NCBI GenBank assembly: GCA_964512985.1
Contig: CAZELI010000011.1
Coordinates: forward strand, 383-64,382
Source of the DNA: an uncultured Gammaproteobacteria bacterium
GTDB lineage: Bacteria > Cyanobacteriota > Vampirovibrionia > LMEP-6097
DNA length: 64,000 nucleotides
Direction of reading: 5' to 3'
Shown here: in pieces, positions 1-64,000 of the stretch
Layout: each line of letters opens with the position of its first letter
How positions within the stretch are numbered: position 1 is the first letter of the stretch
Notes under the pieces: generated by a model
What the model was told of the DNA's origin: nothing
The model's input: only the letters and a program-made list of their open reading frames with translations
Database searches by the model: none
Made by a program: the position numbers and the translations under genes

Positions 1-1237
1 TCTTAACTATCAAAGCCATATTCTCCTTACTAACTTTGGCTTTTTTAGCATAGGTCTTAAAGCCAGAGCAGATTTGCGTTATCTCATCAATAAGATCATT
101 GGCATCCTTAATATGGAAGCTTCTTGCTAATTGCAGCAAATCTTCACGAGTAAAGTTCTCAGACTTACCATTAATCAATAAATTATGCTCCTTAAGCCAA
201 TAATGATCAGGTCTATAAGAGTAAGTTAAATCATAAGCAGGTGCGAGTGACCATTTACCAGACTGATCCATCAAGAAAGAAAAATTCTTAGTATGATCAT
301 CATGATTACTAGCTACTACATTAAACACCATGCGCCGAAAAAGTTGCTGTCTTTCTTTTGCATTTAACTGCAAGAAATTACTAATCCTAAATAGCGTTTC
401 ATAAGAAGCTGTCCTGGGCTCGTTATAATCCAAATGCGCAAGCGCGCACATAGTTTGCATATGCAGCTTCTCTCCATCTACACGATCAAAACGTTTAGTA
501 AGGAAATGATACCTACCGTGTTCCTCATAGAGACGGGATTCCATCATCTCTATACCGCAATCCCTTGCCATTAAATGGTACGCATATTCAATATTAGTGT
601 AACCAAGTGGATCGCTTAATCCTTCTAGTGTTAGCCCATCAAACTTAATTATCCAATCCTGAAAACCACTACCATGCTGTACTTGTCCAGAACGAATTTC
701 TAGAGTCTTAGGATTAAAGGCTATTACCGCCTTAGCTCTTGCCCCTCCTGCTGAAGACCCAATCTGTAAGACCGTTGCCATATCCTCTAAGGATGCTTTC
801 ACATTCATGCGCTCAGACAGGATCTGCGCTGACAAATCAATTAATTTCGCTACATCTAAATTCTGATCCTGAAATTTTGTATCGTAATTAGGAAAGAATT
901 CTAGCGCACCCATAGCCCTAGAACCCAAATAACATAAGCGATCTAGAGCAGTAACTTGTCCTAATGCCATGCCGTTCTTACTAAACCATAAATCTATCAT
1001 CTGGGTACCATATTTATCAGGCAATGAATCAGCAAGCAAACCAGGCAGCCCATGATAAGTCGCTTCATTCAAATCAAAGCTCCAAGCTTGAGTAACAGAT
1101 CTTGGCATCATCAACGGTGCTAAGTCATAAGCAAGTGGAAACTTAGAATCATACTCAAAGTAAACCAAGCGACTTGCTTTATAAACAGCATAGCCAGCAA
1201 CTTGTCCCCAAATTTTAATTTCTATTTCTTCAATCAT
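1..1237 (-). CDS. hipA: HipA-family Ser/Thr kinase toxin, 3' end runs off the left window edge
   Basis: Hand translation of the minus strand from ATG at 1237 gives MIEEIEIKIWGQVAGYAVYKASRLVYFEYDSKF... The frame stays open to position 1. It contains the signature RMVFNVVASNHDDHTKNFSFLMDQSGKWSLAPAYDLTYSY. The ATG overlaps the stop of the upstream HTH gene (ATGATTGA). Confidence 0.9.
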   Translation of the reverse strand, partial: MIEEIEIKIWGQVAGYAVYKASRLVYFEYDSKFPLAYDLAPLMMPRSVTQAWSFDLNEATYHGLPGLLADSLPDKYGTQMIDLWFSKNGMALGQVTALDRLCYLGSRAMGALEFFPNYDTKFQDQNLDVAKLIDLSAQILSERMNVKASLEDMATVLQIGSSAGGARAKAVIAFNPKTLEIRSGQVQHGSGFQDWIIKFDGLTLEGLSDPLGYTNIEYAYHLMARDCGIEMMESRLYEEHGRYHFLTKRFDRVDGEKLHMQTMCALAHLDYNEPRTASYETLFRISNFLQLNAKERQQLFRRMVFNVVASNHDDHTKNFSFLMDQSGKWSLAPAYDLTYSYRPDHYWLKEHNLLINGKSENFTREDLLQLARSFHIKDANDLIDEITQICSGFKTYAKKAKVSKENMALIVK

Positions 1238-1547
1238 CCTTTCTACTAGCTCTTTTACGTTTAGGTTTTTGTTTACTCATATATAATTCCTTGACTGAGA
1301 TATCATCAAATTTAAGCAGAGCGTCAAGCTTATCAAGTTGATTAAAATACCTAACTACTCTAATAAAAGTTTCTAATCTCATCCCTTGTCCCTTCTCGAT
1401 TTTTTTTACAGTTAATTCACTAACTCCCAGCTCTTCAGCTAATTTCGGTTGAGTTATATTTCTCATTAAACGAAACTCTTTAATACGAGTAGCAAGAACT
1501 TGCAGAATCTCCTTATCTGTCAACCAAAAGCTAATACTATCTTGCAT
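1230..1547 (-). CDS. hipB: HipB-like XRE-family HTH antitoxin/repressor
   Basis: 105 aa with an HTH_3-like segment LMRNITQPKLAEELGVSELTVKKIEKGQ. It overlaps hipA by 8 nt, the classic hipBA arrangement. Confidence 0.8.
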   Translation of the reverse strand: MQDSISFWLTDKEILQVLATRIKEFRLMRNITQPKLAEELGVSELTVKKIEKGQGMRLETFIRVVRYFNQLDKLDALLKFDDISVKELYMSKQKPKRKRASRKDD

Positions 1548-1553
1548 ATGAAT

Positions 1554-1631
1554 ATTATACCCTAAATAAAGTATACTTTTATATATCCTTATAAAGGAAT
1601 TAGCGCTTTAAAGTATATAAAAGTATACTTT
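1554..1631. promoter_or_regulatory. hipBA promoter/operator region
   Basis: The minus-strand -10 TATAAT (1554-1559) lies 6 nt from the ATG at 1547. The perfect 12-bp palindrome AAAGTATACTTT occurs at 1568-1579 and 1620-1631. The inverted repeat ATCCTT-N3-AAGGAA is at 1585-1599. Confidence 0.6.
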
Positions 1632-2592
1632 ATTCCTCTGGACTAAAGCCCATATACTTAGCAACTGGCCAGTAAACGCAATAGAAACTTCCTAATAGAG
1701 CAAAGATCACTAGTAGAGTGAAGACCATGTTCAATGCAGTAAAGATACTGATCAGAAGTGCTTGCTCTCCGATGTTGAAGCGTAAGATTGGAATAGCGCG
1801 GTAGACGGAGAGACCGAAATTCAGGATAGATTTAATAATCGTCATCCTGAGGGAGGGCGAAGCCCGACCGTCAGGATCCACTGCTAATGGCTGGATTGCG
1901 ACGTCGTCCGTCTTCACTTCGTTTCGACGGACTCCTCGCAATGACGATACTGAGTCTTCATGCGACGCCTGACTTCCTCTTTGCACAGCGGGCTCTAGCT
2001 TCATATCCTGATTCACGTAATAATCAATGAGCAATACTGTAAACATCGCAATCATTGCCAGAGGCCAGATTAGCCAAGTCGCTACTGGAAAGGATTTGAT
2101 AAACATCATCTGAAAATCAACGGGTAATTTAAAACTACCATTAACTCCAAGAAAAAATTCTATAACAGAACTCACACGTGAAAAATTCAAAAAGAAAAAC
2201 TCTTCATGACTAGTAAAAAATCCCCAGGCTAATGAGAAGAAATAAATAAAATCCTTAACCCTGTCACTGACCCGATCTAACCAAGCACCAAGCTTAGAGA
2301 ACTGTTGGCGATAGCGCGCCAGTTGCCCGTCCATGCAATCTACAGCAAATGAAAGCTGCACCAAAGCCGCTCCTATAATGAGGTGTAAATGATCACCACA
2401 AGCAAAGCACCATGCCGCAATCATCCCAATTAAAAAAGAATTAACGGTAATAAGGTTTGGACTAATCCAGGATATATCACAAATCGGCTCAAGCAAACGA
2501 TTAGCCAGAGGACCAGAGAAAATACTTGCCCACCAGCCGTCTTTTTGTTTAATAGCAGAACGAAGTTTTAATTTTTGAGTAGGAGATAGCAC
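1630..2592 (-). CDS. CDP-alcohol phosphatidyltransferase family protein with an in-frame repeat-element insertion
   Basis: Carries the motif DCMDGQLARYRQQFSKLGAWLDRVSDRVKD (D-x2-DG-x2-AR...G-x3-D-x3-D) and is polytopic. About aa 216-251 (SSLRGVRRNEVKTDDVAIQPLAVDPDGRASPSLRMT) are encoded by the repeat element at 1840-1946. Confidence 0.8.
   Translation of the reverse strand: MLSPTQKLKLRSAIKQKDGWWASIFSGPLANRLLEPICDISWISPNLITVNSFLIGMIAAWCFACGDHLHLIIGAALVQLSFAVDCMDGQLARYRQQFSKLGAWLDRVSDRVKDFIYFFSLAWGFFTSHEEFFFLNFSRVSSVIEFFLGVNGSFKLPVDFQMMFIKSFPVATWLIWPLAMIAMFTVLLIDYYVNQDMKLEPAVQRGSQASHEDSVSSLRGVRRNEVKTDDVAIQPLAVDPDGRASPSLRMTIIKSILNFGLSVYRAIPILRFNIGEQALLISIFTALNMVFTLLVIFALLGSFYCVYWPVAKYMGFSPEE
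1840..1946. mobile_element. REPIN/MITE-like doublet located inside a CDS
   Basis: Module CGTCATCCTGAGGGAGGGCGAAGCCCGACCGTCAGGATCCAC (1840-1881) plus inverted module CTGGATTGCGACGTC...TCCTCGCAATGACG (1891-1946). Same family as 4094-4204, 26095-26203, 54399-54485 and 57086-57198. Confidence 0.85.
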
Positions 2593-2631
2593 TACTTATA
2601 TAATATAAGGTAAAGAGCTAAAAAAATCTTA

Positions 2632-3048
2632 TTACTTCCTCTCTAAAGCTAATTCTTTTAATCTCTGTTGAGTTAAAACTTCATCAACGACATCAGAAAG
2701 CATCACCGCTAGCTCATGAGCCGCTAGATATCGCTCAATCATTAGCTTAAAACCACCGCTCTTAATTCTGTCTATCAGGGGTTTAACATCATTTATTTCC
2801 TGGATAATATCGTTCTTAGTACGAATATCATCATTATTAGAACTTATTTTAGTTTTTCCACTAGTTTTTAAAAATTCCTTTAAAGCATCAGACGAAAGCG
2901 CTTCTCGAAGCATTTTCTCTATATGATGCGCATTCACTTCTCTTGCTTTACCAGATAAATAAGTAGGTATCTCATTGGCACGTCTCATTGCTTTGAGCGC
3001 AGCAATTAAGGCTTGCGAAAATTCATCAATTTCTGTCGGTTTATCCAT
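2632..3048 (-). CDS. Hypothetical protein; start probably at M62 of the 199-aa track ORF
   Basis: The long ORF would overlap the thrB start by 68 nt. The internal start MDKPTEIDEF avoids the overlap. No motif recognised. Confidence 0.4.
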   Translation of the reverse strand: MDKPTEIDEFSQALIAALKAMRRANEIPTYLSGKAREVNAHHIEKMLREALSSDALKEFLKTSGKTKISSNNDDIRTKNDIIQEINDVKPLIDRIKSGGFKLMIERYLAAHELAVMLSDVVDEVLTQQRLKELALERK

Positions 3049-3163
3049 AGCAACTAAATAGTTTCTACCACAGGAAACATAAGATTTAACAGGAGCAATT
3101 AGCGGTCCGCAGAAAATGTTATTAATAAGCTGAGCAATTAGTGGATTATGGTATAAAATACTG

Positions 3164-4081
3164 ATGGTGAGCCCATTTATAGTAAAAGTCCCAGCAAGTA
3201 CTTCGAATCTAGGTCCCGGCTTTGATGTCATTGGGCTGGCGTTAAATCTCTACAATAGCTATAGTTTTGAGCTTAGCAATCAAGGAAACTCTGAGCTTAG
3301 CTATAGCTCTAATGTAAGTTCTAGTGAAATCCCCTATAGCAAAGATAATCTAGTTTATCGGGCTTTTGATTATGTTTTTCGTAAAGAGTCTAAAGAAACC
3401 CCTTCCGTCAAAATTCATTTTCAAGCTGATATACCTACCACTGGTGGCTTTGGGTCAAGCAGCACCGCAATTCTTGCTGGCTTAATGGCAGCTAACAAAA
3501 TACTTGGCGAACCTTACGACACTAATAAGATTCTTAAAATAGGAACTCAACTCGACGGACATCCAGATAATATAACCCCTGCCATGCTTGGCGGTTTAAT
3601 AGTCTGTGTCTACGCTGATGCGCAGCATCATTACGTTAAATTAGCTTGGGACCAAAACTTATTTTTTGTGGCAGTGACACCAGACTTTAAGGTGCCCACA
3701 GCAGATGCAAGAGCGGTATTGCCTTCGCATGTAGAGTTTCAAGATGCGGTATTTAATCTCGGTTACAGTAGTTTATTAATCGCAGCACTTGCAACAAAAA
3801 ACACCGAAGTCCTCAAGCAATGCTTCAAAGACAGACTACATCAGCATTACAGAGCGAAGCTCGTTCCTGGAATGCAATGCGTGCTTGATACTGGAGTAGA
3901 AGCAGGAGCTATTGGCACTATGCTCTCTGGAGCTGGATCAACTTTAATTGCAGTAGTAGATAATGATAAAACTGCTGAGACGGTAGCGCTTGCAATGCAA
4001 TCTGCTTGGATGCAAAGCGGTGTCAAATGTGACTATAGGTTCTTGAGAGCCGTGGATACAGGCGCAAGTATTGTTTCGTAG
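3164..4081 (+). CDS. thrB: Homoserine kinase
   Basis: N-terminal VKVPASTSNLGPGFD and the GHMP kinase motif PTTGGFGSSSTAILAG. Length 305 aa. Confidence 0.9.
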   Translation: MVSPFIVKVPASTSNLGPGFDVIGLALNLYNSYSFELSNQGNSELSYSSNVSSSEIPYSKDNLVYRAFDYVFRKESKETPSVKIHFQADIPTTGGFGSSSTAILAGLMAANKILGEPYDTNKILKIGTQLDGHPDNITPAMLGGLIVCVYADAQHHYVKLAWDQNLFFVAVTPDFKVPTADARAVLPSHVEFQDAVFNLGYSSLLIAALATKNTEVLKQCFKDRLHQHYRAKLVPGMQCVLDTGVEAGAIGTMLSGAGSTLIAVVDNDKTAETVALAMQSAWMQSGVKCDYRFLRAVDTGASIVS

Positions 4082-4093
4082 ATTTAAGGATTT

Positions 4094-4204
4094 CGTCATC
4101 CTGAGGGAGGGCGAAGCCCGACCGTAAGGATCCACTTTTATTAATAGATTATTCGTAGCAGTGGATCCTTACGTCGCAACCTACGGTTGCTCCTCAGGAT
4201 GACG
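4094..4204. mobile_element. REPIN/MITE-like palindromic doublet
   Basis: Terminal inverted repeats CGTCATCCTGAGG / CCTCAGGATGACG. Inner GGATCCAC...GTGGATCC with a 25-nt spacer. Sits 13 nt after the thrB stop. It is the reverse-orientation counterpart of 57086-57198. Confidence 0.9.
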
Positions 4205-4226
4205 GAAAGCAATATATAATATATAG

Positions 4227-5639
4227 ATGCGCCGAATTACTAAGTTAATTTTAGTTTTATTAATATTGTTTTCAAACAGTCCAGTTCAGGCACTATCTGT
4301 TCAACATGAATTAGAAGAAGAAACCAAATATCCAGAAGTTCCACCAGCAAAACTTTATGATAAGGTCTGGAAAATTATTAAAAGTGACTATGTTGACCAA
4401 CATTATAACCATCAAGATTGGGAGATTTGGAGACACCGTTACGACGACTATTTGGAGACTAGAGAAGATTCTTATAAAGCAATAGAGACTATGGTCGCTT
4501 CGCTGGGTGATCGTTATACTAGATTCCTTGACCGTAAAGAGTTTGAAGAAGAGAAAGAATCGATAGAAGCAGAATTGACTGGAGTCGGCATACAGATAGG
4601 GTTAGACAAATCTGGGCAAGTGATTGTTATTGCTCCAATAGAAGGTACTCCAGGAGCTAATGCTGATCTGAGACCTAACGATTTAATTATAGAAATAGAT
4701 GGCAAGAACACCTCGGGCATTTCCATCGAGCAAGCAGCGAAGATGATTCGTGGACCAGTAGGCAGCTCGGTGACACTCACTGTTAAACGCGAAAAAGAAA
4801 AGATGAAGAAGACTATTACACGAGCTGTGATTCCTATTAAGTCTATTCCTGACGGACAAGCTAAGATGATTTTTGATGATATTGGTTATATTCGCCTTAG
4901 TACATTCATCTCTAAAGATACAGTGGAAGAATTATTAGATGCTATGGATAAGCTTGATAAAGATGCTAAGGGCTATATTATCGACTTGCGTAATAATCCA
5001 GGTGGTCTATTAAACAACGCAATGGTAATCTCTGACATGTTTCTGAACGAAGGTATTATAGTTAGCACTGTTAACAAGAATGGGTATGTTAGTTCATTTA
5101 ACTCTCGTAAAATCAGTTCTTCTGATAAACCTTTAGCATTGTTGGTGAATAGCAACAGCGCAAGCGCTAGTGAGATTTTCGCAGGGGCTCTGAGAGACAA
5201 TGGTAGAGCAGATATCATTGGAACTACGACATTTGGTAAGGGGTTAGTACAAGCAATTAATAAGCTTGGTGATGGTAGTGGCGTGAACGTAACTATCGCT
5301 AAATATCTCACACCTAATAAAACAGACATAAATAAGAAAGGTATTAAGCCTGATTATGAAGTGAAACTAGAGAAGCTTGATTATGACCTCAGTAGAGGAC
5401 CTTGGTTCTTTGATCCCAATGTTAAGTTTGGTATAAGACAACCAGAAGACGCTCAAGACAAGCAACTTATGAAAGCTGTCGAAGTACTTAAACCTAAGAT
5501 CGCTGATGCTAAGCCACTTGCGAAAGAAATAATTGATAAAGTAACTGAACTCGATAAGAAGTACGCTGAAAAAGAAGCCGAAGAGAAAAAGAAAGAAGAG
5601 AAAGACAAACAAAAAGATAAAGTTAAGGCTGAGAAGTAA
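4227..5639 (+). CDS. ctpA: C-terminal processing peptidase (S41 family) with PDZ domain and lysine-rich tail
   Basis: Signal peptide; PDZ-like GVGIQIGLDKSGQVIVIAPIEGTPGANADLRPNDLIIEIDG; catalytic region NSASASEIFAGAL ... TFGKG. TATAAT at 4215-4220 lies 6 nt before the ATG. Confidence 0.88.
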   Translation: MRRITKLILVLLILFSNSPVQALSVQHELEEETKYPEVPPAKLYDKVWKIIKSDYVDQHYNHQDWEIWRHRYDDYLETREDSYKAIETMVASLGDRYTRFLDRKEFEEEKESIEAELTGVGIQIGLDKSGQVIVIAPIEGTPGANADLRPNDLIIEIDGKNTSGISIEQAAKMIRGPVGSSVTLTVKREKEKMKKTITRAVIPIKSIPDGQAKMIFDDIGYIRLSTFISKDTVEELLDAMDKLDKDAKGYIIDLRNNPGGLLNNAMVISDMFLNEGIIVSTVNKNGYVSSFNSRKISSSDKPLALLVNSNSASASEIFAGALRDNGRADIIGTTTFGKGLVQAINKLGDGSGVNVTIAKYLTPNKTDINKKGIKPDYEVKLEKLDYDLSRGPWFFDPNVKFGIRQPEDAQDKQLMKAVEVLKPKIADAKPLAKEIIDKVTELDKKYAEKEAEEKKKEEKDKQKDKVKAEK

Positions 5640-5664
5640 ATCTATATTGCTATAATATTCTCTC

Positions 5665-6672
5665 GTGCCTGTCAAAGAACTAACATCAATCAAAATTGGA
5701 GACCTAACTCTAAATGGCTGTGTCTACATACCTCCCATGGCAGGGGTTACGGATATAGTTTATAGAAAGCTTTGTAGAGAGTTTGATCCAGATGTATTAC
5801 TCTCGACAGAGATGCTTAGCTCTAAATCTCTTACTTACGCTCACAAGAATTCTAAAACTCATAGACATACAGCGCGCATGGATATACCTGAAGCTGATCC
5901 ATTAACTGGTATCCAATTATTTGGGCATGAACCAGAGGTAATGGCAGAAGCCGCCCAGATCGCAGAAGAATCTGGAGCTAAATTTATCGATATAAATATG
6001 GGCTGTCCTGTATCTAAGATAGTGAAAGGGCAAGATGGAGCAGCACTGATGCGTGAACCTGATCTAGCTTGTGACATCGTGAGGGCAGTAATCGCAGCCA
6101 CTAAATTACCTGTCACCGTTAAAACTCGCTTAGGCTGGTGCGCAGAGAGCATGCATACTCCTGAACTCGCTAAGAGGTTTGAAGGATTAGGCGTACAAGC
6201 CATGACTATTCATGGCAGAACCAGATCTCAATTATATAGTGGTCAAGCTAACTGGGACCAAATTGCGCAAGTCGTCTCAGCAGTGAAGATTCCAATATTT
6301 GCTAATGGTGATATCAAAGATCTAAATGATGCTAAGAAAATATTAGAAGTTACTGGCGCTGTAGGCATGGCGATAGCGCGCGCGACAATGGGCAAGCCTT
6401 GGTTCTCCAAGCAAGTGAATCATTATATTCGCACTAGTGAGATTCTTCCAGAACCCAATATCCAAGAGCGATTGGCATTAGCCTTAAAACATTGTCAAAT
6501 GTTAGTAGAGTATAAGGGACTAGAAATAGGTATCAGAGAAAGTCGTAGACATATAGTGAGCTATACTGCTGGAATGAAAGGCGCCGCCAAAATCCGCCCT
6601 CTTATACTTGCTGTTAATTCAGTAGCAGAAGCCGAGAAATTAATTGATGAGCTTTTGGTTTTGAATTCTTAA
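5665..6672 (+). CDS. dusB: tRNA-dihydrouridine synthase
   Basis: Motifs PPMAGVTD, IDINMGCPVSKIVK, TIHGRTR. GTG start. TATAAT at 5651-5656 lies 8 nt upstream. Confidence 0.88.
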   Translation: MPVKELTSIKIGDLTLNGCVYIPPMAGVTDIVYRKLCREFDPDVLLSTEMLSSKSLTYAHKNSKTHRHTARMDIPEADPLTGIQLFGHEPEVMAEAAQIAEESGAKFIDINMGCPVSKIVKGQDGAALMREPDLACDIVRAVIAATKLPVTVKTRLGWCAESMHTPELAKRFEGLGVQAMTIHGRTRSQLYSGQANWDQIAQVVSAVKIPIFANGDIKDLNDAKKILEVTGAVGMAIARATMGKPWFSKQVNHYIRTSEILPEPNIQERLALALKHCQMLVEYKGLEIGIRESRRHIVSYTAGMKGAAKIRPLILAVNSVAEAEKLIDELLVLNS

Positions 6673-6694
6673 CCTAGAGGCAATGGTCAACCGA

Positions 6695-6825
6695 TACCCG
6701 TAATCCGTCATTGCAACGTAGACACTAGTGCAGACCGACACCCGTTAGCCGTCATCGCGAGGAGTCCGTCGTAACGCAGTGAAGACGGACTCCTCGCAAT
6801 GACGGACTACGGGTGCTGGTTTACT
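6695..6825. mobile_element. Composite or degenerate cluster of the same repeat family (TTGCGAGG subtype)
   Basis: Long hairpin CGTCATCGCGAGGAGTCCGTC-loop-GACGGACTCCTCGCAATGACG (6750-6814). It is nested in the outer inverted repeat ACCCGTAATCCGTCATTGC (about 6697-6715) / GCAATGACGGACTACGGGT (about 6805-6823). Lies between the convergent dusB and methyltransferase genes. Confidence 0.75.
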
Positions 6826-8053
6826 ACAAATCACCCCAATAATCCATATCACGTGCTTTCTTCAAAGCATCCTGGTAAGCCGGTTCATCACCAATTAATT
6901 TATAATACCTAGCCCAAAGCTCATAAGTGAAAGCATTATAGGGAGAGAGTTCTGTAAGCTCTTCCAAAATCAACTTCAGCTCATTAAGATTAGAATCCGA
7001 GAATTCATCTGCTTGCTTCTCTAATTCTAAATATCTCAAGATCAAATTATGGGCAATGAAAAGCTCATCATAGATAGGTCTTAAGCATTCTAGTAAGGCT
7101 TGCTGCTTAGTAACCAACAATCTAGAAATGTTCTTGGTATCATTTTGCACCATGCCAATATAACCCAGCCTTCGCAAAGAATCTAATAAGAAACTATTAT
7201 CAACTTCATGAGCAATAGAATTCCCCACTACTGCAAAGCGAAAGTTCCTCTCACGATTAGGAATTATATCCACCGACAATAAGAAACCATTCTCATCTAG
7301 TAAGCTCATTAAATTATCACAAGCCTTAAGTGCATCATAAGAATAAAAAATCTCTTTCTGGTAATCTGAATAGTATTCTAGTAAGTAAGATTTATAATGC
7401 TTCTCTGTATCGCCCTGCTCATCCCAGTTATAGGCTTGCCATTTCTCTTCATGCTCTAACCTTGCTTGCAAGAAATCATTCTCCAAGATATCTGGTTCTT
7501 GATCTTCTCTCTTACTAGTAGATATATATAATTCTTCTAAAGTATCTGACTTAGACCATCGTAAAATAGTCATAGGTAAAGCATCTAATACATAATGCAA
7601 GAATATTGCCCTAATATTACTCAATGGAATAGAGTCACTGACTATATTGAAGACTAGTAATTTATAATCTTGTCCTTCTTGAAACTCGTCCAAGATTCCT
7701 CTGGATCGTATCTCTTCTAAATTATGCTTAGAATAATCCGTAATTAATAAAGTAAGCTTCTCTAAGATCCCAAGCTCTCTTGCAGCAAGGAGAAAGTGCC
7801 GAGAGAATCTTCCTGAACCAGCGCCGCATTCTAGTACATTAACCTTAGTAGCACTAGGATATGCTTCTAGATTAGCTTGCACTAACTTAGCCAGCGCCAT
7901 TGCACTTTGGTAATTAGTACCAATCTTATGCGGAATGATTTTAGGAGCCTTATTACTCCATGCCATAATACCTTTAGCCTGGTAATATTGGTCGCTTATT
8001 TGCCATATAATCGATTCATTATAAGGCTTGAAATTTTCATCTAAATATGGCAT
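6824..8053 (-). CDS. Class I SAM-dependent methyltransferase-like protein with a C-terminal helical (TPR-like) region
   Basis: Motif I LECGAGSGRFS. The start ATG directly abuts the stop of the upstream ORF (TAAATG). Confidence 0.55.
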   Translation of the reverse strand: MPYLDENFKPYNESIIWQISDQYYQAKGIMAWSNKAPKIIPHKIGTNYQSAMALAKLVQANLEAYPSATKVNVLECGAGSGRFSRHFLLAARELGILEKLTLLITDYSKHNLEEIRSRGILDEFQEGQDYKLLVFNIVSDSIPLSNIRAIFLHYVLDALPMTILRWSKSDTLEELYISTSKREDQEPDILENDFLQARLEHEEKWQAYNWDEQGDTEKHYKSYLLEYYSDYQKEIFYSYDALKACDNLMSLLDENGFLLSVDIIPNRERNFRFAVVGNSIAHEVDNSFLLDSLRRLGYIGMVQNDTKNISRLLVTKQQALLECLRPIYDELFIAHNLILRYLELEKQADEFSDSNLNELKLILEELTELSPYNAFTYELWARYYKLIGDEPAYQDALKKARDMDYWGDL

Positions 8054-9109
8054 TTATAAATAACTTGCAATATCAATATCAGTATTAGCAATGATCTCTT
8101 GAGTAACAGGATTTAGAAGCATTAATTGATATTTATCACTTTTCTTTACAGAGCCTAGACTAAAGGCTAGCTTAATTACATTAGAATTTTTTACTGAAAC
8201 AGAATCTAGTCCAGCATTGGACAATAGAGGATTATTAAATATTGGTAGCACATGCCTATCAGAACTCAGTATAAAATCCCCCATGAAAAGCTCACGGGGA
8301 CTATTATTGGCAAGTTCTATATCCACCAGCATAAACTCACCATAGTCTCTAGATTTAAATTTAGAAATTTGTTTCACATGAATATCAATGCCCATAAGCT
8401 TAGCGCTAATAGGTTCAAATTCTTGCGACATTATCGGCAGTTCTTCAAGAAACGCAAAATCAGAATCAAGCTTAAGATTAATAGGATCAAAGCCACTACT
8501 AACTAGCTCCTTACCCTTAGTCTTAACAACACCAGCCAAGCCCAACCCCAATCCTAGACCAGCTCCTACCATGGTAGTAATACCACTAGTTGCCATAGCA
8601 GCACCAATACCACCATATTGTATAGAATCCAGAGCTCCAACTAAAGTGCTAGCAGTAATAGTACTACTATGCTTAATTAATTTTCTTGCTAGAGTTTTGA
8701 TGTTACTTGGTTGATCATCATCTTGCATACTTTCCTTAGAACTAAAATCTGCACTAACTTTTACCGTAGAACCATCTGGAAACATGAGTTCGTTGACATG
8801 AATTTTTAAGCTAGCACCGATACCTAAGGACTTGGGTTTATTAAGCTGAGTAATTTCTCCTAATAAACGAGTTCTTTCTGGAATCTTAAAAATCTGACAA
8901 GCATTCTTGGAAAGAAACGCACTAAAGTAATCACCCGTAAGACTAAGCTCAGTATCCACTATAGTCTCAGGTACTACTTGAATATTTAATCCTTTGGTTT
9001 CAAAAGCCTGAATCTGCGCTTGGTAAACAGGGGTAATACTCATTACTTTTAGCGGCGAAACTAATATAAAAGAATTTATTAATAAAAAGATATGTACAAA
9101 TTTTCTCAC
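8054..9109 (-). CDS. Secreted hypothetical protein with a glycine-zipper segment
   Basis: N-terminal signal-like FVHIFLLINSFILVSPLKVMS. Central GIGAAMATSGITTMVGAGLGLGLGLAGV. GTG start. Confidence 0.5.
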   Translation of the reverse strand: MRKFVHIFLLINSFILVSPLKVMSITPVYQAQIQAFETKGLNIQVVPETIVDTELSLTGDYFSAFLSKNACQIFKIPERTRLLGEITQLNKPKSLGIGASLKIHVNELMFPDGSTVKVSADFSSKESMQDDDQPSNIKTLARKLIKHSSTITASTLVGALDSIQYGGIGAAMATSGITTMVGAGLGLGLGLAGVVKTKGKELVSSGFDPINLKLDSDFAFLEELPIMSQEFEPISAKLMGIDIHVKQISKFKSRDYGEFMLVDIELANNSPRELFMGDFILSSDRHVLPIFNNPLLSNAGLDSVSVKNSNVIKLAFSLGSVKKSDKYQLMLLNPVTQEIIANTDIDIASYL

Positions 9110-9172
9110 GAGCTCTTATGCTAGTATTTTATCCGCAATAGCGATATTGCGTAAGGGGGGACTTCATGGCGC

Positions 9173-9249
9173 GGAGGCGTAGCTCAGTTGGTTAGAGCAC
9201 CTGTCTGTCACGCAGGGGGTCGAGGGTTCAAGTCCCTTCGTCTCCGCCA
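9173..9249 (+). tRNA. tRNA-Asp (anticodon GTC), CCA encoded
   Basis: Hand-folded cloverleaf. Acceptor stem GGAGGCG/CGTCTCC. Anticodon stem CCTGT/GCAGG with loop CTGTCAC. T arm GAGGG-TTCAAGT-CCCTT. 3' GCCA. Confidence 0.9.
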
Positions 9250-9260
9250 TTTAAAGAAAT

Positions 9261-9291
9261 AAAAAGGTAGCCTTAAGGCTACCTTTTTATT
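9261..9291 (+). terminator. Rho-independent terminator after tRNA-Asp
   Basis: AAAAAGGTAGCC-TTAA-GGCTACCTTTTT, a perfect 12-bp stem followed by a T-run. Confidence 0.8.
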
Positions 9292-9673
9292 TCTCTGGGT
9301 GTTGATCAAGGGATTTGTACTTTTAGCCAGGAATCTGCGATTCCGGGTCGAGGGTTAGCAAGGAAGGTCTAAACGACCTTCCTTGCACTCTTAAATGAAA
9401 CCAGAGATTCAACCACAAAATAAATTCTGACAAATGTCTAATGTCCAGCTACGACCTAAAATCTTCATGACAACATTCTCTAAGGAGAAAATAACCGGCG
9501 ACATTACTTTCAGGAGCAGGCATTCGATCGCCACTAAGCCTAGAGGTCGTTAGCATAAATACATCCAGTAATATCACACAAGGCTCTGGTAGTTTCTTCT
9601 CCCTATCTAGTAATTTCCATATACACCATTTAGTTGATTTAACACTGATTAAGGAATTGGGAATTGAGTGGTT

Positions 9674-12196
9674 ATGAGAAGAATTATTAACCTTAGTATT
9701 GCTTTATTATTAGCTACGACGATAACGCAAACTTATGTCTCAGCCATTACCTTAGTACCTAATAAAACGAACTTTCGGTTCAATGGTTCAGCTAACTCTC
9801 TAAGCTTCAAGGTGAGCCTAAGTGACGATATCCCTTCCTTAACTGGCTCGGGGTTAATTAGCGCAAAGCTCAAACTCAATTCATCACTCTTCACTACCAA
9901 TCTTACTAACAATACTATCTCTATACCTTATACTGACGGTGTTATAGGTGAAAGCCCAGAGATCACTATTAGTCTCAAGAATCCAACTATCACTAAATCA
10001 TCCTCATCACCTTTTAGCGTTAAATTCTCTGGATCCCAACGCAAGAAATTGAAGTTAGCTAATTACTCTGACACTTTTAATATAGATGCTAGTCCTATAC
10101 AGGTCTCTGGTCGTGTAACGATCCCTGAAGATAGTGCTTTAAGCTTCAAAGCTAGAACAACTAAATTATTGAAAGCCCGCACTATTGCACCGTTTAATAC
10201 TGATAATCCAGATGGTGTCTTAGTGCAATTAATGCCTATTGATCCAGCTACTGGTGAGGCCAGTGGGGCAGCCATAGCAGAAGCTATAACAGATAGTGAC
10301 GGTAACTATAATCTTGAAATGCCTGTAGAAGCAGGATTTGGTACAGATTATGCTTTAGTAGTGGAAGGTGATGATGGTGAGAATATGCATGCACCATTAT
10401 TTGGTGATTCTGTAAACATTACACCTGCCACTGAAACTTTATTTCAATTAACTCAAGATGCTGTTCAAGATCCTACTAGTATTGGTTTAGGTGCTGACGA
10501 AGAAATATCATTTGAGAATTTTACTGATACGGAAGCTTTAGGTCTTAATAACCAGCTAGAAGAATTAACTCCTATCTACGAATCAACACTTTCTGCATCA
10601 ATACAGAGTTTAAAAGATACTTATGCAAGCTTCCTTAATAATATGCTTGGAGCCTCCGCCGACGATGATGCTAGTGGTATCTCTACAAATATTGGAGAAG
10701 TAGCTAAAGATATGGCGGGAGACTACCATGTAAGTTTCTTTGATACCTCTATTAGTTCGGAGCAAAGACTTATGATTTCAGTGGAATTAGCTGGAGCTAG
10801 AATGTCTAAACCAGATGAAGTCGGTGCACTTTCTGTGTATCCGTTCCCTTCATTCTCTAGTCAAGCATCTAGCCAAGTTGCTCGTAATGATAGAGGACCA
10901 GACCAGGGACAAGGACCAGACCAGGGACAAGGACCAGACCAGGGACAAGGACCAGACCAGGGACAAGGACCAGATCAAGGACAAGGACCAGACCAGGGAC
11001 AAGGACCAAGTGAAGGTGAACCGTCAGCATCAAGCGCCCGTGTCATCAAGCCTCTTGAGAATACTAGTTGCTATGACGTAGAAGCATACTCTGAAGCCGC
11101 ACACGAAGTAAGGGGTACTCAAGATGGTAGTTTCTACATGACAGTTGATGCTAATCGTATTATTAACTTTGCAGAACCCGCTTCAGAAGAGACTTATAGC
11201 ACTCCTGAAGGACAGCAAGGATCTTTTAGAAGACAACCTAGCGTTATGAATATGATACCTGTTGGTGATGGTATGTTTTTATCAAGTATGAGCTCAACTT
11301 CTAGTAACTTTATGGATGGTAGCTTACAATCAACTGAGTATGAAGCGGGCTTTGCCAGTATCATCAAGAAATCATCGCTAACAGCTTCAGATCTTACTGG
11401 TAATTATGGTATGGTTGGTCTTGGCTATAAAATAGGTGCAGAAGATTACGGTACGATTGCATTCATTGGAGATTTAAGCTTTAGTTCAAGTCAGGTGAAT
11501 TTTAATCTGAATATGAAGTCTATCAATGTATCAGCAGATAGTTGCGAAGCATCGTCTTTTACATTAACGGAAGAAAGTACCGAGGAGCTTGGTTCGGCCA
11601 GTCTTGAGTTTGACAACGGTAGGCTTAATGTTGAGTTAGAGGGAGAAGAGTCTAATTCAGAAACTTTATTTACTGGTTTTGCTAGACCTGACGCTAAAGT
11701 ATTGTCGTTAATATATGCTAGTGATAGTGGCGCACAGGGTTCACGTCAAGACCATGAAGGTCGTTCGAGAAACGTTATTTCAACTGCAGATAGGCAATTA
11801 ATGATTGGCGTCAAGAAGCCAACTACTTTACTTAATCTATCAGGTAAATCTTACAGAATCTTATCAATGAACTTTGGCTTTAACGAACAGGGTGGTAGGA
11901 CTATTAAACAAGGTGAACTTGGTACTTTAAGTTTTAGTGACGGCACACTCAGCGTTAGTGGTTTCTCTAGAGATGTATTCACTAAAGATTCAGCTGATAG
12001 TGAGAGTATAACTGCTTCCAATTCTGTAACGGTAGGCACTGCTATAAGTTACACACTTGATGCTCAGGGTAAGATTAATTTCACTCTTGGTAACGATCAG
12101 CTCACTGGTTATGTAGCTGATGATGCAAGCTTAATAGTCCTATCTTCAGATGAAGATTCTTCACTTGGTATCTATTTTGCAATATTAAATCAATAA
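9674..12196 (+). CDS. Large secreted protein with a GPDQGQ hexapeptide repeat tract
   Basis: Signal peptide MRRIINLSIALLLATTITQTYVSA. A CarboxypepD_reg-like stretch (VSGRVTIPED...DSDGNYNLEMP). The track start at 9668 is GTG; ATG at 9674 preceded by AAGGAA is more likely. Confidence 0.6.
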   Translation: MRRIINLSIALLLATTITQTYVSAITLVPNKTNFRFNGSANSLSFKVSLSDDIPSLTGSGLISAKLKLNSSLFTTNLTNNTISIPYTDGVIGESPEITISLKNPTITKSSSSPFSVKFSGSQRKKLKLANYSDTFNIDASPIQVSGRVTIPEDSALSFKARTTKLLKARTIAPFNTDNPDGVLVQLMPIDPATGEASGAAIAEAITDSDGNYNLEMPVEAGFGTDYALVVEGDDGENMHAPLFGDSVNITPATETLFQLTQDAVQDPTSIGLGADEEISFENFTDTEALGLNNQLEELTPIYESTLSASIQSLKDTYASFLNNMLGASADDDASGISTNIGEVAKDMAGDYHVSFFDTSISSEQRLMISVELAGARMSKPDEVGALSVYPFPSFSSQASSQVARNDRGPDQGQGPDQGQGPDQGQGPDQGQGPDQGQGPDQGQGPSEGEPSASSARVIKPLENTSCYDVEAYSEAAHEVRGTQDGSFYMTVDANRIINFAEPASEETYSTPEGQQGSFRRQPSVMNMIPVGDGMFLSSMSSTSSNFMDGSLQSTEYEAGFASIIKKSSLTASDLTGNYGMVGLGYKIGAEDYGTIAFIGDLSFSSSQVNFNLNMKSINVSADSCEASSFTLTEESTEELGSASLEFDNGRLNVELEGEESNSETLFTGFARPDAKVLSLIYASDSGAQGSRQDHEGRSRNVISTADRQLMIGVKKPTTLLNLSGKSYRILSMNFGFNEQGGRTIKQGELGTLSFSDGTLSVSGFSRDVFTKDSADSESITASNSVTVGTAISYTLDAQGKINFTLGNDQLTGYVADDASLIVLSSDEDSSLGIYFAILNQ
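10895..11020 (+). repeat. 18-bp coding tandem repeat (GGACCAGACCAGGGACAA), six copies plus one degenerate
   Basis: Five copies are identical, one has 2 substitutions (10967-10984), and a degenerate seventh sits at 11003-11020. Encodes (GPDQGQ)6-GPSEGE. Confidence 0.9.
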
Positions 12197-12255
12197 AAAT
12201 GTCTAATGTCTAGTATAGTCCCAAATTCTTCTCATTTACTTAGTACTATTAAGAC

Positions 12256-13209
12256 ATGAGTACCCCTCAAAATCCTACAATTAATTACTCCTATCGAATC
12301 GCCATCATTGTTTTATACATAGCAATATTTCTTCTGCTTCCAAGTTACTTTTTTAAGAATGTCATTTGCGCTAGCACGAGCGTAATATTAAGAGACAAGG
12401 CATTCTATGAATCAATCTCAGAAATCCAAATCCTAGTCGTAGGTGATTCGCATAATATGAAGGTTTTGCCTACTAATACTAAGCTAGGTATTTTTAATTT
12501 CGCAACTGGGGGCGAGAACTATATGCAAACTTATTACAAGCTTAAAAAAGCTCTCCAAGAAAAAAATCAAATTAAAACCATTATCATCCCTTTAAACATT
12601 AATAGCTTTGCTAAGAACGATTTCTCCGAGAAGTCTCATTTATATTATTGGAATAATTATATCGACTATATAGAACTTGCTAAGCTTGACTCTGACTACT
12701 TTTCACATATCAAGAATTTTACCCTAGGCACTTTCTTTCCTTATATTGGTAAATCAAAAGTGATAACTAATTATTTCAGTGGCAAGAAACTAGACGAAGA
12801 GAAGATGCTGAAAAACATTGAAACTAAAAACAAAGATTTCTCTAAATTACCTAAAACAGAACAAACTGCTAAAGCCAAGAAACGTGTTCAAGAACTATTC
12901 CCTAAAGGAAACTACAATAAAACTTTAGAAATATATTTTCATAAATTAATTGAACTATGCAAAGCTAAAAACCTAGATATTGTAATTCTCACACTACCAA
13001 TGACCGATGCGTTTATGGAGACTTATAAATCTAAGTATGATACTCAATGGTTTGAGAATAAAAGAAATGAAGTCTACGTTATGTATCCAGAATTTAGGTA
13101 TATAGACCTTCGAACTAAACTAGCTTCTAGATACTTTAGTGACTCTGATCACCTGAATCTTGATGGTACTAAGATGGCAAATTACTATATTCTAAGAGAT
13201 TTACCGTAA
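12256..13209 (+). CDS. Membrane-anchored SGNH/GDSL-like hydrolase-fold protein
   Basis: N-terminal TM helix. Block I-like VVGDSH and a C-terminal DSDHLN (DxxH). Confidence 0.45.
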   Translation: MSTPQNPTINYSYRIAIIVLYIAIFLLLPSYFFKNVICASTSVILRDKAFYESISEIQILVVGDSHNMKVLPTNTKLGIFNFATGGENYMQTYYKLKKALQEKNQIKTIIIPLNINSFAKNDFSEKSHLYYWNNYIDYIELAKLDSDYFSHIKNFTLGTFFPYIGKSKVITNYFSGKKLDEEKMLKNIETKNKDFSKLPKTEQTAKAKKRVQELFPKGNYNKTLEIYFHKLIELCKAKNLDIVILTLPMTDAFMETYKSKYDTQWFENKRNEVYVMYPEFRYIDLRTKLASRYFSDSDHLNLDGTKMANYYILRDLP

Positions 13210-13211
13210 TT

Positions 13212-14273
13212 TCAAGTCACAGATTGACAAAGCTCTCCGTGTTTCATATGCGAAAACTCTTTCAATGAGACACGTTCCTTACCCATTAATTCTTTAAGTT
13301 TTTGATATATTCTTCTGGTTTGTTGTATTGGTATATATTCATCTAACTTACTTGCAAAGATCTTTACAGAATGAACTTTAGCAGCTAGATAATGTAAATT
13401 ATCATAGAGACTGAGAATAGGGTTTTTGAATAACTTAGCAATCAATTTTCTAAAAGGGTATAAAAGCCCAGCAGTAGTGGGTTCAACCTGCCTAGGTATA
13501 ATGCGATATCGACCAATAGATACATCTGTAATATCTTTCAAAGAGCTAAAAGGAGCAATCATTGTAACATTACCAAACTCTTCCTTAGCTTGGCTATATA
13601 ATTCATATCTACGAGCAAACATATTAGTAAGAATATCGCAGCCCAGTGAACTAGCCACAAAGTTTATACGTTCAGTTTCCCATCTCTTATGCTTAGTAAG
13701 AAATTCAATCGCAGCATCTACATCGTCAGCAAGAGCCTCTTGATATGGAGTACCTTTGTTACTTTCTTCTCCTCTATAACTCAGCATACAAATAGCTTTG
13801 CCATTGAAATAGGATCTAATCGCTGGAACCGCTAAATTACCTATACTAGTATTGCGACCATGCAGAAACATATCGACACTAAATCTAGGCAGAGCTTTAG
13901 ACCATGGCGGCTGAGCATATAAGATTTGAATTGATCCTCTACCATCGCCAGTATTATACTTAAGAGTTGCTAATTCTATATTCCTGATACCATTCTGTCG
14001 AAGATACCTTATAGCACCATGCAGACCTTGATCCTTAAGTAATTTTTCTTGGGTTAAACGATTAATATCAGGAAAATCAAAAGTCTTACGACGTAAAGTT
14101 TCATCATGCATATTACCAGGATGAAATTTCAAATCAGCATATTTTTTCTTAGGATCACCACCAGGATGAACAAGATACTTTCGCTTACAGGGTTCGTAAG
14201 TTTGTATTTTTACATTTTCAGTTATTGTAGACAAAGTATTCATTAGTAAATTTGACACCCTAGATAATAACAT
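13212..14273 (-). CDS. Alpha/beta hydrolase (S33/ABHD-like)
   Basis: SYRGEESNKG region and nucleophile-elbow-like ASSLG. Paralog-like to 14799-15647. The start may instead be at M11. Confidence 0.55.
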   Translation of the reverse strand: MLLSRVSNLLMNTLSTITENVKIQTYEPCKRKYLVHPGGDPKKKYADLKFHPGNMHDETLRRKTFDFPDINRLTQEKLLKDQGLHGAIRYLRQNGIRNIELATLKYNTGDGRGSIQILYAQPPWSKALPRFSVDMFLHGRNTSIGNLAVPAIRSYFNGKAICMLSYRGEESNKGTPYQEALADDVDAAIEFLTKHKRWETERINFVASSLGCDILTNMFARRYELYSQAKEEFGNVTMIAPFSSLKDITDVSIGRYRIIPRQVEPTTAGLLYPFRKLIAKLFKNPILSLYDNLHYLAAKVHSVKIFASKLDEYIPIQQTRRIYQKLKELMGKERVSLKEFSHMKHGELCQSVT

Positions 14274-14287
14274 GTATTATCTAAAGA

Positions 14288-14821
14288 GTGCTAGTGAATA
14301 AAACTATAACAAATTTACAAAGAGTTCTATTTCCATTCTTAGCTAGCTCTGTATTATTGATTAGTGGCTGTCATAAAATTTCAGAGGCTAAACAAACTGA
14401 TCGTAAGATTGCAGAGAACTTAGCTGAAAAACAAGAACCTGAAAGTGGAATCCAACAATATCACACAAAAACACAACAAGACTTTATAAACAAACTTAAC
14501 CAGATTAATACTTATACAGAAAATAAAACAGCTATGTATCAAGACCTCATAACTTTATGTAATGAGGTCACAGACTATAATTCATATGAGCTTAGTAAAG
14601 CTCGTTATCATGTTTTACCACAATTCTTTATTCAATTAGAAAGTTTTGCTTCTGAGAATCTACCAGGTTTTCAAACTAAATACCATCCTCAATACCCTGA
14701 TTCTAAAGACCCACGAGAATTAGCTAGAAATGAAACATTAGAAGCTAGTCAGCTAGCTATTAGCGTTATTAAATATTGCGAACATAAGTTAAGTCAGCTC
14801 AATAAATCCCATATTTATTAA
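14288..14821 (+). CDS. Putative lipoprotein, unknown function
   Basis: Lipobox LLISGC. GTG start with TATTAT (14275-14280) 7 nt upstream. Confidence 0.5.
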   Translation: MLVNKTITNLQRVLFPFLASSVLLISGCHKISEAKQTDRKIAENLAEKQEPESGIQQYHTKTQQDFINKLNQINTYTENKTAMYQDLITLCNEVTDYNSYELSKARYHVLPQFFIQLESFASENLPGFQTKYHPQYPDSKDPRELARNETLEASQLAISVIKYCEHKLSQLNKSHIY

Positions 14822-15647
14822 GGTCTAGTCTATGTCCTTCACCCTTAATAATATGCAAGGAAACATTCGGATTATTACGATCAAGTATATCTTTAATTTT
14901 TTGGGCATGCTCGACTGGGACTACGTCATCTAGAGTCCCATGGACGATTTTAATTTCACGAGCATATATTTTAGAATATGCATCTTCTTGATTCCATAAC
15001 TTCTTCAGGTAAGGTTGCGCCCGTTTGTCATTAATACCAGCAGCCTTGAGGCTTTCCACAGTATCCTTATCTCTATCATTTAAGTTTAGTGGTGCAGCTT
15101 TAAGTAGTAAGCCACCAAACTGAGATCCCTCCAGAGCTTCCTGATAAATTCTCTTCAATGCATGGGCTAATCCTGATGTCCCTAAAGAACTTCCTTCTAA
15201 ATAAACATCTTCCATGACATAACCCAAATTCATAATTTCCATAATCGTTCCCATTACATCATAAATAATAGTTCTTTGGTCTGCCTTACCAGGATTCTGT
15301 GAGTGACCGCGATAGCTAATCATCGCCACATTAAAACCCCGATCTAATAAACTCACCGCTCTCTCTGCTTTAGCAAAGTTTCCTCCTGAACCATGAAGCA
15401 AGATTTTCACTTTCTTATTGTTCGGCTTCTCGACAAACCAATACTTCAATTCAAGCTCATCTTTAGTTCTGAATACTTTCATTGAGTCATTAGCCTTACG
15501 CTTAGGAAGCTCCCTAGTAAAAATACTTCTTGACTCTTGTATATCAGCTTTGATGATATCTTCGGCACTCTTACCATCATAAGCAGCAGGACTATGCAGG
15601 TATCCATTAACCCAGTTCTTCACCTTAGCTTCAAGAGATTCTGACAT
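14799..15647 (-). CDS. Alpha/beta hydrolase
   Basis: Motifs HGSGGN, ISYRGHSQNPG, and nucleophile elbow GSSLG. Confidence 0.65.
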   Translation of the reverse strand: MSESLEAKVKNWVNGYLHSPAAYDGKSAEDIIKADIQESRSIFTRELPKRKANDSMKVFRTKDELELKYWFVEKPNNKKVKILLHGSGGNFAKAERAVSLLDRGFNVAMISYRGHSQNPGKADQRTIIYDVMGTIMEIMNLGYVMEDVYLEGSSLGTSGLAHALKRIYQEALEGSQFGGLLLKAAPLNLNDRDKDTVESLKAAGINDKRAQPYLKKLWNQEDAYSKIYAREIKIVHGTLDDVVPVEHAQKIKDILDRNNPNVSLHIIKGEGHRLDLNKYGIY

Positions 15648-15667
15648 AAGTAAATTCTACAGCCTTT

Positions 15668-17110
15668 TTATGCTGCTAAACCAGCCTTCTTATGCTCCAC
15701 CCGCCATTTGGTGAATTGGTTTGCTAATAAGGTAACTAAAAACACTCCAATAGAATGTAATGTGATACCAGCATAGAGAGTAATAGCGTGATAGTCTTTT
15801 GCTTTATTTTGTAATTTGGCATCATGCTTGGTAGCTTCAAGAACATGATGTATCTTCGCTGGATCTGGTGCTAATTTACCTACGTATTGAGGCTCTAATA
15901 AAATTCCTCTCTTAACCCCAAACTCATCTGCAAGTTTTTTATCGAAGTAAGCTGCTAGACCACCATTAGCCACTCTATGTCCCAACCACCAACTTGGAAT
16001 CAGGGTACAGAATTTAATTATTCTCTCTATTAACTCATCCCTACCTTGAACAGTGCTAAATGCTCCAAACCATTTAGGGATAGTAGTATAACTAAATAAA
16101 AGACCAAGCTTAGGAAACAGCCCATGAGTCATGTCTAATCCTCTATCTATAGCAGAAAGAATTTTATTACCCTTAACTAATTCTCTATTACGACATAATC
16201 CCATCAAACCCAAATTAAGAATCGGAGATAAAACAAGAGCGCTCCTTCCTAATAATTTCTGCTTAAAGTTCAACTCCTCTGCTTGACCAAGCTTCTTACT
16301 ATCTTTATCATTCAAGTAAGCTTTAGTCCCAGTGAATCGAGTTTCTTTAAGAATGTTTTTTCTAAACCATCTTAACGCTAGTCCAAATCCACCCCACATT
16401 AATCCCTCGAAAGCAGATTCTAGTACTACTATGGTGTCTTTGAAGTTAGTTAATGATTTTAGTTTTTCTGGTTTAAATACTAAGTTTTGGAAGTAGTCTT
16501 TCAAACTCTGTGACTGCTTGTTATAGTCCTCTGCTTTAGCAGGTTGATTGATACTAGAGTACATAGTAGCAATTCTTTCTAAATCCTTAGGTTCTTCATC
16601 TAATACACGTTGTACTCCTTCCTTAAATCCATGAGCATCATGTAATTCTGTGCGATAAAGTCTTGCTAATTTATCATAATGTCCTTGATCAGATTTATCC
16701 AGATAAACGAAAGAAGAAATTTTTGCCATTAGTTTAGTTACAGGAGGAGCAATAAATAATGCTATCGTACTCCAACTCGCTTCAAGACAAGCTTCTAGAA
16801 AGCTTGACCAGTTACGAGTAGCACCAGCTAAAATCACAGGTATATCAAATGCTGTTAAATCCAAAACCAATCTAGTTATAGATTCACGTGAATCAATAAT
16901 TCCCGCATATTTTTTAGCCTTATCCCAAAACTTACTTGAACCAGTTTCTACAGATGCCGTATTAGGTTTAAGATCTAAGAAAGTTTCAGAATTATTCAGT
17001 TGTAGATCAGGTTGAGATCGTTCATTATGATGCAAATCTACATTCGGCACTGATGCTCGAAACGGTTCAGGACTCACACGATTATTCAGGCTAGTGATAG
17101 TAGCGGCCAC
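15668..17110 (-). CDS. Hypothetical membrane-associated protein
   Basis: 480 aa. Polar N-terminus followed by several hydrophobic segments. GTG start preceded by GGTGGAG. Confidence 0.4.
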   Translation of the reverse strand: MAATITSLNNRVSPEPFRASVPNVDLHHNERSQPDLQLNNSETFLDLKPNTASVETGSSKFWDKAKKYAGIIDSRESITRLVLDLTAFDIPVILAGATRNWSSFLEACLEASWSTIALFIAPPVTKLMAKISSFVYLDKSDQGHYDKLARLYRTELHDAHGFKEGVQRVLDEEPKDLERIATMYSSINQPAKAEDYNKQSQSLKDYFQNLVFKPEKLKSLTNFKDTIVVLESAFEGLMWGGFGLALRWFRKNILKETRFTGTKAYLNDKDSKKLGQAEELNFKQKLLGRSALVLSPILNLGLMGLCRNRELVKGNKILSAIDRGLDMTHGLFPKLGLLFSYTTIPKWFGAFSTVQGRDELIERIIKFCTLIPSWWLGHRVANGGLAAYFDKKLADEFGVKRGILLEPQYVGKLAPDPAKIHHVLEATKHDAKLQNKAKDYHAITLYAGITLHSIGVFLVTLLANQFTKWRVEHKKAGLAA

Positions 17111-17220
17111 AATTCACTCCACCACAACTTAAACAGAGCCCAAGGCAAAGCCAGGCTCATTCAGAGTTATGTATTGATAATTTTAGCAAATAAGTAAATA
17201 CTGGCTTCTGGTCTAGCTTT

Positions 17221-17826
17221 TTAGGCTAATGTCAAAACCCCTCTCTGATAAAGTTCTGCAAGCATCGGCACTAATGGTAAACCAAGAATCACATCCTGGT
17301 CACCTTCTACCTTAGAGAATAAATGCTTGCCATGTTGCTCAAACATAAAACTTCCACAAGAATTAAACGGTCGTTCTATATCAACGTAGGCTTCAATTTC
17401 TGCACGCGTTAAATCTCGCATAGTTAGCTTCGCTGTCTCTTGATGTGACCAAACTAATTTATCTCCTTGATAAATACAAGTAGAGCAATGCTGGTAATGC
17501 GTTTGTCCAGAGAGTTCTAGAAGTTGCTTGATAGCATTCTCTCTATTACCCGGCTTCTCATACATACGCCCAGCATATTCACAGACCTGATCTGCACCAA
17601 TGACATAAGCATAAGGAAGAAGATTAGAGACAGACTGAGCTTTAGCCTTAGCAAGATACATCCCTTGCTCGGGTAAAGAAAGTTCTGGAATAGTTGTCTT
17701 TAACTCTTCTTCATCCACATTAGACTTAACTACTTTAAAACTCAATCCTAGAGATTCAAGCATTTTCTTTCTGGTCTCTGAACCAGAGGCAAGGATTAAT
17801 TCTTGGGTTGTGAAAGTCTTTGACAT
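17221..17826 (-). CDS. maf: Maf-like nucleoside triphosphate pyrophosphatase
   Basis: LILASGSETRKKMLESLGL and overall Maf length and pattern. The start lies only 7 nt after the stop of the upstream ATPase gene. Confidence 0.8.
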   Translation of the reverse strand: MSKTFTTQELILASGSETRKKMLESLGLSFKVVKSNVDEEELKTTIPELSLPEQGMYLAKAKAQSVSNLLPYAYVIGADQVCEYAGRMYEKPGNRENAIKQLLELSGQTHYQHCSTCIYQGDKLVWSHQETAKLTMRDLTRAEIEAYVDIERPFNSCGSFMFEQHGKHLFSKVEGDQDVILGLPLVPMLAELYQRGVLTLA

Positions 17827-17833
17827 AAAATTA

Positions 17834-19114
17834 TTATAGTTCTATTTTGTTCAGCAGAAAATAATAAGCTGGAATGAATCTTATTCTTTTACCATCAATT
17901 ATTTCTTCAGTGAACTTGGATCTGGTTATAATTACACCGCCTGTCAAACCATACGCTTGACTAGCTTCCAAAATTCCACCCACCTCTCTATCATAAAGTT
18001 CTTCATCTTCTAAATTAGAGTCCGTAACATTGATCACTGTCACAGGATTAGCACCTTCTACTAGAACAAAATCTAATTCAAAGTTATTTTGGTGGTAATA
18101 AATATTTTTATAGCCACGTCTTCTAAGCTCTATATAGATAGCATTTTCTAGAAGTTTACCAGAATCTAAGGAATGATAAAAAGCATTAGCTTGTCTCAAA
18201 CCCGTATCAATACAGTAAACCTTTTGAGGATTTCTTGCTTGCACTTTAAGATTGCGGTCATATTTCTTTACAAAGAACAGTAAAAATGCCATTTCGCAAT
18301 AATAAGCATAATCTTGTGCCGTGACTACATCTAGACCAAAAGCCTTTTTGATACTAGTAAAACTGTGCTTTGAACTAATATTGCTAAGCAAATATTGAAT
18401 CATTTTAATTAAAGATCCCACATCTCTAATCTGAAATCGCTGAACCAAATCTTTATAGACAATATCATTCAAATACTCTCTCGCTAATAAAGTTTGCGTA
18501 TCATGACCTTTCTGCAAAACTTTCTTTGGAAAACCACCGGTTTGTAGATATTTATCCAAAGCTTTTAGATAGTCGTCATCTTTCTTACAAGTTTTCTTAG
18601 TAAAAAATAAAAATTCTTTAAATGAAAGTGGCCAAATATCAGTCTCAATACATCTTCCAGTCAAAGAAGTTGCAATCTCTGAACTTAGCATCTTAGCTGA
18701 GCTACCAGTTACAATCAAAAAATAACTTTGTGTATCAATTATTTTTCTAGCGTAACGTTCCCAATATGGAATATTATGAACTTCATCCAGAATTAATATC
18801 TCAGGTTTTTTACCATAAATTTTCTTATAAAGCTGTGGCAATGTTTCTAAAAGCATTACATTATTATTTTCAATAAAATAAGGATCTTCAAAATTTATAT
18901 AACAAATCTCTTTAAATTTAGTTTTAGCATTTAATATTGCAATTGAAGTTTTACCACAACGTCTTACTCCTATATAAGCTGCTGCTAAAGATTTATCAAA
19001 TTTACTAGGAACATAACTATCTCGTGCAATAGAATTTTCATCTCGTAACCAATCATTCCAGAATTTGACTATATCCAGTAGGTATATATTTTCCATATGA
19101 TCTGCTTCTTGCAT
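17834..19114 (-). CDS. AAA-ATPase (AAA_14/DUF4143-like), copy 1
   Basis: Walker A GVRRCGKTS and Walker B LILDEVH. The C-terminal ELDFVLVEG...INVT looks like a degenerate nuclease-like motif. Start placed at MQEADHMENIY because TATAAT (19121-19126) lies 6 nt upstream; the track start at 19159 falls inside the repeats. Confidence 0.7.
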   Translation of the reverse strand: MQEADHMENIYLLDIVKFWNDWLRDENSIARDSYVPSKFDKSLAAAYIGVRRCGKTSIAILNAKTKFKEICYINFEDPYFIENNNVMLLETLPQLYKKIYGKKPEILILDEVHNIPYWERYARKIIDTQSYFLIVTGSSAKMLSSEIATSLTGRCIETDIWPLSFKEFLFFTKKTCKKDDDYLKALDKYLQTGGFPKKVLQKGHDTQTLLAREYLNDIVYKDLVQRFQIRDVGSLIKMIQYLLSNISSKHSFTSIKKAFGLDVVTAQDYAYYCEMAFLLFFVKKYDRNLKVQARNPQKVYCIDTGLRQANAFYHSLDSGKLLENAIYIELRRRGYKNIYYHQNNFELDFVLVEGANPVTVINVTDSNLEDEELYDREVGGILEASQAYGLTGGVIITRSKFTEEIIDGKRIRFIPAYYFLLNKIEL

Positions 19115-19117
19115 TTG

Positions 19118-19187
19118 TTGATTATAATCAATATACCATAGTTTGTTGATTATAATCAATATTATAAGGTTTATTGACTATAATCGA
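19118..19187. promoter_or_regulatory. Three 28-bp-spaced copies of a 14-bp palindrome containing TATAAT
   Basis: TTGATTATAATCAA at 19118-19131 and 19146-19159 (both perfect), and TTGACTATAATCGA at 19174-19187. Confidence 0.7.
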
Positions 19188-19252
19188 CAAAATCCACAAA
19201 GGCTAAGTCTACCTTAGTACACTATATGCTATTACCATTTAATCCAATTGAC

Positions 19253-20476
19253 CTAGCGCGACATCCCAAGCTTCTGGGCTTGTTGATAAACTTTACCTTC
19301 AGTAAGAATACTTGGAGCGATAATCACTTCTACATCCTGGAAGTCTTTAAGTGTCTCAGCGCCTAGAGTTGCCATAGATGTTTTGATAGCTCCTAATAAG
19401 TTTTGGCTGCCATCGTCTCTGCGAGCGGGTCCGTGAATGAGTTCGTGAACTGAGCAATCAGTTCCTACATGGATTCTAGTACCACGAGGTAATACTGGAC
19501 TAGGAGTCGCCATACCCCAATGATAACCGCGAGCAGGAGCTTCTTCAGTACGCGCGAATGGCGAACCTATCATCACTGCATCAGCACCACAAGCAAGTGC
19601 CTTACAAATATCACCACCGATGTTCATTCCACCATCACCGATAATTGGTACATAACGTCCAGACTCTTGGAAATAATCATCACGTGCTTGACGACAGTCT
19701 GCTATTGCAGTTGCCATCGGCACTCCGATACCTAATACACCTCTAGATGTACAAGCCGCACCAGGACCGATTCCCACTAAGAGTCCAGCGATACCAGTAC
19801 GCATAAGCTTAAGCGCGATATTATAATCCACACAATTCCCCACTACTACAGGGATCTTAGATTGCTGGCAGAAATCTTCTAAGTTAAGTTCTGACTTAGG
19901 ATCGTAACCAGGCTTAGCTTTATAAGCTTTATGCTCAAGTCCTACTACTGTAGATTGAATTACTAATATATCAGCACCAGCCTCTTCTACCACTCGCCCA
20001 TACTCGTTTGCCATATATGGTGCAATCGAGACTACGACAGGCTTTGATTTATCCTTAAAACTAGCTTTCATTTGCTTAATTACTTTAGCGATTAATTCTT
20101 TCTTGATAGGTTCTTTATAAATCTTCTGCATCAACTCAACAAACTCAGTTTTATCAGCAGCACACATCTCCAAGAGCACCGTAGAATAATCCTCATAACG
20201 AGTATAAACTCCTAGTAAATTAAGAACTGCCATCACTCCTTGATCTGCGATCAAACTAGCATTACCAGGACTCACAACAGAATCCATCGCACTTGCAATA
20301 ATGGGCACTTCAAACTTAAAACCACCTAGCTCCCAGCTAGTATCACAAAGCTCTACATCGAGAGTATTACCAGCAGGTACTAAAGCTATCTCATCAAACC
20401 CATATGCTCTTCGAGTCTTCTTCCCTAGACCAATCGACATTGCGCTTATCTCAGGACTCAATATAGCATTACTCAT
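19253..20476 (-). CDS. IMP dehydrogenase/GMP reductase-related protein lacking CBS domains (GuaB3-like)
   Basis: TIM-barrel IMPDH-like motifs: GIGPGAACTSR (catalytic Cys loop), IIGDGGM, MIGSPFA. Confidence 0.7.
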   Translation of the reverse strand: MSNAILSPEISAMSIGLGKKTRRAYGFDEIALVPAGNTLDVELCDTSWELGGFKFEVPIIASAMDSVVSPGNASLIADQGVMAVLNLLGVYTRYEDYSTVLLEMCAADKTEFVELMQKIYKEPIKKELIAKVIKQMKASFKDKSKPVVVSIAPYMANEYGRVVEEAGADILVIQSTVVGLEHKAYKAKPGYDPKSELNLEDFCQQSKIPVVVGNCVDYNIALKLMRTGIAGLLVGIGPGAACTSRGVLGIGVPMATAIADCRQARDDYFQESGRYVPIIGDGGMNIGGDICKALACGADAVMIGSPFARTEEAPARGYHWGMATPSPVLPRGTRIHVGTDCSVHELIHGPARRDDGSQNLLGAIKTSMATLGAETLKDFQDVEVIIAPSILTEGKVYQQAQKLGMSR

Positions 20477-20527
20477 CTAGTCTATTTTAGCCCATTAGAG
20501 ATTGTGCCGAAAGCTTCTTAACATTTC

Positions 20528-21319
20528 CTATATATTTATATTCGACTGGATCACGACGTCGCGCCTACGGCGCTCCTCGTGATGACGAAAATTATTATTA
20601 ATATACTTCCCAAAAACCAAAATCGCTGGAGACTGTATCCCACTATTAATCATATCTTGGGCTAAATTTCCCAAAGTACTAACAACAATTTTCTCATCAT
20701 CGAGAGTGCCATTATGAATAGCAATCACTGGAAGGTTTATATCAAGATACTGTTTTAAGCCATCAATGATTTTTACAACAGTACTAAGCCCCATATAGAC
20801 TACGACCGTCGCGCCAGTACCGAGAATCCTTGCCCAGTTCGAGATCTTCTCATCATTAGGTTGATGTCCAGTAACCAAAGTCACTGAATCACTACAATCT
20901 CTAAGAGTCAGTGCTATACCGCGCGCTACGGGTATAGCAAGACCACTGGTTAAACCAGGTATCACTCTATAGTCATAGCCATGCTTCTTAGCTACTTCTA
21001 ACTCTTCTACACCTCTAGCGAAGATAAAAGGATCTCCACCTTTAAGCCTGAGAACATGCTTGTTTAATCTAAGCTGCTCTAATATAAGTGCATTAATTTC
21101 TTCTTGGCTTATGGATTGATGTCCTTTACGCTTACCGACAAAAATCAACTCTGGAAGTTTTTCTAAACCTTGAAAAGCAAGCTGGAATATTTGTTGATTA
21201 ACTAAACTATCATAGAGAATGATATCCGCTCTCTGAAGCTCTTTAAGAGCTTTAATAGTGATCAATTCAGGATCACCAGGTCCAGCTCCGACAAGACTAA
21301 GTAAGGCAGTTCTCCCCAT
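20528..21319 (-). CDS. cobA: Uroporphyrinogen-III C-methyltransferase (SUMT)
   Basis: GAGPGDPELITIKALKELQRADIILYD. The last approximately 14 codons (HEERRRRDVVIQ...) are encoded by a solo repeat module. Confidence 0.85.
   Translation of the reverse strand: MGRTALLSLVGAGPGDPELITIKALKELQRADIILYDSLVNQQIFQLAFQGLEKLPELIFVGKRKGHQSISQEEINALILEQLRLNKHVLRLKGGDPFIFARGVEELEVAKKHGYDYRVIPGLTSGLAIPVARGIALTLRDCSDSVTLVTGHQPNDEKISNWARILGTGATVVVYMGLSTVVKIIDGLKQYLDINLPVIAIHNGTLDDEKIVVSTLGNLAQDMINSGIQSPAILVFGKYINNNFRHHEERRRRDVVIQSNINI
20545..20587. repeat. Solo (singleton) hairpin module of the repeat family
   Basis: CTGGATCACGACGTCGCGCCTACGGCGCTCCTCGTGATGACG. Stems ATCACGA/TCGTGAT and GCGCC/GGCGC. Confidence 0.8.
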
Positions 21320-21921
21320 TATTCTAGTCTCTCCCTAAACACTCTATCTGTATACCAACGTATTAATTTAGACCTGCGTACTACATTATTCTCGCCAGTG
21401 ATTTTAGTTTGAACTTTTTCTCTAAACTCATGAATAATATCTACTAGCGATAAATATTTCACTCTAATAACATCTTCCAGGTCCTTTCTTATTTTCTGAG
21501 CCACAGAAGGCGCTTTACCATTGGTACTGATAGCTAGCTTAATATCACCAGCTTCAACAATACTCGGCACATAGAAATCACAATACTCAGCTTGATCGAC
21601 AGAATTCACGAGAATGTTTTGGTCTCTACATCTATTAGCGATGCTGTTATTTAATTCAGGAAGATTAGTCGCAGCTATCACCATGTAATAATCCTTCTCA
21701 TCCCCAAAGTCATAGTCTCTCTCTATAAACTTGATACTTCTAATATTAGGGAACTCACCACGACAAGCACGTATCTCATCAATAATAGTAGGAGCAATTA
21801 TCGTTATATAAGCATCTGTATTAAGCAGCCCAACAAGCTTCTGCAAGGCGATCATGCCACCACCTACTATAAGAACTTTCTTCTCTGTGAGCTTAAGGAA
21901 TATTGGGTAAAGCTTATTCAT
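21319..21921 (-). CDS. sirC: Precorrin-2 dehydrogenase / sirohydrochlorin ferrochelatase (SirC/CysG N-terminal type)
   Basis: NAD-binding KVLIVGGGMIALQKL. Size and position next to cobA. Confidence 0.75.
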   Translation of the reverse strand: MNKLYPIFLKLTEKKVLIVGGGMIALQKLVGLLNTDAYITIIAPTIIDEIRACRGEFPNIRSIKFIERDYDFGDEKDYYMVIAATNLPELNNSIANRCRDQNILVNSVDQAEYCDFYVPSIVEAGDIKLAISTNGKAPSVAQKIRKDLEDVIRVKYLSLVDIIHEFREKVQTKITGENNVVRRSKLIRWYTDRVFRERLE

Positions 21922-22679
21922 ATAGTAAACTCCCCGCCCTGCTTCATTTCAGAATCTTGAATATGCAGACCACACTCTATCTTATCCTTACCAGCCCAAC
22001 GCCCCTTACGATCAGTTCCAGGACTAGTACAAGGCTCGCAACCAATACTATCGTAACCCTCGTCTAAGAGAGGATTATAAGGAACCTTATTCTCATGAAT
22101 AAACTTCCAGATATTAGATTTAGTCCAATGTATTAGTGGATTGATCTTGCCAAGCTTAAACTTAGAATCATATTCAAATGCTAGTGCACTAGCACGATAG
22201 GCTGTCTGCTCGCGTCTTATAGAAGTGATCCAGGCATATTTACCTTGCAATAAATTAGCAAGCGGTACTAATTTTCTCATATAGCAACACTGGTCTGGGT
22301 CTATCTTATAGAGATCTTTACCGTATTTAGTATCTTGCTCTAGGACACTGAGTTTAGGTTCTATCATTTGGATACTTAATTTATAACGATCTTCTAGTCT
22401 TTGTTTCAATTCTAGAGTTTCCTTAAATTGATAACCAGTATCCAAATTAGCAATTATAGGCATAGTGGCTTTAGGTTGTAGATCTGCAATCATCTTTAAT
22501 AATACGCAACCCTCAGCCCCAAATGCTGTCAAAAAAACTATCTCTCCAAACTTTGATAACTCAGACAAACTATAGTCCAGAATCTCCATTGCAGTAGCAT
22601 TCTCAAACTGGTCGCCAAGCTTATTCCACTCTGACGGCTCCTTAATTAAGTGCACCCTGAATTGCCTCCACACCGACAC
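21918..22679 (-). CDS. cysH: Adenylyl-sulfate (APS)/PAPS reductase, Fe-S type
   Basis: The CC (DQCCYMRK) plus CxxC (GCEPCT) cysteines are typical of APS reductases, and there is a C-terminal ECGLH. The track start overlaps sir by 38 nt, so the true start is uncertain. Confidence 0.8.
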   Translation of the reverse strand: MSVWRQFRVHLIKEPSEWNKLGDQFENATAMEILDYSLSELSKFGEIVFLTAFGAEGCVLLKMIADLQPKATMPIIANLDTGYQFKETLELKQRLEDRYKLSIQMIEPKLSVLEQDTKYGKDLYKIDPDQCCYMRKLVPLANLLQGKYAWITSIRREQTAYRASALAFEYDSKFKLGKINPLIHWTKSNIWKFIHENKVPYNPLLDEGYDSIGCEPCTSPGTDRKGRWAGKDKIECGLHIQDSEMKQGGEFTI

Positions 22680-24240
22680 GATCTACAAAATCTCGAAAAA
22701 CTTCATTGAGAGTTTTATTAGTTAAATAATATTTCAATAAATCCTCTACTGTTGTTTCTATCTCTTCATGCAAGAACCTACCATCTAAAGGCTTACCAAA
22801 CTGGGCATTATTAGCGAGCCTACCACCGAGGAAGATTCTAAAAGCGTCCTTCATTTCTTCTGTAGTCTCATCCTTCACCTTACAACCCACTAGTCCTATA
22901 TCAGCAATAGAATATTGCGCACAATTATTAGGACAACCTGTAACAGAGATCATTAGCTGTTCTTGCATATCAGGAAACTTAGTATCGAGGTAATCGAATA
23001 AATTCTTAGCTTTAGTTTTAGTCTCCACGATAGCAAGGTTACAGAACTCAGTCCCAGTGCAGGCTACTCCTAATCTAGAAAAAGACGTGTGGTCAATCTT
23101 AAGACCTAGAAGCTTAGCTTCTGTACATAAATCTTCCAGATGAATTTCAGGCACATTAACAATAATTAGATTCTGCTTATTAGTCGTACGTACTTCACCG
23201 TTGTCAGTATAACGTCGAACTAATTTAGCCACATTCTCTAAATCTGGACTATGAGATCTGCCACTGATGAACGCCACGCCGACAGCATAATTACCATTTC
23301 TAAGCCTATTAATACCCAAATGATCATGGTGAGAGACTTCTGGACTAGGGAAATATTCAGGTGCGCCTGTAGCCATAGTACGAATCACAGAAACTCGCTC
23401 GAGCTTATAACCAAGGTTCTTCTCCAATTCATCTAAGAATTTTTCTACGCCCCATTCGTCTATTAGAAATTTAATACGAGATTTAGCTCGCTTATCACGG
23501 AAGCCATGTTCTCTATAGACCGTCGTTGCTGCAATGGTTACGTCCTGCGCTTGCTCGCGCTTAATAAACACGGGAAAGTTCTTAGAAATCATGGGTTTGG
23601 TACTTAAGCCACCACCAACTTTCAATGTGAAACCTAATTCACCCTTTATGGGATGTTTAACACCAACTAATGAAATGCAATTAATATCAGGCTGCGAGCA
23701 CCAAGTAGAACAGCCAGTCACTGACATCTTATACTTACGCGGTAAATTAGAAAAATCCTTATTACGAGTAAAAAACTTATCAATGCTCAATAGTTCAGGA
23801 CTAGCATCAAAGATCTCATCCGGAAGTAAACCAGCTAGGGGACAACCAGTGACGTTACGCAATATATCACCGCAACCACCAGCAGTATCCATCCCTACAC
23901 TTGCAAGCTCCTTAAGTATTGTAGGAATATCTTCTATTCTTATCCAATGTAATTGAATTGCTTGCCTAGTAGTAATATCTGCCACTCCACGAGCATAACG
24001 ACTAGCAATCTCGTTAACCTTCTCTAATTGAGTAATAGTCAGCCTACCACCAGGAATCTTTATGCGCATCATAAAGTAACCCTCAGCGTTAGGCTTCTGC
24101 CCGTATATTCCAAACCACTTAAACAATGGCACTCGCTCAGGATCCACCGCCGAATATCCAATCTTCGAGGCTTCTTCTATATGTGACCAAACTTCTAAAG
24201 TTCCATGTTTAGCTTTAAGTTCTTCTACTGGGTTGGACAT
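22642..24240 (-). CDS. sir: Ferredoxin-type sulfite reductase (siroheme/4Fe-4S)
   Basis: Nitrite/sulfite reductase motifs ACTGTEFCNLA and VTGCPNNCAQ. 532 aa monomeric type. Confidence 0.85.
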   Translation of the reverse strand: MSNPVEELKAKHGTLEVWSHIEEASKIGYSAVDPERVPLFKWFGIYGQKPNAEGYFMMRIKIPGGRLTITQLEKVNEIASRYARGVADITTRQAIQLHWIRIEDIPTILKELASVGMDTAGGCGDILRNVTGCPLAGLLPDEIFDASPELLSIDKFFTRNKDFSNLPRKYKMSVTGCSTWCSQPDINCISLVGVKHPIKGELGFTLKVGGGLSTKPMISKNFPVFIKREQAQDVTIAATTVYREHGFRDKRAKSRIKFLIDEWGVEKFLDELEKNLGYKLERVSVIRTMATGAPEYFPSPEVSHHDHLGINRLRNGNYAVGVAFISGRSHSPDLENVAKLVRRYTDNGEVRTTNKQNLIIVNVPEIHLEDLCTEAKLLGLKIDHTSFSRLGVACTGTEFCNLAIVETKTKAKNLFDYLDTKFPDMQEQLMISVTGCPNNCAQYSIADIGLVGCKVKDETTEEMKDAFRIFLGGRLANNAQFGKPLDGRFLHEEIETTVEDLLKYYLTNKTLNEVFRDFVDRVGVEAIQGALN

Positions 24241-24257
24241 GCTTTAATTATAGCGTA

Positions 24258-25286
24258 ATGCCAAACACTCTCTTCTTACTTGTTATATCAGGCACAGACA
24301 CTATTAAACATCCGGGTATCTCTGCTGCTGGTGCGAATCATGAAATGCTTCCATATACTGCTGCGCTTGATGCTGAGTTTATATATCATGGACATACCAA
24401 GACCTTAGATAAATTACCAATATCGCCTAATAATATAGTCAGCCCCGCATTGATCTCTAAAGCCTGCTTAAATTTACTCGGCATAGACAAGCTTATCATC
24501 GATACTGGCGCACACATTAAACCCCAATGCCCCTATATCACTGTCAGAGAAAAGCCTAGTGGAGATATAAGTACTGGTCAAACTATGACCTATGATGAAG
24601 TAGTAGAGCTTTATCAAACAGGCAAGAATTTTCATGAGACCATCAAAAATTATAATCACGTTATTATTGCAGAGTGTATTGTAGGCGGCACAACTACTGC
24701 CTTAGGTTTACTAGAAGCATTAGGATATAAATGTTCTAGAATGCTCTCCAGTAGCTTCCCCGATGGCAATCATAGCTTGAAAGAAGACTTGGTTCGTAAG
24801 GGATTAAGCCAAGCCCAGATTACCCATGATCCCTTAACTGCAGTAGCTGCCATGGGTGATCCGATGCAAGCCTTTACCTGCGGGCTCGCTCAAAGCTGCT
24901 CAGAGAATAATATTCAAGTGACCCTTGCTGGAGGTACACAGATGATTGCAATAGCTAGCCTAATAGAAAAACTCAATCCACAATCTGAAAATTTAAATAG
25001 AATAAATATTCTTACAACACCGTGGGTGATTCATGATCAGTCAGCGCAGTTTATTAAATTACAAGAACAATGTTGTCCTAATATTAAAGCTCTAACGTTT
25101 AATCCAAACTTACTTGATACTTATGAAGACTTGGATTCTGAAATTCTAAAACTTTCTAATAACGCTCTTTCATTAAAGCAAATCACTGACAGGTATTCAG
25201 AAGGGCATGTAAAGGAGGGAGTAGGAATGGGGGCTTTAATAAATCAAGTTCTGTACTGCCATGCGGATGTCATCTTGCTTAATTAA
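24258..25286 (+). CDS. CobT-like phosphoribosyltransferase homolog (UPF0284 family)
   Basis: 342 aa with ISAAGANHEMLPYTAALDAEF and ECIVGGTTTALG. Recalled as the UPF0284/TIGR00303 pattern. The 3' end overlaps trpC convergently by 51 nt. Confidence 0.6.
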   Translation: MPNTLFLLVISGTDTIKHPGISAAGANHEMLPYTAALDAEFIYHGHTKTLDKLPISPNNIVSPALISKACLNLLGIDKLIIDTGAHIKPQCPYITVREKPSGDISTGQTMTYDEVVELYQTGKNFHETIKNYNHVIIAECIVGGTTTALGLLEALGYKCSRMLSSSFPDGNHSLKEDLVRKGLSQAQITHDPLTAVAAMGDPMQAFTCGLAQSCSENNIQVTLAGGTQMIAIASLIEKLNPQSENLNRINILTTPWVIHDQSAQFIKLQEQCCPNIKALTFNPNLLDTYEDLDSEILKLSNNALSLKQITDRYSEGHVKEGVGMGALINQVLYCHADVILLN

Positions 25287-26051
25287 TGATTCTCCTACAA
25301 GGAACCCCTTAACTCCAAGCTGATGTAAGATTGCAATGTCTTGTTTAGTACTAATGCCAGACTCAGACACCAAGGTGATTCCAGAAAGCCCAAACTTAAA
25401 TCTATTAATCATCTTAGCAGTAGTATCAAGATTCACTTCAAAGGTATTAAGATCACGATTATTAATTCCAATCAAATCAAAGTCCAATCTTAAAGCTCTA
25501 TCCATCTCGTCTTCTGTATGCACTTCTAATAAAACATCCATACCAAACTCGTCTGCTAAAGCACTAAACTCTGAAAGTTCTAGATCATCTAAGATCGCAG
25601 CTATAAGCAAGATAGCATCGGCACCAGACAGTCTAGCTTGTAATATTTGCCTTGCATCGATTATAAATTCCTTACATAAACAAGGTAGATCATACTCACT
25701 AGATATCGCAATTAAATTCTCGTAGCTACCCTTAAAATACTTAGAGTCAGTAAGTATTGAGAAGCAATGTGCGCCACCATCTTGATAAGCCTTCGCTATC
25801 TCATATATATCAAAGTTCTCTTTTATAATACCCTTGCTCGGACTAGCCTTCTTCACTTCTGCAATAAGAGCAGGACCCTCAATAGTACGGATTTTTTTCT
25901 TGAAGCCTCTCGTTTTAGGAAGAGCCTTACAGCTTTTCAGATCATAGATCTTATCCTCCAGCTCTTCAAAGCTTTCTATTCTTTCTACTTCTATGCGTTT
26001 GTTAGCAACTATATCGTCAAGTATACTCACGTTCTTTATTATATCAAGCAT
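25236..26051 (-). CDS. trpC: Indole-3-glycerol phosphate synthase
   Basis: ALIAEVKKASPSKG and CLCKEFIIDARQ. Start placed at MLDIIKN, because the track's N-terminal 9 aa (MMPILRMTK) come from a repeat fragment at 26055-26066. Confidence 0.85.
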   Translation of the reverse strand: MLDIIKNVSILDDIVANKRIEVERIESFEELEDKIYDLKSCKALPKTRGFKKKIRTIEGPALIAEVKKASPSKGIIKENFDIYEIAKAYQDGGAHCFSILTDSKYFKGSYENLIAISSEYDLPCLCKEFIIDARQILQARLSGADAILLIAAILDDLELSEFSALADEFGMDVLLEVHTEDEMDRALRLDFDLIGINNRDLNTFEVNLDTTAKMINRFKFGLSGITLVSESGISTKQDIAILHQLGVKGFLVGESLIKQDDIRMAVQNLIY

Positions 26052-26094
26052 TTTCGTCATCCTAAGTATAGGCATCAACTTAAGCCGAAAAGCT

Positions 26095-26203
26095 CGTCAT
26101 CCTGAGGAGGAGCCGAAGGCGACGACGTCAGGATCCACTACTAAGAAACATCATGAATAGTGGATCCTGACGTCGCAACCTACGGTTGCTCCTCAGGATG
26201 ACG
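26095..26203. mobile_element. REPIN/MITE-like palindromic doublet
   Basis: CGTCATCCTGAGGAGGAGCCGAAGGCGACGACGTCAGGATCCAC, a 21-nt spacer, then GTGGATCCTGACGTCGCAACCTACGGTTGCTCCTCAGGATGACG. Ends 6 nt from the cysN stop. A 12-nt fragment CGTCATCCTAAG is at 26055-26066. Confidence 0.9.
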
Positions 26204-26208
26204 AGACC

Positions 26209-27507
26209 TTACACCACCATGCCAGCAGCAACAGTGTTATTCGTAATCTCGTCTATAAGTATAAAAGCCCCAGTAATTCTATTCTCAGAATACTTGTCTA
26301 CACATAGTGGCTTAAGAACTTTGAAACTTACATTAGCTATATCATTGAGCGCAAGCTCAGAAGTTTCTTGTTTCTCGTAACTATTTATATCTAGTTTGTA
26401 ATTAATTTTGGTTGCCATAGCTTTAACCTTATTAGAAGTATGTTTCAATAAATACTTCTTCCCAGATTCAAACTTCTGCTCTGCCATCCAACAAAGATTC
26501 GCATTAAATTCTTTTACAGGAGTTGCTTCTTCATCCACCTTAGCAAGCATATCACCGCGACTAGTATCGATCTCATCCTCTAGAACTATAGTCACAGATT
26601 GTCTAGCAATAGCTTCGTCAATACTTCCATTAAACTCAGCTATAGTCTTAACCCGAGACTTCATGCCTGATGGCAAGCTTATAAGTTCATCACCTATTTT
26701 CACAGTACCGCTTGCAATCTGTCCCGCAAAGCCTCTGAAATCAGGGTTCTCTAGAGTGTCCACTCTAATTACATATTGAACTGGTAAACGGAAAGGTAGA
26801 TGAGTAATATTATGCTGTACATCTACAGACTCTAAGATATCAATGATACTTACTCCTTGATACCAAGGCATATTAGTACTTTTATTTACGACGTTATCAC
26901 CCTTAAGCGCAGAAATAGGAATGAAATTAAACTGAGACTCATCGATACCAAGCTTCCCAATCAAAACTTTAAAATCATTAACAATATTATTGAAGACATC
27001 TTCTGAATAATCTACCAAGTCCATCTTGTTAACAGCAACGATGAAGTTCGGGATACCAAGCAAGCTAGATATCAAAGCATGTCTACGAGACTGATTTAAT
27101 ATACCCTTACGTGCGTCGATAAGTATGATAGTAAGATGCGCCGTAGACGCGCCAGTCACCATATTACGTGTGTATTGTTCATGACCTGGAGTATCAGCAA
27201 TAATAAACTTACGCTTAGGCGTAGAGAAGTATCTATAAGCTACATCTATAGTGATTCCTTGCTCACGCTCTGCTGCTAATCCATCTGTCAGTAGCGAGAA
27301 ATCTATCCCCTCATCACTTACAAAGCCCTTCTTCGAACTTGTCTTCTCGACTGCGACTAATTGATCTTCAAAGATACTTTTAGAGTCATAGAGCATACGC
27401 CCTATAAGAGTAGACTTACCATCATCGACACTACCAACCGTAGTGAAGCGAAGTATATCCTGCACATCAGAACATTTATCATTAAGCAATGCACATTGAG
27501 TTTTCAT
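26209..27507 (-). CDS. cysN: Sulfate adenylyltransferase subunit 1 (GTPase), no APS-kinase domain
   Basis: GSVDDGKST, DTPGHEQY, NKMD. Start placed at MKTQCALL (ATG at 27507), directly after the upstream stop (TAAAATG). Confidence 0.9.
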   Translation of the reverse strand: MKTQCALLNDKCSDVQDILRFTTVGSVDDGKSTLIGRMLYDSKSIFEDQLVAVEKTSSKKGFVSDEGIDFSLLTDGLAAEREQGITIDVAYRYFSTPKRKFIIADTPGHEQYTRNMVTGASTAHLTIILIDARKGILNQSRRHALISSLLGIPNFIVAVNKMDLVDYSEDVFNNIVNDFKVLIGKLGIDESQFNFIPISALKGDNVVNKSTNMPWYQGVSIIDILESVDVQHNITHLPFRLPVQYVIRVDTLENPDFRGFAGQIASGTVKIGDELISLPSGMKSRVKTIAEFNGSIDEAIARQSVTIVLEDEIDTSRGDMLAKVDEEATPVKEFNANLCWMAEQKFESGKKYLLKHTSNKVKAMATKINYKLDINSYEKQETSELALNDIANVSFKVLKPLCVDKYSENRITGAFILIDEITNNTVAAGMVV

Positions 27508-27508
27508 T

Positions 27509-27548
27509 TTAGAAATACCCTTCCTTCTTTTTCTGTTCCATTGATAAG
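27509..27548. repeat. Copy 2 of the duplicated cysD 3' end
   Basis: Aligns with 28191-28230. 30 of 33 positions are identical in the core (plus strand ATACCCTTCCTTCTT..CCATTGAT). Confidence 0.8.
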
Positions 27549-27847
27549 CCTTTAGCACTGATAGCACATTGTAAAAAATACTTTTGAAAATATTCTATGG
27601 GAGTGCCATAAAGATCACCACCATAGTAAGTATCACAAAAAGTTTCTTTCAATCTACCTATTTCTTTCTTACGGTAAAGTGGCCAGCGTGAATCATTAAG
27701 ACTTGCATTGAATAAGTCTACTGCTCTAAAGAACGCATTCTCGGCATGATCTTCTTTTCCACGTTTCTTCCAGCTAGCATATCGTTCCACTTCACTACCG
27801 ATATTGCCAAGCTGTTCAAGCAAAGACATAGTGTGAAAACTACTCAC
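27509..27847 (-). CDS. Small hypothetical protein 'Y' whose C-terminus duplicates the cysD tail
   Basis: 112 aa, predicted helical. Contains LGNIGSEVERYASWKKRGKEDHAENAF. Ends [11 protein letters not shown], as CysD does. The GTG start overlaps the stop of X (GTGA); the alternative start is ATG at 27829. Confidence 0.6.
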   Translation of the reverse strand: MSSFHTMSLLEQLGNIGSEVERYASWKKRGKEDHAENAFFRAVDLFNASLNDSRWPLYRKKEIGRLKETFCDTYYGGDLYGTPIEYFQKYFLQCAISAKGLSMEQKKKEGYF

Positions 27848-28191
27848 TTTATTTTCCCCTCAATTATTCTAATAATCTCTTTTCTAATATTCTCATCTTC
27901 GACGTATCGTGAGCGATTATTCTGATTTGGTCTAATATTTATCATAGAGTCATATTCAACCCAGTTAGATCTATCTTCATCAGGGTAAATATTAAAACCC
28001 CATACATCACTTTGCTGAGAGCCATCTGCGAGCAAAGCTTGCTCTGCATCCACATGCAATTCTGGTCCCAAAACAATAGACTCTCTTACGATATCAACAG
28101 CCCCTTTAACCATATCCTCAAACCCGCCATGAGCTAAATCTTTAAGTTCTTCCAGTGAGATATGATCTTTAATAACTTTAATATCAAACAT
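27844..28191 (-). CDS. Small hypothetical protein 'X' (pattern recalled as DUF5674-like, unverified)
   Basis: About 115 aa with GPELHVDAEQALLADGSQQSDVWGFNIYP...YDSMINIRPNQNNRSRYVED. The ATG at 28191 shares one base with the cysD stop (TGATG). Confidence 0.6.
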   Translation of the reverse strand: MFDIKVIKDHISLEELKDLAHGGFEDMVKGAVDIVRESIVLGPELHVDAEQALLADGSQQSDVWGFNIYPDEDRSNWVEYDSMINIRPNQNNRSRYVEDENIRKEIIRIIEGKIK

Positions 28192-28230
28192 CAAAAGTAC
28201 CCTTCCTTCTTCTTCTGCTCCATTGATGAG
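28191..28230. repeat. Copy 1 of the duplicated segment (the authentic cysD 3' end)
   Basis: See 27509-27548. Both copies encode [10 protein letters not shown] followed by a stop. Confidence 0.8.
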
Positions 28231-29114
28231 TCTGAACCTAGGTCTATGACACGGTTCTCGCGTTCTGATTTACGAGCAAGTTTAGCTTCTTCGATGATGC
28301 CATCTATAGTAGTGACATCTGACTGGACTGCTCCTGTACATGGCATGCAACCAAGTGAACGGAAACGAGTTTTCATCTTCACTACTTCTTCGCCTTCTTT
28401 AGGGCTAGTAAACTCACTAGATCTATCTATAGGAATAATAATTCCATTACGCACTACTACCTCGCGCTCTACAGCATAATAGATCGGTACTATAGGAATA
28501 TTTTCGATTTTAATATACTCCCAGATATCTACTTCAGTCCAGTTAGACAGCGGAAACACTCTTATAGACTCGCCTTCATTGATCTCTGAATTATATAGAT
28601 TCCATAATTCTGGGCGTTGGTTCTTAGGATCCCACTGACCAAACTCATCACGAATCGAATAAACTCTCTCCTTAGCGCGGGATTTCTCTTCTTCTCTACG
28701 AGCGCCACCGAAAGCAGCATCAAAACCATACTTGGCAAGCCCACTCAAAAGTCCACCTGTTTTCAGAGCGGCACAACACTTATCAGTACCGTATTTAAAA
28801 GGGTTCATTTTACTTGCGATCGCATCTTCATTACGATAAACAAGCAACTTACCACCGATACTATTAATAAACCAATCCCTAAACTCATACATCTCTGGAA
28901 ACTTATAACCAGTATCCACATGCAAAAACGGAAACGGTACAGGCGCTGGGAAGAAAGCCTTACGCGCAAGATGCACCATCACACTAGAATCCTTACCCAC
29001 CGAATAAAGCATTACTGGATTTTTGAACTCTGCAGCTACTTCACGAATAATATGAATCGACTCTGCTTCTAATTGCTTGAGGTGATTTAATTTAGTTTCT
29101 TGTTTTACTGCCAT
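28191..29114 (-). CDS. cysD: Sulfate adenylyltransferase subunit 2
   Basis: PAPS-reductase-fold motifs [40 protein letters not shown]. Confidence 0.9.
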
Positions 29115-29452
29115 TATCTAATGCAGGAAATTTTAACATTTATCTCGCTTCCCTCTTGAAAACCCTCAAAAATCTTATACATGTCATGTATTAACTTATC
29201 TAAATCAATATTATCTAAGCGAGCTTTATTATCCTTAAAGTTTTTCTGGGCTCTAAGCCATACTTTTTCAGCCCCAATAAGCCTGTTTTCTTGTAATAAG
29301 TGCAAGGCTACAGCACATTGAATAATGCCCTGCACTAATTTCTTATAGTCATCTGCTGGGAGTTGTTTCCAATATTGCTCTAAAACTTCATGAGCTACAA
29401 AGTATTTAGCCTGATTAAAAAGTTGAATACCATGCTCAAATAAAGTCTCCAT
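29114..29452 (-). CDS. DUF309-like helical protein
   Basis: [25 protein letters not shown]...[15 protein letters not shown]. Its stop abuts the cysD start. Confidence 0.65.
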
Positions 29453-29470
29453 ATGGGAGAATTATAGCTA
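29453..29470. promoter_or_regulatory. 18-bp divergent intergenic region with a single symmetric ATTATA/TATAAT box
   Basis: Plus strand ATGGGAGAATTATAGCTA. On the minus strand TATAAT (29461-29466) lies 8 nt before the ATG at 29452. On the plus strand AATTAT/TTATAG lies 3-5 nt before the ATG at 29471. Confidence 0.5.
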
Positions 29471-29845
29471 ATGGAGAGTGCTAAAAAAAGTTTTATCAAG
29501 AGCTTTATTATCTACGACTCTGATTGTGGCTTCTGTGAGAACAGTATCGCTCGCTTAAGAAGCATAATTGGTGATCGGATTAATTATGTACCAAGACACG
29601 ATGTCGCCGATGGTGCTTATGGAATTGCTGCAGATGAATCTAACAGAGCAATTCAATTCGTAGAGAATGAAAGTATCGTCTATTCAGGCGCTCATGCTAT
29701 TTTCAAGGCCTTAAGTTATAAATCAGGTTGGGGAATATGGCTTTGGTTTTATAAATATTTACCCGGCTTTAAATTAGTAGCAGAGGCTGTCTATAAAGTA
29801 ATCGCCAAGTTCAGAACTCAAATTAGTGGTTCCTGTAAAATATAA
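29471..29845 (+). CDS. DCC-family thiol-disulfide oxidoreductase (DUF393/YuxK-like)
   Basis: N-terminal IIYDSDCGFCENSIARL. Confidence 0.7.
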   Translation: MESAKKSFIKSFIIYDSDCGFCENSIARLRSIIGDRINYVPRHDVADGAYGIAADESNRAIQFVENESIVYSGAHAIFKALSYKSGWGIWLWFYKYLPGFKLVAEAVYKVIAKFRTQISGSCKI

Positions 29846-29847
29846 CT

Positions 29848-30474
29848 ATGTATAGTAAAGCCTCATCAGAACTCAGTCACAGCGAGAAATATTTTTTCCT
29901 AATTGGTGGTATCAATCCTCGACCTATAGCGTTTGTGTCGACAATGTCGAAGAAGGGAATTTACAATCTTGCACCCTACTCTTTCTTCAATGCCATGAGC
30001 GCTGAACCTCCTATAGTGGTATTCGGACCATCTTGTACTGATGATCCTGAACGCCCATATAAAGATACCTATGTTAATTTAATGGACACTGGTGAATGTG
30101 TTATTCAGATGGTAACCTATGATATGAGAGAAGCTATGGTTCAATGCTCTGCTAGTCTAGCTCCAGAAGTAGACGAGTTTAAGATTTCTGGATTCACGCC
30201 TATTCCTTCAGATATAGTGAAAGCTCCGCGTGTGAAAGAATCTCCATTCCAAATGGAATGTAAATTATTAGAAATGAAAAACTTCGGTAAGTTTCCTGGT
30301 GGTGGTAATATGGCAATCTGTGAAATATTGAAATTTCATATTAGTGAAGAGATTTTTAAACCAGGGACTACTAGAATTGATCCTCTTATTACTGATTTTA
30401 TTGGGCGTAATGGCGGGGCTTTCTATACTAGAGCTAATGCTGAGGCAATGTTTGAGCAGAAGCTACAGACGTAA
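29848..30474 (+). CDS. Flavin reductase-like (FMN-binding split barrel) protein
   Basis: INPRPIAFVSTMSKKGIYNLAPYSFFNAMSAEPP. Confidence 0.7.
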   Translation: MYSKASSELSHSEKYFFLIGGINPRPIAFVSTMSKKGIYNLAPYSFFNAMSAEPPIVVFGPSCTDDPERPYKDTYVNLMDTGECVIQMVTYDMREAMVQCSASLAPEVDEFKISGFTPIPSDIVKAPRVKESPFQMECKLLEMKNFGKFPGGGNMAICEILKFHISEEIFKPGTTRIDPLITDFIGRNGGAFYTRANAEAMFEQKLQT

Positions 30475-31159
30475 TGACATCAACTTCTACACCATTCGGT
30501 AAATCATCTAGGCTCAAGCCATCATCACTGATCTCTATATTAAAGATGGCAGGATTGGATTCTATTAAATTATAAGCATCAGTATCCACGAGCTTAGCCA
30601 GAAGATCAGCACTAATCACTAATTTATCCCCGTCTAGCATCTCAGATTCCAGTTCATCAATGTTAATTTTCTCTGATACCTGATTATCAGTCACCAAGCT
30701 TGATGTATAAGTTTTATCATCTTCATTAATTTTTATAGGTAAGTAATCAGAATGAATCAAACGAGCATCATATGAATCACTGTAATTCTTAGCATCTTGA
30801 TTATCATAAGGATGCAAACCAAACTCTATGGTTTTTCTCAAGGGACTATCTTCTGCATTAAGATCTAACTTAGATAAATAATCTTGAATAATAGTAAGGC
30901 GTTCAGCATTGAGAGCCACATCTACAGTTCCCTTCTTAGGATCATAAGACTTAACGCTGTTAACCAGTGAGTCTTTTAAGGCCGCCAAGAAACTATTAGT
31001 CTCATGAATAACCCTATTAGTAGAAGCCAGGGTCATAGTATCCCAGAGACTTAGGGTTTTACTTTGTTGATGAAAGTTTCTGAAGCTGCTAAAAGTATTG
31101 AACAATAATAAACTAAAACTTACAGCAATAATCACAGCTAAAGCAACAAACGGAATCAT
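30434..31159 (-). CDS. Membrane-anchored hypothetical protein
   Basis: A single N-terminal TM helix followed by an acidic extracytoplasmic region. Confidence 0.4.
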   Translation of the reverse strand: MIPFVALAVIIAVSFSLLLFNTFSSFRNFHQQSKTLSLWDTMTLASTNRVIHETNSFLAALKDSLVNSVKSYDPKKGTVDVALNAERLTIIQDYLSKLDLNAEDSPLRKTIEFGLHPYDNQDAKNYSDSYDARLIHSDYLPIKINEDDKTYTSSLVTDNQVSEKINIDELESEMLDGDKLVISADLLAKLVDTDAYNLIESNPAIFNIEISDDGLSLDDLPNGVEVDVITSVASAQTLPQH

Positions 31160-31331
31160 AGTGAGAGATATTCTAGCAAGGTCAAATTAAGGGAAAGGTG
31201 TATTAACCTGCCACACTTTTCACTTCGTACGCGTCTGTGACACTTTCAACATAGAATCAAATTCGAAGCATTTATTTTGAACTTTTATAGGTAGTAACAC
31301 CTATCTAAGGGTTAATCATAAGTATGATACA

Positions 31332-31360
31332 ATCCTTTTATAAGGATATTAGGGTATAAA
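31332..31360 (+). promoter_or_regulatory. Operator-like inverted repeat plus -10 box of the RHH/YafQ-like TA pair
   Basis: ATCCTT-TTAT-AAGGAT (31332-31347), then TAGGGTATAAA with TATAAA at 31355-31360, 6 nt before the ATG at 31367. Closely resembles the hipBA promoter module. Confidence 0.55.
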
Positions 31361-31366
31361 ATTACT

Positions 31367-31669
31367 ATGAATCAAGATTCCAAAATACAAATACCTCTTA
31401 ATAGTAAACTTAAAGCAGCGTTGCGCAAGAAATCCGAAGCCTATGGTTTCTCATCAGTCAATGAAGCATTGAGACTTTTAATTCAAAATTTTGTGACCGG
31501 TAATATAGTAATTCAATTTGTGCAACCTAATCTAAATCAATCTATTCCCTATCTTGATTTAGAGACTGAATCAAGAATGACCAAGAACCTTCAAGAAATT
31601 AGAGATGGTGATTATGACATCTTAGACTTCGAAAAGAATCCCAATGCCCTTAAAGACCTACTAGAATAA
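31367..31669 (+). CDS. RHH-type antitoxin (RelB/DinJ-like)
   Basis: IQIPLNSKLKAALRKKSEAYGFSSVNEALRLLI (beta strand then two helices). Lies 16 nt upstream of the toxin gene. Confidence 0.6.
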   Translation: MNQDSKIQIPLNSKLKAALRKKSEAYGFSSVNEALRLLIQNFVTGNIVIQFVQPNLNQSIPYLDLETESRMTKNLQEIRDGDYDILDFEKNPNALKDLLE

Positions 31670-31685
31670 ACCATTCAAGTAATTA

Positions 31686-31973
31686 ATGTACAGAATTAAA
31701 CAATCCAAATCTTTTAGCAAATCGCTAAAGAAGCTTGTAAGGCTACATCGTATTGATATAGATCAGATTAACTACATTTTCTTTTTATTGGCAAAAGATC
31801 CTTTCACCAGATCTCTCAAAACTCATAAGGTGAACAGTAAAAAGCATGGAGTCCAATACAGTTCAAGGGTTGACGGAGACTTAAGATTAGTTTGGAATTT
31901 TGACAACGACAATAATCTCGTCATAATCATCGCCGATATTGGTGGTCATTCAGGTTCAAGTAAAGTATATTAG
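31686..31973 (+). CDS. RelE/YafQ-family mRNA interferase toxin
   Basis: 95 aa with KTHKVNSKKHGVQYSSRVDGDLRLVWNF...LVIIIADIGGH, the typical YafQ/RelE pattern. Confidence 0.7.
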   Translation: MYRIKQSKSFSKSLKKLVRLHRIDIDQINYIFFLLAKDPFTRSLKTHKVNSKKHGVQYSSRVDGDLRLVWNFDNDNNLVIIIADIGGHSGSSKVY

Positions 31974-33190
31974 CGCTTATAATAACTCAACACCTTATCC
32001 AGCGCCTCAATAACATCACTAGCATCTTCAGCAGACATACCTTGAGAGATAGGGATACTAAGTATCTCATCAGCGAGCTTAGTAGCATTAGGCAGCTTAT
32101 AAACATCGATCTCTAAAGTCTCTTTATAAAATTTATGCAAGTGTAGAGGTTTATAATGCACTCCACAACCAATGCCCTCAGCTTGCAGTGCATTAAGTAT
32201 ATGGTCTCTGTCTACTTTAAGTTTATCCAGTTCAAGACGAATAATATATAAATGTCTTGCATGTATAGAATCAGTCCAGCTTGGATCTAGCTCAGCAGGC
32301 GGCTTAGCGGGTAGCTTCCTGGATAAAATTTCGTTAGTATAATACAACCAAGTCTTTTCGCGAACTGCTAGGTAGTCATAAATCTCATCAAGATGCGCAA
32401 GTCCAAGTGCAGCTTGAATATCCGTCATATTATACTTGAAGCCCAAACGAATCGCCTCATAATGCTTAAACCCAGACTCTGAGAACCGTTTCCAAGCATC
32501 AGAACTTAAACCATGCAACCCACTTTCATTAATTTGGTCAGTATGTTTATCGTCATTCCAAACAATCAAACCACCTTCACCAGTAGTAAGATTCTTAGTA
32601 GCATAAAAACTATAACAACCGATATCCCCAATAGATCCAGTAACCCGTCCCTTATATTTACCTTCTATAGAATGTGCCGAATCTTCTATAACATGTAGCT
32701 GATATTCCTTAGCAAGCGCTAAGATAGCATCCATATCTACCGGATGTCCAGCTAAGTGTACAGGAATTATCGCCTTGGTTTTAGGAGTTATAGCGTTTTT
32801 AACAGCGTTAATATCCAGATTAAAAGTATTGTAATCTACGTCTACAAGAACTGGCGTAGCTCTCTCAAACAAGACACTATTAGCTGTAGCACAGAAAGTG
32901 TAACTCGGTACTATTACTTCATCACCCTCACCTATATTCAAAGCTCTCACAGCCAGGTGCAATGCAGCAGTACAAGAGTTAACGGCCTTTGCATGCGGCG
33001 TACCGATATGCTTACGAAGCTTCTCTTCAAACTCCTTAACTTTAGGTCCAGCTCCAATCCAACCAGAATGCAAGGAATCAATCACCCCTGCAATAGCCCT
33101 ATCATCTATCTTAGGTTTAGCAAAGACCAAGAATTGCTCTCTAGTTTTAGAGCCACCTTCGATCGCTGGTAGTTTTGTTTTCGTGGACAT
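31970..33190 (-). CDS. DegT/DnrJ/EryC1-family PLP-dependent sugar aminotransferase
   Basis: FYATKNLTTGEGG (PLP lysine region) and DSAHSIEG. Start placed at MSTKTKLPAIEGG, 2 nt after the rfbB stop (TAAAAATG). Confidence 0.85.
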   Translation of the reverse strand: MSTKTKLPAIEGGSKTREQFLVFAKPKIDDRAIAGVIDSLHSGWIGAGPKVKEFEEKLRKHIGTPHAKAVNSCTAALHLAVRALNIGEGDEVIVPSYTFCATANSVLFERATPVLVDVDYNTFNLDINAVKNAITPKTKAIIPVHLAGHPVDMDAILALAKEYQLHVIEDSAHSIEGKYKGRVTGSIGDIGCYSFYATKNLTTGEGGLIVWNDDKHTDQINESGLHGLSSDAWKRFSESGFKHYEAIRLGFKYNMTDIQAALGLAHLDEIYDYLAVREKTWLYYTNEILSRKLPAKPPAELDPSWTDSIHARHLYIIRLELDKLKVDRDHILNALQAEGIGCGVHYKPLHLHKFYKETLEIDVYKLPNATKLADEILSIPISQGMSAEDASDVIEALDKVLSYYKR

Positions 33191-33192
33191 TT

Positions 33193-34176
33193 TTAAATTA
33201 ATGCGGGCTTGACCTTCAGCCAATGACTATTAGTTTGGTACCATTCGATCGTTTTCGCCAACTCATCCTCGAAACCTACTTCTAGCTTAAATCCTAGAGC
33301 TTTAATTTTAGAACCATCCATAGAATAACGCAGATCATGCCCCTTACGATCTTCGACAAACTTAATTAATGACTCATTCTTGCCGAGTACCCTAAGAATA
33401 GCTCTAGCTAGATCAATATTCTGTACTTCTTCATGTCCAGGAATATTATAGATCTCTCCTATCTGTCCCCTAGTACGAACCAGATCCACGGCTCTACAAT
33501 TATCCTCTACGTAAATCCAGTCTCTGACATTATTTCCAGTACCATAGACAGGAATAGGCTGATTATTCAGGGCGTTACTAATAACCACAGGAATAAATTT
33601 CTCAGGATATTGATAAGGTCCAAAGTTATTACTAGAGCGAGTAGTGATACAAGGTAATTTAAAAGTTCTATAGTAAGCTCTTACAAGGCAGTCTGCAGAA
33701 GCCTTAGAAGCAGAGTAAGGGTTATTAGGCTGTATTGGAGAATCTTCCTTAGTAGAAGGTGAATTGAAATCTAAAGAACCGTAAACCTCATCAGTACTAA
33801 TTTGCAAGAATAATTGAGGTTCATATTTAAGAGCCATATCTAATAAACGCTGCGTACCGATTACATTATTAACAGTGAAAGCCTCTGGATTAGTTATAGA
33901 GTTATCTACGTGAGAATTAGCCGCAAAGTTAATCACCTGATCAAATTTATGCTCTGCAAATAACTTATTCAATAAATCCTTATCTAATATAGAACCATGA
34001 ACGAAACGGTATCTATCAGGATCTTTGTCCTTATGATTGTTTTTAGAAATTTCAAAATCTAAATTATCAATATTAACGATTTCTGTATCAGGATAAGAAT
34101 TATAAATAAGGTTAAGGAAATTGGTTCCTATAAAACCATTACAACCTGTTAAAAGTATCTTCTTCGCTTGACGCAC
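33193..34176 (-). CDS. rfbB: dTDP-glucose 4,6-dehydratase
   Basis: TGCNGFIGTNF, YSASKASAD (YxxxK), and C-terminal WYQTN. GTG start. Confidence 0.85.
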   Translation of the reverse strand: MRQAKKILLTGCNGFIGTNFLNLIYNSYPDTEIVNIDNLDFEISKNNHKDKDPDRYRFVHGSILDKDLLNKLFAEHKFDQVINFAANSHVDNSITNPEAFTVNNVIGTQRLLDMALKYEPQLFLQISTDEVYGSLDFNSPSTKEDSPIQPNNPYSASKASADCLVRAYYRTFKLPCITTRSSNNFGPYQYPEKFIPVVISNALNNQPIPVYGTGNNVRDWIYVEDNCRAVDLVRTRGQIGEIYNIPGHEEVQNIDLARAILRVLGKNESLIKFVEDRKGHDLRYSMDGSKIKALGFKLEVGFEDELAKTIEWYQTNSHWLKVKPALI

Positions 34177-34222
34177 AATAATAAGGGTAACATAGAATTA
34201 TTTCTAAAATCTCATTTTTGTT

Positions 34223-35635
34223 TTAGCTCAGTTGCTTAATTAACCTAGGTATCTCAGCTATAGCATAAAACGGAACTGATAAAACATTGTTATCGAATTC
34301 TAATTTCTTCTGACAAATTCTTATACCAAAAGGTATTTTATATTCTTCTAATAAAAGATGAAGGCTTTTAAGTCGACCTGTTTTCCCTGATTTAACTTCT
34401 ATAGGCCAGATCCGTCCTTTATAAGCTATAAGATAGTCTATCTCAGCTGAGCTATTTTTTGCTTCACGTTCCCAATAATAAAGCTTAGGCTCTTCATAAT
34501 AAGGTTTAAGAGATAAAAGTTCTTGTCCAACGAATTGCTCAGTGATTGCTCCTTGAGCCAAAGAGTGAAAACTCTCGCTATTTAATATCTCATTAATTAT
34601 TTCACTATCACTTCCTAATAATTTACAAGCAAGACCAACATCTAAAAAAAGAGTCTTAAAATGTTTTTCTGAAGAGTTCGCTTCTAATGGCAAACCTGCA
34701 GCACTAGCTTTACGAATCTTCAGTAGTACACCAACATCAACTAAGAGTTCATATGCTTTTTTTATTTCCTGTGAATTTAATTCTTTATCTATTTTAGAAT
34801 ATTTAAATTTCTCACCAATTTGCTTCACCGAATTAATAAAAACAGACTCTAAATATTTATGCATAGCCAAATTGGAATATTTACCAAAATCTTTTTTATA
34901 AGAATATAGAATCTTACTTAATTCCTTATCGATAGCTTCTGATCTCTCACCAAGTTCTTTTTCTTTCAGAAAATATTGATTTAATACAGCTGGCATACCA
35001 CCTAAATAGAAATACTTCTTCACTTCATCCAATAATTTATTATGGCTAAAATCATCCAATGGTTTATTTAGATCCATTAACTTGATTTCGTTAACTATAT
35101 CTTTGGAGCCATTATATCTTTCGATTAGAAATTCATAGAAAGTTAATGGTCCAAGGAAAAGGAAATCAATTCTTCCAACTGGTATAGAAATTTCACCGGA
35201 ATTAAGCAAGAACTCCAACAATGAACCAGTTGCAATTATATGCAAGCCTGGATTCTTCTCGAAAAAATACCGCATCGCAATTATCGCCTCTGGGCAATCT
35301 TGCACTTCATCTAAAAAAACTAAAGTTTTTTGATTAATAAGTTTTTTACCAAATTCTTGAAAAATTTTATTACCAATTTTTTGGGGATCAGGATCAGAGA
35401 AAATATTTTTGTATTCAAAATTAAATTCAAAATTAATATAAATATATTCATCAAAATTTTCTATCGCAAACTTCTCAATAACATAAGTTTTCCCAACCTG
35501 CCTTGCTCCTCTTAATAAAACAGGATTAGGTTTTTCTGCCCGTCTCCACTTCATCAATTCTTCTTCTATAAATCTATACATATCCTTGTTATTATACCCT
35601 TTACTTGAAAACAACCCCATATTTTCAAGTATCAT
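34223..35635 (-). CDS. AAA-ATPase with C-terminal PD-(D/E)xK-like motif (AAA_14/DUF4143-like), copy 2
   Basis: Walker A GARQVGKTY, Walker B VFLDEVQ, C-terminal AEIDYLIAYKGRIWPIEVKSGK. Confidence 0.7.
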   Translation of the reverse strand: MILENMGLFSSKGYNNKDMYRFIEEELMKWRRAEKPNPVLLRGARQVGKTYVIEKFAIENFDEYIYINFEFNFEYKNIFSDPDPQKIGNKIFQEFGKKLINQKTLVFLDEVQDCPEAIIAMRYFFEKNPGLHIIATGSLLEFLLNSGEISIPVGRIDFLFLGPLTFYEFLIERYNGSKDIVNEIKLMDLNKPLDDFSHNKLLDEVKKYFYLGGMPAVLNQYFLKEKELGERSEAIDKELSKILYSYKKDFGKYSNLAMHKYLESVFINSVKQIGEKFKYSKIDKELNSQEIKKAYELLVDVGVLLKIRKASAAGLPLEANSSEKHFKTLFLDVGLACKLLGSDSEIINEILNSESFHSLAQGAITEQFVGQELLSLKPYYEEPKLYYWEREAKNSSAEIDYLIAYKGRIWPIEVKSGKTGRLKSLHLLLEEYKIPFGIRICQKKLEFDNNVLSVPFYAIAEIPRLIKQLS

Positions 35636-35708
35636 ACATAAAAATTACCTTGTATTTTTAACTCTTACACTTAAAAATACAGGGTGATTTCGAAATTTAA
35701 GGAAAATC

Positions 35709-37628
35709 TTAATAAGTAGGCTTATACTCGTCTATCCACAACTGTAAACTTAATAATGCCCACAATAATTTACGATTATTAGTTTTATGATTCAGATGCT
35801 CATCTGTAAGTTTTTTGATACCTTGATAATCAAAAATACCCTGAGATTCTAATCTATCTTTAGACAGTAAATCTAGCATGGGTTCTTTAAGATCTTCTCT
35901 AAGCCATTGCGTAATAGGGATCCCAAAGCCCTTCTTCGGTCGATAAATAACTTCATCAGGCAGATATTTCTCAGCAACTTTCTTCAATATATATTTAGTT
36001 TGTAAAGTTTTAAGCTTAAATCTATCAGGCAACATTGAAACATACTCTACTAAACGATGATCTAGAAACGGCGAGCGGATCTCTAGAGAGTTTTGCATGC
36101 TAGCTCGATCAGACTTAACTAAAATATCATCAGTTAAGTAAAGTTTTTGACTTAGATAAAGCAGTCTATCTGTTTCGTTATGAATATTAGTCCTGGCCAA
36201 ATATCTATTAAGATCCGAATAAGTAAGCTGTCCAAGAATTTTATCCTGATAGTTTTTACTTAGAATACCTTTCTTTTCCTGATCAAGAAAGCCACCCATC
36301 CATCTAAAGAAGCGGATTTCACTAGCCACACCAGCTCCTCTGAAGAATTGTTTAAGTTTAAAATCCAGTGCAATATTTTTATTAGAGATAGGGATTATTG
36401 AACCCTGTGCTTTGCTAAATAAAGTAGTTAATCTAGAACGCAGCTCGTAAGGAATAATATTATAGATTTGCACTAACTTGTTTGCGCTATAAGTGGGGTA
36501 ACCAGCAAACATCTCATCTGCACCATCGCCGCCCATGACAGTCTTAACATTCTTCGCTGTCATCTGCGATAAGAAGTAAGTAGGCACTATAGAAGCATCA
36601 GCCATAGGCTCATCCATAATACGACCAAGCTGACCAAAAACAGAAAGCATATCCTTGGAACTCACTACCTGAGAGTAATGCTCTAGATCATACTTAGAAA
36701 CTATCTTCTTGATATAACTTGATTCATCATAGCTAGCCTCATCAAAATAAATAGAAAAACTTTTAATTCTTTCACTACCAGATTTAACCTTTGAGGCTAT
36801 CGCCGTCACCAAGCTAGAATCAATACCACCACTTAGCAGAACTCCTACTGGCACATCAGCCTGCATACGTATCTTAATGGAGTCGCTCAGTAAAGAGTCT
36901 ATTTGCTCTATGGCTTCTTGCTCAGTGTGAACAGTACCTTCCTGGAAACCATAGTTAGGGTGCTGCCAGTAGAAGCTCTTCTTCATTTCATTCTCATCGA
37001 TTACAGCCATCTCACCGGCTTCAAGCTTCCAGACTTGATCTAAGATAGTATAAGGAGTTGGCACATATTCGTAAGTAAGATATTTATTAAGACCTTCGCT
37101 AGAGAGTTCTCGCGAGCAGTGTGGATGCTTAACTAAGGCTTTAAGTTCTGAAGCAAAAAACACTTCATTACCTTTACGTTGATAAAAGAGCGGCTTCTCA
37201 CCCATACGATCTCTGGCTAAGATCAGTTTCTCTTCCTCTATGTCCCAGAGGGCAAAAGCAAACATACCATTAAGTTGCTTCACAAAATCCAGACCGGATT
37301 TTTTGTATAAATTAAGGATTACTTCCGTATCAGAACCAGTCTTGAACGGGAAACCCTGCTTCTCTAATCTTGACTTAAGTTCTTTATAGTTATAGATCTC
37401 ACCATTAAATACAATCACTTGTTTTCTATCAAAGGAAAACATTGGTTGATGTCCCGTCTCAAGACCAACGATACTCAATCTTCTAAAGCCAAGATTAATT
37501 TTCCGTTGAATCTCTATACCAGAATCATCTGGTCCCCTATGTAGAATGCTGTCACACATAGTAGTAAGAACTTTCTCTTTATCAAAGCCTAAATCTTTAA
37601 AGCTGGTAAACCCTACTATCCCGCACAT
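35709..37628 (-). CDS. asnB: Asparagine synthase (glutamine-hydrolysing)-family amidotransferase
   Basis: N-terminal MCGIVG (Ntn Cys2) and PP-loop LLSGGIDSS. 639 aa. Confidence 0.85.
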   Translation of the reverse strand: MCGIVGFTSFKDLGFDKEKVLTTMCDSILHRGPDDSGIEIQRKINLGFRRLSIVGLETGHQPMFSFDRKQVIVFNGEIYNYKELKSRLEKQGFPFKTGSDTEVILNLYKKSGLDFVKQLNGMFAFALWDIEEEKLILARDRMGEKPLFYQRKGNEVFFASELKALVKHPHCSRELSSEGLNKYLTYEYVPTPYTILDQVWKLEAGEMAVIDENEMKKSFYWQHPNYGFQEGTVHTEQEAIEQIDSLLSDSIKIRMQADVPVGVLLSGGIDSSLVTAIASKVKSGSERIKSFSIYFDEASYDESSYIKKIVSKYDLEHYSQVVSSKDMLSVFGQLGRIMDEPMADASIVPTYFLSQMTAKNVKTVMGGDGADEMFAGYPTYSANKLVQIYNIIPYELRSRLTTLFSKAQGSIIPISNKNIALDFKLKQFFRGAGVASEIRFFRWMGGFLDQEKKGILSKNYQDKILGQLTYSDLNRYLARTNIHNETDRLLYLSQKLYLTDDILVKSDRASMQNSLEIRSPFLDHRLVEYVSMLPDRFKLKTLQTKYILKKVAEKYLPDEVIYRPKKGFGIPITQWLREDLKEPMLDLLSKDRLESQGIFDYQGIKKLTDEHLNHKTNNRKLLWALLSLQLWIDEYKPTY

Positions 37629-38473
37629 TATTTACTCTTCCTAAATAGGAACTCGTTATTTAGTAAACCATTATTACTAGTGAGATTTTCTAATTGTAAG
37701 CCGTACTGTTTACAGAAATTAAAAATCTCTGCTGAACTTGCATACTCATATGGATAACCACCTAACCAATCAACTATATCTGTCTTCCAATCCATACCTC
37801 TAAACCCAATATGCTCTTTTATTTTTTTAACTGGATTAGTAAAAGTTATCAGATAGAAAAATATCAAAATTGACATGGCAATATAATCAATGATTGTTTG
37901 AATCCATCTAGGCATTTGGGAATAAATCTTCTTCTCCAAATACCACATATAAGAATTACCAAACCTAAAATCAGGATAGATATTAAAACCATCAGAATTA
38001 TTATAGATAGCAATATACATCTGCCCTTCGTCTTGTACTAACTTGGTAGTGTTCTCAATAGCTTTCCACATATTACCCGTATGATGTAAAACCCCCCACG
38101 AATAAACAAAATCAAAACTACCTAAACTTTCTACAAATCTATCATCAAGAATTGAACCATGAATAATTTGCCAGTTCTCAGGCTCGCTCATTAAATTATG
38201 AAGCTTCTTACAGCAAGCAATGGAGTTTTCGTCTATATCAATACTTAGAACTGACTTAGCGCCTAGTTTATAAGCAGCCAAAGAGAAGAGTCCGCTACCA
38301 CAACCAATATCAACAAAGGTCTTCCCCTTAAGAGCATCCTTGCCACAAAATTCCTCAAACGAGGCAATAGCCTTATTTAAGACTTTTTCGTCAAAACAAT
38401 TCTCTAAATATTGAGACCAATTTTCACCGAAGTGAAAGAAGTTCTTGGGTTTTTCTGGGCTTAAGTTATGCAT
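37628..38473 (-). CDS. Class I SAM-dependent methyltransferase with a hydrophobic segment
   Basis: Motif [12 protein letters not shown] and GVLHHTG. Its stop overlaps the asnB start. Confidence 0.7.
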
Positions 38474-38527
38474 CCTCGTTCTATTATATTATACTGGAAT
38501 AGGCATCATGCAAACTGAATTAGATTT

Positions 38528-40288
38528 ATGACGAAGCAACAAACCTATAATATCCTTATATCTCTAGTTATTACATTCCTCATTAGCTGGCAGGTTATGG
38601 GTCCAATACTGACTAATGAATTAGTAGTTCAGGATGATTTTCGGCAGAGTTTATTTTGGCTATGGCGTCTTTGGGATCCAGAATTATTTACTAATGATTT
38701 TTTCACGCCAATCTATGCAACTTTAATCATAAAAGTCCCCCTCTTATATTTTTTACTTAAAATCGCCCCCTTCTTCTGTACTAGTATAATTTTCTATTCA
38801 AAACTTCTAGTACTAATTGTTGCACTTGCGACTGGAGTTATGGCGTTTCTCTTCTTCCAAGCCTTACTGAATAATTATGATGGCTTTCGTAATAACTTAG
38901 GGGAGATTAAATTTCTCGGAGTAACATTTAGACTAATTGATATCTGGGCTCTTAGTTTCTCTACCATACTCATTAGCACAGCATGGTGTACAGATCACTT
39001 GTCAGCCATGCATTCTAGATCTTTTGTTTGGCTTGGTATTCTAGCTTATATGTATTTTAAACTTGTTAACAAGCAAATCAGCGCTGCTGTCACTTGCCTT
39101 ATTAGCCTCTTTCTTAGTCCTCATGCGTTCTTGATTTGTTATGCTATGGAGTTCTTTGATGAGGTGATTAAGTATCGTAAGTCATTTATAAACTTCAAGA
39201 GACCAGAGTTTTTATTTTGGTTATTTAATGGTGCGGTCACTGCATTTACTTACCTAGTTCTTTTCAAAGATATTAAGACCCAAGGGATTGGAACCTCATT
39301 TACAGTAGCAGAGATGAAAGCCTTACCTGAATTCAATCCTGGAGGTAGGCATCCTATCTTTGGGTCGTCTATTTGGGATGGTAGCTGGTGGACGAATGAG
39401 CACTGGGGGCTTGGCATAGGTTATCTCCCTATTAGTTCTCTTATAAAATACGCCTTTATTATTGGCTTGATATATTTATTCTTTGTATTAATTTCCCAGA
39501 AGAACAAGAATAATAAAAAGAAAAATACTATTCAAGGTTCATTCTCCTCTATCTTCTCTTCGGTACCTGCGACCTTACTATATGCAGCGATATCTCTGTA
39601 TATAGCGTCACAACTACTCTTTCCTGTCTTATACCTACCTAGTCGTTACCTTGCTATACCATCTTTATTACTTTCTATAATAAGCCTGACTCTCATCATT
39701 GGCATCTGGTTCTGGGAGATATCACAAGAGCTACCCAAATCACTCACCAACAAGATTCTAGCCTTAACACTATTAATCGCTGCTGGATATTACTGGTTTA
39801 CTGTACATAAGTTTTATCACACTAGATTCGTTTCTATTACTCCCGAAATCAATGCAATCCTGTCACAGACCCCCAAGAATAGTCTTATCGCTGCACATCC
39901 ATTATTACCAGATATCAATGTAGCTTCTATCACTAGTAAACGATCTGTCTTCGTCGATTATGAACGCAGTATGGCTTATACCCATGAATCACTCGGCGAG
40001 ATTAGAAGACGTAATGAAGTAGCATTAAGAATGACCTATGCTAAATCACAAGATGAATTTATAAAGCTTGCTCGAGACAACGGTATAACCCATTTCTTAG
40101 CTTTATATAGTTTCTATCAAGAACCGTATGTTTCTAGCCCAAACTATATAGAGCCGTATAATGCCCTTTCACGAGAATTAGTGAAGCTTAATCCTGGAGA
40201 GACCTTCTATCTTAAGAAGTTTATTGAAGAGCAAGGTATGCCATATATAGTTATAGATATTAATAAAATTAATATCAAAAATAATTAA
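38528..40288 (+). CDS. Polytopic GT-C-like membrane protein with a C-terminal soluble domain
   Basis: At least 10 hydrophobic segments. The first loop after TM1 carries VVQDDF (acidic DD pair). About 150 aa of soluble C-terminus. Confidence 0.5.
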   Translation: MTKQQTYNILISLVITFLISWQVMGPILTNELVVQDDFRQSLFWLWRLWDPELFTNDFFTPIYATLIIKVPLLYFLLKIAPFFCTSIIFYSKLLVLIVALATGVMAFLFFQALLNNYDGFRNNLGEIKFLGVTFRLIDIWALSFSTILISTAWCTDHLSAMHSRSFVWLGILAYMYFKLVNKQISAAVTCLISLFLSPHAFLICYAMEFFDEVIKYRKSFINFKRPEFLFWLFNGAVTAFTYLVLFKDIKTQGIGTSFTVAEMKALPEFNPGGRHPIFGSSIWDGSWWTNEHWGLGIGYLPISSLIKYAFIIGLIYLFFVLISQKNKNNKKKNTIQGSFSSIFSSVPATLLYAAISLYIASQLLFPVLYLPSRYLAIPSLLLSIISLTLIIGIWFWEISQELPKSLTNKILALTLLIAAGYYWFTVHKFYHTRFVSITPEINAILSQTPKNSLIAAHPLLPDINVASITSKRSVFVDYERSMAYTHESLGEIRRRNEVALRMTYAKSQDEFIKLARDNGITHFLALYSFYQEPYVSSPNYIEPYNALSRELVKLNPGETFYLKKFIEEQGMPYIVIDINKINIKNN

Positions 40289-40312
40289 GCATGGTAATAT
40301 TTTGATATAACT

Positions 40313-40675
40313 ATGCTTTCAGATAAAGACACATTGCTGACAACTAAGACTCAAAACTCTGAAACACAAGATTTTCAATTTTTAGCGACTCTAGATGAAT
40401 TAGAACCTCATGGACAATTAACTCGTTGGGTTAACGATCATGATATTTTACTTTATAAACACGAAGGTGAATTGAAAGCTATTAGTAATATTTGTCCGCA
40501 TTTTGGTGGACCAGTGGGTTACCGTAAGGCTAAAGATGGAGTGTTTACTTGTCTTTGGCATAATTGGCAATACTCATGCGCCGATGGCTCTTGCAAGACC
40601 AATCCAGGGTTACCTTTAAGACAATACCAGATCAGAGTCGATGGCAATAAAGTTTACGTAAATCTACTAGGATAA
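40313..40675 (+). CDS. Rieske [2Fe-2S] domain protein
   Basis: CPHFGGP ... CLWHNWQ (CxH...CxxH). Confidence 0.85.
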   Translation: MLSDKDTLLTTKTQNSETQDFQFLATLDELEPHGQLTRWVNDHDILLYKHEGELKAISNICPHFGGPVGYRKAKDGVFTCLWHNWQYSCADGSCKTNPGLPLRQYQIRVDGNKVYVNLLG

Positions 40676-40678
40676 ATT

Positions 40679-41368
40679 ATGGCAAAGAACAAAAGTAACA
40701 GAGTTAAATTAACTTTAGAACTTGAACTAGAGCAAGACTGCCCCAAAGAAGTAATAATGTGGAACTATTATGACCACGAGCATTTACTCGGTACCCACCA
40801 AAAACTCTATAGAGAAGCCAGGGTTCTAGCCGAGAGAGATGACTGGGCACTAGTCTATAGAAGAGCCAAGATTCCTATAGTACCATTTGAGAATGAAGGT
40901 ATTGGATTTCAGTATATGCCTGAACCACACATTATGAGAACGGTTCATAAGGATGTATGGGGCTTACTAGATATGGAAGTGCATTTTTTTGATCTTCCTA
41001 ACAATAGATCTAAAATGAAAATCATTTATGGTCTTTATGTACCTAGTTGGCTCAAGTTTGTAGAGCCCGCATTTAGAGTGGTTTTCACTTCTTGGCTTAA
41101 GAACGCCTGGGCAGAAGACGTACCGATGAGGAATCGAAGATGGAAAGTTCACACTCTTGGATTTAAAGATTTTCATGGTATAGATTGGATCAATAAGAAA
41201 CAAACTAAACCAGCAGACATCAATCCAGGTCCATATATATTCGAGCCACCCGTTGCCTCTCTTCCTACAATTAAAAATGAAGGGATGTTTAGACCAGATA
41301 TTAGTGACGTAGAAATACCTACTGAGGATTACAAAGTTGACTATCAAGCAGGAGTTACAAATCATTGA
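40679..41368 (+). CDS. Non-heme iron catalytic domain of a Rieske-type oxygenase, encoded as a separate polypeptide
   Basis: WNYYDHEHLLGTH matches N-x2-D-x2-H-x4-H. Starts 3 nt after the Rieske gene stop. Confidence 0.6.
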   Translation: MAKNKSNRVKLTLELELEQDCPKEVIMWNYYDHEHLLGTHQKLYREARVLAERDDWALVYRRAKIPIVPFENEGIGFQYMPEPHIMRTVHKDVWGLLDMEVHFFDLPNNRSKMKIIYGLYVPSWLKFVEPAFRVVFTSWLKNAWAEDVPMRNRRWKVHTLGFKDFHGIDWINKKQTKPADINPGPYIFEPPVASLPTIKNEGMFRPDISDVEIPTEDYKVDYQAGVTNH

Positions 41369-42258
41369 GTTGTATAATCTGTAATTCTAATCAAGAACTC
41401 AGATTTACAGGACTCAAGGACTGGGAATATGAAACTTGCGACCACCTTACTTTCTACCAATGCTCTAACTGTGAACTCATATCACAAAAGCCCCTACCAA
41501 GTATCGATATAATTTCAAGTTTTTATCCTGCTAATTATCGAAACTATTTACCAATTCATTCAGGAATTTTCTCTCAATTAAAAAAAATTAAATTCCGAGA
41601 TCAAGCAAAGAGACTTAGTAAGTTTTTTGATAAAGATGCAAGAATCCTAGAGATTGGTTATGGTAATGGAGAACTGCTCTTAGCATTTAAAGATCTTGGT
41701 TATCAGAATTTATATGGTTGTGATTTTAGTAGTTCTGGCGCTGAAAGACTTATAGATAGAGGGATTCAGGTAGAGATCGTTAACGCTGAGCAGGGGATTC
41801 CCTTTACACAAGAGTTTGATATTATTCTTCTCAATAATGTTATAGAACATTTCTTAAATCCAGTGGCAATTCTGAAGAACTGTTATGCCAAACTTAAACC
41901 CAGAGGTCAAGTGATTTTATTCACTCCTAATTCTAAAGCCATAGAGTTCAGTATCTTTGGAAAGTATTGGGCTGGATTACATATCCCAAGACATATACAT
42001 TTATTCAATGAGTATAATTTGAAACTTATGGCTGAGAACTCCAATTTTACTTCTGTAAATTTTTATGCTGATCTAGACCCAGCTCAATGGGCGATATCTG
42101 TACAGAACCTACTTCAAGACACCAGGCTATTTCATACTAAATTACAAAACGGCATGTCGTTCTACATGATTCCTCTAAGCCTACTTTGTATCCCTATTGC
42201 AATCCTACAAAGACTCTTAGGAAATAGTACTGGTATCTTGAGTATTTTAAAGAAGTAA
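41365..42258 (+). CDS. Class I SAM-dependent methyltransferase with an N-terminal Cys4 zinc ribbon
   Basis: CIICNS...CSNC; ILEIGYGNGE; NNVIEHFLNP. Confidence 0.75.
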   Translation: MSCIICNSNQELRFTGLKDWEYETCDHLTFYQCSNCELISQKPLPSIDIISSFYPANYRNYLPIHSGIFSQLKKIKFRDQAKRLSKFFDKDARILEIGYGNGELLLAFKDLGYQNLYGCDFSSSGAERLIDRGIQVEIVNAEQGIPFTQEFDIILLNNVIEHFLNPVAILKNCYAKLKPRGQVILFTPNSKAIEFSIFGKYWAGLHIPRHIHLFNEYNLKLMAENSNFTSVNFYADLDPAQWAISVQNLLQDTRLFHTKLQNGMSFYMIPLSLLCIPIAILQRLLGNSTGILSILKK

Positions 42259-42270
42259 AATCAATTATCT

Positions 42271-43878
42271 ATGGAACTAATCAAAAAAAATAAAGAACTC
42301 ATAATTTTAGCTATCCTAGCTTTGTTTGTAAGGTTTTCTTATCAACTGCCTGTATTGTTTATTGACGACTCAGTAAAGTTCTTTGTCCCACTGCAAATAG
42401 TTTACGATCATAACTTCAGCTGGATTCTATCTACCATCAATTTCAGTCTCTTTGACAGAATCATCAGCTACTTCGTTCAATCGCTTGATAATGGTTCTGT
42501 AGCTAATATGATTACTTTACAAAAATTATTCGGAACCCTTTCAACAATAGTGTTCTATAAACTATCACTAAATCTAACTAATCAAAGAAAGCTACTAAGT
42601 CTTATTATGGCAATATTTTTTTCACTTAATCCACTGATGCTTTACATAGAACAATTAATAATGCCAGAAGCATTGTTCATGTTCATGCAACTACTTGCAA
42701 GCTTGCTACTTTATAAATTCCTTGAAATAAACACTCCAATTAAATATGCATATGGCGTAGGCTTAGGAATTTTAGCTGGACTCATAGTCATAACTAAACA
42801 TAGCGGTGAGACCTGGTCTAACTGCCTAATAGCAACTGTACTTATCATAGGCATCTTTCAATTCTTTAAAGAGAAAAACAAAAACCTAATAATTTTAGGA
42901 GTGATTCTATTAAGTATGAGCTTTTTAATTAAGCTACCTATAATGCTGCATAATTATCAAAAGCACAAGGCATTTACAGTAAGCTTATTTGATGTGAAAG
43001 GCGCATTATTACTAGCTCTCACGCCAGAGATGATCGAGTGTAATCCTACAGATAAATACCCCTTCCTCACTACTGCTATTAAACAATACAGTGCATATTT
43101 CGAAACACAATACAAGGGAACCGCTCCTGTTGCAACAGAAGAACAAAAATTAGAAGCTTTCACTAAGGCTGTTTATACTTTAAACATTCCTGGCCGCGAG
43201 GGACAGTTACAAGATCCTATAACAGGAGGGATGATTTCATCTAAGCAATGGTCTAAGATTACTGCTGAGTATTTCGTAAGTACCGTTATCAAGAATCCAC
43301 TAAGAACCTTAGAAAGAATATGGAAGATCTCTCTTCCTAATTTAATTAATAGTAATAATTTAACCTTAAATGAATTTCGCAGATCCTCAAGACCAGGCTT
43401 AAACTATGATGTTATGCAATTCACTTTAGAACCATATTCATTTACAGAAAGGCTTGACCCTAAATTAAAAAACTCTAGAATAGTGAAAGGCGCTGAGATA
43501 GAAGAGTTCAAAGAACATCACGAGAAAGAATTCTTAATCATGCGCGGAAGAGAAACCAATGAGGCCTTCGTTATAGAAAAGCAAGGTATCTCACTATGGT
43601 TGCAAGATTTATTCACTAAATTTTCTCCTGACAAAATTACTTTAACTTTATTTGTTTTAAGTCTAATTTATTTTCTGATTAATATTCGTGGACTTAAGCC
43701 TAATTTATTTCAGATCTATATACTTGCTACTACTGCAGTTTACTTCTTCTTGCCATTATTAATTACAGGTGGGGAACCTAGATATAGACTACAGTTCATA
43801 CCCTTTATGCTTTTATTTATTAGCTATGTTCTAGCAACAGTTTTAAATAAAAGAGATGGTAATTATGAAAACAATTAA
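42271..43878 (+). CDS. GT-C-like (ArnT/PMT-like) polytopic membrane glycosyltransferase candidate
   Basis: TM1 followed by LPVLFIDDS (acidic pair in the first loop). Multiple TM helices and a soluble insert. Confidence 0.5.
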   Translation: MELIKKNKELIILAILALFVRFSYQLPVLFIDDSVKFFVPLQIVYDHNFSWILSTINFSLFDRIISYFVQSLDNGSVANMITLQKLFGTLSTIVFYKLSLNLTNQRKLLSLIMAIFFSLNPLMLYIEQLIMPEALFMFMQLLASLLLYKFLEINTPIKYAYGVGLGILAGLIVITKHSGETWSNCLIATVLIIGIFQFFKEKNKNLIILGVILLSMSFLIKLPIMLHNYQKHKAFTVSLFDVKGALLLALTPEMIECNPTDKYPFLTTAIKQYSAYFETQYKGTAPVATEEQKLEAFTKAVYTLNIPGREGQLQDPITGGMISSKQWSKITAEYFVSTVIKNPLRTLERIWKISLPNLINSNNLTLNEFRRSSRPGLNYDVMQFTLEPYSFTERLDPKLKNSRIVKGAEIEEFKEHHEKEFLIMRGRETNEAFVIEKQGISLWLQDLFTKFSPDKITLTLFVLSLIYFLINIRGLKPNLFQIYILATTAVYFFLPLLITGGEPRYRLQFIPFMLLFISYVLATVLNKRDGNYENN

Positions 43879-44893
43879 AGAGCATAGTCATTTAATATGG
43901 TTGATAGTTATAACCTCAATAATAAGGTTTACTAATAATTTACCAGTATTGTTCTTGAATAATGCTGAGTCACAGAGTTTTAAAGCTTTACTAGAACAAC
44001 TACAGTTTGATCCGCTTAATTTTATTACGCTTAATAAGTTTATTGCTGTATTCTCTGTTATAGCTTTTTATTCTATTGCTAAAAAGCTTACTAATGGTAA
44101 TAAGTTTATAAGTTTTCTTGGTACTTTGATTTTCAGCTTAGATCCATTGAATTTATATATAGAACAGTCGATAATGCCTGAGACTATTATGGTTTTTGCC
44201 TTATTAATTACAACTTGGTTCGTTATTAATATTCTTGATGGATCTAAGCCAAGTAGAGTCATGATATTGCTAATAGTTGTACTAAGCCTGGCTAATATTT
44301 TATTAGCGATTTCAGTAAAAAATACTCAAGATGTATCGCATAAGACTCCAATTCTTGATATTTTATTTTTGGAAAATTTAAACTTAAATCATTTCTATAA
44401 ATCCACTAAGAAAGATTTGGATTATGAAGTAGCCCAATATACTATCATTCCTTTTTCAGAGAAACTGAATGTTGATCCACTAGTCGATGGTAGACCATTG
44501 GTAATTGGCAAAGATTCTATTAATCAGTTTAAAGAGACTCAGACTAATAAATCTTTTTTAATAATGATTAACCAAGATACTGACCTCGCATTCTCTATAC
44601 CTAAGAATAATATTTCTTTATTTATTCAAGACTTATTCCAAAACTTTCCATTCTCAAGATTTATTATTCCTTTATTTTTGATAATGCTAATTGGTTTTGG
44701 TTCACGTTTATCACGTGAACCAACCTCTCCAAGCGAGTTATATATTTTAGCTTTTGCTTTATTTTATTTGCTTAAGCCAATATTTATTGGGAAAGCAAAT
44801 ATTATGGATAGAATGGAATTTATACCGCTTATGATTTTGTTTGTGGCTTATCGTCTAGCTATTTTTAACCCTACTTTAATCAAAAAGTGGTAA
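43856..44893 (+). CDS. Shortened tandem paralog of 42271-43878 with the DD pair replaced by NN
   Basis: Shared blocks: LPVLF(ID/LN)(D/N), L(N/D)PL(M/N)LYIEQ(L/S)IMPE, (F/EF)IP(F/L)M(L/I)LF. The alternative start is ATG at 43865. Confidence 0.5.
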   Translation: MVIMKTIKEHSHLIWLIVITSIIRFTNNLPVLFLNNAESQSFKALLEQLQFDPLNFITLNKFIAVFSVIAFYSIAKKLTNGNKFISFLGTLIFSLDPLNLYIEQSIMPETIMVFALLITTWFVINILDGSKPSRVMILLIVVLSLANILLAISVKNTQDVSHKTPILDILFLENLNLNHFYKSTKKDLDYEVAQYTIIPFSEKLNVDPLVDGRPLVIGKDSINQFKETQTNKSFLIMINQDTDLAFSIPKNNISLFIQDLFQNFPFSRFIIPLFLIMLIGFGSRLSREPTSPSELYILAFALFYLLKPIFIGKANIMDRMEFIPLMILFVAYRLAIFNPTLIKKW

Positions 44894-44904
44894 AATAACT
44901 CATT

Positions 44905-45183
44905 ATGAGTCAAAAGAAGTTAAAGTCAGTCAAAACAATCAAAGGCATTACAGTCAGATTTGACAATGAAATCTATGAAAAATTACAGCTAAAAGCCAAA
45001 AGTGAGAACCGTAGTCTTTCTAATTTTATTGAAACTTTCGTGATGGAAAATCTAGAAGACAAAAATCTAATAGATGAATTTGAAATGCAATCTATTCTTG
45101 CTAATAAGGAGCTACTAAAGGGTTTAGAGCAAGGTCATAAAGATGCCAAAGCTGGCAGAGGTAGATTTGTATCAGATTTTTGA
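44905..45183 (+). CDS. Ribbon-helix-helix (CopG-like) antitoxin
   Basis: ITVRFDNEIYEKLQLKAKSENRSLSNFIETFV. TAAAAT lies 8 nt before the ATG. Confidence 0.65.
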   Translation: MSQKKLKSVKTIKGITVRFDNEIYEKLQLKAKSENRSLSNFIETFVMENLEDKNLIDEFEMQSILANKELLKGLEQGHKDAKAGRGRFVSDF

Positions 45184-45442
45184 AACTAATTATTTTATCA
45201 AAAAAGTAGAAAAGGTTTTTAACAAGAATCTGCAAAATAGTCTATTTAAAAAACTCAGGTCTTATATCTATCCACAATTAGCAAATAATCCATATCTGGG
45301 CAACAATATCAAGAAACTTCGCAATTATGAACCCGAAACATGGAGATATAGAATCGGAGATTATAGATTATTTTTCAGTATTGACGAAGAAGCTAAGATT
45401 GTATATATCTTTGACTTCGAGCATCGTAAAGATGCGTATTGA
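45167..45442 (+). CDS. RelE/ParE-family toxin
   Basis: WRYRIGDYRLFFSIDEEAKIVYIFDFEHRKDAY. The track start is ATG at 45143. TTG at 45167 gives the more typical N-terminus (M)YQIFETNYFIKK. Confidence 0.7.
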   Translation: MYQIFETNYFIKKVEKVFNKNLQNSLFKKLRSYIYPQLANNPYLGNNIKKLRNYEPETWRYRIGDYRLFFSIDEEAKIVYIFDFEHRKDAY

Positions 45443-45636
45443 AGACGACATTGACGTCCTTCTCTGCAAATAATTTTTCAACCATGTCGCCAACTAATTT
45501 TGTCAACTTCATATAGAGAGGTCCATTAACACGAATCCCAACCCTGCTTGGATCAAGAACTTGTCGTTCATCCAGAAGAGTGTAAAATAAAAGAAGTTAG
45601 AATGAATCAGATCAATAAAAGAGAGGGCACTGAAAT

Positions 45637-46206
45637 ATGAAAGTTTTGCTACTGAGTCCAGATCCAGATCGCATAAAAATTTTCTTACTGAAAAATGGAG
45701 ATGAAGTTATAAATGGCAGTGCTGATTTTCTCTTCGATTTAGATTTTCTTCAAGACAATAATATAGAGTTTATAATAAGTTATCGTTATACGAAAATCAT
45801 TAAAGCTGAAGTAATAAAAGCGTTTAACAACAAAATTATCAATCTGCATCCTTCTTTATTACCTTATAACAGAGGAAGGCATCCTAATCTATGGAGCTTT
45901 ATTGACAATACTCCAAAAGGAGTGACCATCCATTATATAGATGAAGGTGTGGACACTGGAGATATCATCGCTCAGAAAGAGCTTGAATTTGAGGATAGTG
46001 AAACTTTATCTAGCTCTTACTGGAAGGGTTTAAGAGCATTAGAGGATTTATTTATGGAAGAATGGTCTAACATTAAATCTGGTAATATTACTCGCATCAA
46101 ACAAGCAGGAGAAGGAAGCTTTCACTTAGGTAAGGACTTAGACTCAGTTTCACACTTACTAGATAAAGGCTGGGAGACATCAGTATCTAAATTAAAATCG
46201 CCATAA
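45637..46206 (+). CDS. Formyltransferase-domain protein (sugar N-formyltransferase candidate)
   Basis: IINLHPSLLPYNRGRHP and GVDTGDII (the N/H/D triad context of the Formyl_trans_N domain). An SD-like GAGAGGG is upstream. Confidence 0.75.
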   Translation: MKVLLLSPDPDRIKIFLLKNGDEVINGSADFLFDLDFLQDNNIEFIISYRYTKIIKAEVIKAFNNKIINLHPSLLPYNRGRHPNLWSFIDNTPKGVTIHYIDEGVDTGDIIAQKELEFEDSETLSSSYWKGLRALEDLFMEEWSNIKSGNITRIKQAGEGSFHLGKDLDSVSHLLDKGWETSVSKLKSP

Positions 46207-47111
46207 GTGTCTCTGATAATGGCATAGGGTCTGGGCTTAACTTCTATAAAAATCTTAGACAAGTAAATGCCAATAATACCTAGAACAAAAATTGTGATTC
46301 CACCAAAGAATAGGTTTAGAACCATAATTGAAACCCAACCTGCAATCTTAATATCATAAAAGATTTTTGCTGTAATTAAATAAATAATCGCAATAGACGC
46401 GAAAAAAGTTATAACAAGTCCAAAATAAAAAACTAACCACAATGGTATTGCAGTAGAGGAGGTAACAGTGTTAACAAGTAAATTGATTTTCCTAACCAAA
46501 TCATATGAACTAGATCCTTTGTGTCCTTTGGTTACATATATAGCCTTTGATTTAAAACCATTTAAAGCAATAATAATTGAGAACGTCAATTCATGCTCTC
46601 TGAAAGACACAAGATTTTTAACAAATTTCTTGGTCATTAATCGCACCGTAAGAAAATTAGTTGGCACCATATTATTAGTTAACGCATTAATAAATCTATA
46701 GTATAAATAACCACTTATTTTTTCAAAGAGTCCACCTTTGCGCACTTTTTGAACTCCATATACCATATCAAGATCTTCACTTAAAAGTTCATGCCAAAAT
46801 TCATTAAATAACTCAGGAGGCTCTTCCAGATCACAATCTATCAAAAAAACATAATCACCTGAAGCATAAGAGAGTCCAAGCATTTTAGCTTTATGGTGTC
46901 CAAAATTCTTTGAGAAATCAATAATTTTCACTCGATTATTTCTCTCCTGAATAGCCAATGCCACTTCCAGAGAGTTGTCTGGAGAACCATCATTGACAAA
47001 AATTATTTCGTAATCCTCAGTAACTTTTTTAATAGATTCACTGATACGTGAATAAAACTCCTCAATATGAGGAGCCGATTTATACAAAGTGGAAACAACG
47101 GAAAGCTTCAT
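46122..47111 (-). CDS. GT2 polyprenyl-phosphate glycosyltransferase (ArnC/GtrB-like)
   Basis: IFVNDGSPDNS and LIDCDLEEPPE, plus two C-terminal TM helices. The 3' end overlaps the formyltransferase gene convergently by 85 nt. Confidence 0.8.
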   Translation of the reverse strand: MKLSVVSTLYKSAPHIEEFYSRISESIKKVTEDYEIIFVNDGSPDNSLEVALAIQERNNRVKIIDFSKNFGHHKAKMLGLSYASGDYVFLIDCDLEEPPELFNEFWHELLSEDLDMVYGVQKVRKGGLFEKISGYLYYRFINALTNNMVPTNFLTVRLMTKKFVKNLVSFREHELTFSIIIALNGFKSKAIYVTKGHKGSSSYDLVRKINLLVNTVTSSTAIPLWLVFYFGLVITFFASIAIIYLITAKIFYDIKIAGWVSIMVLNLFFGGITIFVLGIIGIYLSKIFIEVKPRPYAIIRDTYGDFNLDTDVSQPLSSKCETESKSLPK

Positions 47112-47114
47112 AAA

Positions 47115-48149
47115 TTATTTTTTTAGTGTGTTGATCATCATAGGTTCATCTTTAATAAATCTATCCTTATAAACTATGGACGAGACGATACATGTACCTC
47201 TAATTTTAGTTGAATCCATGATGATAGTTTCCTGCAATTCGGAATTATCAATGACACAGTTGTCTGCAATACTGGTAAAAGGTCCTATAACCGAATTATT
47301 AATCCTGACATTATTACCGATGTAAATAGGCCCCATTAAATTAGAGTTACTAATACTTGTATTTTCACTCAATGCTATATTGCCTAATAAATATGACTTC
47401 TCGACATCAGCATTAATGCTATCAAACTTCCTTGCAGCAAGTAACATACATTTATTAGCATTAAGCAATCCATCTCTAGTACCTGAATCAAACCAATAGG
47501 AATGCAGAATACTGGTTTGAACTTCCTGACCCAATTCAACCTGAGAAGCAATGGCGTCAGTGATTTCCAGTTCTCCTCGGGCTGACGCTTTAATATTCCT
47601 AATAGCATCAAAAATCTTATTAGAGAAAATATACACTCCGACAATTGCATAATCAGAGACAAAGGTCTTAGGTTTCTCTACTAACTTTTGTGCTTTACCA
47701 CTTTCATCGAAAGCGACTACTCCAAAAGCATAAGCTCTATCTACTTGCTTCAGCAGCAAAAGCGTATCGGCTTTAGTTTCATAGAAAGTATCAACTAAAT
47801 CTGCTAAAGGTTTGTCGAATAAATTATCACCTAGAAGGGTTATAAAATGTTCACTCGTTCCAATAAAATCCCGAGTGATCCCAATAGCATGAGCAAGTCC
47901 TTTGGGTTCATCTTGATAAATAAAACTTATATTTGCTTTGAATTTCCGCTTGGCCACAATTTCTTCAATCATGCCACCCGTTTCAGGGCTGACGACAATA
48001 GCAATCTCTCTGATATTCGCATTAAGTAAATATTCAATGGAATAAAATAATATTGGTTTGCCTAGGACAGGTACTAGTTGTTTAGGATAATTATCAGTAA
48101 TTGGTGCTAACCTTGTTCCTTTACCACCAGCTAAAATTACTCCCTTCAT
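47115..48149 (-). CDS. rmlA: Glucose-1-phosphate thymidylyltransferase, long form with a C-terminal left-handed beta-helix
   Basis: MKGVILAGGKGTRLAPIT...KQLVPV, with C-terminal hexapeptide-like repeats. TATAAT (48158-48163) lies 8 nt before the ATG. Confidence 0.8.
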   Translation of the reverse strand: MKGVILAGGKGTRLAPITDNYPKQLVPVLGKPILFYSIEYLLNANIREIAIVVSPETGGMIEEIVAKRKFKANISFIYQDEPKGLAHAIGITRDFIGTSEHFITLLGDNLFDKPLADLVDTFYETKADTLLLLKQVDRAYAFGVVAFDESGKAQKLVEKPKTFVSDYAIVGVYIFSNKIFDAIRNIKASARGELEITDAIASQVELGQEVQTSILHSYWFDSGTRDGLLNANKCMLLAARKFDSINADVEKSYLLGNIALSENTSISNSNLMGPIYIGNNVRINNSVIGPFTSIADNCVIDNSELQETIIMDSTKIRGTCIVSSIVYKDRFIKDEPMMINTLKK

Positions 48150-48240
48150 TGCAATTAATTATAACAAGGTTCGAGAACTTACACCATTCTCTTATGCTGA
48201 GATTAACCTACAATAAATGATTATTCTAGGTTAATATATA

Positions 48241-50445
48241 TTGGTGCCAGTATTAGCCTTAATTCTCACCCTCATAGCTCTGACCTTCATCGGGAAAGTG
48301 CTAGCAGAAAAACTCATTTCGCTGCTGGAACAAAAGAGAAGCAATGAACTCTTGGTCATCGAGAAGCTAGTCCTTTGTTTTATATCTGGATTAAGTTTTT
48401 TTATTCTTATCACTCACTTGTTGTCACTTCTAACACAAAGCTTTAGATTTAGTATTCATTGTAGCTTGGGAATTTTAACAGTAGCTTCGATAGTTATTTA
48501 TTTAAGAAATGGAAAGAACAGGCTAAATTTTCTTTCCATATTCTTCAAAGACAGTAGTCTCTATATATTTAGTTCTGCTTTGTTAGTTGCAATTATAATG
48601 TATTTTCGTGATCAGATTTTTGGCAGCCCTGATCGAATTCATTTAGCATTTATTAGTAGTATCGCTAATAATGATATCTATCCACTCAAACTACCAGTAG
48701 ATCAAAGCTTCTCCCTTGCAAATTATCATTATGGTACCGATCTTATCGGTGCAACGATAAAAGTTATCAGTCAACTTCCAATATGGGAAGTAATGAGCAT
48801 ACAAATTGCATTAGGCAGTTTTTTGGCATTTATGGGTCTCTTTATTTTACTGAAGACCTTTATTCAATCTAATAAAGCTTCTCTTGCTGCTACGTTTTTT
48901 GTTTTATTTTTTACATCCATAAACAGCATAGATTATTTCATTAGAGAAATAAGTAAGATTACTAGCCTGCCCATTGATAACTTTCTTAAAAATTGGCTTA
49001 TGGTTTCATGGACTTCTATTAGTCACATGACCTCACAATTAAGATTGCCTTCGCAAAATATAGCATTCACTTTTTGTTTTACTTTGCTCATAATTAGTTT
49101 TGTATATTTCAGTCATTTCTTTAAGGGAAAAACTCAAGAGTTAAATATTTCTTTCGCAATAACAACTTCCACTGTCTCATTTATGCTGTTTTTTTGCTAT
49201 CCAGCTTTTTGGTATCCGAGCCTTGCTGCAATTACTTTTTATGGTTTCATTGACATCATCCAAGAGAAAAATTATTTAAGAAATAGAACTCTTAATCTTT
49301 TATTTTTTCTCTTCTTACTATATCTCGGTAAGATCCTAACTTTTTGTCCTAGCGAAGCATTTTCTAGTGATGTTAAAACTTTAGTCTTTGATCCGTCGCT
49401 GACTTGGGTTCACTGGGGCAAAGCATATATTATGTATTTTTATGATGTATCCTATCTGAAAACTCTTGCTGTGAGTTTTGATCCTGTAACTGATAGTAAT
49501 TTACTCTTCATCCCATTATTTTCTTCAATAAGTTTTAGAGATTTTGGATTCTGCATAATCACAGCCTCAATACTAGCTATCAGTCAATTCAAGAAAAAAT
49601 ATAATCTTAATTACATAATTTTTTATGCTGCAATTATAAGTCTTATAATACCGTTCGCTTTTAAATTTATTTTACGCCCAATCGAGATTACCAGATTTAT
49701 ATTATTTGCCAAGATTGCAGCTTCGATCTTCACAGCGAGTATTGTATTTAATTGGCTTGCAAGCATTAAATCTTGGACAAAGTATGTGATCTATGTTTTA
49801 CTAGGAATCTTACTGGTACCAGGCTTGATCTCTATCTTACCTTATAAATCATTAGCCATATTACCAAGTAAAAGCTTTACTAATGAAGAGGAAATAATTA
49901 TAACTAGTCTTGAAGCGATCCACAAATCAGGAGATGTTCTGCTCGATCCTAAAGATTATGAGATTGGAGCTGACTTCAGTGCTTTTGCTGGTTTTTATGG
50001 AGTGGGTGGTCAGCTTTATAAGAATGATTATGCTACTAAAAGAACTGCTTATGAATTACTTAATCCACTCTTACTAAAAGAACTACACGTCAAATATGTC
50101 ATTGTTTATAATGATATATCTGTAAGCCAAAAAGCCAAGCAACGTTTAGAAAATCCAAAACTGTTTAAGAATGTTCAAACAAACTCCACGACTCGTTTGT
50201 ATGAATTTATATATCAAGCAGGAGATATTGATGAAACTGTATTTAAGAATGAATACAAATGGGCTTTGGGTTACCCAAGCTCTACAAGTTTTCAATTAAT
50301 CAAAGATCAACAGGGTAAAATTTTTATATCTAATAATAGAGAGGAATTAAAAATGATAAAAATTAATCTAAAGAAGTCACTAGCCAAAGACAATCCCTTA
50401 GTTGCTTTTTGGCTCAATGAACAAGCTATCATTAATGATGAATAA
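48241..50445 (+). CDS. Large polytopic membrane protein (GT-C/YfhO-like candidate) with a C-terminal soluble domain
   Basis: 734 aa with about 14 or more hydrophobic segments and a roughly 200-aa soluble C-terminus. TTG or GTG start at 48241 or 48244. Confidence 0.45.
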   Translation: MVPVLALILTLIALTFIGKVLAEKLISLLEQKRSNELLVIEKLVLCFISGLSFFILITHLLSLLTQSFRFSIHCSLGILTVASIVIYLRNGKNRLNFLSIFFKDSSLYIFSSALLVAIIMYFRDQIFGSPDRIHLAFISSIANNDIYPLKLPVDQSFSLANYHYGTDLIGATIKVISQLPIWEVMSIQIALGSFLAFMGLFILLKTFIQSNKASLAATFFVLFFTSINSIDYFIREISKITSLPIDNFLKNWLMVSWTSISHMTSQLRLPSQNIAFTFCFTLLIISFVYFSHFFKGKTQELNISFAITTSTVSFMLFFCYPAFWYPSLAAITFYGFIDIIQEKNYLRNRTLNLLFFLFLLYLGKILTFCPSEAFSSDVKTLVFDPSLTWVHWGKAYIMYFYDVSYLKTLAVSFDPVTDSNLLFIPLFSSISFRDFGFCIITASILAISQFKKKYNLNYIIFYAAIISLIIPFAFKFILRPIEITRFILFAKIAASIFTASIVFNWLASIKSWTKYVIYVLLGILLVPGLISILPYKSLAILPSKSFTNEEEIIITSLEAIHKSGDVLLDPKDYEIGADFSAFAGFYGVGGQLYKNDYATKRTAYELLNPLLLKELHVKYVIVYNDISVSQKAKQRLENPKLFKNVQTNSTTRLYEFIYQAGDIDETVFKNEYKWALGYPSSTSFQLIKDQQGKIFISNNREELKMIKINLKKSLAKDNPLVAFWLNEQAIINDE

Positions 50446-51283
50446 TATAATCCAGTCCATCTCTAATAATCTAACTTTAAAAGACGGTATTTTTTTTCCT
50501 GTTAATAGTTATGATAATTATGAACTTTCTTATCCAGAAGAAAGTCATGATTACTATTTAGAAATCGAAGAAAATTCTTTTTGGTTCAAGCACCGCAATA
50601 AATGCATTTATTCTTTAATAAAACAATTCAGTCCAAATGAAATCTTTTTTGATATTGGTGGTGGTAACGGTTTGACTTCATTATATCTAACACAAAACCA
50701 TATCAAATCAGTTGTAGTTGAACCTGGTCTCAGTGGAGCTTTGAATGCTAAGAGAAGAGGTCTTATTACTATTTGTTCAAGAATCGAAGATCTTGGTTTC
50801 AGCCAAGCAAGTATCAAGTCTGTTGGATTGTTTGATGTGATTGAACATCTGGCAGATGAAAAGAAATTTCTAAATACTTTAAAAGGCTATTTAGCAAAAG
50901 ATGCTTTCTTGTATGTAACAGTTCCAGCTTATGATTTTTTGTGGTCTTATGAAGATCAATCTTCTGGTCACTTTAGAAGATATACTGTTAAAAGCCTGAC
51001 ATGCGTCTTAGAAGAACTTGGCTTCTCAATCAAATATGCAAGTTATTATTTTTTACCATTGGTGCTACCAATATTTCTGCTAAGAACATTACCTTATAAA
51101 TTCAATAAAAATAAAAAACCCGACGTGAGTGCTAATAAATCTGAACATTCAAATACTAAGATCTCCGCCAAAGTCATTTCCCCATTATTAAAATTAGAAT
51201 TAAATTCTATTGATAAATTAAAAACTTTTCCAATGGGAGCTAGCTGTATAGCAGTAGCACAATACAAGGGAAACTTAAATTAA
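50435..51283 (+). CDS. Class I SAM-dependent methyltransferase
   Basis: FFDIGGGNGLTS and LFDVIEHLADEKKFL. Start placed at MMNNIIQ; the track start is 50402. Confidence 0.7.
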   Translation: MMNNIIQSISNNLTLKDGIFFPVNSYDNYELSYPEESHDYYLEIEENSFWFKHRNKCIYSLIKQFSPNEIFFDIGGGNGLTSLYLTQNHIKSVVVEPGLSGALNAKRRGLITICSRIEDLGFSQASIKSVGLFDVIEHLADEKKFLNTLKGYLAKDAFLYVTVPAYDFLWSYEDQSSGHFRRYTVKSLTCVLEELGFSIKYASYYFLPLVLPIFLLRTLPYKFNKNKKPDVSANKSEHSNTKISAKVISPLLKLELNSIDKLKTFPMGASCIAVAQYKGNLN

Positions 51284-51294
51284 CACCTGGTAGC

Positions 51295-51539
51295 TTTCAA
51301 TTACCACCAAATAATTTATCAATAATGAACTGCTTACCATTGCACTTCACTATTCTCAATAATGCAGTTATCGGCAATCGCAGTGAAAGGTCCCAGATAG
51401 GTATGAATCCCTAATATTTGAGTCAACATTGTCAAATTTATTGGACTCAATTAAGAGAGTTTTATTAGCATTTAGTAAACCTTCTCTAGTTCCAGAATCA
51501 AACCAATATGAATTAAGAATTGAGCTTTTACCCTTTCAT
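51295..51539 (-). pseudogene. Decayed second copy of rmlA (internal deletion plus frameshifts)
   Basis: Hand translation gives ATG-AAA-GGG (MKG) then a stop. After that come SILNSYWFDSGTREGLLNANK (compare RmlA SILHSYWFDSGTRDGLLNANK) and, in another frame, GPFTAIADNCIIENSE (compare GPFTSIADNCVIDNSE). It keeps its own GGGTATAAT box (51549-51557). Confidence 0.75.
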
Positions 51540-51573
51540 TACTGTTAGATTATACCCTGATTTAGAATTTATT

Positions 51574-52920
51574 TTAACCAGTCCACTCTCGAGTAAAAGT
51601 ACAAGCTTTAGCAAGATAAATTGGCAATTTACAAACTTTACGCTCACTATTATAACTAAAATTATTAGCACTAAAAATTATTTTATAGGGAGAGTCATAT
51701 TTCTTAGCAAACACATCAATGCTTCTTGCTTTAGTATTAAAACCAGACTTTACCTCTATTGGAATTTGCTTGCCTGTTATCGTTCTAATGAATTCAACTT
51801 CAGACTTATTTTCTTCCCATGCATATAATTGATCATTTCGACCTAACTCTTGAGAGAATTCTTGAGCTATAAAATTCTCTGCAATATAACCCTTATAAGT
51901 TCCATAGTTATAATCCATCATAGTGATGGGATCAAGATTACCCAAAGCACCAAGTATCCCCACATCATAGAGAAAGAGCTTGAAACGATTCTCTTCTGTG
52001 TAAGCCTTAATAGGTTGCTCACCATGATTAGCAATTAAAACTTTGATTATCAAATTACTAGCTCTAAGCCAATCAATAGCACCACTGAGTTGATCATAGC
52101 CTTTAACTTTAGGAACTACATTCTTGAAAGTAAATTTAGGAGCATTTCCGTCTAGTCTCCGAGCCAACTGTTCTGGAATATTAGAGAACACTCTTTCTAT
52201 ATGCATAGCATTGACTGAGCCACAGTGTTTAGCCATATCTGCCATATAAACATTAATTATCTCAGATTGTTTTTCTCTGATAGTTGTTAAAGCATCAATC
52301 TGATTAGCTTTGAGTTGATTATAAGTTGAGATGACCTCAGGTAAACCTCCAATGACAAGGTATTGCTTCCACAAATCAAAAAGTTCTTTATGCATAAATT
52401 CAGGAATACGCTCTCCCCACTGCCAGGCATTAATAAATTCATATTTCTCATTTTCATCTAGACCAAGTAAAAATTCTGTAAATGTCATAGGAAACATATT
52501 GATCAAATCAACCTTACCAACAGGGAAAGAAGCTTCTCCATATTTAACTCCTAACAACGAACCCGCTGAAGCAAGTGCAAGTTCAGGCATATCCTCACAA
52601 AAATATTTCAAACTTGTGATTGCTTTAGGGCAAGTTTGAATTTCATCAAAAATCAATAAATCCGTTTTGATATTAACTTTGGTTTTTAGCTTACGCTCAA
52701 GTTCTTGTATAATTCTTAAAGGATCTAAATCATAGTCAAAAATTTCGCACAGACTGATGTTTTTCTCGAAATTCACATAGTGATAATTTTGAAAGAATTC
52801 TTCCCCACAATACTTAAGCGCATAAGTTTTACCTACTTGCCTCGCTCCCAAAACTATTAACGGCTTACGCTTAGGCTTAAGGCCCCAAGTTTTGATTTGT
52901 TCATAAATCAACCTACGCAT
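51574..52920 (-). CDS. AAA-ATPase with C-terminal PD-(D/E)xK-like motif (AAA_14/DUF4143-like), copy 3
   Basis: Walker A GARQVGKTY, Walker B LIFDEIQ, C-terminal SEVEFIRTITGKQIPIEVKSGF. TATAAT (52929-52934) lies 8 nt before the ATG. Confidence 0.7.
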   Translation of the reverse strand: MRRLIYEQIKTWGLKPKRKPLIVLGARQVGKTYALKYCGEEFFQNYHYVNFEKNISLCEIFDYDLDPLRIIQELERKLKTKVNIKTDLLIFDEIQTCPKAITSLKYFCEDMPELALASAGSLLGVKYGEASFPVGKVDLINMFPMTFTEFLLGLDENEKYEFINAWQWGERIPEFMHKELFDLWKQYLVIGGLPEVISTYNQLKANQIDALTTIREKQSEIINVYMADMAKHCGSVNAMHIERVFSNIPEQLARRLDGNAPKFTFKNVVPKVKGYDQLSGAIDWLRASNLIIKVLIANHGEQPIKAYTEENRFKLFLYDVGILGALGNLDPITMMDYNYGTYKGYIAENFIAQEFSQELGRNDQLYAWEENKSEVEFIRTITGKQIPIEVKSGFNTKARSIDVFAKKYDSPYKIIFSANNFSYNSERKVCKLPIYLAKACTFTREWTG

Positions 52921-53005
52921 TTATCTACATTATACCCAAAATTCCCAATTTAAGGAAAATAAGGCGCCATTTATTCTATAATTTAAGAAAAATCAGCCCT
53001 TCGGA

Positions 53006-54322
53006 CTATCTTTGCTCTATAGGCACATATGACTGTTCGTTTGCACCAGTATAGATTTGACGTGGACGGAAGATCTTATTAATACCGCTATCACGTTGTT
53101 CTTTCCAATGCGCTAACCAGCCAGGAATTCTGCCTAAAGCAAACATTACCGTGAACATATCCACAGGAATACCGATGGCTTTATAAATGATACCTGAGTA
53201 GAAATCCACATTCGGATAAAGCTTACGAGAAACGAAGTAATCATCTTTCAGAGCTTCTTCTTCAAGACCTCTTGCTATATCTAATAAAGGATCATTCACA
53301 CCAAGCTTACTAAGCACAGTGTCACAAGCTTTACGAAGGATTTTTGCGCGCGGATCAAAGTTTTTATATACTCTGTGTCCAAAGCCCATTAATCTAATAC
53401 TAGACTTCTTGTCTTTTACTTTACTCAAGTAAGTTTTATAATCATCACCACTAGCTCTAATATTCTCAAGCATCTCCAATACCGCTTGGTTAGCACCACC
53501 GTGTAATGGACCCCAAAGCGCAGAGATCCCAGCAGAGATCGCAGCATAAATACTTGCACCAGAACTTTGTACTGTACGAACAGTAGATGTAGAACAGTTT
53601 TGCTCGTGATCAGCATGAAGAATGAGTAATTGATTTACTACTTTCACTAAATCAGGATCAATCTCATAAGGTTCTGAAGGTACCGCAAACATCATATTAA
53701 GGAAGTTTGCACAGTAGGTAAGTGAATTCTCAGGATAGATTAAAGGTTGTCCAATAGACTTCTTGTAAGAGAACGCTGCAATAGTTCTAAGCTTAGAAAG
53801 AATACGAATGATATCTAAGTTAACCTGCTCATCAGAGACAATATCCTGCGACTCAGGATAGTAACTAGAAAGTGAAGAAGTCATAGAACTCAGAATAGAC
53901 ATCGGATGTGCTTTACTAGGGAATCCAGAAAAGAAATGCGTCATATCTTCATGTAATAAAGAATGTCTAGTAAGTCCAGTAGAGAATTCTGATAATTCTT
54001 CTTTGGTAGGAAGCTTGCCATAAATCAATAGATAAGCGCTTTCTACGAAAGTAGATTTCTCAGCAAGATCTTCGATGTTATAACCACGATAACGTAATAT
54101 ACCTTGCTCACCATCAATAAAACAGACCGAACTCTGACAGGAACCAGTGTTCACGAACCCATGATCAAGAGTAATTAGTCCAGTATCACTTCTTAGTCGC
54201 GATATATCTAGGGCCCTTTCTCCTTCTGAGCCCTCCACTATCGGAAATTCAAAAGTCTTACCATCAACATTAAGAGTCGCGGTTTTCGAAGCTATTTCTG
54301 TCTGAGCTGAATTCATAACCAC
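53006..54322 (-). CDS. gltA: Citrate synthase
   Basis: GFGHRVYKNFDPRA, LHADHEQN, GPLHGGAN. Confidence 0.9.
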   Translation of the reverse strand: MVMNSAQTEIASKTATLNVDGKTFEFPIVEGSEGERALDISRLRSDTGLITLDHGFVNTGSCQSSVCFIDGEQGILRYRGYNIEDLAEKSTFVESAYLLIYGKLPTKEELSEFSTGLTRHSLLHEDMTHFFSGFPSKAHPMSILSSMTSSLSSYYPESQDIVSDEQVNLDIIRILSKLRTIAAFSYKKSIGQPLIYPENSLTYCANFLNMMFAVPSEPYEIDPDLVKVVNQLLILHADHEQNCSTSTVRTVQSSGASIYAAISAGISALWGPLHGGANQAVLEMLENIRASGDDYKTYLSKVKDKKSSIRLMGFGHRVYKNFDPRAKILRKACDTVLSKLGVNDPLLDIARGLEEEALKDDYFVSRKLYPNVDFYSGIIYKAIGIPVDMFTVMFALGRIPGWLAHWKEQRDSGINKIFRPRQIYTGANEQSYVPIEQR

Positions 54323-54398
54323 AATCTTCCCATAATTTATATTTTTTCACTCTCTAGTAATTAGGCAATACTGTTATCTTGCGAAGAATTCGGGTCTT

Positions 54399-54485
54399 CG
54401 TCATCACGAGGAGCACCGCAGGTGCGACGTAGTGATCCAGTCTGGATTGCGACGTCGCTCACTTTGTGAGCTCCTCGCAATGACG
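54399..54485. mobile_element. REPIN/MITE-like doublet with a 1-nt spacer
   Basis: CGTCATCACGAGGAGCACCGCAGGTGCGACGTAGTGATCCAG, then T, then CTGGATTGCGACGTCGCTCACTTTGTGAGCTCCTCGCAATGACG. Confidence 0.9.
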
Positions 54486-54531
54486 GCATTTTTTTTACCT
54501 TACTCGTCCCAATACAGTATAATTTTTCGAT

Positions 54532-56280
54532 ATGAAATTAAGTAGCATGTTTAGGAAAAAATGTATTGTTAAGTTAAATGAAGAACCGATAGATAGTGTT
54601 GGTCATTTAAGCTTAAACAGAATTCTTACGACCAGGGATTTAACGGCACTGGGAGTTGCAGCGATTATTGGTGCTGGAGTATTTAGTACTATAGGACGCG
54701 CTTGCTTCAACGGTGGTCCCGCAGTATCTCTACTATTCGTGTTTACTGCTATCACCTGTACTTTCTGTGCCCTTTGTTACGCAGAGTTCGCTTCTAGAGT
54801 GCCAGTAGCTGGCAGTGCTTACACATATTCATATGTGGCATTTGGTGAGATCGTTGCGTGGATCATTGGTTGGAACCTGATCATGGAATATGCCATCGGT
54901 AATATCACCGTAGCCATAGCCTGGTCTAGTAATCTTGTGAGCTTCCTTAGAGGCTTTGGTATTCATATACCTGACTACTTAGCTAATAGTTATATGGCAG
55001 CAGCTAAAGGACACAATAAATTCATGGAACTTAGTGCCCAAGCCAGTTCTATCCCTGCGCCTAATCCACCGATAGAAATTCCTAGTCATCTAAACTACTT
55101 ACATGAAGTATGGCTTAATGCGCCACATATCTTTGGCATTCCTCTAATACTTAACCTACCAGCCTTCTTGAGCGTAGTAGCTATTACTGTTCTAGTTTAT
55201 GTCGGTGTGAAGGAGTCTCGTAACACTACTCTATTTATGGTTGCATTTAAAGTAGTAGTAGTTCTATTAGTAATTCTTATCGGTGCTTTCTATGTCAATC
55301 CTGAGAACTGGGTACCCTTTGCTCCTAATGGAGTCAGAGGTGTGATGCAGGGTGTCTCAGCAGTGTTCTTTGCGTATGTGGGATTTGATGCTGTCTCTAC
55401 TACAGCTGAAGAATGTAAAAATCCTCAGAAAGATTTACCTCAAGGTATGATTAATTCTCTACTTATTTGTACAGCTTTATATATTGCAATCTCACTTGTG
55501 TTAACAGGAATGGTTAAATATACAGAACTAAACGTGGGTGATTTTATTGTAGTAGCGTTTAACTCAGTAGGCTTAAACTGGCTCGGTGGCATACTTGCAC
55601 TCAGTGCAGTCGTAGCAACTACTAGCGTAATGTTAGTATTCCAATTAGCACAGCCGCGTATTTGGATGGCAATGAGCCGCGATGGTTTACTACCTAAAAA
55701 ATTCTCTTATATACATCCTAAGTTTCGTACTCCGAGCTTTGCGACTATAATTATGGGCTTTATGGTAGCAGTACCTGCTCTAATCCTAGATGCTGAACTC
55801 GCCACAGATATGAATAGTATCGGGACCTTGTTTGCGTTTGCGGCAGTTTGTGCTGGTATCTTGATGCTTCCTAAAGAAGGTACTCATGGTAAATTTATGG
55901 TGCCTTTTATTGATGGACGTTTTATTATTCCTGCGCTAGTACTTATTAGTGGAATGTTGCTCTATGTTTATAATGCTCAAGCTTGCTGCGAATTCTTTAG
56001 CTTAGATCATGCTGTCTTAAGTCCAATGCAGGTCTTCGTTAATAAGATCCCGCATTTTAGTTTCGTTGCTTTAGTAGTTGGCATGGCAATCTTAAGCTTC
56101 CTGAAGAAACTTTCTGTTATTCCTGTATTAGGTTTACTTTCTTGTTTCTATTTAATGACAGAACTTGGAATCCTTAATTGGCAGAGATTTGGCGTATGGA
56201 TGTTAATAGGATTTACTATCTATTTTATATATGGATATAGTCACAGCCAGATGGGCAAGGAAGAAAAAGCTAAGCCTTAA
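54532..56280 (+). CDS. APC-superfamily amino acid permease (cationic amino acid transporter-like)
   Basis: 582 aa with 12-14 TM helices. GAGVFSTIG and FFAYVGFDAVSTTAEE. TATAAT (54518-54523) lies 8 nt before the ATG. Confidence 0.8.
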   Translation: MKLSSMFRKKCIVKLNEEPIDSVGHLSLNRILTTRDLTALGVAAIIGAGVFSTIGRACFNGGPAVSLLFVFTAITCTFCALCYAEFASRVPVAGSAYTYSYVAFGEIVAWIIGWNLIMEYAIGNITVAIAWSSNLVSFLRGFGIHIPDYLANSYMAAAKGHNKFMELSAQASSIPAPNPPIEIPSHLNYLHEVWLNAPHIFGIPLILNLPAFLSVVAITVLVYVGVKESRNTTLFMVAFKVVVVLLVILIGAFYVNPENWVPFAPNGVRGVMQGVSAVFFAYVGFDAVSTTAEECKNPQKDLPQGMINSLLICTALYIAISLVLTGMVKYTELNVGDFIVVAFNSVGLNWLGGILALSAVVATTSVMLVFQLAQPRIWMAMSRDGLLPKKFSYIHPKFRTPSFATIIMGFMVAVPALILDAELATDMNSIGTLFAFAAVCAGILMLPKEGTHGKFMVPFIDGRFIIPALVLISGMLLYVYNAQACCEFFSLDHAVLSPMQVFVNKIPHFSFVALVVGMAILSFLKKLSVIPVLGLLSCFYLMTELGILNWQRFGVWMLIGFTIYFIYGYSHSQMGKEEKAKP

Positions 56281-57043
56281 TCCAATCTATAATATCTTTT
56301 CCAATAGGCGCGACTAAATCTGACCAAATCCAGTCGTGATCAGCACCTGAGTAAACTTTCATGGTTTTACTCTTGGAAGGTATTTCTTTAAAATATAGAT
56401 CTTGAGTTGCATTATCCACAACCTTGTCACCTTCCATTTGGATACAAAGCACTGGAGTTTGTAATTTAAGAATATTCTTCTGAGTTATGCCGCGCATTTT
56501 CACTATCTCAAACAATAATGTTTGCGTTACGGTACCAACTCTCAGCGGATCAGTCATCGCTGGAGTAAGTTTAGCTTTCTCTGAGACGGGCATCTCCACA
56601 TATACATCTCGATCAAAAATTAATTTATCAATAATTATTTTTCGTACTGTGTTAATCATAAAAGACAAATCAAAAGTAGACGAAGCACCCTTAAAGCCAG
56701 GCACTGACAGTATTAGCTTGTCTCCTTGAGCAATCTCTGGAAGATTCACTGCAATTAAAGCTCCGAGACTATGTCCTAGAATAGTGATTCTTGAATTAGG
56801 ATTTTTATCCTTAAGAAGCTCGTACTTTCTCTGCACAAAATCTATCCACTCTTGATAGGAATCTACATGACCCTTAGTATAAGGACTATGGTTATCAGGT
56901 GCTAAATTATGATTCTTACCAAAGCCCGGTAAGTCATAAGCCACAAACTCTATACCATTACGCCTGCATTCTTCTGCTAAGCTAGCAAACCAACCGCTAT
57001 GACCACCAAGTCCGTGAATTGCAAGTACAATGTCTTGAACCAT
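56270..57043 (-). CDS. Alpha/beta hydrolase (lysophospholipase/monoglyceride lipase-like)
   Basis: HGLGGHSGWF and nucleophile elbow GHSLG. Confidence 0.7.
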   Translation of the reverse strand: MVQDIVLAIHGLGGHSGWFASLAEECRRNGIEFVAYDLPGFGKNHNLAPDNHSPYTKGHVDSYQEWIDFVQRKYELLKDKNPNSRITILGHSLGALIAVNLPEIAQGDKLILSVPGFKGASSTFDLSFMINTVRKIIIDKLIFDRDVYVEMPVSEKAKLTPAMTDPLRVGTVTQTLLFEIVKMRGITQKNILKLQTPVLCIQMEGDKVVDNATQDLYFKEIPSKSKTMKVYSGADHDWIWSDLVAPIGKDIIDWIKA

Positions 57044-57085
57044 TTTTATATTATAAGCTCAAAATGCTTATAGGTCTTATTTCCT

Positions 57086-57198
57086 CGTCATCCTGAGGAG
57101 CAACCGTAGGTTGCGACGTAAGGATCCACTATTTCGAGATAAATTTCTAATTAAGAGTGGATCCTTACGGTCGGGCTTCGCCCTCCCTCAGGATGACG
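57086..57198. mobile_element. REPIN/MITE-like palindromic doublet
   Basis: CGTCATCCTGAGGAGCAACCGTAGGTTGCGACGTAAGGATCCAC, a 27-nt spacer, then GTGGATCCTTACGGTCGGGCTTCGCCCTCCCTCAGGATGACG. Has the same two modules as 4094-4204 in opposite order. Confidence 0.9.
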
Positions 57199-57203
57199 AG
57201 GGA

Positions 57204-58169
57204 CTACACTGTCACTGTCGCCACTGGGCTAGAGTTCTTGTAAAGCATTAATGCCAATCTTCCAGAACCTTGGGATAGCATATTGAAAGCAAGTTTATTG
57301 TGATTACCCTTAGTCACTCTCGCTAAACCATCAAATAAACTCTCAAACAAGAAACATATACCTGATGCTTTCTTGATTATCTCTTTCTCAAGTAGCATAC
57401 CCCAATCAAACAAAGGTCCCGAAAAGTCTCTTAAGTAACCAAATCCCTTTTCAGCACCAGTTAACGCATATCCTATAGTAGCTGTCGCCGAACCAATACT
57501 ACTCAAGAAAGCATGATGCCCCTTAGTTGTGAGAGTAAGGAGACTCTTCGCTGGTTGAGTGACAAGCTCCTTAGCAAGCTTTCCTAATGCCTTACTTACT
57601 TCAAAGAAACCAGTCTTGATATCAGGGAAAACTCCATTCTTATAACTCACATGATGATCAGTTGCAGTCCATAATTGATCTGTAGCAGTAGGCAAGCCTC
57701 TAATTAAATATATGTTTTTTAAATTACCTAACCAAGGAAAAATTAATTCACCAGTGAAACCTAGCATCGTAAAAATATTATTTCTTACATAACCGTCAGC
57801 GATTCCACTGAAACCATAAGGCAAGAAACTTAATTTCAAGATAGTTGAAACTATAGTCTCTATGCGCTTTTGAATTGTTTCTGAGAAACCCATCTTCATT
57901 AATATCGCACCAAGGAAATTCGCTCCTAAAGCCAGCCAGCAACTTTTACTTTCTACTTGATCTAGAACTTGTTTCCATGGCGGTGCAGTGTCTTTTTTAG
58001 GAGCAGTTTTTAATTCAGGAACTTCAAAAAGCTCGGCAATATGATCATCATCCCTGTGATTATTCACAGGCAAATCTAAAGCAGGATCTATTACTTCGTT
58101 AAAGCGCTTCGGCCACGAAATATTAGTATCCATCGCAGGTTTCTCTGCAATCGATGTAGCGATTACCAT
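57204..58169 (-). CDS. Hypothetical protein, polar N-terminus then hydrophobic/helical body
   Basis: ORF only; no motif recognised. Confidence 0.35.
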   Translation of the reverse strand: MVIATSIAEKPAMDTNISWPKRFNEVIDPALDLPVNNHRDDDHIAELFEVPELKTAPKKDTAPPWKQVLDQVESKSCWLALGANFLGAILMKMGFSETIQKRIETIVSTILKLSFLPYGFSGIADGYVRNNIFTMLGFTGELIFPWLGNLKNIYLIRGLPTATDQLWTATDHHVSYKNGVFPDIKTGFFEVSKALGKLAKELVTQPAKSLLTLTTKGHHAFLSSIGSATATIGYALTGAEKGFGYLRDFSGPLFDWGMLLEKEIIKKASGICFLFESLFDGLARVTKGNHNKLAFNMLSQGSGRLALMLYKNSSPVATVTV

Positions 58170-58228
58170 ATTGATTAAGCTTTACACCAGGGCGTAAAGA
58201 CAGATACATATTGTACTACAATAGGTAT

Positions 58229-58699
58229 TTACCCCGAAATAACTAAATATCTAAGCCCGTAACTAACCAGAATTCCAAGTATTGCACCCGCTAAAACTTC
58301 CTTAGGACTATGCCCAAGTAGCTCTTTTAATTTAGCACCACTTAAAGTATGCTCAGCAGAAAGTAATTCTTTCACGATGCTATTTAAGACTCGTGCTTGC
58401 TTGCCAGCAGCCTGTCTTACTCCAGCAGAATCATACATAACTATTATCGCAAGCGTAGCAGCTAAAGCAAAACTAATCGATGAGAATCCTTCAATCAAAC
58501 CAACACTAGTAGCCATAGCTACCACCGAAGCGCTATGACTTGAAGGCATACCACCAGTAGTAAATAACATGCGCAAATCTGGCTGCTTGTGTTGTAAAGC
58601 ATGAATGGAAGTTTTTAAAACTTGGGCTATAACATTCGCTGCGACTAAAGAAGTCAGCACTTCATAACCTGTACAATCAATTGTTTCGAGATATGACAT
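58229..58699 (-). CDS. Divergent PAP2 / DUF212 membrane protein
   Basis: GGMPSSHSASV and YDSAGVRQAAGKQARVLN. Confidence 0.7.
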   Translation of the reverse strand: MSYLETIDCTGYEVLTSLVAANVIAQVLKTSIHALQHKQPDLRMLFTTGGMPSSHSASVVAMATSVGLIEGFSSISFALAATLAIIVMYDSAGVRQAAGKQARVLNSIVKELLSAEHTLSGAKLKELLGHSPKEVLAGAILGILVSYGLRYLVISG

Positions 58700-59600
58700 A
58701 GTTGGCTACGAGTTTAAGTTTAGCAGCATATATCGTTACTGAGTCAAGATCTCTCTTAGCAGATTCAATTAATTCCGTTGCCATCTCAGAAGCCCTAGTT
58801 ATGCCATATTCTTGAACATATGTGAATTTATTCTGCTTAAGATCCTTGCCCACTGTCTTACCAAGCTCTTCGGTACTAGCAGTATGATCCAAGATATCAT
58901 CAGCGATTTGGAACGCAAGCCCTAGCTTAGTAGCATAAGCATCCAGTGCCTGGACCTGATTTGTATTAGCACCAGCCAGGATCGCCGCTAATCTCACCGA
59001 TGCTCTGAGAATAGCTCCTGTCTTGAGTTCTTGCATACACTTCAAATCTTCAATAGTTTTATTAATTTTATTCGGTAGCTCTAGATCCATTGCCTGACCA
59101 GCAATCATATCCTTAATCGCTTGAATAAACTCTAGAGTCACTAAGCTTAGATTATGCTTGGCAGTTTCTGGTGTTTTAGTAATTAATACTTCTATTGGAT
59201 AACAGAGTAAAGTATCACCAGCCAGTAAAGCGATAGCCTCCCCGTAAACCTTATGGTTAGTGGGTTTACCACGACGTAGATCATCGTCATCCATACACGG
59301 TAAATCATCATGTATCAGTGAACCACAATGAACGAGTTCTATAGCGAGCGCCAAGCCTGCTGCTGGATTAGTGTTGAAACTAAGTATGTTTTCTGATTTA
59401 AGGATAGCCTCCGCCGTAAGTAATGAAAGTATCGCTCTAAGGCGCTTCCCTCCATTCATAACGCTATAGCTGATAGCTTCCAAGCTCTTAGATTTAGCTA
59501 AATTAATAGTACTAGGTTCTTTCAGCAAGCTCTCTAATTCCAGCTCTATATTATTTTTGTATTCTTGTAATAAGGTTTGGATATCAGTCTCAAGCAACAT
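58677..59600 (-). CDS. Polyprenyl (geranylgeranyl/farnesyl) diphosphate synthase
   Basis: First Asp-rich motif LIHDDLPCMDDDDLRRG and second motif FQIADDILD. Confidence 0.85.
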   Translation of the reverse strand: MLLETDIQTLLQEYKNNIELELESLLKEPSTINLAKSKSLEAISYSVMNGGKRLRAILSLLTAEAILKSENILSFNTNPAAGLALAIELVHCGSLIHDDLPCMDDDDLRRGKPTNHKVYGEAIALLAGDTLLCYPIEVLITKTPETAKHNLSLVTLEFIQAIKDMIAGQAMDLELPNKINKTIEDLKCMQELKTGAILRASVRLAAILAGANTNQVQALDAYATKLGLAFQIADDILDHTASTEELGKTVGKDLKQNKFTYVQEYGITRASEMATELIESAKRDLDSVTIYAAKLKLVANYVISRNN

Positions 59601-59611
59601 TTAGAACTTGA

Positions 59612-60256
59612 TTATATCTCATTTTTCAAAACCAAGCTTTCGGCGTATCGCATTTCACCAGTAGCAAACTTCGTAATTATTGCTTCTCGCTCTTCAGGTT
59701 TGGCTGCTTTTAATTCTTTACTTAAAACTTGAACATGAATCGCTTCTGGTTTATTCGGATCAAAGTTTTTAAGATGCGGGAAGAATTTTGCTTCTTTCGC
59801 TTTAACTACTTCTGCAAGCTTAAAAGGATCTTTTTGTAATTTTGTTATAAGCTCTTGTAGCTGCCAGCAACGTAAGAGAAATTCCCGTGGATAAGATCTA
59901 GCATCCAGATTCAATTCTTCATTCAAAAATTTAATTACCGATTCTGATTTCATCCACTCTGATAATTCTTGGTTCACTTTATTTGCATGCTGCCAAGTTT
60001 CTATTTCTTGTGCTTTAGCAAGCTCATAACCTTTTTTATCATTCTGAGCTTGTAATTTTTGTATCTTTCTATACTCAAGTAAATCAGTCCAAGCCTGCAA
60101 ATTAGTACAAGTATCTAAACTTTCTGAGAACCTACCTTTGAGTTTCTCCAAACTAGGATTTTGAAATTCCATTCCTGAAGCAGCTAAAACTAATGCTGCT
60201 AGACCTCCTCCATAAAGCCAAGGTCTATAAGCTACAGTGGGCCTAGTTTCAGTCAT
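59612..60256 (-). CDS. Hypothetical protein with an N-terminal TM helix
   Basis: ORF only. Confidence 0.35.
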   Translation of the reverse strand: MTETRPTVAYRPWLYGGGLAALVLAASGMEFQNPSLEKLKGRFSESLDTCTNLQAWTDLLEYRKIQKLQAQNDKKGYELAKAQEIETWQHANKVNQELSEWMKSESVIKFLNEELNLDARSYPREFLLRCWQLQELITKLQKDPFKLAEVVKAKEAKFFPHLKNFDPNKPEAIHVQVLSKELKAAKPEEREAIITKFATGEMRYAESLVLKNEI

Positions 60257-60393
60257 AAATTGATACCTCCATACAGAATATTAACTAGAACTTATTATAA
60301 ACTATCGTCCATTATACTGTACGATTTTCTTTAGAGAATGGGAATTATAAGGTATAAATATAGATATTTTTATCCATTATATAGGACGATAGC

Positions 60394-61188
60394 TTGAGAT
60401 TCTTAATACAAATCATAATTATAATTTTGGCCACTACACTAGCTGCTAAGGCGAGTTTTTCGCCAATATCCACAGATCCTGCAAATAACGACAGTCTTGT
60501 TGCTAGGAATCCAGTTTTTACTCTAGATTTCTCTCATAATGCTTGCTGGTATATGTTTATGGCTTACGTTAAAAATGCTAATGATGATTCGACAATAGAT
60601 ACTCTCACTATGGCTAATCTTAATGGCGATGGAACTTCTCGAATCACTCTTAGTACTAATGTAACTTTAGCTTCAAATACTGCTTACTATTTGGATTTAC
60701 CTGCTGCTGCACTGCACGATTGTGATCCAAGTTATAGCAATGTTAATAACTACACTAGAGTAGATTTCACTACTGGAGCTTGTACGGGGTCTGGCACTTG
60801 CTGTTACAACCCACCTTCATGTATTGGTCCTTGCTTTGGGAACTATAATGGTATTAAGCATTTGTCACCACCTGATAATGGGCACTTTATGCAAAGCTAC
60901 GAAGGGATAGGCATTGTATTTAATGGCAATGTTACTATCGGCACTGGAAATATCATTATTCGAAGATATAGTGATGATGTAGCTTTTGAGACTATCAATG
61001 TTAATAGTGTTCGAATTACTGGCTGGGGAACCGATAGAATTAAAATAGACCCCATTGGTAACTTAGCTGACAATACTCAGTACTATATAAACTTTGATAT
61101 TGAAGGTTGGAGTTTAACAGGTAATAAGGATAAATGGAATTTCTGGACTAAGAGTACTCCTAATAGCTTTTCGGGGAGTGGTTTATAA
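60394..61188 (+). CDS. Secreted two-domain Ig-like (SbsA/Big_5-like) protein, paralog A
   Basis: TTG start. Signal peptide ending AKA-SFSPIS. Cys-rich linker CCYNPPSCIGPC. C-terminal ...WNFWTKSTPNSFSGSGL. Confidence 0.55.
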   Translation: MRFLIQIIIIILATTLAAKASFSPISTDPANNDSLVARNPVFTLDFSHNACWYMFMAYVKNANDDSTIDTLTMANLNGDGTSRITLSTNVTLASNTAYYLDLPAAALHDCDPSYSNVNNYTRVDFTTGACTGSGTCCYNPPSCIGPCFGNYNGIKHLSPPDNGHFMQSYEGIGIVFNGNVTIGTGNIIIRRYSDDVAFETINVNSVRITGWGTDRIKIDPIGNLADNTQYYINFDIEGWSLTGNKDKWNFWTKSTPNSFSGSGL

Positions 61189-61213
61189 ATCATTATTGAC
61201 TTAATATATAAGA

Positions 61214-62821
61214 ATGCCCATTCTTTCTAAATTATTATTGAATCCTAAATCAAGACTAATTTTTGCTTTATGTGCAGGTTTACTATTAACTAGCACTGCT
61301 CCATATATTGGCTTGGGGATATATGCTTGGGTTGCTTTAGTTCCTCTCTTCCTTCTTATTAGAACGTCCACTTCTTATAAAGCTGCTTCACTTGAGGCTT
61401 TGGTTTTCTTGCTTAGTTATAATCTAAGTTTTTTCATTTGGATACTTGGTGTACATCCGTTAACTTGGCTGCATATAGGTAACACAGAGAGCCTGATTGT
61501 AACTTTTTTAATCTGGTTTCTTACAGCTCTGTTTCATAGTGTTGTTTTAAGCCCAGTGATTCTTCTCACTAAATTTCTTTTCTTGAAAAATAAAGTCAAT
61601 GAATTATCAATGATCTATATCATTCTTATTGCACTTGCCTGGGTGCTAACAACTCACACCTTAACATTAAATCTCGAGCCAAACCTTGCTAGTATCGCCA
61701 TTCCATTGAATGAATTAGCTTACAGCCAATACCAATACAAAGAAATTATTCAATGCTGCAATATAATTGGCGCTATCGGTTTAGAGTTCTTGATTGTATT
61801 AGTTAACTTAGTTCTCTTGAATTTATTAGATACTAATCTAAAAATCAACCGCAAAAATTTAACTAAATACTTAACTATAATTATTATTCTTTTCGTCGTA
61901 CTATTAAGTTACGGAAAATCTGAAATCGAACAAGCCAAAAAACAAAGAAGCGAGAATTCTAGTAAACTTAAATCTTTTGCGATAGTACAAGCCAATTACT
62001 CACAGGCTTCTAAGGAAGTGAATACCACCGATCCTCTCGCTACAATTAAATACCAACACCAACTTTCTGGGCAGGTTCAAAACAGAGTTGATTTTCTTTT
62101 TTGGGCTGAAGGATCAGTACGAGTAGTTAATAAAAGTAAATTACAAGTTACTTTATTTAGAGATCTGGTTAGTAAAGCAAACGTTTTTGTTTATAGTACT
62201 CCAATGATAATTACTGGACATAATTATACTGTAATTGATTTTATGGAGTATAACTATACTGGTAATGTTGCAACAGGTTTTAATTTACAACATTATTACA
62301 AATCAAGATTAATGCCCTTTGGCGAGTACACTCCATTCTATAACTGGCTACCAGCAAATTTACAACAAATCTCTGATAACACTATTGGTGAAAATTTTAT
62401 TTCAAGTTCACCGAATCAACCTCTTTTAATTAATAAGATAAAAATTGCTAGCACTCTATGTTCTGAACTTATGTTCCCACAAATCTTACGCAAGCAAGTC
62501 AGAGAAGGAGCAGAGTTAATGCTCAATCTCAATGATCTCTCTTGGTACAGAAGTCCACTAAATATTTTTAGAAGCACTAGACCTAATACCTATGATCAAC
62601 CTGGCGAAGATATGGTTAAGAAACTTTTCTTTGCTGTAGCGGTTTTTAGAGCAGTTGAAAACCATAGAGATCTCATCTTATCCTCTAACACAGGTTATTC
62701 TGCCCTTATTAACCATGCTGGAGAAGTCTTAGTACTTAGTGGAGCTAATAGACCTGCCATCCTGCAAAACTCCTTCTTACCAACAGCAGAGAAGTCTATT
62801 TATACCTTCTACAGTTGGTAA
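61214..62821 (+). CDS. lnt: Apolipoprotein N-acyltransferase
   Basis: N-terminal polytopic domain plus a CN-hydrolase domain with LFWAEGS (Glu), YKSRLMPFGEYTPF (Lys) and TLCSELMF (Cys). Confidence 0.8.
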   Translation: MPILSKLLLNPKSRLIFALCAGLLLTSTAPYIGLGIYAWVALVPLFLLIRTSTSYKAASLEALVFLLSYNLSFFIWILGVHPLTWLHIGNTESLIVTFLIWFLTALFHSVVLSPVILLTKFLFLKNKVNELSMIYIILIALAWVLTTHTLTLNLEPNLASIAIPLNELAYSQYQYKEIIQCCNIIGAIGLEFLIVLVNLVLLNLLDTNLKINRKNLTKYLTIIIILFVVLLSYGKSEIEQAKKQRSENSSKLKSFAIVQANYSQASKEVNTTDPLATIKYQHQLSGQVQNRVDFLFWAEGSVRVVNKSKLQVTLFRDLVSKANVFVYSTPMIITGHNYTVIDFMEYNYTGNVATGFNLQHYYKSRLMPFGEYTPFYNWLPANLQQISDNTIGENFISSSPNQPLLINKIKIASTLCSELMFPQILRKQVREGAELMLNLNDLSWYRSPLNIFRSTRPNTYDQPGEDMVKKLFFAVAVFRAVENHRDLILSSNTGYSALINHAGEVLVLSGANRPAILQNSFLPTAEKSIYTFYSW

Positions 62822-62920
62822 TGGAGCTGATTGTTTTAATCTAATACAAATAACCTAGAATCTTAAACCTATAACAATCACATAATATTAATATGGACTA
62901 TCCTTGTCCTTAATAATTTA

Positions 62921-63763
62921 ATGAAAACAAACAAGAACAATCTTGTACTAAGCTTTAGTGTAGTTCTGATCTGCATTACTTTTCAATTATGCTTTTTTGA
63001 AAATCAAGCACTGGCATCGTTCGACCCAATCAGTCGTAGTCCTGCTATTGGGGCTACAGGTGTCGCTATTGATAGTAATCTAGTTATCACTTTTAATGAT
63101 AATTGGAAGGCTATACCAAGTAACTCAGGTTTTTATATTCAAATCAAAGATAGTAATAATAATGTTTTTGCAACTTATAATTTTCCTGCATATCCTGCAA
63201 ATATCACTGGCGAAGGAACTCCCTCTTTAACCATAAACCCTAGTTCCGATTTAGCACCCCAGACTAATTATACAGTAGTGTTTTATTATGAAACTTTATA
63301 TGGTGAGAGTAATCCGACTTTTACCTACCCCGATCCAAGTACGATAGATAGTACTTGGAATTTTACTACTGGTGGTTGCTACAATCCTCCTACTTGTATC
63401 GGTCCATGTATTGCCGAAGATCCAGAGATCTTACATAAGTCGCCTCCTGATGGTGGACACTTCATGCAATCTTACGAAGGTATCAATATGATTCTTGATC
63501 AAGTTGTTACAGTGGGCGTCGGCAATATTGTTATTAGGAAATACAGCGATGATAGCGCTGTGGAAACTATCGATGTCACAAGTAATAAAGTTACAGGCTG
63601 GGGTACTACTAGCATTACTATCAACCCCTCTGTGAATTTAGCAAACAACACTCATTACTATATTAATCTTGATTTGACAGGCTACGCTACCGCTGCTGAT
63701 AAAGACGAGTGGGATTTTTGGACTAAATCTACTCCGAATACTTTTGCTGGGAGTGGGCTATAA
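62921..63763 (+). CDS. Secreted two-domain Ig-like (SbsA/Big_5-like) protein, paralog B
   Basis: Signal peptide ending ALA-SFDPIS. Linker CYNPPTCIGPC. C-terminal ...WDFWTKSTPNTFAGSGL. Confidence 0.55.
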   Translation: MKTNKNNLVLSFSVVLICITFQLCFFENQALASFDPISRSPAIGATGVAIDSNLVITFNDNWKAIPSNSGFYIQIKDSNNNVFATYNFPAYPANITGEGTPSLTINPSSDLAPQTNYTVVFYYETLYGESNPTFTYPDPSTIDSTWNFTTGGCYNPPTCIGPCIAEDPEILHKSPPDGGHFMQSYEGINMILDQVVTVGVGNIVIRKYSDDSAVETIDVTSNKVTGWGTTSITINPSVNLANNTHYYINLDLTGYATAADKDEWDFWTKSTPNTFAGSGL

Positions 63764-64000
63764 GACCTGAATTAGGTTTGACAGAATCCCGAATATCAGC
63801 CAATTCAGGGATTAGCTTTAATGGTTTTTCTACTTGTAAATGCAATGGTTTTGCATCTTCTCCTAGCTCATATTTGGTGAGAAGAGGGAATTGTTTTGGC
63901 TTAGTTTTCACGCAATTTTTCACCAGCTCACGATTTGCATCATACCAGCCTAACAATTCTTGTAATATTTGATAACGAGGGAGATTATTACTTGATTTTC
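63729..64000 (-). CDS. Partial CDS; N-terminus lies beyond the right window edge. Unknown function.
   Basis: Hand extension of the minus-strand frame upstream of the track start stays open to position 64000 (...KSSNNLPRYQILQELLGWYDANRELVKNC...). Confidence 0.4.
   Translation of the reverse strand, partial: KSSNNLPRYQILQELLGWYDANRELVKNCVKTKPKQFPLLTKYELGEDAKPLHLQVEKPLKLIPELADIRDSVKPNSGLIAHSQQKYSE

Follow-up and report, generated by a model that had tools for sequence, protein, structure and literature searches.

The CDP-alcohol phosphatidyltransferase gene and its insert

The window, that is, the whole 64-kb stretch of DNA analysed here, comes from a low-GC (37%) MAG of the Caenarcaniphilales (Vampirovibrionia/Melainabacteria). 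An intact CDP-alcohol phosphatidyltransferase gene with a GTG start lies on its minus strand at 1630-2592. It codes for a protein of 320 residues and reads straight through a palindromic repeat. The protein belongs to PF01066 by its Pfam profile match (E = 1.4e-12), its 6-TM fold and the position of the catalytic signature on TM2-TM3. This signature, D85xxD88G..AR..G102xxxD106xxxD110, read from the translation at 2263-2340 on the minus strand, is complete (D88-G-x2-A-R-x8-G102-x3-D106-x3-D110), with D85 situated ahead of it. The signature columns and the C-terminal PILRFNIGEQ block are invariant in the orthologue alignment A1. Every orthologue also preserves the 69 C-terminal residues that follow the insert, invariant motifs included. 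Upon comparison with six orthologues, dN/dS was found to be 0.06-0.12 in both gene flanks of the insert, which indicates that the enzyme is still functional and under purifying selection on either side of it, as far as this can be judged from sequence.

The AlphaFold2 model of the protein has a pLDDT of 80.5. Its closest structural match is AF2299 (4o6n), with 24% sequence identity, a Foldseek E of 4e-8 and a profile E of 7e-21. The signature motif and the predicted fold are shared with the AF2299-type CDP-alcohol phosphotransferases (PDB 4o6m, 4o6n), but the host protein has an added segment, residues 129-171, and the repeat-bearing loop between TM4 and TM5. All NCBIfam equivalog cut-offs were missed, the best scores being 70 bits against 180 for archin_ph_syn and 21 against 109 for pgsA. 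By these profiles the protein does not qualify as a PgsA, PIP synthase or AIP synthase.

The insert peptide, SSLRGVRRNEVKTDDVAIQPLAVDPDGRASPSLRMT, occupies residues 216-251 (window 1840-1947), in agreement with the original prediction that the open reading frame passes in frame through a repeat doublet. The element consists of two unlike hairpin modules arranged tail to tail. Module F1 (1888-1947, minus strand, in the orientation of the gene) has the stem ATTGCGA/TCGCAAT and a long inner hairpin, and encodes SSLRGVRRNEVKTDDVAIQP, residues 216-235. It scores 51.3 bits in cmsearch (E = 4e-13), and its DNA folds with -14.2 kcal/mol. The inner hairpin of F1 is similar to that of the copy at 6751-6803. 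Module R (1839-1884, plus strand, opposite to the gene) has the stem ATCCTGA/TCAGGAT and the inner hairpin GGGC-GAA-GCCC, scores 54.9 bits and encodes VDPDGRASPSLRMT, residues 238-251. It differs at one position from the copies at 4093 and 57199. The module tails are separated by a spacer at 1883-1887, as delimited from the sequence and alignment A4. Candidate peptides from the insert region are SSLRGVRRNEVK and ASPSLR.

The insert lies, as had been proposed, between hydrophobic segments and downstream of the intact catalytic motif. Residues 195-247 have no predicted secondary structure and the pLDDT is below 50 over residues 197-244; the insert-bearing TM4-TM5 loop is accordingly a predicted disordered region. 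This loop probably faces the cytoplasm.

The hairpin family and the genes that it enters

The family is represented in the window by 13 modules at seven sites, five of which are intergenic. Eleven are full modules, found by the covariance model with E of about 1e-13 to 1e-19, and two further half-modules make up the palindrome at 6751-6803. A 39-mer of the element in the gene occurs again at 4095 and 57159 with at most one mismatch, where none would be expected. The modules are GC-rich hairpins of about 44-60 nt, and the doublets measure about 106-116 nt. They share the plan of conserved arms, YCGTCAT-NNNN-GAGGAG ... CGACGT-N'N'N'N'-ATCCA, with an outer stem of 7 bp and a variable inner hairpin. 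The outer stems covary between copies. Of the stem cells, 90% are paired compared to 65% in shuffles, and nine of the 13 pairs have compensatory changes. When folded, the five tail-to-tail inverted doublets reach energies between -28 and -48 kcal/mol, with z scores from -4.7 down to -12.3, and form a single long hairpin or cruciform. The family is REP/REPIN-like and non-autonomous.

Four of the doublets are intergenic. The doublet at 4093-4205 is situated tail to tail between thrB and an S41 peptidase gene and is missing from the syntenic site of two relatives (loci L033 and L059). That at 57085-57199 has the same pair of subtypes in inverted order. The doublet at 26094-26204 lies upstream of trpC, and that at 54398-54486, whose tails overlap, lies between the citrate synthase and amino-acid permease genes. 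A composite palindrome spans 6686-6824. Within it, 6751-6803 consists of one inner hairpin between two module 5' arms and is an a-palindrome-a' derivative; the composite is missing from the syntenic site of L059. The flanks of the modules lengthen the palindrome in places. Neither a target-site duplication nor a target motif could be made out in the sequences flanking the 13 modules. A search of the whole window at the Rfam gathering threshold returned only a tRNA and no match for the modules.

The family also supplies other coding sequence, as anticipated. A solo module at 20543-20588 (minus strand) forms the C-terminal tail of CobA, whose gene occupies 20528-21319 on the same strand. Of the 263 residues, the CobA profiles cover those up to 241-247. 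The tail, FRHHEERRRRDVVIQSNINI*, begins at F244, and the module provides 16 codons of it, which bears out the proposed origin of the cobA end. A repeat-derived N-terminal extension of trpC, suggested at the same time, is plausible: CTTAGGATGACGA at 26054-26066, within the longest trpC open reading frame, is a 13-nt fragment in which 11 positions agree with the end of a module, and the IGPS profile starts only at residue 20 of this TTG-initiated frame. On related contigs, modules stand in frame in murB, ispG, thrB, a YgjP-like gene, an APH-like gene and others. About 10-15% of the sampled sites are intragenic. Anyone annotating these MAGs should watch for gene tails derived from repeats, for spurious extensions at the N-terminus and for reading frames that stay open from one gene into its neighbour.

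Occupancy and history of the TM4-TM5 loop

All genomes compared here are MAGs or metagenome contigs. It had been proposed that orthologues lacking the insert be used to define its exact boundaries. Close relatives do not serve this purpose, as a palindromic insert of one kind or another occupies this loop in all close orthologues; only the basal Melainabacteria have short loops, of 29-35 residues, without a module. Module-like peptides were found in the loops of about 27-31 of the 58 closest orthologue cluster representatives, compared to one of 27 basal loops. Since every close orthologue carries a palindrome in the loop, this was not a simple one-off insertion. The site is probably old, and the insert did not arise lately in this lineage alone.

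Across the loop DNA of 12 orthologues, modules occur in three different forward frames and also in a reverse frame. The peptides that they encode (SSLRG.., RHPEE.., VIAR.., ..LRMT) are unrelated. The orientation and 5' reading frame of F1 are common to the modules of L034, L036, L061, L062 and L063, in all five of which the 3' end of the forward module is situated 19 nt ahead of the Phe/Leu-Gly codons. The end of the reverse module is situated 20 nt ahead of these codons in the window, L001 and L003, and module R is identical to the loop module of L001/L059 at 45 of 45 nt. The loop module is the sole module of the locus in L001, L033, L034, L036, L037, L038 and the 12-kb L059. Decayed module relics remain in the loops of L061 and L062, where the nearby 36 kb is almost devoid of other modules, and a module has also decayed in the loop of L006. 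L001 retains just the tail CAATCCA of a forward module, and alignment A4 favours an in-frame deletion of 87 nt in this lineage. The loops of L002 and L005 contain palindromes unrelated to the family; when these were sought as dispersed repeats, only the two arms of each were found in the loci searched. The orthology of the loop modules was judged by position and frame. Their stem types differ (TGCG, CCTG, CCAG), so that independent site-specific insertions remain conceivable.

Several explanations of this pattern have to be weighed. A mis-assembly at the repeat, or a dead gene with an accidentally long open reading frame, has to be considered for a metagenome-assembled contig, since repeats invite mis-assembly. 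Against this, the identical 320-residue protein occurs on four contigs, one of them from an independent ENA assembly (13.6x coverage), and orthologues from many independent assemblies have in-frame modules at the same place. Together with the dN/dS values and the conservation of the 69 residues beyond the insert, these recurrences led to the rejection of a pseudogene or mis-assembly, which keeps only the slightest of chances. It is also rather improbable that the hairpin (as mRNA or DNA) or the flexible peptide has become functional and is now kept by selection; it might make translation pause between TM4 and TM5, affect the stability of the mRNA or bind a protein. The loop is occupied throughout the clade, and the RNA of the insert region folds as a stable three-way junction, yet the fold of the whole region reaches only z = -1.8 compared to shuffles. 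The flanks of the window and L001 differ with a dS of about 0.94 and a third-position identity of 67%, yet their reverse modules are the same at all 45 nt, and the forward-module arms of L034 and L036 agree at 29 of 29 nt at a dS of 1.37. Since the intergenic copies show equal arm conservation and covariation, however, these are properties of the family and not of the locus. A function is further difficult to reconcile with at least four combinations of frame and orientation among the orthologues, with their unrelated peptides, with the decay of the module in L061, L062 and L006, and with the basal relatives, which work with a loop of 29-35 residues.

Tolerance could account for the pattern if insertion were frequent and near-random and the loop the sole non-lethal place, being hit independently with neither shared ancestry nor targeting. 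Stem type, orientation and reading frame do differ between close relatives; the family is active in the genome of the window, whose intergenic doublets are missing from syntenic sites of relatives; further genes also carry modules; and the loop, a predicted disordered region, varies extremely in length and holds unrelated palindromes in L002 and L005. Independent hits would not be expected, however, to share a junction nucleotide between lineages, as is found in five of them at -19 nt and in another three at -20 nt, or to leave the loop with the sole module in six relatives' loci, where intergenic DNA that presumably tolerates insertion extends over hundreds of bases close by. The decayed relics in a sampled region of 36 kb nearly free of modules, and the forward-module tail kept in L001, also argue against tolerance as the whole explanation, which we consider unlikely.

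At its core, the explanation is very probably that a functional gene tolerates, in frame and within a disordered loop, members of a mobile family of REP-like hairpins. We also favour, as the likelier history, an ancient in-frame insertion into a loop site that has been occupied since and remodelled in place; repeated remodelling of an old site is suggested because relatives hold different family copies in the same loop. Early in the ancestry of the clade a forward module would have inserted into the loop, and a second, inverted module would have joined the resident to form a doublet. One half of the doublet would later have been lost in some lineages, such as L001, while in L033, L037 and L038 the resident would have been exchanged for other members of the family in another orientation or frame. 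In the lineage of the window, the reverse module was probably acquired at one time with the long forward module, because a gain of 11 nt or of 55 nt alone shifts the frame and their sum of 66 nt keeps it. This order of events is the one that the loops suggest; the branching order differs slightly between the NJ tree and the dS values. Replacement may have proceeded by gene conversion or by re-insertion beside the resident module.

The modules may possibly be mobilised by a RAYT or an IS200-like HUH transposase acting on single-stranded hairpins. A Pfam scan of the 58 larger open reading frames of the window found no transposase of any kind, and no transposase family recurs in 112 open reading frames of module-bearing metagenome contigs. 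A tblastn search of 570 kb with an E. coli YafM query gave no match to a RAYT-like gene, which is a weak negative. Because these searches were negative, the mobilising mechanism stays a conjecture.

The orthologue series offers a natural experiment of rare clarity, in which probable ancient occupancy, doublet formation, half-deletions and replacements can be followed in one protein loop. One of the copies has kept its nucleotide sequence unchanged amid near-saturated synonymous sites. The series is useful for studying how such elements target, persist in and reshape proteins. More tentatively, and with doubt outweighing belief, the TM4-TM5 loop might be a self-renewing landing pad, where the resident attracts other family members or is gene-converted by them. 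The site would then have been filled throughout the history of the clade with ever-changing content, and the arms would be held by selection at the nucleic-acid level even within a coding region, as the 45 of 45 nt shared at a dS of about 0.94 might suggest. If this were true, a mobile hairpin family would be a standing generator of loop diversity in an otherwise strongly conserved membrane enzyme, and REPIN-like replicators would persist vertically within a gene.

Relation to known repeat systems

No description of palindromic or REP repeats of Caenarcaniphilales or Melainabacteria, or of the module sequence strings, was found in the literature searched. Bacterial MITEs (ERIC, BOX, Coxiella QMITE1, the Anabaena MITEs and Nezha) are, like the present family, small, non-autonomous and structured, and occasionally fuse in frame with host open reading frames (PMC10969869). 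A classical MITE ends in terminal inverted repeats, is flanked by a target-site duplication and can be traced to a parent IS. The doublet ends here are inverted repeats, but neither a duplication nor a parent IS was found, so that the family does not match an IS-derived MITE.

The resemblance to REPs and REPINs is closer. The latter, as published, are inverted doublets with a hairpin-forming spacer, have a-palindrome-a' derivatives and make no target duplication (PMC3337134). The modules are likewise short imperfect palindromes with a variable spacer and arms conserved across species. They form many dispersed, mostly extragenic copies with conserved flanks, including the five inverted doublets. 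REPINs go with a cognate RAYT (HUH/Y1 transposase) gene, typically flanked by the repeats; the DNA searched here yielded neither a RAYT nor another HUH transposase. The doublet halves are often of different subtypes. REPs are moreover extragenic by definition, but members of this family have persisted in frame within several genes, tying such survival to a REP/REPIN architecture normally regarded as strictly extragenic.

The original prediction compared the insert to the Rickettsia palindromic elements (RPEs), and this comparison stands for behaviour but not for family membership. In both cases housekeeping genes tolerate dispersed palindromic repeats in frame, with the extra peptide placed in a fold-compatible loop, and several unrelated genes are affected, here those for the CDP-OH transferase, MurB, IspG and ThrB and the tail of cobA. 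RPEs are Rickettsia-specific, measure about 100-150 bp and have one conserved peptide per family (PMC10969869). The present unit, in contrast, is a hairpin of 44-60 nt that is often paired in an inverted doublet. In its Vampirovibrionia host it is read in at least four combinations of frame and orientation, and its intragenic share of about 10-15% of sampled sites compares to nearly half in some RPE families. A true RPE was rejected because of host, size and multi-frame reading. The further claim that such survival is rare outside Rickettsia was overstated: a 2024 review describes in-frame intragenic MITE fusions as "not unusual" and RPEs as exceptional only in frequency (PMC10969869). The present family extends RPE-style survival of palindromes in frame to the Vampirovibrionia, the non-photosynthetic sister group of Cyanobacteria.

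Sequence and structure of the repeat family

In the window, 13 modules spread over seven sites were picked up by a motif scan and repeat search. The modules are 44-60 nt long and have the consensus YCGTCAT-NNNN-GAGGAG-[inner stem-loop]-CGACGT-N'N'N'N'-ATCCA(C/G)T, whose fold has an outer stem of 7 bp, then an internal loop, then an inner hairpin that varies; stem types are named by NNNN. In a 17-module alignment the stem cells are paired in 90% of cases, compared with 65% for shuffles and 20-44% for slid partners, and there are compensatory changes at nine of the 13 pairs (for example CCTG/CAGG, TGCG/CGCA and CACG/CGTG). With the covariance model derived from this alignment, 11 full modules are found again in the window (E = 1e-13 to 1e-19).

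Five of the seven sites hold two modules arranged tail to tail as an inverted doublet. One doublet (1839-1947) is inside the gene of a CDP-alcohol phosphatidyltransferase, and the others are at 4093-4205, 26094-26204, 54398-54486 and 57085-57199. When folded, each doublet gives a long hairpin or a cruciform (-28 to -48 kcal/mol, with z as low as -12). Those at 4093 and 57085 are two copies of a single composite, down to part of the spacer. A derivative at 6751-6803 has two 5' arms around a single inner hairpin. Intergenic positions account for five of the seven sites. The family has no match in Rfam, no transposase domains were found in the window's ORFs, and no direct duplications were seen in the module flanks.

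The phosphatidyltransferase and its insert

The ORF at 1630..2592 (minus strand, GTG start) encodes 320 residues that match PF01066 (CDP-OH_P_transf, E = 1.4e-12) and carry the full signature D85-x2-D88-G-x2-A-R-x8-G102-x3-D106-x3-D110. It is read through the repeat in frame, as the original prediction proposed; the peptide identified there, residues 216-251, corresponds to positions 1840-1947. The insert DNA is GC-rich (52-59%, versus 37% in the window), and a 39-mer from it is found again, one mismatch apart, at 4095 and 57159; 100 shuffles gave no match. The doublet consists of two unlike modules. The forward module (1888-1947), in the gene's orientation, is of TGCG type with a long inner hairpin and encodes SSLRGVRRNEVKTDDVAIQP, and the reverse module (1839-1884), in the opposite orientation, is of CCTG type and encodes VDPDGRASPSLRMT. 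The forward module exceeds that of L034, the locus of a relative, by 11 nt, and the spacer and reverse module contribute another 55 nt. Because the frame is kept only by the sum of both changes, 66 nt, the present doublet was probably installed as one unit.

A pseudogene, which would have undermined the original prediction, and a mis-assembly were both rejected, because the 263 loop-flanking codons, those 3' of the insert included, have a dN/dS of 0.06-0.12 (six orthologues with DNA), the C-terminal block PILRFNIGEQ...WP is invariant in the orthologue alignment, and the 320-aa protein is called identically on four contigs, one of them a separate ENA assembly.

An AlphaFold2 model made with 24 homologues has good overall confidence (pLDDT 80.5, pTM 0.74). 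Residues 195-247 lack secondary structure in it, with pLDDT below 50 at 197-244, and are flanked by helices 172-194 and 248-266, so that the insert is predicted to lie in an unstructured loop, in line with expectation. The predicted fold resembles AF2299-type CDP-alcohol phosphotransferases (4o6n, E = 4e-8; profile E = 7e-21), and the insert-bearing loop therefore joins transmembrane helices TM4 and TM5. The AF2299-type fold has an N-in topology, and its active site lies where TM2 and TM3 end on the cytoplasmic side; given this topology the TM4-TM5 loop should face the cytoplasm. The enzyme scores under every NCBIfam equivalog cut-off, and hence neither a substrate nor essentiality can be assigned to it.

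A small conserved gene lies 5' of the phosphatidyltransferase gene and is syntenic in all close relatives. Its longest ORF (2632-3231, minus strand, 199 aa) overlaps thrB (3164-4081, plus strand), but its true start is probably near 3045, because orthologues are called at 137-148 aa; it has no match in Pfam or NCBIfam. On the other side, HipA and HTH (HipB-like) genes at 1-1547 adjoin the phosphatidyltransferase gene. This pair is syntenic in the relative's locus L033 and absent there in L036, L038 and L059. Further toxin-antitoxin genes, for a YafQ-like and a ParE-like toxin, are at 31686-31973 and 45143-45442.

History of the TM4-TM5 loop

The loop, bounded by DYYVNQDMKLE and FGLxVY..PILRFNIGEQ, is hypervariable in the orthologue alignment. 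Insert-free loops are found only in basal Melainabacteria (proteins of 236-246 aa), where they are 29-35 aa long, versus 68 aa in the window, and contain no repeat-like sequence. In each close relative a palindromic insert occupies this loop position, and the window's insert is thus not the isolated case it was taken for. L033 (83% amino acid identity to the window) has a single forward CCTG module read as RHPEEDVVRRKDP, and L001 (77%) only a reverse CCTG module. Forward TGCG modules read as SLRG...RRGNP are present in L034 (75%) and L036 (73%). L037 (64%) has a forward CCAG module (RHPEE...), L038 (62%) a forward TGCG module with a long inner hairpin (RHCEE...), L003 (61%) a two-5'-arm palindrome and L014 (53%) a forward module; those of L004 and L006 (54-60%) are decayed. 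At the protein level, of the 58 closest cluster representatives about 27-31 have module-type peptides in the loop, with doublets in P0013, P0017, P0023, P0024, P0029, P0039, P0041 and P0058; of 27 basal loops, only one has peptides of this type. The two close orthologues that lack a module hold a different palindrome in this loop. That of L005 (6593-6720) is 128 nt long with inverted ends of 19 nt, and that of L002 (1365-1442) is imperfect and has arms of 34 nt. No further copies of either were found in the orthologue loci searched.

The MAGs that supplied the orthologues are labelled Caenarcanales, Caenarcaniphilales, Melainabacteria, Vampirovibrionia or Cyanobacteriota. The TPA MAGs of L001, L002, L003, L005, L014, L016-L018 and L029 are titled "uncultured Gammaproteobacteria", probably a taxonomic mislabel; their orthologues cluster with Caenarcaniphilales/Melainabacteria.

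The loop may have been occupied once and the occupant inherited, or it may have been hit repeatedly. The 3' ATCC of the forward module precedes the Phe/Leu-Gly codons by exactly 19 nt in L034, L036, L061, L062 and L063, which together span the clade, and the reverse module ends exactly 20 nt upstream of these codons in L001, L003 and the window. No module other than that of the loop occurs in L001, L033, L034, L036, L037, L038 and the 12-kb syntenic L059, and the relatives' syntenic sites lack the intergenic doublets that the window has at 4093 and 6686. Decayed relics are retained in the loops of L061 and L062, where the surrounding 36 kb is nearly module-free. L001 has CAATCCA, a forward-module tail, just upstream of its reverse module, an arrangement compatible with the loss of 87 nt, in frame, from a window-type doublet. 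These observations favour an old inherited occupancy followed by remodelling. Nevertheless, stem type, orientation and frame differ even in the closest pair, the window and L033 (dS 0.54), and replacement events must therefore have occurred. In L061 (P0044 genome) four DDE_Tnp_1 (IS4-like) transposase genes surround the orthologue (6593-9985, 12443-13840, 18635-19795); this genome has the decayed loop module and almost no others.

The reverse module is identical at 45 of 45 nt between the window and L001/L059, versus 82% identity in the flanking coding sequence (third positions 67%, dS about 0.94). The probability of zero changes is ~1e-7, even with the gene-wide constraint applied to the module codons. 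Likewise, the forward-module arms of L034 and L036 are identical at 29 of 29 nt at dS 1.37, and their inner hairpins differ. Selection on the arms at the nucleic-acid level, gene conversion from conserved donors and exact-site re-insertion are each possible causes. Intergenic copies show the same arm conservation, which is thus a property of the family.

The best explanation, and one we hold to be fairly probable, is a REP/REPIN-like hairpin family of a Vampirovibrionia lineage, whose in-frame residence would be tolerated in disordered loops, combined with a TM4-TM5 loop that would be an ancient, persistently remodelled site. The frozen sequence and the turnover in place leave room for a more novel reading of the loop site.

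Modules in other genes and relation to known elements

The family contributes to cobA, as originally proposed. Pfam and NCBIfam profiles stop at residues 220-247 of CobA (20528-21319, minus strand); the tail FRHHEERRRRDVVIQSNINI runs from F244 to the stop codon, and 16 of its codons are the module at 20543-20588. In trpC, 11 of the 13 positions of CTTAGGATGACGA (26054-26066, inside the longest ORF) agree with a module end. The IGPS profile begins at residue 20 and in-frame ATGs occur at 26075, 26060 and 26051; the N-terminal extension is probably spurious, as it had looked in the original prediction.

The assimilatory sulfate reduction and sirohaem cluster at 20528-29114 (cobA, a sirohaem synthase N-terminal domain, two PAPS-reductase-family genes, sulfite reductase and a CysN-like GTPase) is broken by trpC and a module doublet. 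Elsewhere, the ORF at 9668-12196 (plus strand), whose 842-aa product has no Pfam match, contains about eight tandem copies of the 18-nt unit AGGACCAGACCAGGGACA (10876-11037), giving a repeated hexapeptide. Three paralogous AAA_14 + DUF4143 ATPase genes occur in the 64 kb (17834-19159, 34223-35635 and 51574-52920, all minus strand), the first preceded by an AT-rich palindrome (19114-19191); L059 likewise has one such gene.

A metagenome scan for the CCTG-type module returned only 18 stretches, in which the covariance model finds 52 modules. Long open frames spanning modules, followed by Pfam, gave in-frame cases in MurB (L056, a doublet within FAD_binding_4), IspG/GcpE (L043), a YgjP-like metallopeptidase (L046), an APH-family kinase (L048, a doublet) and ThrB (L012). 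Roughly 10-15% of the sampled sites are intragenic. In L056 (1449-3425, minus strand) another doublet, in the hemC-murB spacer, lacks a stop codon, leaving one 659-codon open frame across both genes that invites a false gene-fusion annotation.

On account of these in-frame modules the family is RPE-like in behaviour. Membership in the Rickettsia palindromic elements is rejected, and the hairpins are REP/REPIN-like. In-frame MITE fusions are "not unusual", and RPEs are exceptional mainly by their frequency (review PMC10969869). REP doublets (REPINs), including "a-palindrome-a'" derivatives, have been described (PMC3337134), and the inverted doublets, mostly intergenic sites and a-palindrome-a' derivative of the window's family match that architecture.

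Follow-up and report, generated by a model that had tools for sequence, protein, structure and literature searches.

The closest described relatives of the repeats considered here are the CGTC-tagged REPs, a superfamily that comprises the families CGTC-1 to CGTC-4 and includes dRS3 of Neisseria as well as RPE-4 and RPE-6 of Rickettsia, the latter two being the only CGTC elements among the Rickettsia palindromic elements (RPEs) (Di Nocera, De Gregorio & Rocco 2013, PMC3733652). In the published families, the hairpin is perfect and 27-30 nt long, its stem measuring 8-9 bp and its loop 4-5 nt; the elements are predominantly arranged as HH dimers, with the tags outside, heterodimers being common and TT and HT dimers rare (PMC3733652). 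CGTC REPs have not been tied to any transposase, no species has been found to possess a RAYT flanked by CGTC repeats, and two views of these elements, extinct relics or movement by unrelated enzymes, have both been left standing (PMC3733652).

The 64,000-nt stretch of DNA analysed here, the window, derives from an uncultured bacterium outside the species covered by that work and contains 11 full modules of this kind, which form five inverted doublets (d1 to d5) and one solo module, together with one collapsed palindromic composite and one short fragment. The sequence-only reading had described at least five doublets of about 110 bp, and the five listed are real: the motif CGTCATNNNGAGG has 13 exact matches in the window, covering every claimed position, and a covariance model (R1) trained on modules of other genomes alone, without any window sequence, recovers all 11 full modules and reports no module beyond them. 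With one mismatch allowed, CGTCATNNNGAGG has 16 matches compared with 1.3 by chance, a number reached in 0 of 100 shuffles, and the 3' motif GACGTNNNNATCCA has 8 matches where 1.6 are expected. The description as REP-type hairpin repeats occurring as inverted dimers plus singletons likewise stands, with the specification that the architecture matches the CGTC-tagged superfamily. Shared with this superfamily are the CGTC tag (TGTC and CCTC being allowed), the A-T/T-A first stem pairs and the CCA tail, as well as the HH heterodimers, the proximity to ORF 3' ends, the in-frame intragenic copies and the lack of an associated transposase. In contrast to families 1-4, the window modules are 41-56 nt long and two-tiered, with an internal loop of the type GAG(GAG)/C(GAC)GU plus bulge and a variable apical hairpin, and they do not show the perfect stem of 8-9 bp that defines those families. 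The superfamily itself is known, if poorly understood, and the two-tier variant of 41-56 nt departs from its known families. A further difference is that a single-module unit of change is shown here. We consider it likely that the doublets are HH heterodimers of CGTC-tagged REPs which have spread module by module as non-autonomous elements and built up into dimers, and which protect mRNA 3' ends incidentally.

Each module is one two-tiered hairpin of 41-56 nt, the outer part of which consists of the unpaired CGTC tag, an A-T/T-A stem foot and five covarying base pairs, followed by a conserved, purine-rich internal loop (GAGGAG / CGACGT) with a bulged base and, at the tip, a variable GC apical hairpin with a 3-nt loop; the 3' end is formed by AT and an unpaired CCA tail. 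The CGTC tag stands at the start of 11 of 11 full modules and of both composite arms, the pattern CGTC-AT...AT-CCA is present in all 11 window modules and the tags lie outside (HH) in each of the five doublets. Among 44 distinct 35-nt modules, both sides change in 6 of the 12 pairs, and compensatory cells amount to 43 compared with 8.5 in shuffles (0 of 500 reaching the observed value) and 4-9 in slid controls. The module family is under structural constraint, with conserved unpaired nucleotides and stems that covary across the labelled phyla. Of the two strands, the one with the CGTC tag gives the more stable fold in all 11 window modules and, in other genomes, in 93 (RNA) and 81 (DNA) of 105 modules, an asymmetry that owes part to the purine-rich loop demanded by the search pattern. 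For the folds of whole doublets, the z-scores lie between -4.6 and -13.5. Outer-stem mismatches among the near-misses of the scan, about 5 G.T versus 4 A.C, are uninformative with respect to RNA or DNA as the relevant molecule.

Doublets d2, d3 and d5 are situated 5-12 nt past a stop codon. In d2, a type A module (4094-4135, plus strand) begins 12 nt past the stop codon of a GHMP-kinase gene and is paired with a type B module with the apical hairpin CAACCGTAGGTTG (4161-4204, minus strand). Doublet d3, which lies between the stop codon of a CysN-like gene (26209) and the start of an IGPS gene, combines a type C module (26095-26138, plus strand) with a type B module (26160-26203, minus strand); the end of this module is 5 nt away from the stop codon of ORF 26209-27567 (minus strand). 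In d5, a type B module (57086-57129, plus strand) precedes a type A module (57157-57198, minus strand), the latter ending 5 nt from the stop codon of ORF 57204-58169 (minus strand). The doublet spacers range from 1 to 27 nt and had been called unrelated, which is true for most doublets and fails for d2 and d5, which share the same two module types and whose spacers, as judged by eye, are approximately 60-65% similar.

The remaining copies occupy other positions. Doublet d4 separates a citrate synthase gene from a divergently oriented amino-acid permease gene; it lies upstream of a promoter-like site and has a CACGA-stem module (54399-54440, plus strand; covariance-model E = 2e-11) only 1 nt from its TGCGA-stem partner (54442-54485, minus strand; E = 3e-12). 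Doublet d1 is an in-frame insertion within a CDP-alcohol phosphatidyltransferase gene, where its type A module (CGTCATCCTGAGGGAGGGCGAAGCCCGACCGTCAGGATCCAC; 1840-1881, plus strand) lies inside ORF 1630-2592 (minus strand) and its second module of 56 nt, with a TGCGA stem and a long apical hairpin (1891-1946, minus strand), is a partial covariance-model match (E = 0.87). The solo module (minus strand, E = 2e-11) provides, read in frame, the C-terminal residues (RHHEERRRRDVVIQ) of a TP_methylase ORF (20528-21319, minus strand). Solo module and composite are both real, with boundaries re-read as 20546-20587 and 6686-6824, respectively. The composite lies between convergent genes and is, at 6750-6804, a near-perfect palindrome of two module 5' halves with one common apical hairpin, bordered by copies of a 16-nt extension repeat, ACCGAYACCCGTWAKC, at 6690-6705 and 6734-6749 and, inverted, at 6805-6821; it also holds a fragment CGTCATTGC at 6706-6714, and its DNA fold has an energy of -39 kcal/mol (z = -6.7). 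The 12-nt fragment CGTCATCCTAAG (26055-26066, plus strand) is present as claimed and too short to be separated from chance; it may be what is left of the 5' end of a module, or it may match by coincidence. The placement mostly after stop codons or between convergent genes therefore holds at four of seven loci (d2, d3, d5 and the composite) and fails at d4 with its divergent genes, at d1 inside a gene and at the solo module in the TP_methylase C-terminus. The in-frame copies of d1 and the solo module resemble Rickettsia palindromic elements, where hairpin repeats are likewise tolerated as extra loop peptides; unlike RPEs, most window copies are intergenic, and RPE-1 is longer (approximately 100-150 bp) and unrelated in sequence.

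Comparison of insertion sites with syntenic relatives, whose flanking proteins are 77-93% identical to those of the window, shows that the repeats are dynamic, with sites d1, d2, d4 and d5 varying and empty, solo and doublet states being seen across relatives at these four sites. At d1, where the window has a doublet, relative L122 carries the identical type A module alone, without the 56-nt module, and L124 a different module in opposite orientation; the d2 site is empty in both. The d4 doublet is absent from L272, in which the permease is 93% identical, and is represented by a degenerate half-module in an 84% relative. The d5 site provides a series from the doublet in the window over type B alone in the 93% relative (L272/L273) to an empty site in the 84% relative, the type A module (57157-57198) being an exact, clean 42-nt indel versus L273. 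In two cases, the variable module adjoins a resident module with the tails facing each other. The unit gained or lost is the single module, from tag to tail, the polarity of gain and loss being read from three-taxon comparisons without a tree. The syntenic MAGs GCA_964551135.1 and GCA_964410425.1 have been deposited as 'uncultured Gammaproteobacteria bacterium', and two window proteins have their nearest named homologues in Candidatus Caenarcaniphilales MAGs.

Beyond these relatives, modules of this type are present in genomes and MAGs that bear the labels of more than 10 phyla, a breadth that rests on MAG labels and on bins that may be contaminated. The genome scan yielded at least 119 loci with modules, and among the matches listed the stem is perfectly complementary in 122 of 153, compared with 1 in 64 by chance. 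Classical CGTC-1- and CGTC-3-like hairpins co-occur with the two-tier type in the same fetched loci. In JACCDG/JACCDT contigs, which represent an unrelated AT-rich bacterial lineage, 69 identical 39-nt modules were found; they form HH dimers of approximately 200-300 nt with a conserved spacer, in which the inverted repeat runs a few bases past the tag. These 69 copies are evidence for proliferation in another lineage. Seven plasmid records matched, each unannotated at the match. On viral contigs, the stem is complementary in 21 of 80 pattern matches, so modules are present there and not enriched, which leaves phage carriage unsupported as a vehicle. Literature searches with DNA words retrieved primer matches only and those with module-encoded peptides no matching paper; the peptides known from the literature, VIPAKAGI, VIAGLDPAIH and VIPWLDHGI, belong to sequences other than the window modules. 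The modules create spurious or extended ORFs, and peptides of the type RH(P/C)EE..., ...SLRG... and ...L(R/A)MT enter real proteins.

With respect to mobilisation, the sequence-only reading had proposed either RAYT-mobilised REPs/REPINs or a MITE, of which neither is supported: the tag is CGTC instead of GTAG, no RAYT was found in the window or in the fetched loci, the unit of change is a single module and a target-site duplication is not visible. Its observation that no RAYT or transposase gene is present in the window is borne out by a RAYT/TIRYT profile, built from 15 sequences (Additional file 5 of PMC3733652), and by Pfam scans. With the profile, no match was obtained in the window, in the genome loci, which amount to approximately 0.9 Mb (best E = 0.04), or in the metagenome loci, which amount to 0.5 Mb; in all, neither a RAYT nor another transposase was detected in the window or across the loci with modules, approximately 2 Mb in total. 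About 60 ORFs of the window were scanned against Pfam, of which approximately 15 have no match at all and none matches a transposase, nor does any transposase family recur beside modules in approximately 115 genome and 68 metagenome loci, the recurrent neighbours all being generic (GGDEF, ABC, sigma-54 activators, SDR, acyl-CoA dehydrogenase, tRNA synthetase, histidine kinase).

Mobilisation by a cognate RAYT, a Y1 HUH transposase whose gene would lie in another part of the genome, is unlikely, even though it is in keeping with the tetranucleotide tag plus hairpin, with the presence of both inverted dimers and singletons and with the high turnover, and dimer and conserved spacer behave as one unit in the JACCDG/JACCDT lineage. 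The modules share with the GTAG REPs, BIMEs and REPINs of E. coli, Pseudomonas and Stenotrophomonas the tetranucleotide tag followed by an imperfect hairpin, the inverted dimers with short linkers, the extragenic sites after genes and the presumed single-strand hairpin substrate. However, the tag is CGTC in every copy and not GTAG, the profile remained without a match in the window and in the genome and metagenome loci, and a RAYT flanked by CGTC repeats was not found in any species (PMC3733652). Moreover, the REPIN model misfits the window lineage, as the unit that differs between relatives is the single module and not the doublet, the spacers differ between doublets and it is not the doublet that replicates as a unit.

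Equally improbable is the alternative that the modules are primarily functional RNA, for instance an attenuator, a hairpin bound by a protein or a stabiliser of the 3'-UTR, which selection maintains and which owes its spread to recombination or gene conversion and not to transposition. Three doublets with very stable folds 5-12 nt past stop codons, the conserved unpaired nucleotides with stems covarying across phyla and the better folding of the sense strand speak for such a role, yet any transcript would receive one sense and one antisense module from each doublet, d4 has divergent neighbours and is located upstream of a promoter-like site, one and the same protein loop is found with modules of either orientation and of several reading frames, and sites are empty in close relatives that carry the same genes. 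No Rfam family matches the modules even at E <= 10, where only generic microRNA-hairpin matches appear, and a tRNA is the only match at the gathering threshold. The terminator role suggested earlier finds no support, since an intrinsic terminator scan of positions 1-8000 and 53500-58000, which include d1, d2, the composite, d4 and d5, reported no doublet, in line with the lack of T-runs; the other suggested role, mRNA 3' stabilisation, may apply to the modules. As candidates for known RNA motifs, a hammerhead or other small ribozyme and a K-turn were rejected, the former as the CUGA part of CUGAGGAG, which resembles a CUGANGA box, covaries as a stem (CCTGA, CACGA, TGCGA), the GAAA box is missing and Rfam gives no match, the latter as the tandem G.A/A.G pairs become Watson-Crick in many members and the other strand has 4 additional bases. 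A resemblance to a tRNA-like minihelix, with a helix of approximately 12 bp followed by CCA, is suggestive and a speculation.

The least probable reading is a MITE, a deletion derivative of an IS with terminal inverted repeats (CGTCAT...ATGACG) that a DDE transposase would recognise. In its favour, the inverted repeats at the doublet ends are perfect and the JACCDG/JACCDT dimers of approximately 200-300 nt, with their inverted repeat extending past the tag, look MITE-like. However, the junctions of d2 and d5 show no target-site duplication, which is evidence against a classical MITE, insertion or deletion affects single modules independently, the approximately 115 genome and 68 metagenome loci contain no recurrent transposase and the window no Pfam transposase, and an IS with module ends was not found in the loci examined.

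Non-autonomous spread of single modules would require an enzyme acting in trans, not encoded nearby, that recognises the folded single strand. By analogy, this enzyme would resemble the HUH or tyrosine enzymes that act on REP, IS200/IS605 or attC hairpins. In integrons, the palindrome of the attC site is imperfect, its stem foot conserved and its terminal structure variable; it contains extrahelical bases, and one of its strands folds better than the other. In these features attC resembles the modules, a likeness that would be one of working and not of membership, as the modules have no R/L box similarity and are dispersed instead of arrayed; neither an integrase nor a cassette context was observed in the loci examined. 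Dimers would arise when a module inserts next to one already in place. Where a module follows a stop codon, the highly stable predicted fold (-50 to -84 kcal/mol) probably shields the upstream mRNA 3' end as a side effect, without acting as an intrinsic terminator. As no mobilising enzyme was found, transposition is deduced from the presence/absence patterns alone, and deletion or recombination between repeats could yield the same patterns.

A more far-reaching reading, which we put forward tentatively and consider possible rather than probable, is that the two-tier CGTC module, with its AT stem, bulged GAG.../...CGUG loop, variable apical hairpin and CCA tail, constitutes a distinct pan-bacterial, structure-constrained element that is copied per hairpin, cut exactly at CGTC and CCA and inserted tail-to-tail next to resident copies by a broadly conserved, non-adjacent and possibly housekeeping enzyme. 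If true, a conserved enzyme not encoded beside the repeats would explain why no dedicated transposase has emerged since 2013.

For the window itself, the outcome is an ordinary one, selfish or neutral repeats and no new system. For genome annotation, the repeats are of consequence as they yield spurious or extended ORFs and inserted peptides. CGTC-tagged REPs are widespread, and on their manner of spread the window and its syntenic relatives provide a concrete handle, consisting of the bulged two-tier variant, the empty, solo and doublet states and the clean 42-nt indel that delimits the mobile unit from tag to tail. The spread of these elements thereby becomes testable, by population metagenomics as well as by biochemistry on folded single-stranded oligonucleotides.

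On reading through the sequence, the palindromic repeats reported in the sequence-only reading are present as it described and placed them, with CGTCATNNNGAGG occurring 13 times exactly in the window and giving, at one mismatch or less, 16 matches versus 1.3 expected, a number reached in 0 of 100 shuffles; the 3' motif GACGTNNNNATCCA occurs 8 times versus 1.6 expected. A repeat search of the window sorts them into families of direct and of inverted copies. The 11 full modules, each a hairpin of 41-56 nt from a CGTC tag to a CCA tail, form five inverted doublets, d1 (1840-1946), d2 (4094-4204), d3 (26095-26203), d4 (54399-54485) and d5 (57086-57198), and one solo module (20546-20587, minus strand). 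The core of a composite element (6686-6824) is a near-perfect palindrome with one apical hairpin common to two module 5' halves, which is flanked by a local 16-nt extension repeat, and its third part is a duplicated left arm; a 12-nt fragment (26055-26066) is indistinguishable from chance. A covariance model built from the modules of other genomes, without window sequence, recovers all 11 modules (E-values of 3e-12 to 0.06, apart from a partial match to one long module at 0.87) and finds no match in the window beyond these 11.

All 11 modules start with an unpaired CGTC, followed by AT and a 5-nt outer stem (CCTGA, CACGA or TGCGA), continue through GAGG(A)G, a GC-rich apical hairpin of variable length and sequence with a 3-nt loop, and CGAC(C)GT, and end with the outer-stem complement plus AT and an unpaired CCA(C/G). 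Predicted folds of single modules show this anatomy (z-scores -2.2 to -4.6). Whole doublets are predicted to fold very stably (-50 to -84 kcal/mol, z-scores -4.6 to -13.5) and, where the outer stem is common to both modules, to pair module with module so that the apical hairpins project as side arms. Of the two strands, the one carrying CGTC gives the better fold in 11/11 window modules and, in other genomes, in 93 of 105 modules folded as RNA and 81 of 105 folded as DNA.

The window elements belong to the known CGTC-tagged REP superfamily, of which they form a bulged, two-tier variant. Members of this superfamily possess an unpaired CGTC tag, complementary A-T at stem positions 1-2 and a CCA tail, occur predominantly as HH dimers (tags outside), often heterodimers, and are located between unidirectional or convergent ORFs near 3' ends, with in-frame intragenic copies being frequent, as for RPE-4 and RPE-6 of Rickettsia; unlike GTAG REPs, they have no associated transposase (Di Nocera et al., 2013; PMC3733652). 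All these features are found in the window elements. The window modules do not fit any of the four described families, whose perfect 27-30 nt hairpins have an 8-9 bp stem and a 4-5 nt loop, and the published peptides VIPAKAGI, VIAGLDPAIH and VIPWLDHGI derive from sequences other than the window modules. By that study's own account its search may have missed bulged variants (Di Nocera et al., 2013), and short classical CGTC hairpins are present in loci that also carry two-tier modules. Rfam holds no family matching the window modules, and none of the papers in the library searched has the module sequence or its encoded peptides in a relevant context.

A degenerate module pattern matched at least 119 stretches in a species-representative genome collection. 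The matches listed carry labels including Alpha-, Beta- and Gammaproteobacteria, Desulfovibrionaceae, Thermodesulfobacteriota, Myxococcota, Pseudobdellovibrionaceae, Bacteroidota, Fibrobacter, Treponema, Gastranaerophilales, Babeliaceae, Absconditabacterales, Actinomycetes, Acidimicrobiia, Oleiharenicola and Clostridia, a phylum count that is soft as MAG labels may be wrong. By our own arithmetic, about 2,000 chance matches to this 17-base pattern with variable gap are expected collection-wide; as the 3-bp stem core is perfectly complementary in 122 of the 153 matches listed, versus 1 in 64 by chance, most of the listed matches are real. The modules are under structural constraint: in a gap-free alignment of 44 distinct 35-nt members, both sides change in 6 pairs of the 12-pair helix, with 43 compensatory cells versus 8.5 in shuffles (0/500 reach 43) and 4-9 in slid controls. 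Tandem G.A/A.G pairs of some members are G-C/C-G in others, and an A.G opposition and a bulged base are kept in all aligned members, some invariant columns being forced by the search pattern. Occasional modules lie on predicted viral contigs (21 structured matches) and on a few plasmids.

The JACCDG/JACCDT contigs (L205-L260) belong to an AT-rich (33-36% GC) bacterial lineage unrelated to that of the window. Here, a 39-nt module with the CCTGA stem also seen in the window forms HH homodimers of about 200-300 nt whose AT-rich spacer is conserved (for example L238 8263-8538, 10358-10588 and 12771-13077), neighboured by genes for GroEL, PrmC and MutL. The 69 identical module copies in this sample bear the signature of a recent burst. 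The inverted repeat runs a few bases past the CGTC tag, and in some copies about 60 nt of extra sequence is inserted directly after the first CCA tail.

The ORFs flanking the window elements are real genes. Doublets d2, d3 and d5 lie 12, 5 and 5 nt past a stop codon, respectively, between co-directional genes, the composite lies between convergent genes, and d4, which lies a short way upstream of a promoter-like site, separates the divergently transcribed genes for citrate synthase and a permease. The proposal that such copies act as terminators finds no support, as none of the doublets scored in an intrinsic-terminator scan of two regions holding d1, d2, the composite, d4 and d5. The solo module codes for the final residues of a TP_methylase ORF, and d1 is inserted in frame into a gene for a CDP-alcohol phosphatidyltransferase (1630-2592, minus strand), encoding the peptide ...SLRGVRRNEVKTDDVAIQPLAVDPDGRASPSLRMT.... 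Among homologues of this enzyme (P0001-P0044), at least 11 of 23 scanned inter-transmembrane loops contain module-encoded peptides (RHPEE..RRKDP, SLRG..RRGNP, ..LAMT, ..LRMT), in both orientations and several reading frames and down to about 55% identity. This inter-helix loop is a recurrent host of CGTC modules.

Three paralogous AAA_14 + DUF4143 ATPases lie in the 64-kb window (17834-19159, 34223-35635 and 51574-52920, all minus strand), additional copies occupy non-orthologous sites in relatives (L122 1-1030, L272 11208-12509), and a palindromic repeat (TTGTTGATTATAATCAATAT..., 19114-19191) spans the start of the first; no link of these paralogues or their palindrome to the hairpin repeats was found. 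An 18-nt tandem repeat of about 7 copies (AGGACCAGACCAGGGACA, 10876-11037), encoding GPDQGQ hexapeptides as we read the frame, lies within an 842-aa ORF (9668-12196, plus strand) with no Pfam match. Toxin-antitoxin components are a HipB-like HTH (1230-1547, minus strand), which HipA adjoins in L001, a YafQ-like toxin (31686-31973, plus strand) and a ParE-like toxin (45143-45442, plus strand); in relative L272 a HipBA pair adjoins citrate synthase, a position at which the window lacks one.

Syntenic contigs were retrieved via flanking proteins, and relatives are designated by the identity of these proteins to those of the window; the two syntenic MAGs were deposited as uncultured Gammaproteobacteria, and among named homologues the nearest are from Candidatus Caenarcaniphilales MAGs. 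Element sites are polymorphic between relatives. The 77% and 83% relatives both have an empty d2 site. At the d1 site, the 77% relative has a lone, sequence-identical module of type A (A and B denote module types), and the 83% relative a single different module in the opposite orientation. The d4 site has no module in the 93% relative and a degenerate half-module in the 84% relative. At the d5 site, where the window has B+A, the 93% relative has a lone B with a similar spacer and the 84% relative is empty. Between window and 93% relative, d5 differs by a clean 42-nt gap with 1 base of alignment ambiguity, which is one module from tag to tail, and the changing unit is therefore a single module. 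In two cases, the extra module adjoins a resident module with the tails facing each other. Copying may also involve whole doublets, as d2 and d5 have both module types in common and spacers about 60-65% similar by eye.

The 12 nt left of d2 (4082-4093, ATTTAAGGATTT) are missing from the relatives' empty sites and with the adjoining stop codon read TAGATTTAA, a 9-mer recurring at a similar distance to the left of d1's type A module (1828-1839); in this single case, sequence flanking the d1 locus may have travelled with the d2 copy. In the NCBI version of the 93% relative (L272, ~8570-8665), an N run flanked by duplicated sequence lies exactly at the module adjoining the d5 site, which resembles an artefact of assembly or scaffolding at the repeat; in the ENA version (L273) the sequence is continuous there. 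A long apical hairpin, TCCGTC-GAAACGAAGTGAA-GACGGA, lies at 1896-1925 within the 56-nt module and at 6765-6790 within the composite, and its words GAAACGAAG, GTGAA and GAAGAC recur in a hairpin where L272 has its empty d4 site (~5940-5975) and in the extra JACCDG/JACCDT insert (L238 ~8310-8370); it may represent a second small repeat nesting within or beside CGTC modules.

The label of a REP-like, mobile palindromic doublet was right in general terms; the specific mechanism suggested finds no support. A MITE is unsupported, as no target-site duplication is visible at the d5 gap between window and 93% relative and Pfam scans of about 60 window ORFs, about 15 of them without any Pfam match, revealed no transposase. 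RAYT-driven mobilisation as a REPIN is likewise unsupported, as a RAYT/TIRYT profile from 15 sequences (Additional file 5 of PMC3733652) had no match in the window, the genome loci (best E = 0.04) or the metagenome loci; clustering of ORFs within 1.5 kb of modules gave generic families only. A non-autonomous hairpin module is the best-supported working model of these elements. Membership of the family, structural constraint, strand asymmetry and polymorphic sites with a module-sized indel are shown directly, and single-strand recognition, an enzyme acting in trans, the polarity of each event and any effect on RNA are inferred. The module would be recognised as a folded single strand and moved by an enzyme acting in trans, modules would be gained or lost one by one and would build up as dimers with the tags outside, and protection of the upstream mRNA 3' end, if any, would probably be a side effect.

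Follow-up and report, generated by a model that had tools for sequence, protein, structure and literature searches.

The window, a 64,000 nt stretch of the 2.3 Mb genome of a Melainabacteria/Caenarcaniphilales-like, non-photosynthetic cyanobacterial relative, contains three genes encoding AAA_14 + DUF4143 proteins, here termed copies 1–3 (Table 1). All three open reading frames are intact on the minus strand, with start and stop codons verified, and they lie where the original prediction had placed them, with one amendment: copy 2, which it had begun at nt 35635, probably starts at Met19, the start used by homologues, and would thus encode 452 rather than 470 aa. The family assignment also stood. 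Copies 1, 2 and 3 match Pfam AAA_14 (E 6e-32, 9e-25 and 1.5e-23) and DUF4143 (E 3.5e-22, 1.2e-29 and 3.3e-19) in excess of the curated cut-offs, and PADLOC PDC-S01 profiles align with them end to end (E 6e-98, 1e-125 and 3e-126).

Table 1. Positions of the three genes and their associated features within the window
Feature	Position (nt)	Strand	Details
Copy 1, AAA_14 + DUF4143 ATPase	17834–19114	−	426 aa; PADLOC PDLC04787 subfamily
Copy 1 operator-like array	19118–19187	−	three 14-bp palindromic boxes, 28-bp period
Copy 1 boxes TTGATTATAATCAA	19118–19131, 19146–19159	−	
Copy 1 box TCGATTATAGTCAA	19174–19187	−	
Copy 1 −10 TATAAT	19121–19126	−	inside proximal box, 6 nt before ATG
Copy 2, AAA_14 + DUF4143 ATPase–nuclease (predicted)	34223–35581	−	452 aa from Met19; longest ORF starts at 35635
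Copy 2 regulatory region (putative)	35591–35707	−	
Copy 2 −10 TATAAT	35591–35596		9 nt before Met19
Copy 2 degenerate box GGGTTGTTTTCAAG	35604–35617		
Copy 2 inverted box GTTAAAAATACAAGG	35648–35662		
Copy 2 box CCCTGTATTTTTAAG	35670–35684		
Copy 2 14-mer ATTTTCCTTAAATT	35694–35707		
Decayed rmlA-like nucleotidyltransferase remnant	51340–51557 (about)	−	strand inferred from intact gene in congener G001
Copy 3, AAA_14 + DUF4143 ATPase–nuclease (predicted)	51574–52920	−	448 aa; PADLOC PDLC04786 subfamily
Copy 3 operator-like array	52929–52993	−	ATTTTCCTTAAATT 52947–52960 and ATTTTTCTTAAATT 52980–52993, exactly 33 bp apart
Copy 3 −10 TATAAT	52929–52934	−	8 nt before ATG
Terminator-like hairpin of gltA	52994–53008		small; beside copy 3 array

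The predicted motifs are likewise present. Walker A reads IGVRRCGKT, RGARQVGKT and LGARQVGKT in copies 1, 2 and 3, respectively, and Walker B reads LILDEVH, VFLDEVQ and LIFDEIQ. The C-terminal (D/E)...ExK is retained in copies 2 (AEIDY...PIEVKSG) and 3 (SEVEF...PIEVKSG). Copy 1 reads ELDFV...INVT, as had been described, and the glutamate and lysine of ExK are therefore missing. This motif had been considered degenerate; however, ExK is absent throughout the copy-1 subfamily, and the motif is a conserved subfamily trait, not decay. In copy 2, residues G43, R45, Q46, G48, K49, D109, E110, E398, E413 and K415 are invariant in the A1 alignment and D400 is nearly so (numbering from nt 35635). Pairwise identity among the three copies is ~18–32 %, varying with the alignment, in keeping with the earlier view that they are too diverged for recent duplication.

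The full-length AlphaFold model of copy 2 (pLDDT 90.5, pTM 0.90) predicts an AAA+ ATPase resembling Orc1/Cdc6 or STAND proteins; it includes a lid and a winged helix and ends in a PD-(D/E)xK-type domain. Its best PDB matches are the archaeal AAA+ protein SSO1545 (2fna) and Orc1/Cdc6 on origin DNA (2qby), with further matches to NLR/Avs STAND proteins, RuvB and ORC. The winged helix of STAND proteins does not necessarily bind DNA. Modelled separately (pLDDT 92.6), the C-terminal domain found fold matches that are nearly all PD-(D/E)xK nucleases (McrC, Cdn1, DdmD, Bax1, RecU, VRR_NUC, Card1 and Cas4), and a profile search touched the D...ExK motif of Cas4. The nuclease-type domain proposed from the motifs is thus supported by predicted structure and by fold matches that are themselves weak (best E 8e-3, TM 0.4–0.6). 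An entry for DUF4143 appears in the PD-(D/E)XK catalogue (PMC3424549). Copy 3 has its Pfam domains and motifs in common with the modelled copy 2.

The neighbouring genes named previously carry matching Pfam domains. Copy 1 is flanked by an IMPDH-family (GuaB-like) gene and Maf, with the maf ATG 7 nt beyond the copy 1 stop; copy 2 by an Asn_synthase gene (asnB) and an Epimerase/GDP_Man_Dehyd gene (rfbB); and copy 3 by citrate synthase (gltA) and the rmlA-like remnant. Across the genome, copies adjoin ligA, recR/gatC, gmk, panC, aroC, alr, pdxJ, gltA, maf and similar genes, often in the same orientation as their neighbours. The self-contained, context-independent placement described originally was therefore borne out: the cassettes are solitary among housekeeping genes, and the downstream spacer is −20 to +46 nt in 13 of the 18 paralogs having a downstream neighbour. 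No terminal repeats or target-site duplications were found at the cassettes, and a transposase gene adjoins none of the 20 copies in the genome. None of the copies in this genome lies in a defence island. Homologues in other phyla adjoin toxin–antitoxin, Fic and PDDEXK genes.

Copies 1–3 belong to a lineage-wide expansion. A count of the family in this genome returned 20 paralogs, all intact, with 62 % as the highest identity between any two; copy 3 falls within an eight-member clade of its own genome. Genomes of the same family carry 2–56 copies, whereas elsewhere in the class most families have 0–1. Several relatives contain in-frame stops.

Presence/absence polymorphism had been set beforehand as the point on which the original prediction could fail, and the polymorphism was found. 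Two congeners (G001 and G002) have neighbour proteins 94–97 % identical, yet copies 1–3 are all absent at these sites, and the best matches to them are only 43–52 % identical. A clean empty site is seen directly for copy 1 in both congeners and for copy 2 in one. The copy 3 site in the congeners holds other genes, including hipBA in G001, where the rmlA-like nucleotidyltransferase gene is intact at the place of the remnant. The remnant is the trace of the replacement through which copy 3 arrived. The intergenic DNA is exchanged rather than cleanly interrupted. Counterparts at least 80 % identical exist in G001 for only 3 of the 20 paralogs, and none in G002 exceeds 65 %. Orthologues common to congeners have dN/dS values of 0.03–0.10. 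The cassettes are accessory, coming and going singly between housekeeping genes, and are under purifying selection while retained.

Each cassette appears to supply its own promoter, overlaid by a private array of two to three phased boxes. Promoters were called by consensus match only. The TATAAT-N6-8-ATG arrangement predicted for copies 1 and 3 was recovered (N6 and N8, respectively), and copy 2 additionally has GGGTATAAT-N9-ATG ahead of Met19; a consensus promoter scanner returned a full −35/−10 pair for copy 1 only, of the three. Given a perfect −10 box 6–9 nt before the ATG, the mRNA would have no leader or almost none.

The repeat period is 28 bp for copy 1, whose exact boxes are found nowhere else in the genome, and 33 bp in relatives of copies 2 and 3. 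The core CCyTGTATTTT of copy 2 is identical to that of homologues in other phyla. The 14-mer ATTTTCCTTAAATT was correctly located upstream of copies 2 and 3 by the first reading but dismissed as weak evidence; an exact match to it exists at only these two places in the 2.3 Mb genome, and it carries more weight than was assumed because it is one unit of the copy 3 33-bp repeat. Upstream repeats are enriched relative to other genes of the genome (p ~2e-8). Among 75 metagenome homologues, a strong upstream self-match occurs in 51 % (2 % of controls), and 34 of 38 have a period of exactly 33 bp; the core CCTTGTATTTT occurs in 44 % of homologue upstream regions (4 % of controls), and in 17 of 20 cases the spacing is 33 bp. 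Likewise, 40 % of the 72 genes from the three congeners show a strong upstream self-match (2 % of controls), 23 of these 29 with a period of 31–33 bp. Boxes occur at their own gene's promoter only, and in orthologue pairs they are conserved while the flanks have diverged. As the repeats are conserved across phyla and box types track protein clades, they are read as the putative operator of the gene's own protein.

It is likely that each gene constitutes an autonomous one-gene AAA_14/DUF4143 cassette (COG1373, PADLOC PDC-S01) with an autoregulated ATPase–nuclease role in conflict. In the resting state, the protein would sit on its own phased boxes in a head-to-tail arrangement, contacting them by either its winged helix or its nuclease domain, and repress its own gene. 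Some trigger would then lead to ATP-driven oligomerisation, by which nuclease domains would meet and nucleic acid would be cut. The copy-1 subfamily, lacking the catalytic ExK, probably works without canonical nuclease chemistry or via other residues. The role is most likely that of a conflict system that defends against phages or other mobile DNA and may also have addictive or selfish traits; hipBA at the copy 3 site in G001, the genes near homologues elsewhere and the origin of PDC-S01 in defence systems provide the context. The 20–56 copies per ~2 Mb genome far exceed what is usual for a defence gene, which weighs against the defence reading, as do the location of the copies outside defence islands and the outcome of the phage test described below.

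That the genes are purely selfish elements of no host benefit, either addictive genes or free-standing homing-type nuclease genes, seems unlikely. A homing element would cut the empty allele in a related genome and be copied in by recombination repair. Insertion exactly between conserved housekeeping genes with an own promoter and minimal downstream spacers, the lack of terminal repeats and target-site duplications, variable presence among close relatives and very high copy number all suit such elements, as does the one phage test located, with expression in E. coli B and challenge by T4, T5 and T7, in which the PDC-S01 representative fell outside the four candidates reported protective. Few phage records (9 of 50,697) or plasmid records (59 of 72,556) carry the family, so that selfish spread would have to go via chromosomal recombination. 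However, no genome contains a near-identical pair, and the congeners have no sites in common, hence nothing suggests that copying was recent or that one element occupies one cognate site. Strong purifying selection on retained orthologues, a subfamily without a canonical nuclease site, and intergenic DNA that is replaced rather than cleanly interrupted also speak against selfishness alone.

It is improbable that these are ordinary cellular paralogs, i.e. sequence-specific transcription regulators or DNA-maintenance ATPases multiplied for housekeeping, with the boxes as normal autoregulation. Housekeeping neighbours in often the same orientation, intact copies under purifying selection and a predicted fold like that of DNA-binding initiators fit such genes, but the repertoire is almost wholly different between congeners whose core proteins are 94–97 % identical, empty sites are seen, most other families of the class have 0–1 copies, and several relatives contain in-frame stops. 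Boxes confined to each gene's own promoter also leave no regulon. That the genes are TniB/IstB-like accessory ATPases left behind by a transposon or insertion sequence after loss of the transposase is highly improbable: copy 2 has a weak TniB match (E 0.0078, under cut-off) and the AAA+ plus restriction-fold nuclease recalls Tn7, in which TnsC (AAA+) works alongside TnsA (restriction-fold nuclease), but no copy adjoins a transposase gene, terminal inverted repeats and target duplications are absent, and the upstream boxes have a downstream partner at only 1 of 37 loci.

For the preferred conflict cassette, the closest known system is PADLOC PDC-S01 (AAA_14 PF13173 + DUF4143 PF13635), a single-gene system whose protein joins an ATPase and a PD-(D/E)xK domain (PMC12988326), in which the family, a very common one, is already catalogued as a defence candidate. 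It is listed as a candidate only, consistent with the original statement that the family has no established function. Copies 1–3 are likewise single genes with both Pfam domains. The genes that led to the nomination of PDC-S01 lie within BREX, DISARM or type I R-M systems, whereas here the genes are solitary among housekeeping genes at 20 per genome. In the four papers of the searched literature that mention DUF4143, the passages surrounding the term contain no discussion of phased promoter arrays.

Orc1/Cdc6 and SSO1545-type Arch_ATPase are the top structural matches, and the model shares with them an AAA+ module plus winged helix; identity is only 12–15 %, and the proteins here would have an extra C-terminal nuclease-fold domain. 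ORB elements are located beside archaeal orc1/cdc6 genes, as the phased repeats are beside these genes, but 20 scattered copies cannot all be origins. McrBC and other AAA+/nuclease restriction machines likewise pair a PD-(D/E)xK nuclease with an AAA+ NTPase. Among fold matches of the C-terminal domain McrC ranks first, though too weakly for a homology claim; McrBC has two subunits against one polypeptide here, which has no McrB-type N-terminal reader domain and whose ATPase is from an initiator/STAND-like clade. Free-standing phage homing endonuclease genes (seg/mob-type ‘intronless homing’) are similarly compact, self-promoted, wedged between conserved genes and polymorphic among relatives. 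Here, however, the protein family differs, with an AAA+ motor, the setting is chromosomal, near-identical copies are lacking and empty-allele cleavage is hypothetical. Lastly, the phased, gene-specific promoter boxes may be analogous to the C-boxes of R-M controller (C) proteins and to the iterons of plasmids with autoregulated rep genes. Such sites travel with a potentially dangerous or dosage-sensitive gene whose promoter they cover. A replication function is not implied here and there is no separate regulator gene; thus, the ATPase–nuclease itself would bind the boxes.

Copies 1–3 are absent from the corresponding positions of two congener genomes, G001 and G002, in which blastn located syntenic contigs spanning each site. 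The original prediction of presence/absence polymorphism is thus borne out. The genomes are MAGs, 78–92 % complete, so a gene missing elsewhere from G001 or G002 could lie in a gap; sequence across the empty sites is unbroken. The GuaB-like, GltA and AsnB proteins of both congeners are 94–97 % identical to those of the window, while copies 1, 2 and 3 find best matches of only 43–52 % identity there, and better ones (55–61 %) in other genera. At the junctions intergenic DNA has been replaced, with neither target duplication nor inverted ends (the copy 1 junction was read by eye and with blastn). A reciprocal case, in which G002 carries a family member and the window other genes, is listed in the table. 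In the empty maf/IMPDH-family intergenic region of G001 there is also a long perfect palindrome, absent in G002 and the window, that looks REP- or terminator-like from its sequence.

The site downstream of gltA is a hotspot taken by different conflict-type genes in turn. At this position G001 retains intact the rmlA-like gene of which the window keeps only a remnant, in agreement with the earlier description of a decayed rmlA copy. The adjacent HipA-like kinase of G001 is 66 % identical to the HipA-like protein encoded at the start of the window and is preceded by an ORF of 103 aa; we read the two genes as a hipBA-type module. Around copies 2 and 3 the glycan-synthesis cluster varies strongly among the congeners, and rmlA-like paralogs occur at differing places across them.

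Coordinates of the genes, sites and model segments discussed (positions refer to the window unless a genome or accession is named)
Feature	Location	Strand	Description
Copy 1	17834–19114	−	Neighbours IMPDH-family gene and maf; best PADLOC sub-profile PDLC04787, E 6e-98
Copy 2	34223–35635	−	Neighbours asparagine synthase and dTDP-glucose-dehydratase-like epimerase; PDLC04788, E 1.2e-125
Copy 3	51574–52920	−	Neighbours citrate synthase and methyltransferase; PDLC04786, E 3.2e-126
Copy 1 site	maf to IMPDH-family gene		Window 1,421 bp; G002 about 96 bp; G001 about 125 bp
Copy 2 site	epimerase gene to asnB		Window 1,503 bp; G001 83 bp; G002 a different gene, about 1.2 kb
Copy 3 site	beyond gltA		G001 intact rmlA-like gene, HipA-like kinase gene and small upstream ORF; G002 about 34 kb of other content
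rmlA-like remnant	~51340–51557		Gene intact in G001
HipA-like toxin kinase gene	2–1237	−	Pfam HipA_C and Couple_hipA
HipA-like gene and upstream ORF	G001:C2:47606–49164		Read as hipBA-type module
Reciprocal site, occupied	G002:C5:188515–190679 (L247)		AAA_14/DUF4143 gene between polyprenyl synthase and Lnt-like genes
Reciprocal site, window	59474–61201		214-aa ORF and Big_5 Ig-like protein
Palindrome	G001:C54:1086–1212 (L152)		AGAGAAGCACCTGACTTTACTCGCTTCCGCTTCT ... reverse complement
Glycan-synthesis cluster	33193–50445		Around copies 2 and 3
maf promoter region	17824–17840		TATAAT-like hexamer 4 nt before ATG
Core CCyTGTATTTT, copy 2	35670–35684		
Core, inverted, copy 2	35648–35662		
Neptunochlamydia gene pair	JAAEJV010000004.1 (L154:6001–8523)		Two AAA_14/DUF4143 genes, tail to tail
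Copy 2 model, AAA+ core	residues about 20–175		
Copy 2 model, helical lid			
Copy 2 model, winged helix	residues about 259–330		Helices 259–272 and 288–300, strands 304–309 and 322–330
Copy 2 model, C-terminal domain	residues about 355–470		Alpha/beta, 118 residues

The same turnover is evident across the genome of the window (2.31 Mb in 76 contigs, 87 % complete, 36.8 % G+C), which contains 20 DUF4143 matches, every frame open. In G001 a counterpart of 80 % identity or more exists for only three of these 20 paralogs (85, 90 and 80 %); in G002 no counterpart exceeds 65 %. Neighbouring genes show a dS of about 0.65–1.6 between the congeners, and with synonymous divergence this large the turnover has not been instantaneous. 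The shared orthologues have dN/dS values of 0.03–0.10 (GltA rows left out), as low as those of the housekeeping neighbours, with dN 2–4 times higher. The genes are therefore under purifying selection and functional while present, yet accessory, being individually gained and lost.

Among the paralogs, copy 3 belongs to an eight-member clade, copy 2 to a pair and copy 1 to a trio; besides these there are a clade of four and two singletons. Identity between any two paralogs does not exceed 62 %, which rules out recent duplication, as had been argued from copies 1–3 alone. Genomes of the same taxonomic family (1.4–3.1 Mb) carry 2–56 copies each, with a median near 19, and other families of the class mostly have none or one; named GltA homologues of 82–83 % identity belong to ‘Candidatus Caenarcaniphilales’ and ‘Candidatus Melainabacteria’ MAGs. 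Several close relatives of copy 2 in other genomes of that family (G009, G002 and G025) contain one to three in-frame TAA or TAG stops, so that some family members are decaying, unlike the 20 of 20 intact here. The family has also multiplied in amoeba-associated Chlamydiae: in Ca. Neptunochlamydia vexilliferae a pair of these genes lies between lysS/aspS-type tRNA synthetase genes and priA, adjoining Fic/HTH and PIN/PhdYeFM modules. Mobile elements seldom carry family members, which are found in 9 of 50,697 phage records, mostly unannotated faecal contigs, and in 59 of 72,556 plasmid records.

The ORF listing recovers all three minus-strand frames as first described, and alignments give the same reading of the Walker A, Walker B and C-terminal motifs. 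An upstream TTG at 19159 is a possible alternative start for copy 1. Copy 2 probably starts at 35581, since homologues begin at Met19 and GGGTATAAT lies 9 nt ahead of the Met19 ATG. The earlier assignment to AAA_14/DUF4143 stands, both Pfam domains exceeding the curated gathering scores (27 and 28.1 bits): the N-terminal AAA_14 scores 110.8, 87.6 and 83.6 bits in copies 1, 2 and 3, and DUF4143, C-terminal to the ATPase, 79.3, 103.6 and 69.6 bits. No NCBIfam model matches the three copies. PADLOC profiles of PDC-S01, a single-gene candidate phage-defence system, match all three at full length, with a different best sub-profile for each. Copies 1–3 are thus members of a known family (PDC-S01; AAA_14/DUF4143, COG1373), and Walker A (GxxxxGK[ST]) and Walker B (hhhDE) are intact in all of them.

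The AlphaFold model of copy 2, built on a 50-sequence alignment (pLDDT 90.5, pTM 0.90), comprises the four segments listed in the table, with residues numbered from 35635. A sequence search of the PDB with copy 2 returned no matches. The best structural matches of the whole model are SSO1545 (2fna, an archaeal AAA+ protein) and Orc1/Cdc6 on origin DNA (2qby; Foldseek E 3e-7 against 2qby_A), together with STAND proteins (plant NLRs, Avs5, NLRP9 and the apoptosome), RuvB and ORC subunits. Modelled alone, the C-terminal domain (pLDDT 92.6) has the order helix, three strands, helix, strand, as in restriction-type nucleases. Nearly all of its PDB matches are PD-(D/E)xK enzymes (McrC, Cdn1, DdmD, Bax1, SfsA, RecU, VRR_NUC, Card1 and Cas4), at weak significance (best E 8e-3, none at E 0.001; Foldseek TM 0.4–0.59). 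Pfam NERD matches at 23.3 bits against a cut-off of 22.1, and the C-terminal profile matches the Cas4 catalytic motif among PDB sequences marginally (E 0.14). DUF4143 is group 100 of the PD-(D/E)XK superfamily, with its function given as ‘unknown’ in the entry for that group (PMC3424549).

The residues of catalytic type in copy 2 are E366, D400, E413 and K415. The two glutamates and the lysine are invariant, and the aspartate nearly so, in the 50-sequence alignment; the motif residues lie on model strands 398–405 and 408–414, which puts the motif on the beta2–beta3 hairpin behind a glutamate-bearing helix, as in PD-(D/E)xK nucleases. Copy 3 reads EVEF...IEVK, and the nuclease residues (D/E)...ExK are conserved in both copies. 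Copy 1 lacks this pattern and reads ELDF...INVT, which had been called degenerate. The glutamate and lysine of ExK are indeed missing, but the alignment (omitting rows labelled G013 and G009, which were wrong ORFs) gives (E)xDF...IQV(S/C)Y throughout the copy 1 subfamily. With the whole subfamily lacking both residues, the motif is a conserved trait rather than the product of decay.

Pfam identifies the neighbours of copies 1–3 much as first named. Fourteen of the 19 paralogs with an upstream neighbour are co-oriented with it, and the upstream intergenic gap is 54–138 nt in 13 of 19; the downstream gap is −20 to +46 nt in 13 of the 18 that have a downstream neighbour. Among 25 immediate neighbours covered by a Pfam scan, 17 encode housekeeping enzymes, including ligA, recR, gatC, gmk, panC, aroC, alr, pdxJ, gltA, maf, a DEAD-box helicase, cystathionine lyase and acyl-CoA dehydrogenase. 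The Pfam scan found no known defence gene among these 25 neighbours of the 20 paralogs, a set covering all but 12 neighbours of the 17 paralogs beyond copies 1–3. The suggested enrichment near defence islands was therefore not seen in this set, the one related instance being the site occupied by hipBA in a congener. The cassettes are solitary, extremely compact and outside defence islands. Sampled homologues from other phyla adjoin toxin–antitoxin, Fic and other PDDEXK genes.

Within the 200 nt upstream of the 20 paralogs a TATAAT-like box lies 6–13 nt ahead of the ATG in nearly every case. Nearly all of these regions also contain a direct repeat or palindrome specific to the gene, in two or three copies, the last of which overlaps the TATAAT-like box. 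The repeats are enriched relative to other long ORFs of the same genome (Mann–Whitney p about 2e-8), and a close −10 box precedes 65 % of paralogs versus 28 % of other long ORFs. Leaderless TATAAT-Nx-ATG as a hallmark of the family is thus only partly true, since that 28 % and maf share it, and such predicted promoters are common in the organism generally. In these long ORFs the hexamer lies only 4–13 nt ahead of the ATG; mRNAs without, or nearly without, a leader may be widespread in the lineage. Self-carried promoters had been proposed for copies 1 and 3. Copy 1 alone has a −35/−10 pair recognised by the consensus promoter scan; the TATAAT of copies 2 and 3 is perfect but comes with no recognisable −35. 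The 14-mer noted upstream of copies 2 and 3 was found again at both places.

The repeats are phased. Copy 3 has two boxes exactly 33 bp apart, and copy 1 three palindromic boxes with a 28 bp period. Three tandem units of ~33 bp starting with CCyTGTATTTT precede homologues from Neptunochlamydia, an Aminicenantes MAG and a gammaproteobacterial MAG; copy 2 has this core too, once direct and once inverted. Among 75 metagenome homologues of copy 2 (35–45 % identical), 51 % have a strong 24-mer self-match upstream versus 2 % of control windows, with a period of exactly 33 bp in 34 of 38 cases. Of these upstream regions, 44 % contain the core versus 4 % of controls, and 20 % versus 0.1 % contain at least two copies, spaced by 33 bp in 17 of 20 cases. 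Other clades have other cores, e.g. CCAATGGT, and box type tracks the protein tree (none of 500 shuffles was as clustered). With every subfamily of the three congeners included, 40 % of 72 genes show a strong self-match versus 2 % of controls; 23 of 29 have a period of 31–33 bp, and three relatives of copy 1 have one of 40 bp. The boxes are unique within the window genome and are conserved between orthologue pairs in which the flanking DNA has diverged. A further copy downstream of the gene was seen at 1 of 37 loci, and thus the boxes are not transposon ends. The passages around the term DUF4143 in the searched papers contain no discussion of such phased promoter arrays.

We read these private phased boxes, which lie over the predicted promoters, as operators of the gene they precede. 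We infer that each protein recognises its own boxes and would thereby silence its own promoter; on a trigger the oligomer would be freed or rearranged, whereupon the nuclease domains would act. Direct, non-palindromic repeats at 33 bp, or three turns of 11 bp, would suit AAA+ oligomers assembled head to tail in the manner of DnaA or ORC.

The most likely biological role is a conflict function, either in host defence or as a selfish/addictive element. The cassettes may serve host defence: the PADLOC nomination came from genes embedded in BREX, DISARM and R-M systems, the repertoire turns over, and a toxin–antitoxin module occupies the same hotspot. However, the cassettes have no island context in the window genome and reach extraordinary copy numbers, and the PDC-S01 representative assayed against T4, T5 and T7 was not one of the four candidates reported to protect (10.1101/2024.09.26.614923). 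It is conceivable, at rather long odds, that the arrays are more than operators, and that a sequence-programmed, Orc-like ATPase-nuclease is parked and licensed on its own boxes and drives the spread of its cassette by cutting related chromosomes lacking it, a chromosomal ‘intronless homing’. This would explain the insertion of single cassettes between housekeeping genes without transposon scars, the near-complete turnover of repertoires between congeners and the accumulation of 20–56 different copies in small genomes. A transposon or insertion sequence is rejected, there being no duplication, no inverted ends, boxes without a downstream copy and housekeeping neighbours.

PDC-S01 reportedly ranks fourth in frequency among ‘defence’ calls in prokaryotic genomes (PMC12988326), and should its function prove selfish instead of defensive, many ‘defensome’ counts made automatically would need re-reading. 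To such database counts the locus adds natural-history evidence that they can hardly provide, namely exact empty sites in congeners and near-total repertoire turnover alongside strong purifying selection. By our own estimate from copy numbers, roughly 1–3 % of the DNA of this Melainabacteria/Caenarcaniphilales-like lineage, with genomes of ~2 Mb, belongs to the family. The window adds the clean empty sites, the replacement by hipBA or other genes, the 17 of 20 paralogs confined to a single species, the expansion to 20–56 copies in the Melainabacteria lineage, the subfamily without catalytic ExK and phased promoter arrays measured against controls in the lineage of the window. The private boxes offer a direct experimental handle on binding, autoregulation and oligomerisation, requiring purified protein and about 100 bp of DNA, and the ExK-less subfamily is a natural control for the nuclease role.

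Of the known systems, McrBC would work in a similar way but differs in that the family here is a single chain, and the fold match to McrC is weak. Pfam finds no repeat sensor (TPR, WD40 or LRR), and the copy 2 model ends in the nuclease-fold domain; lacking such a sensor, PDC-S01 genes resemble the STAND NTPases (Avs/NLR-like) without belonging to them. The copy 2 model shares with the Orc1/Cdc6 initiators an AAA+ module followed by a winged helix; the genes are not members of that group, and their twenty scattered copies make a role at origins unlikely.
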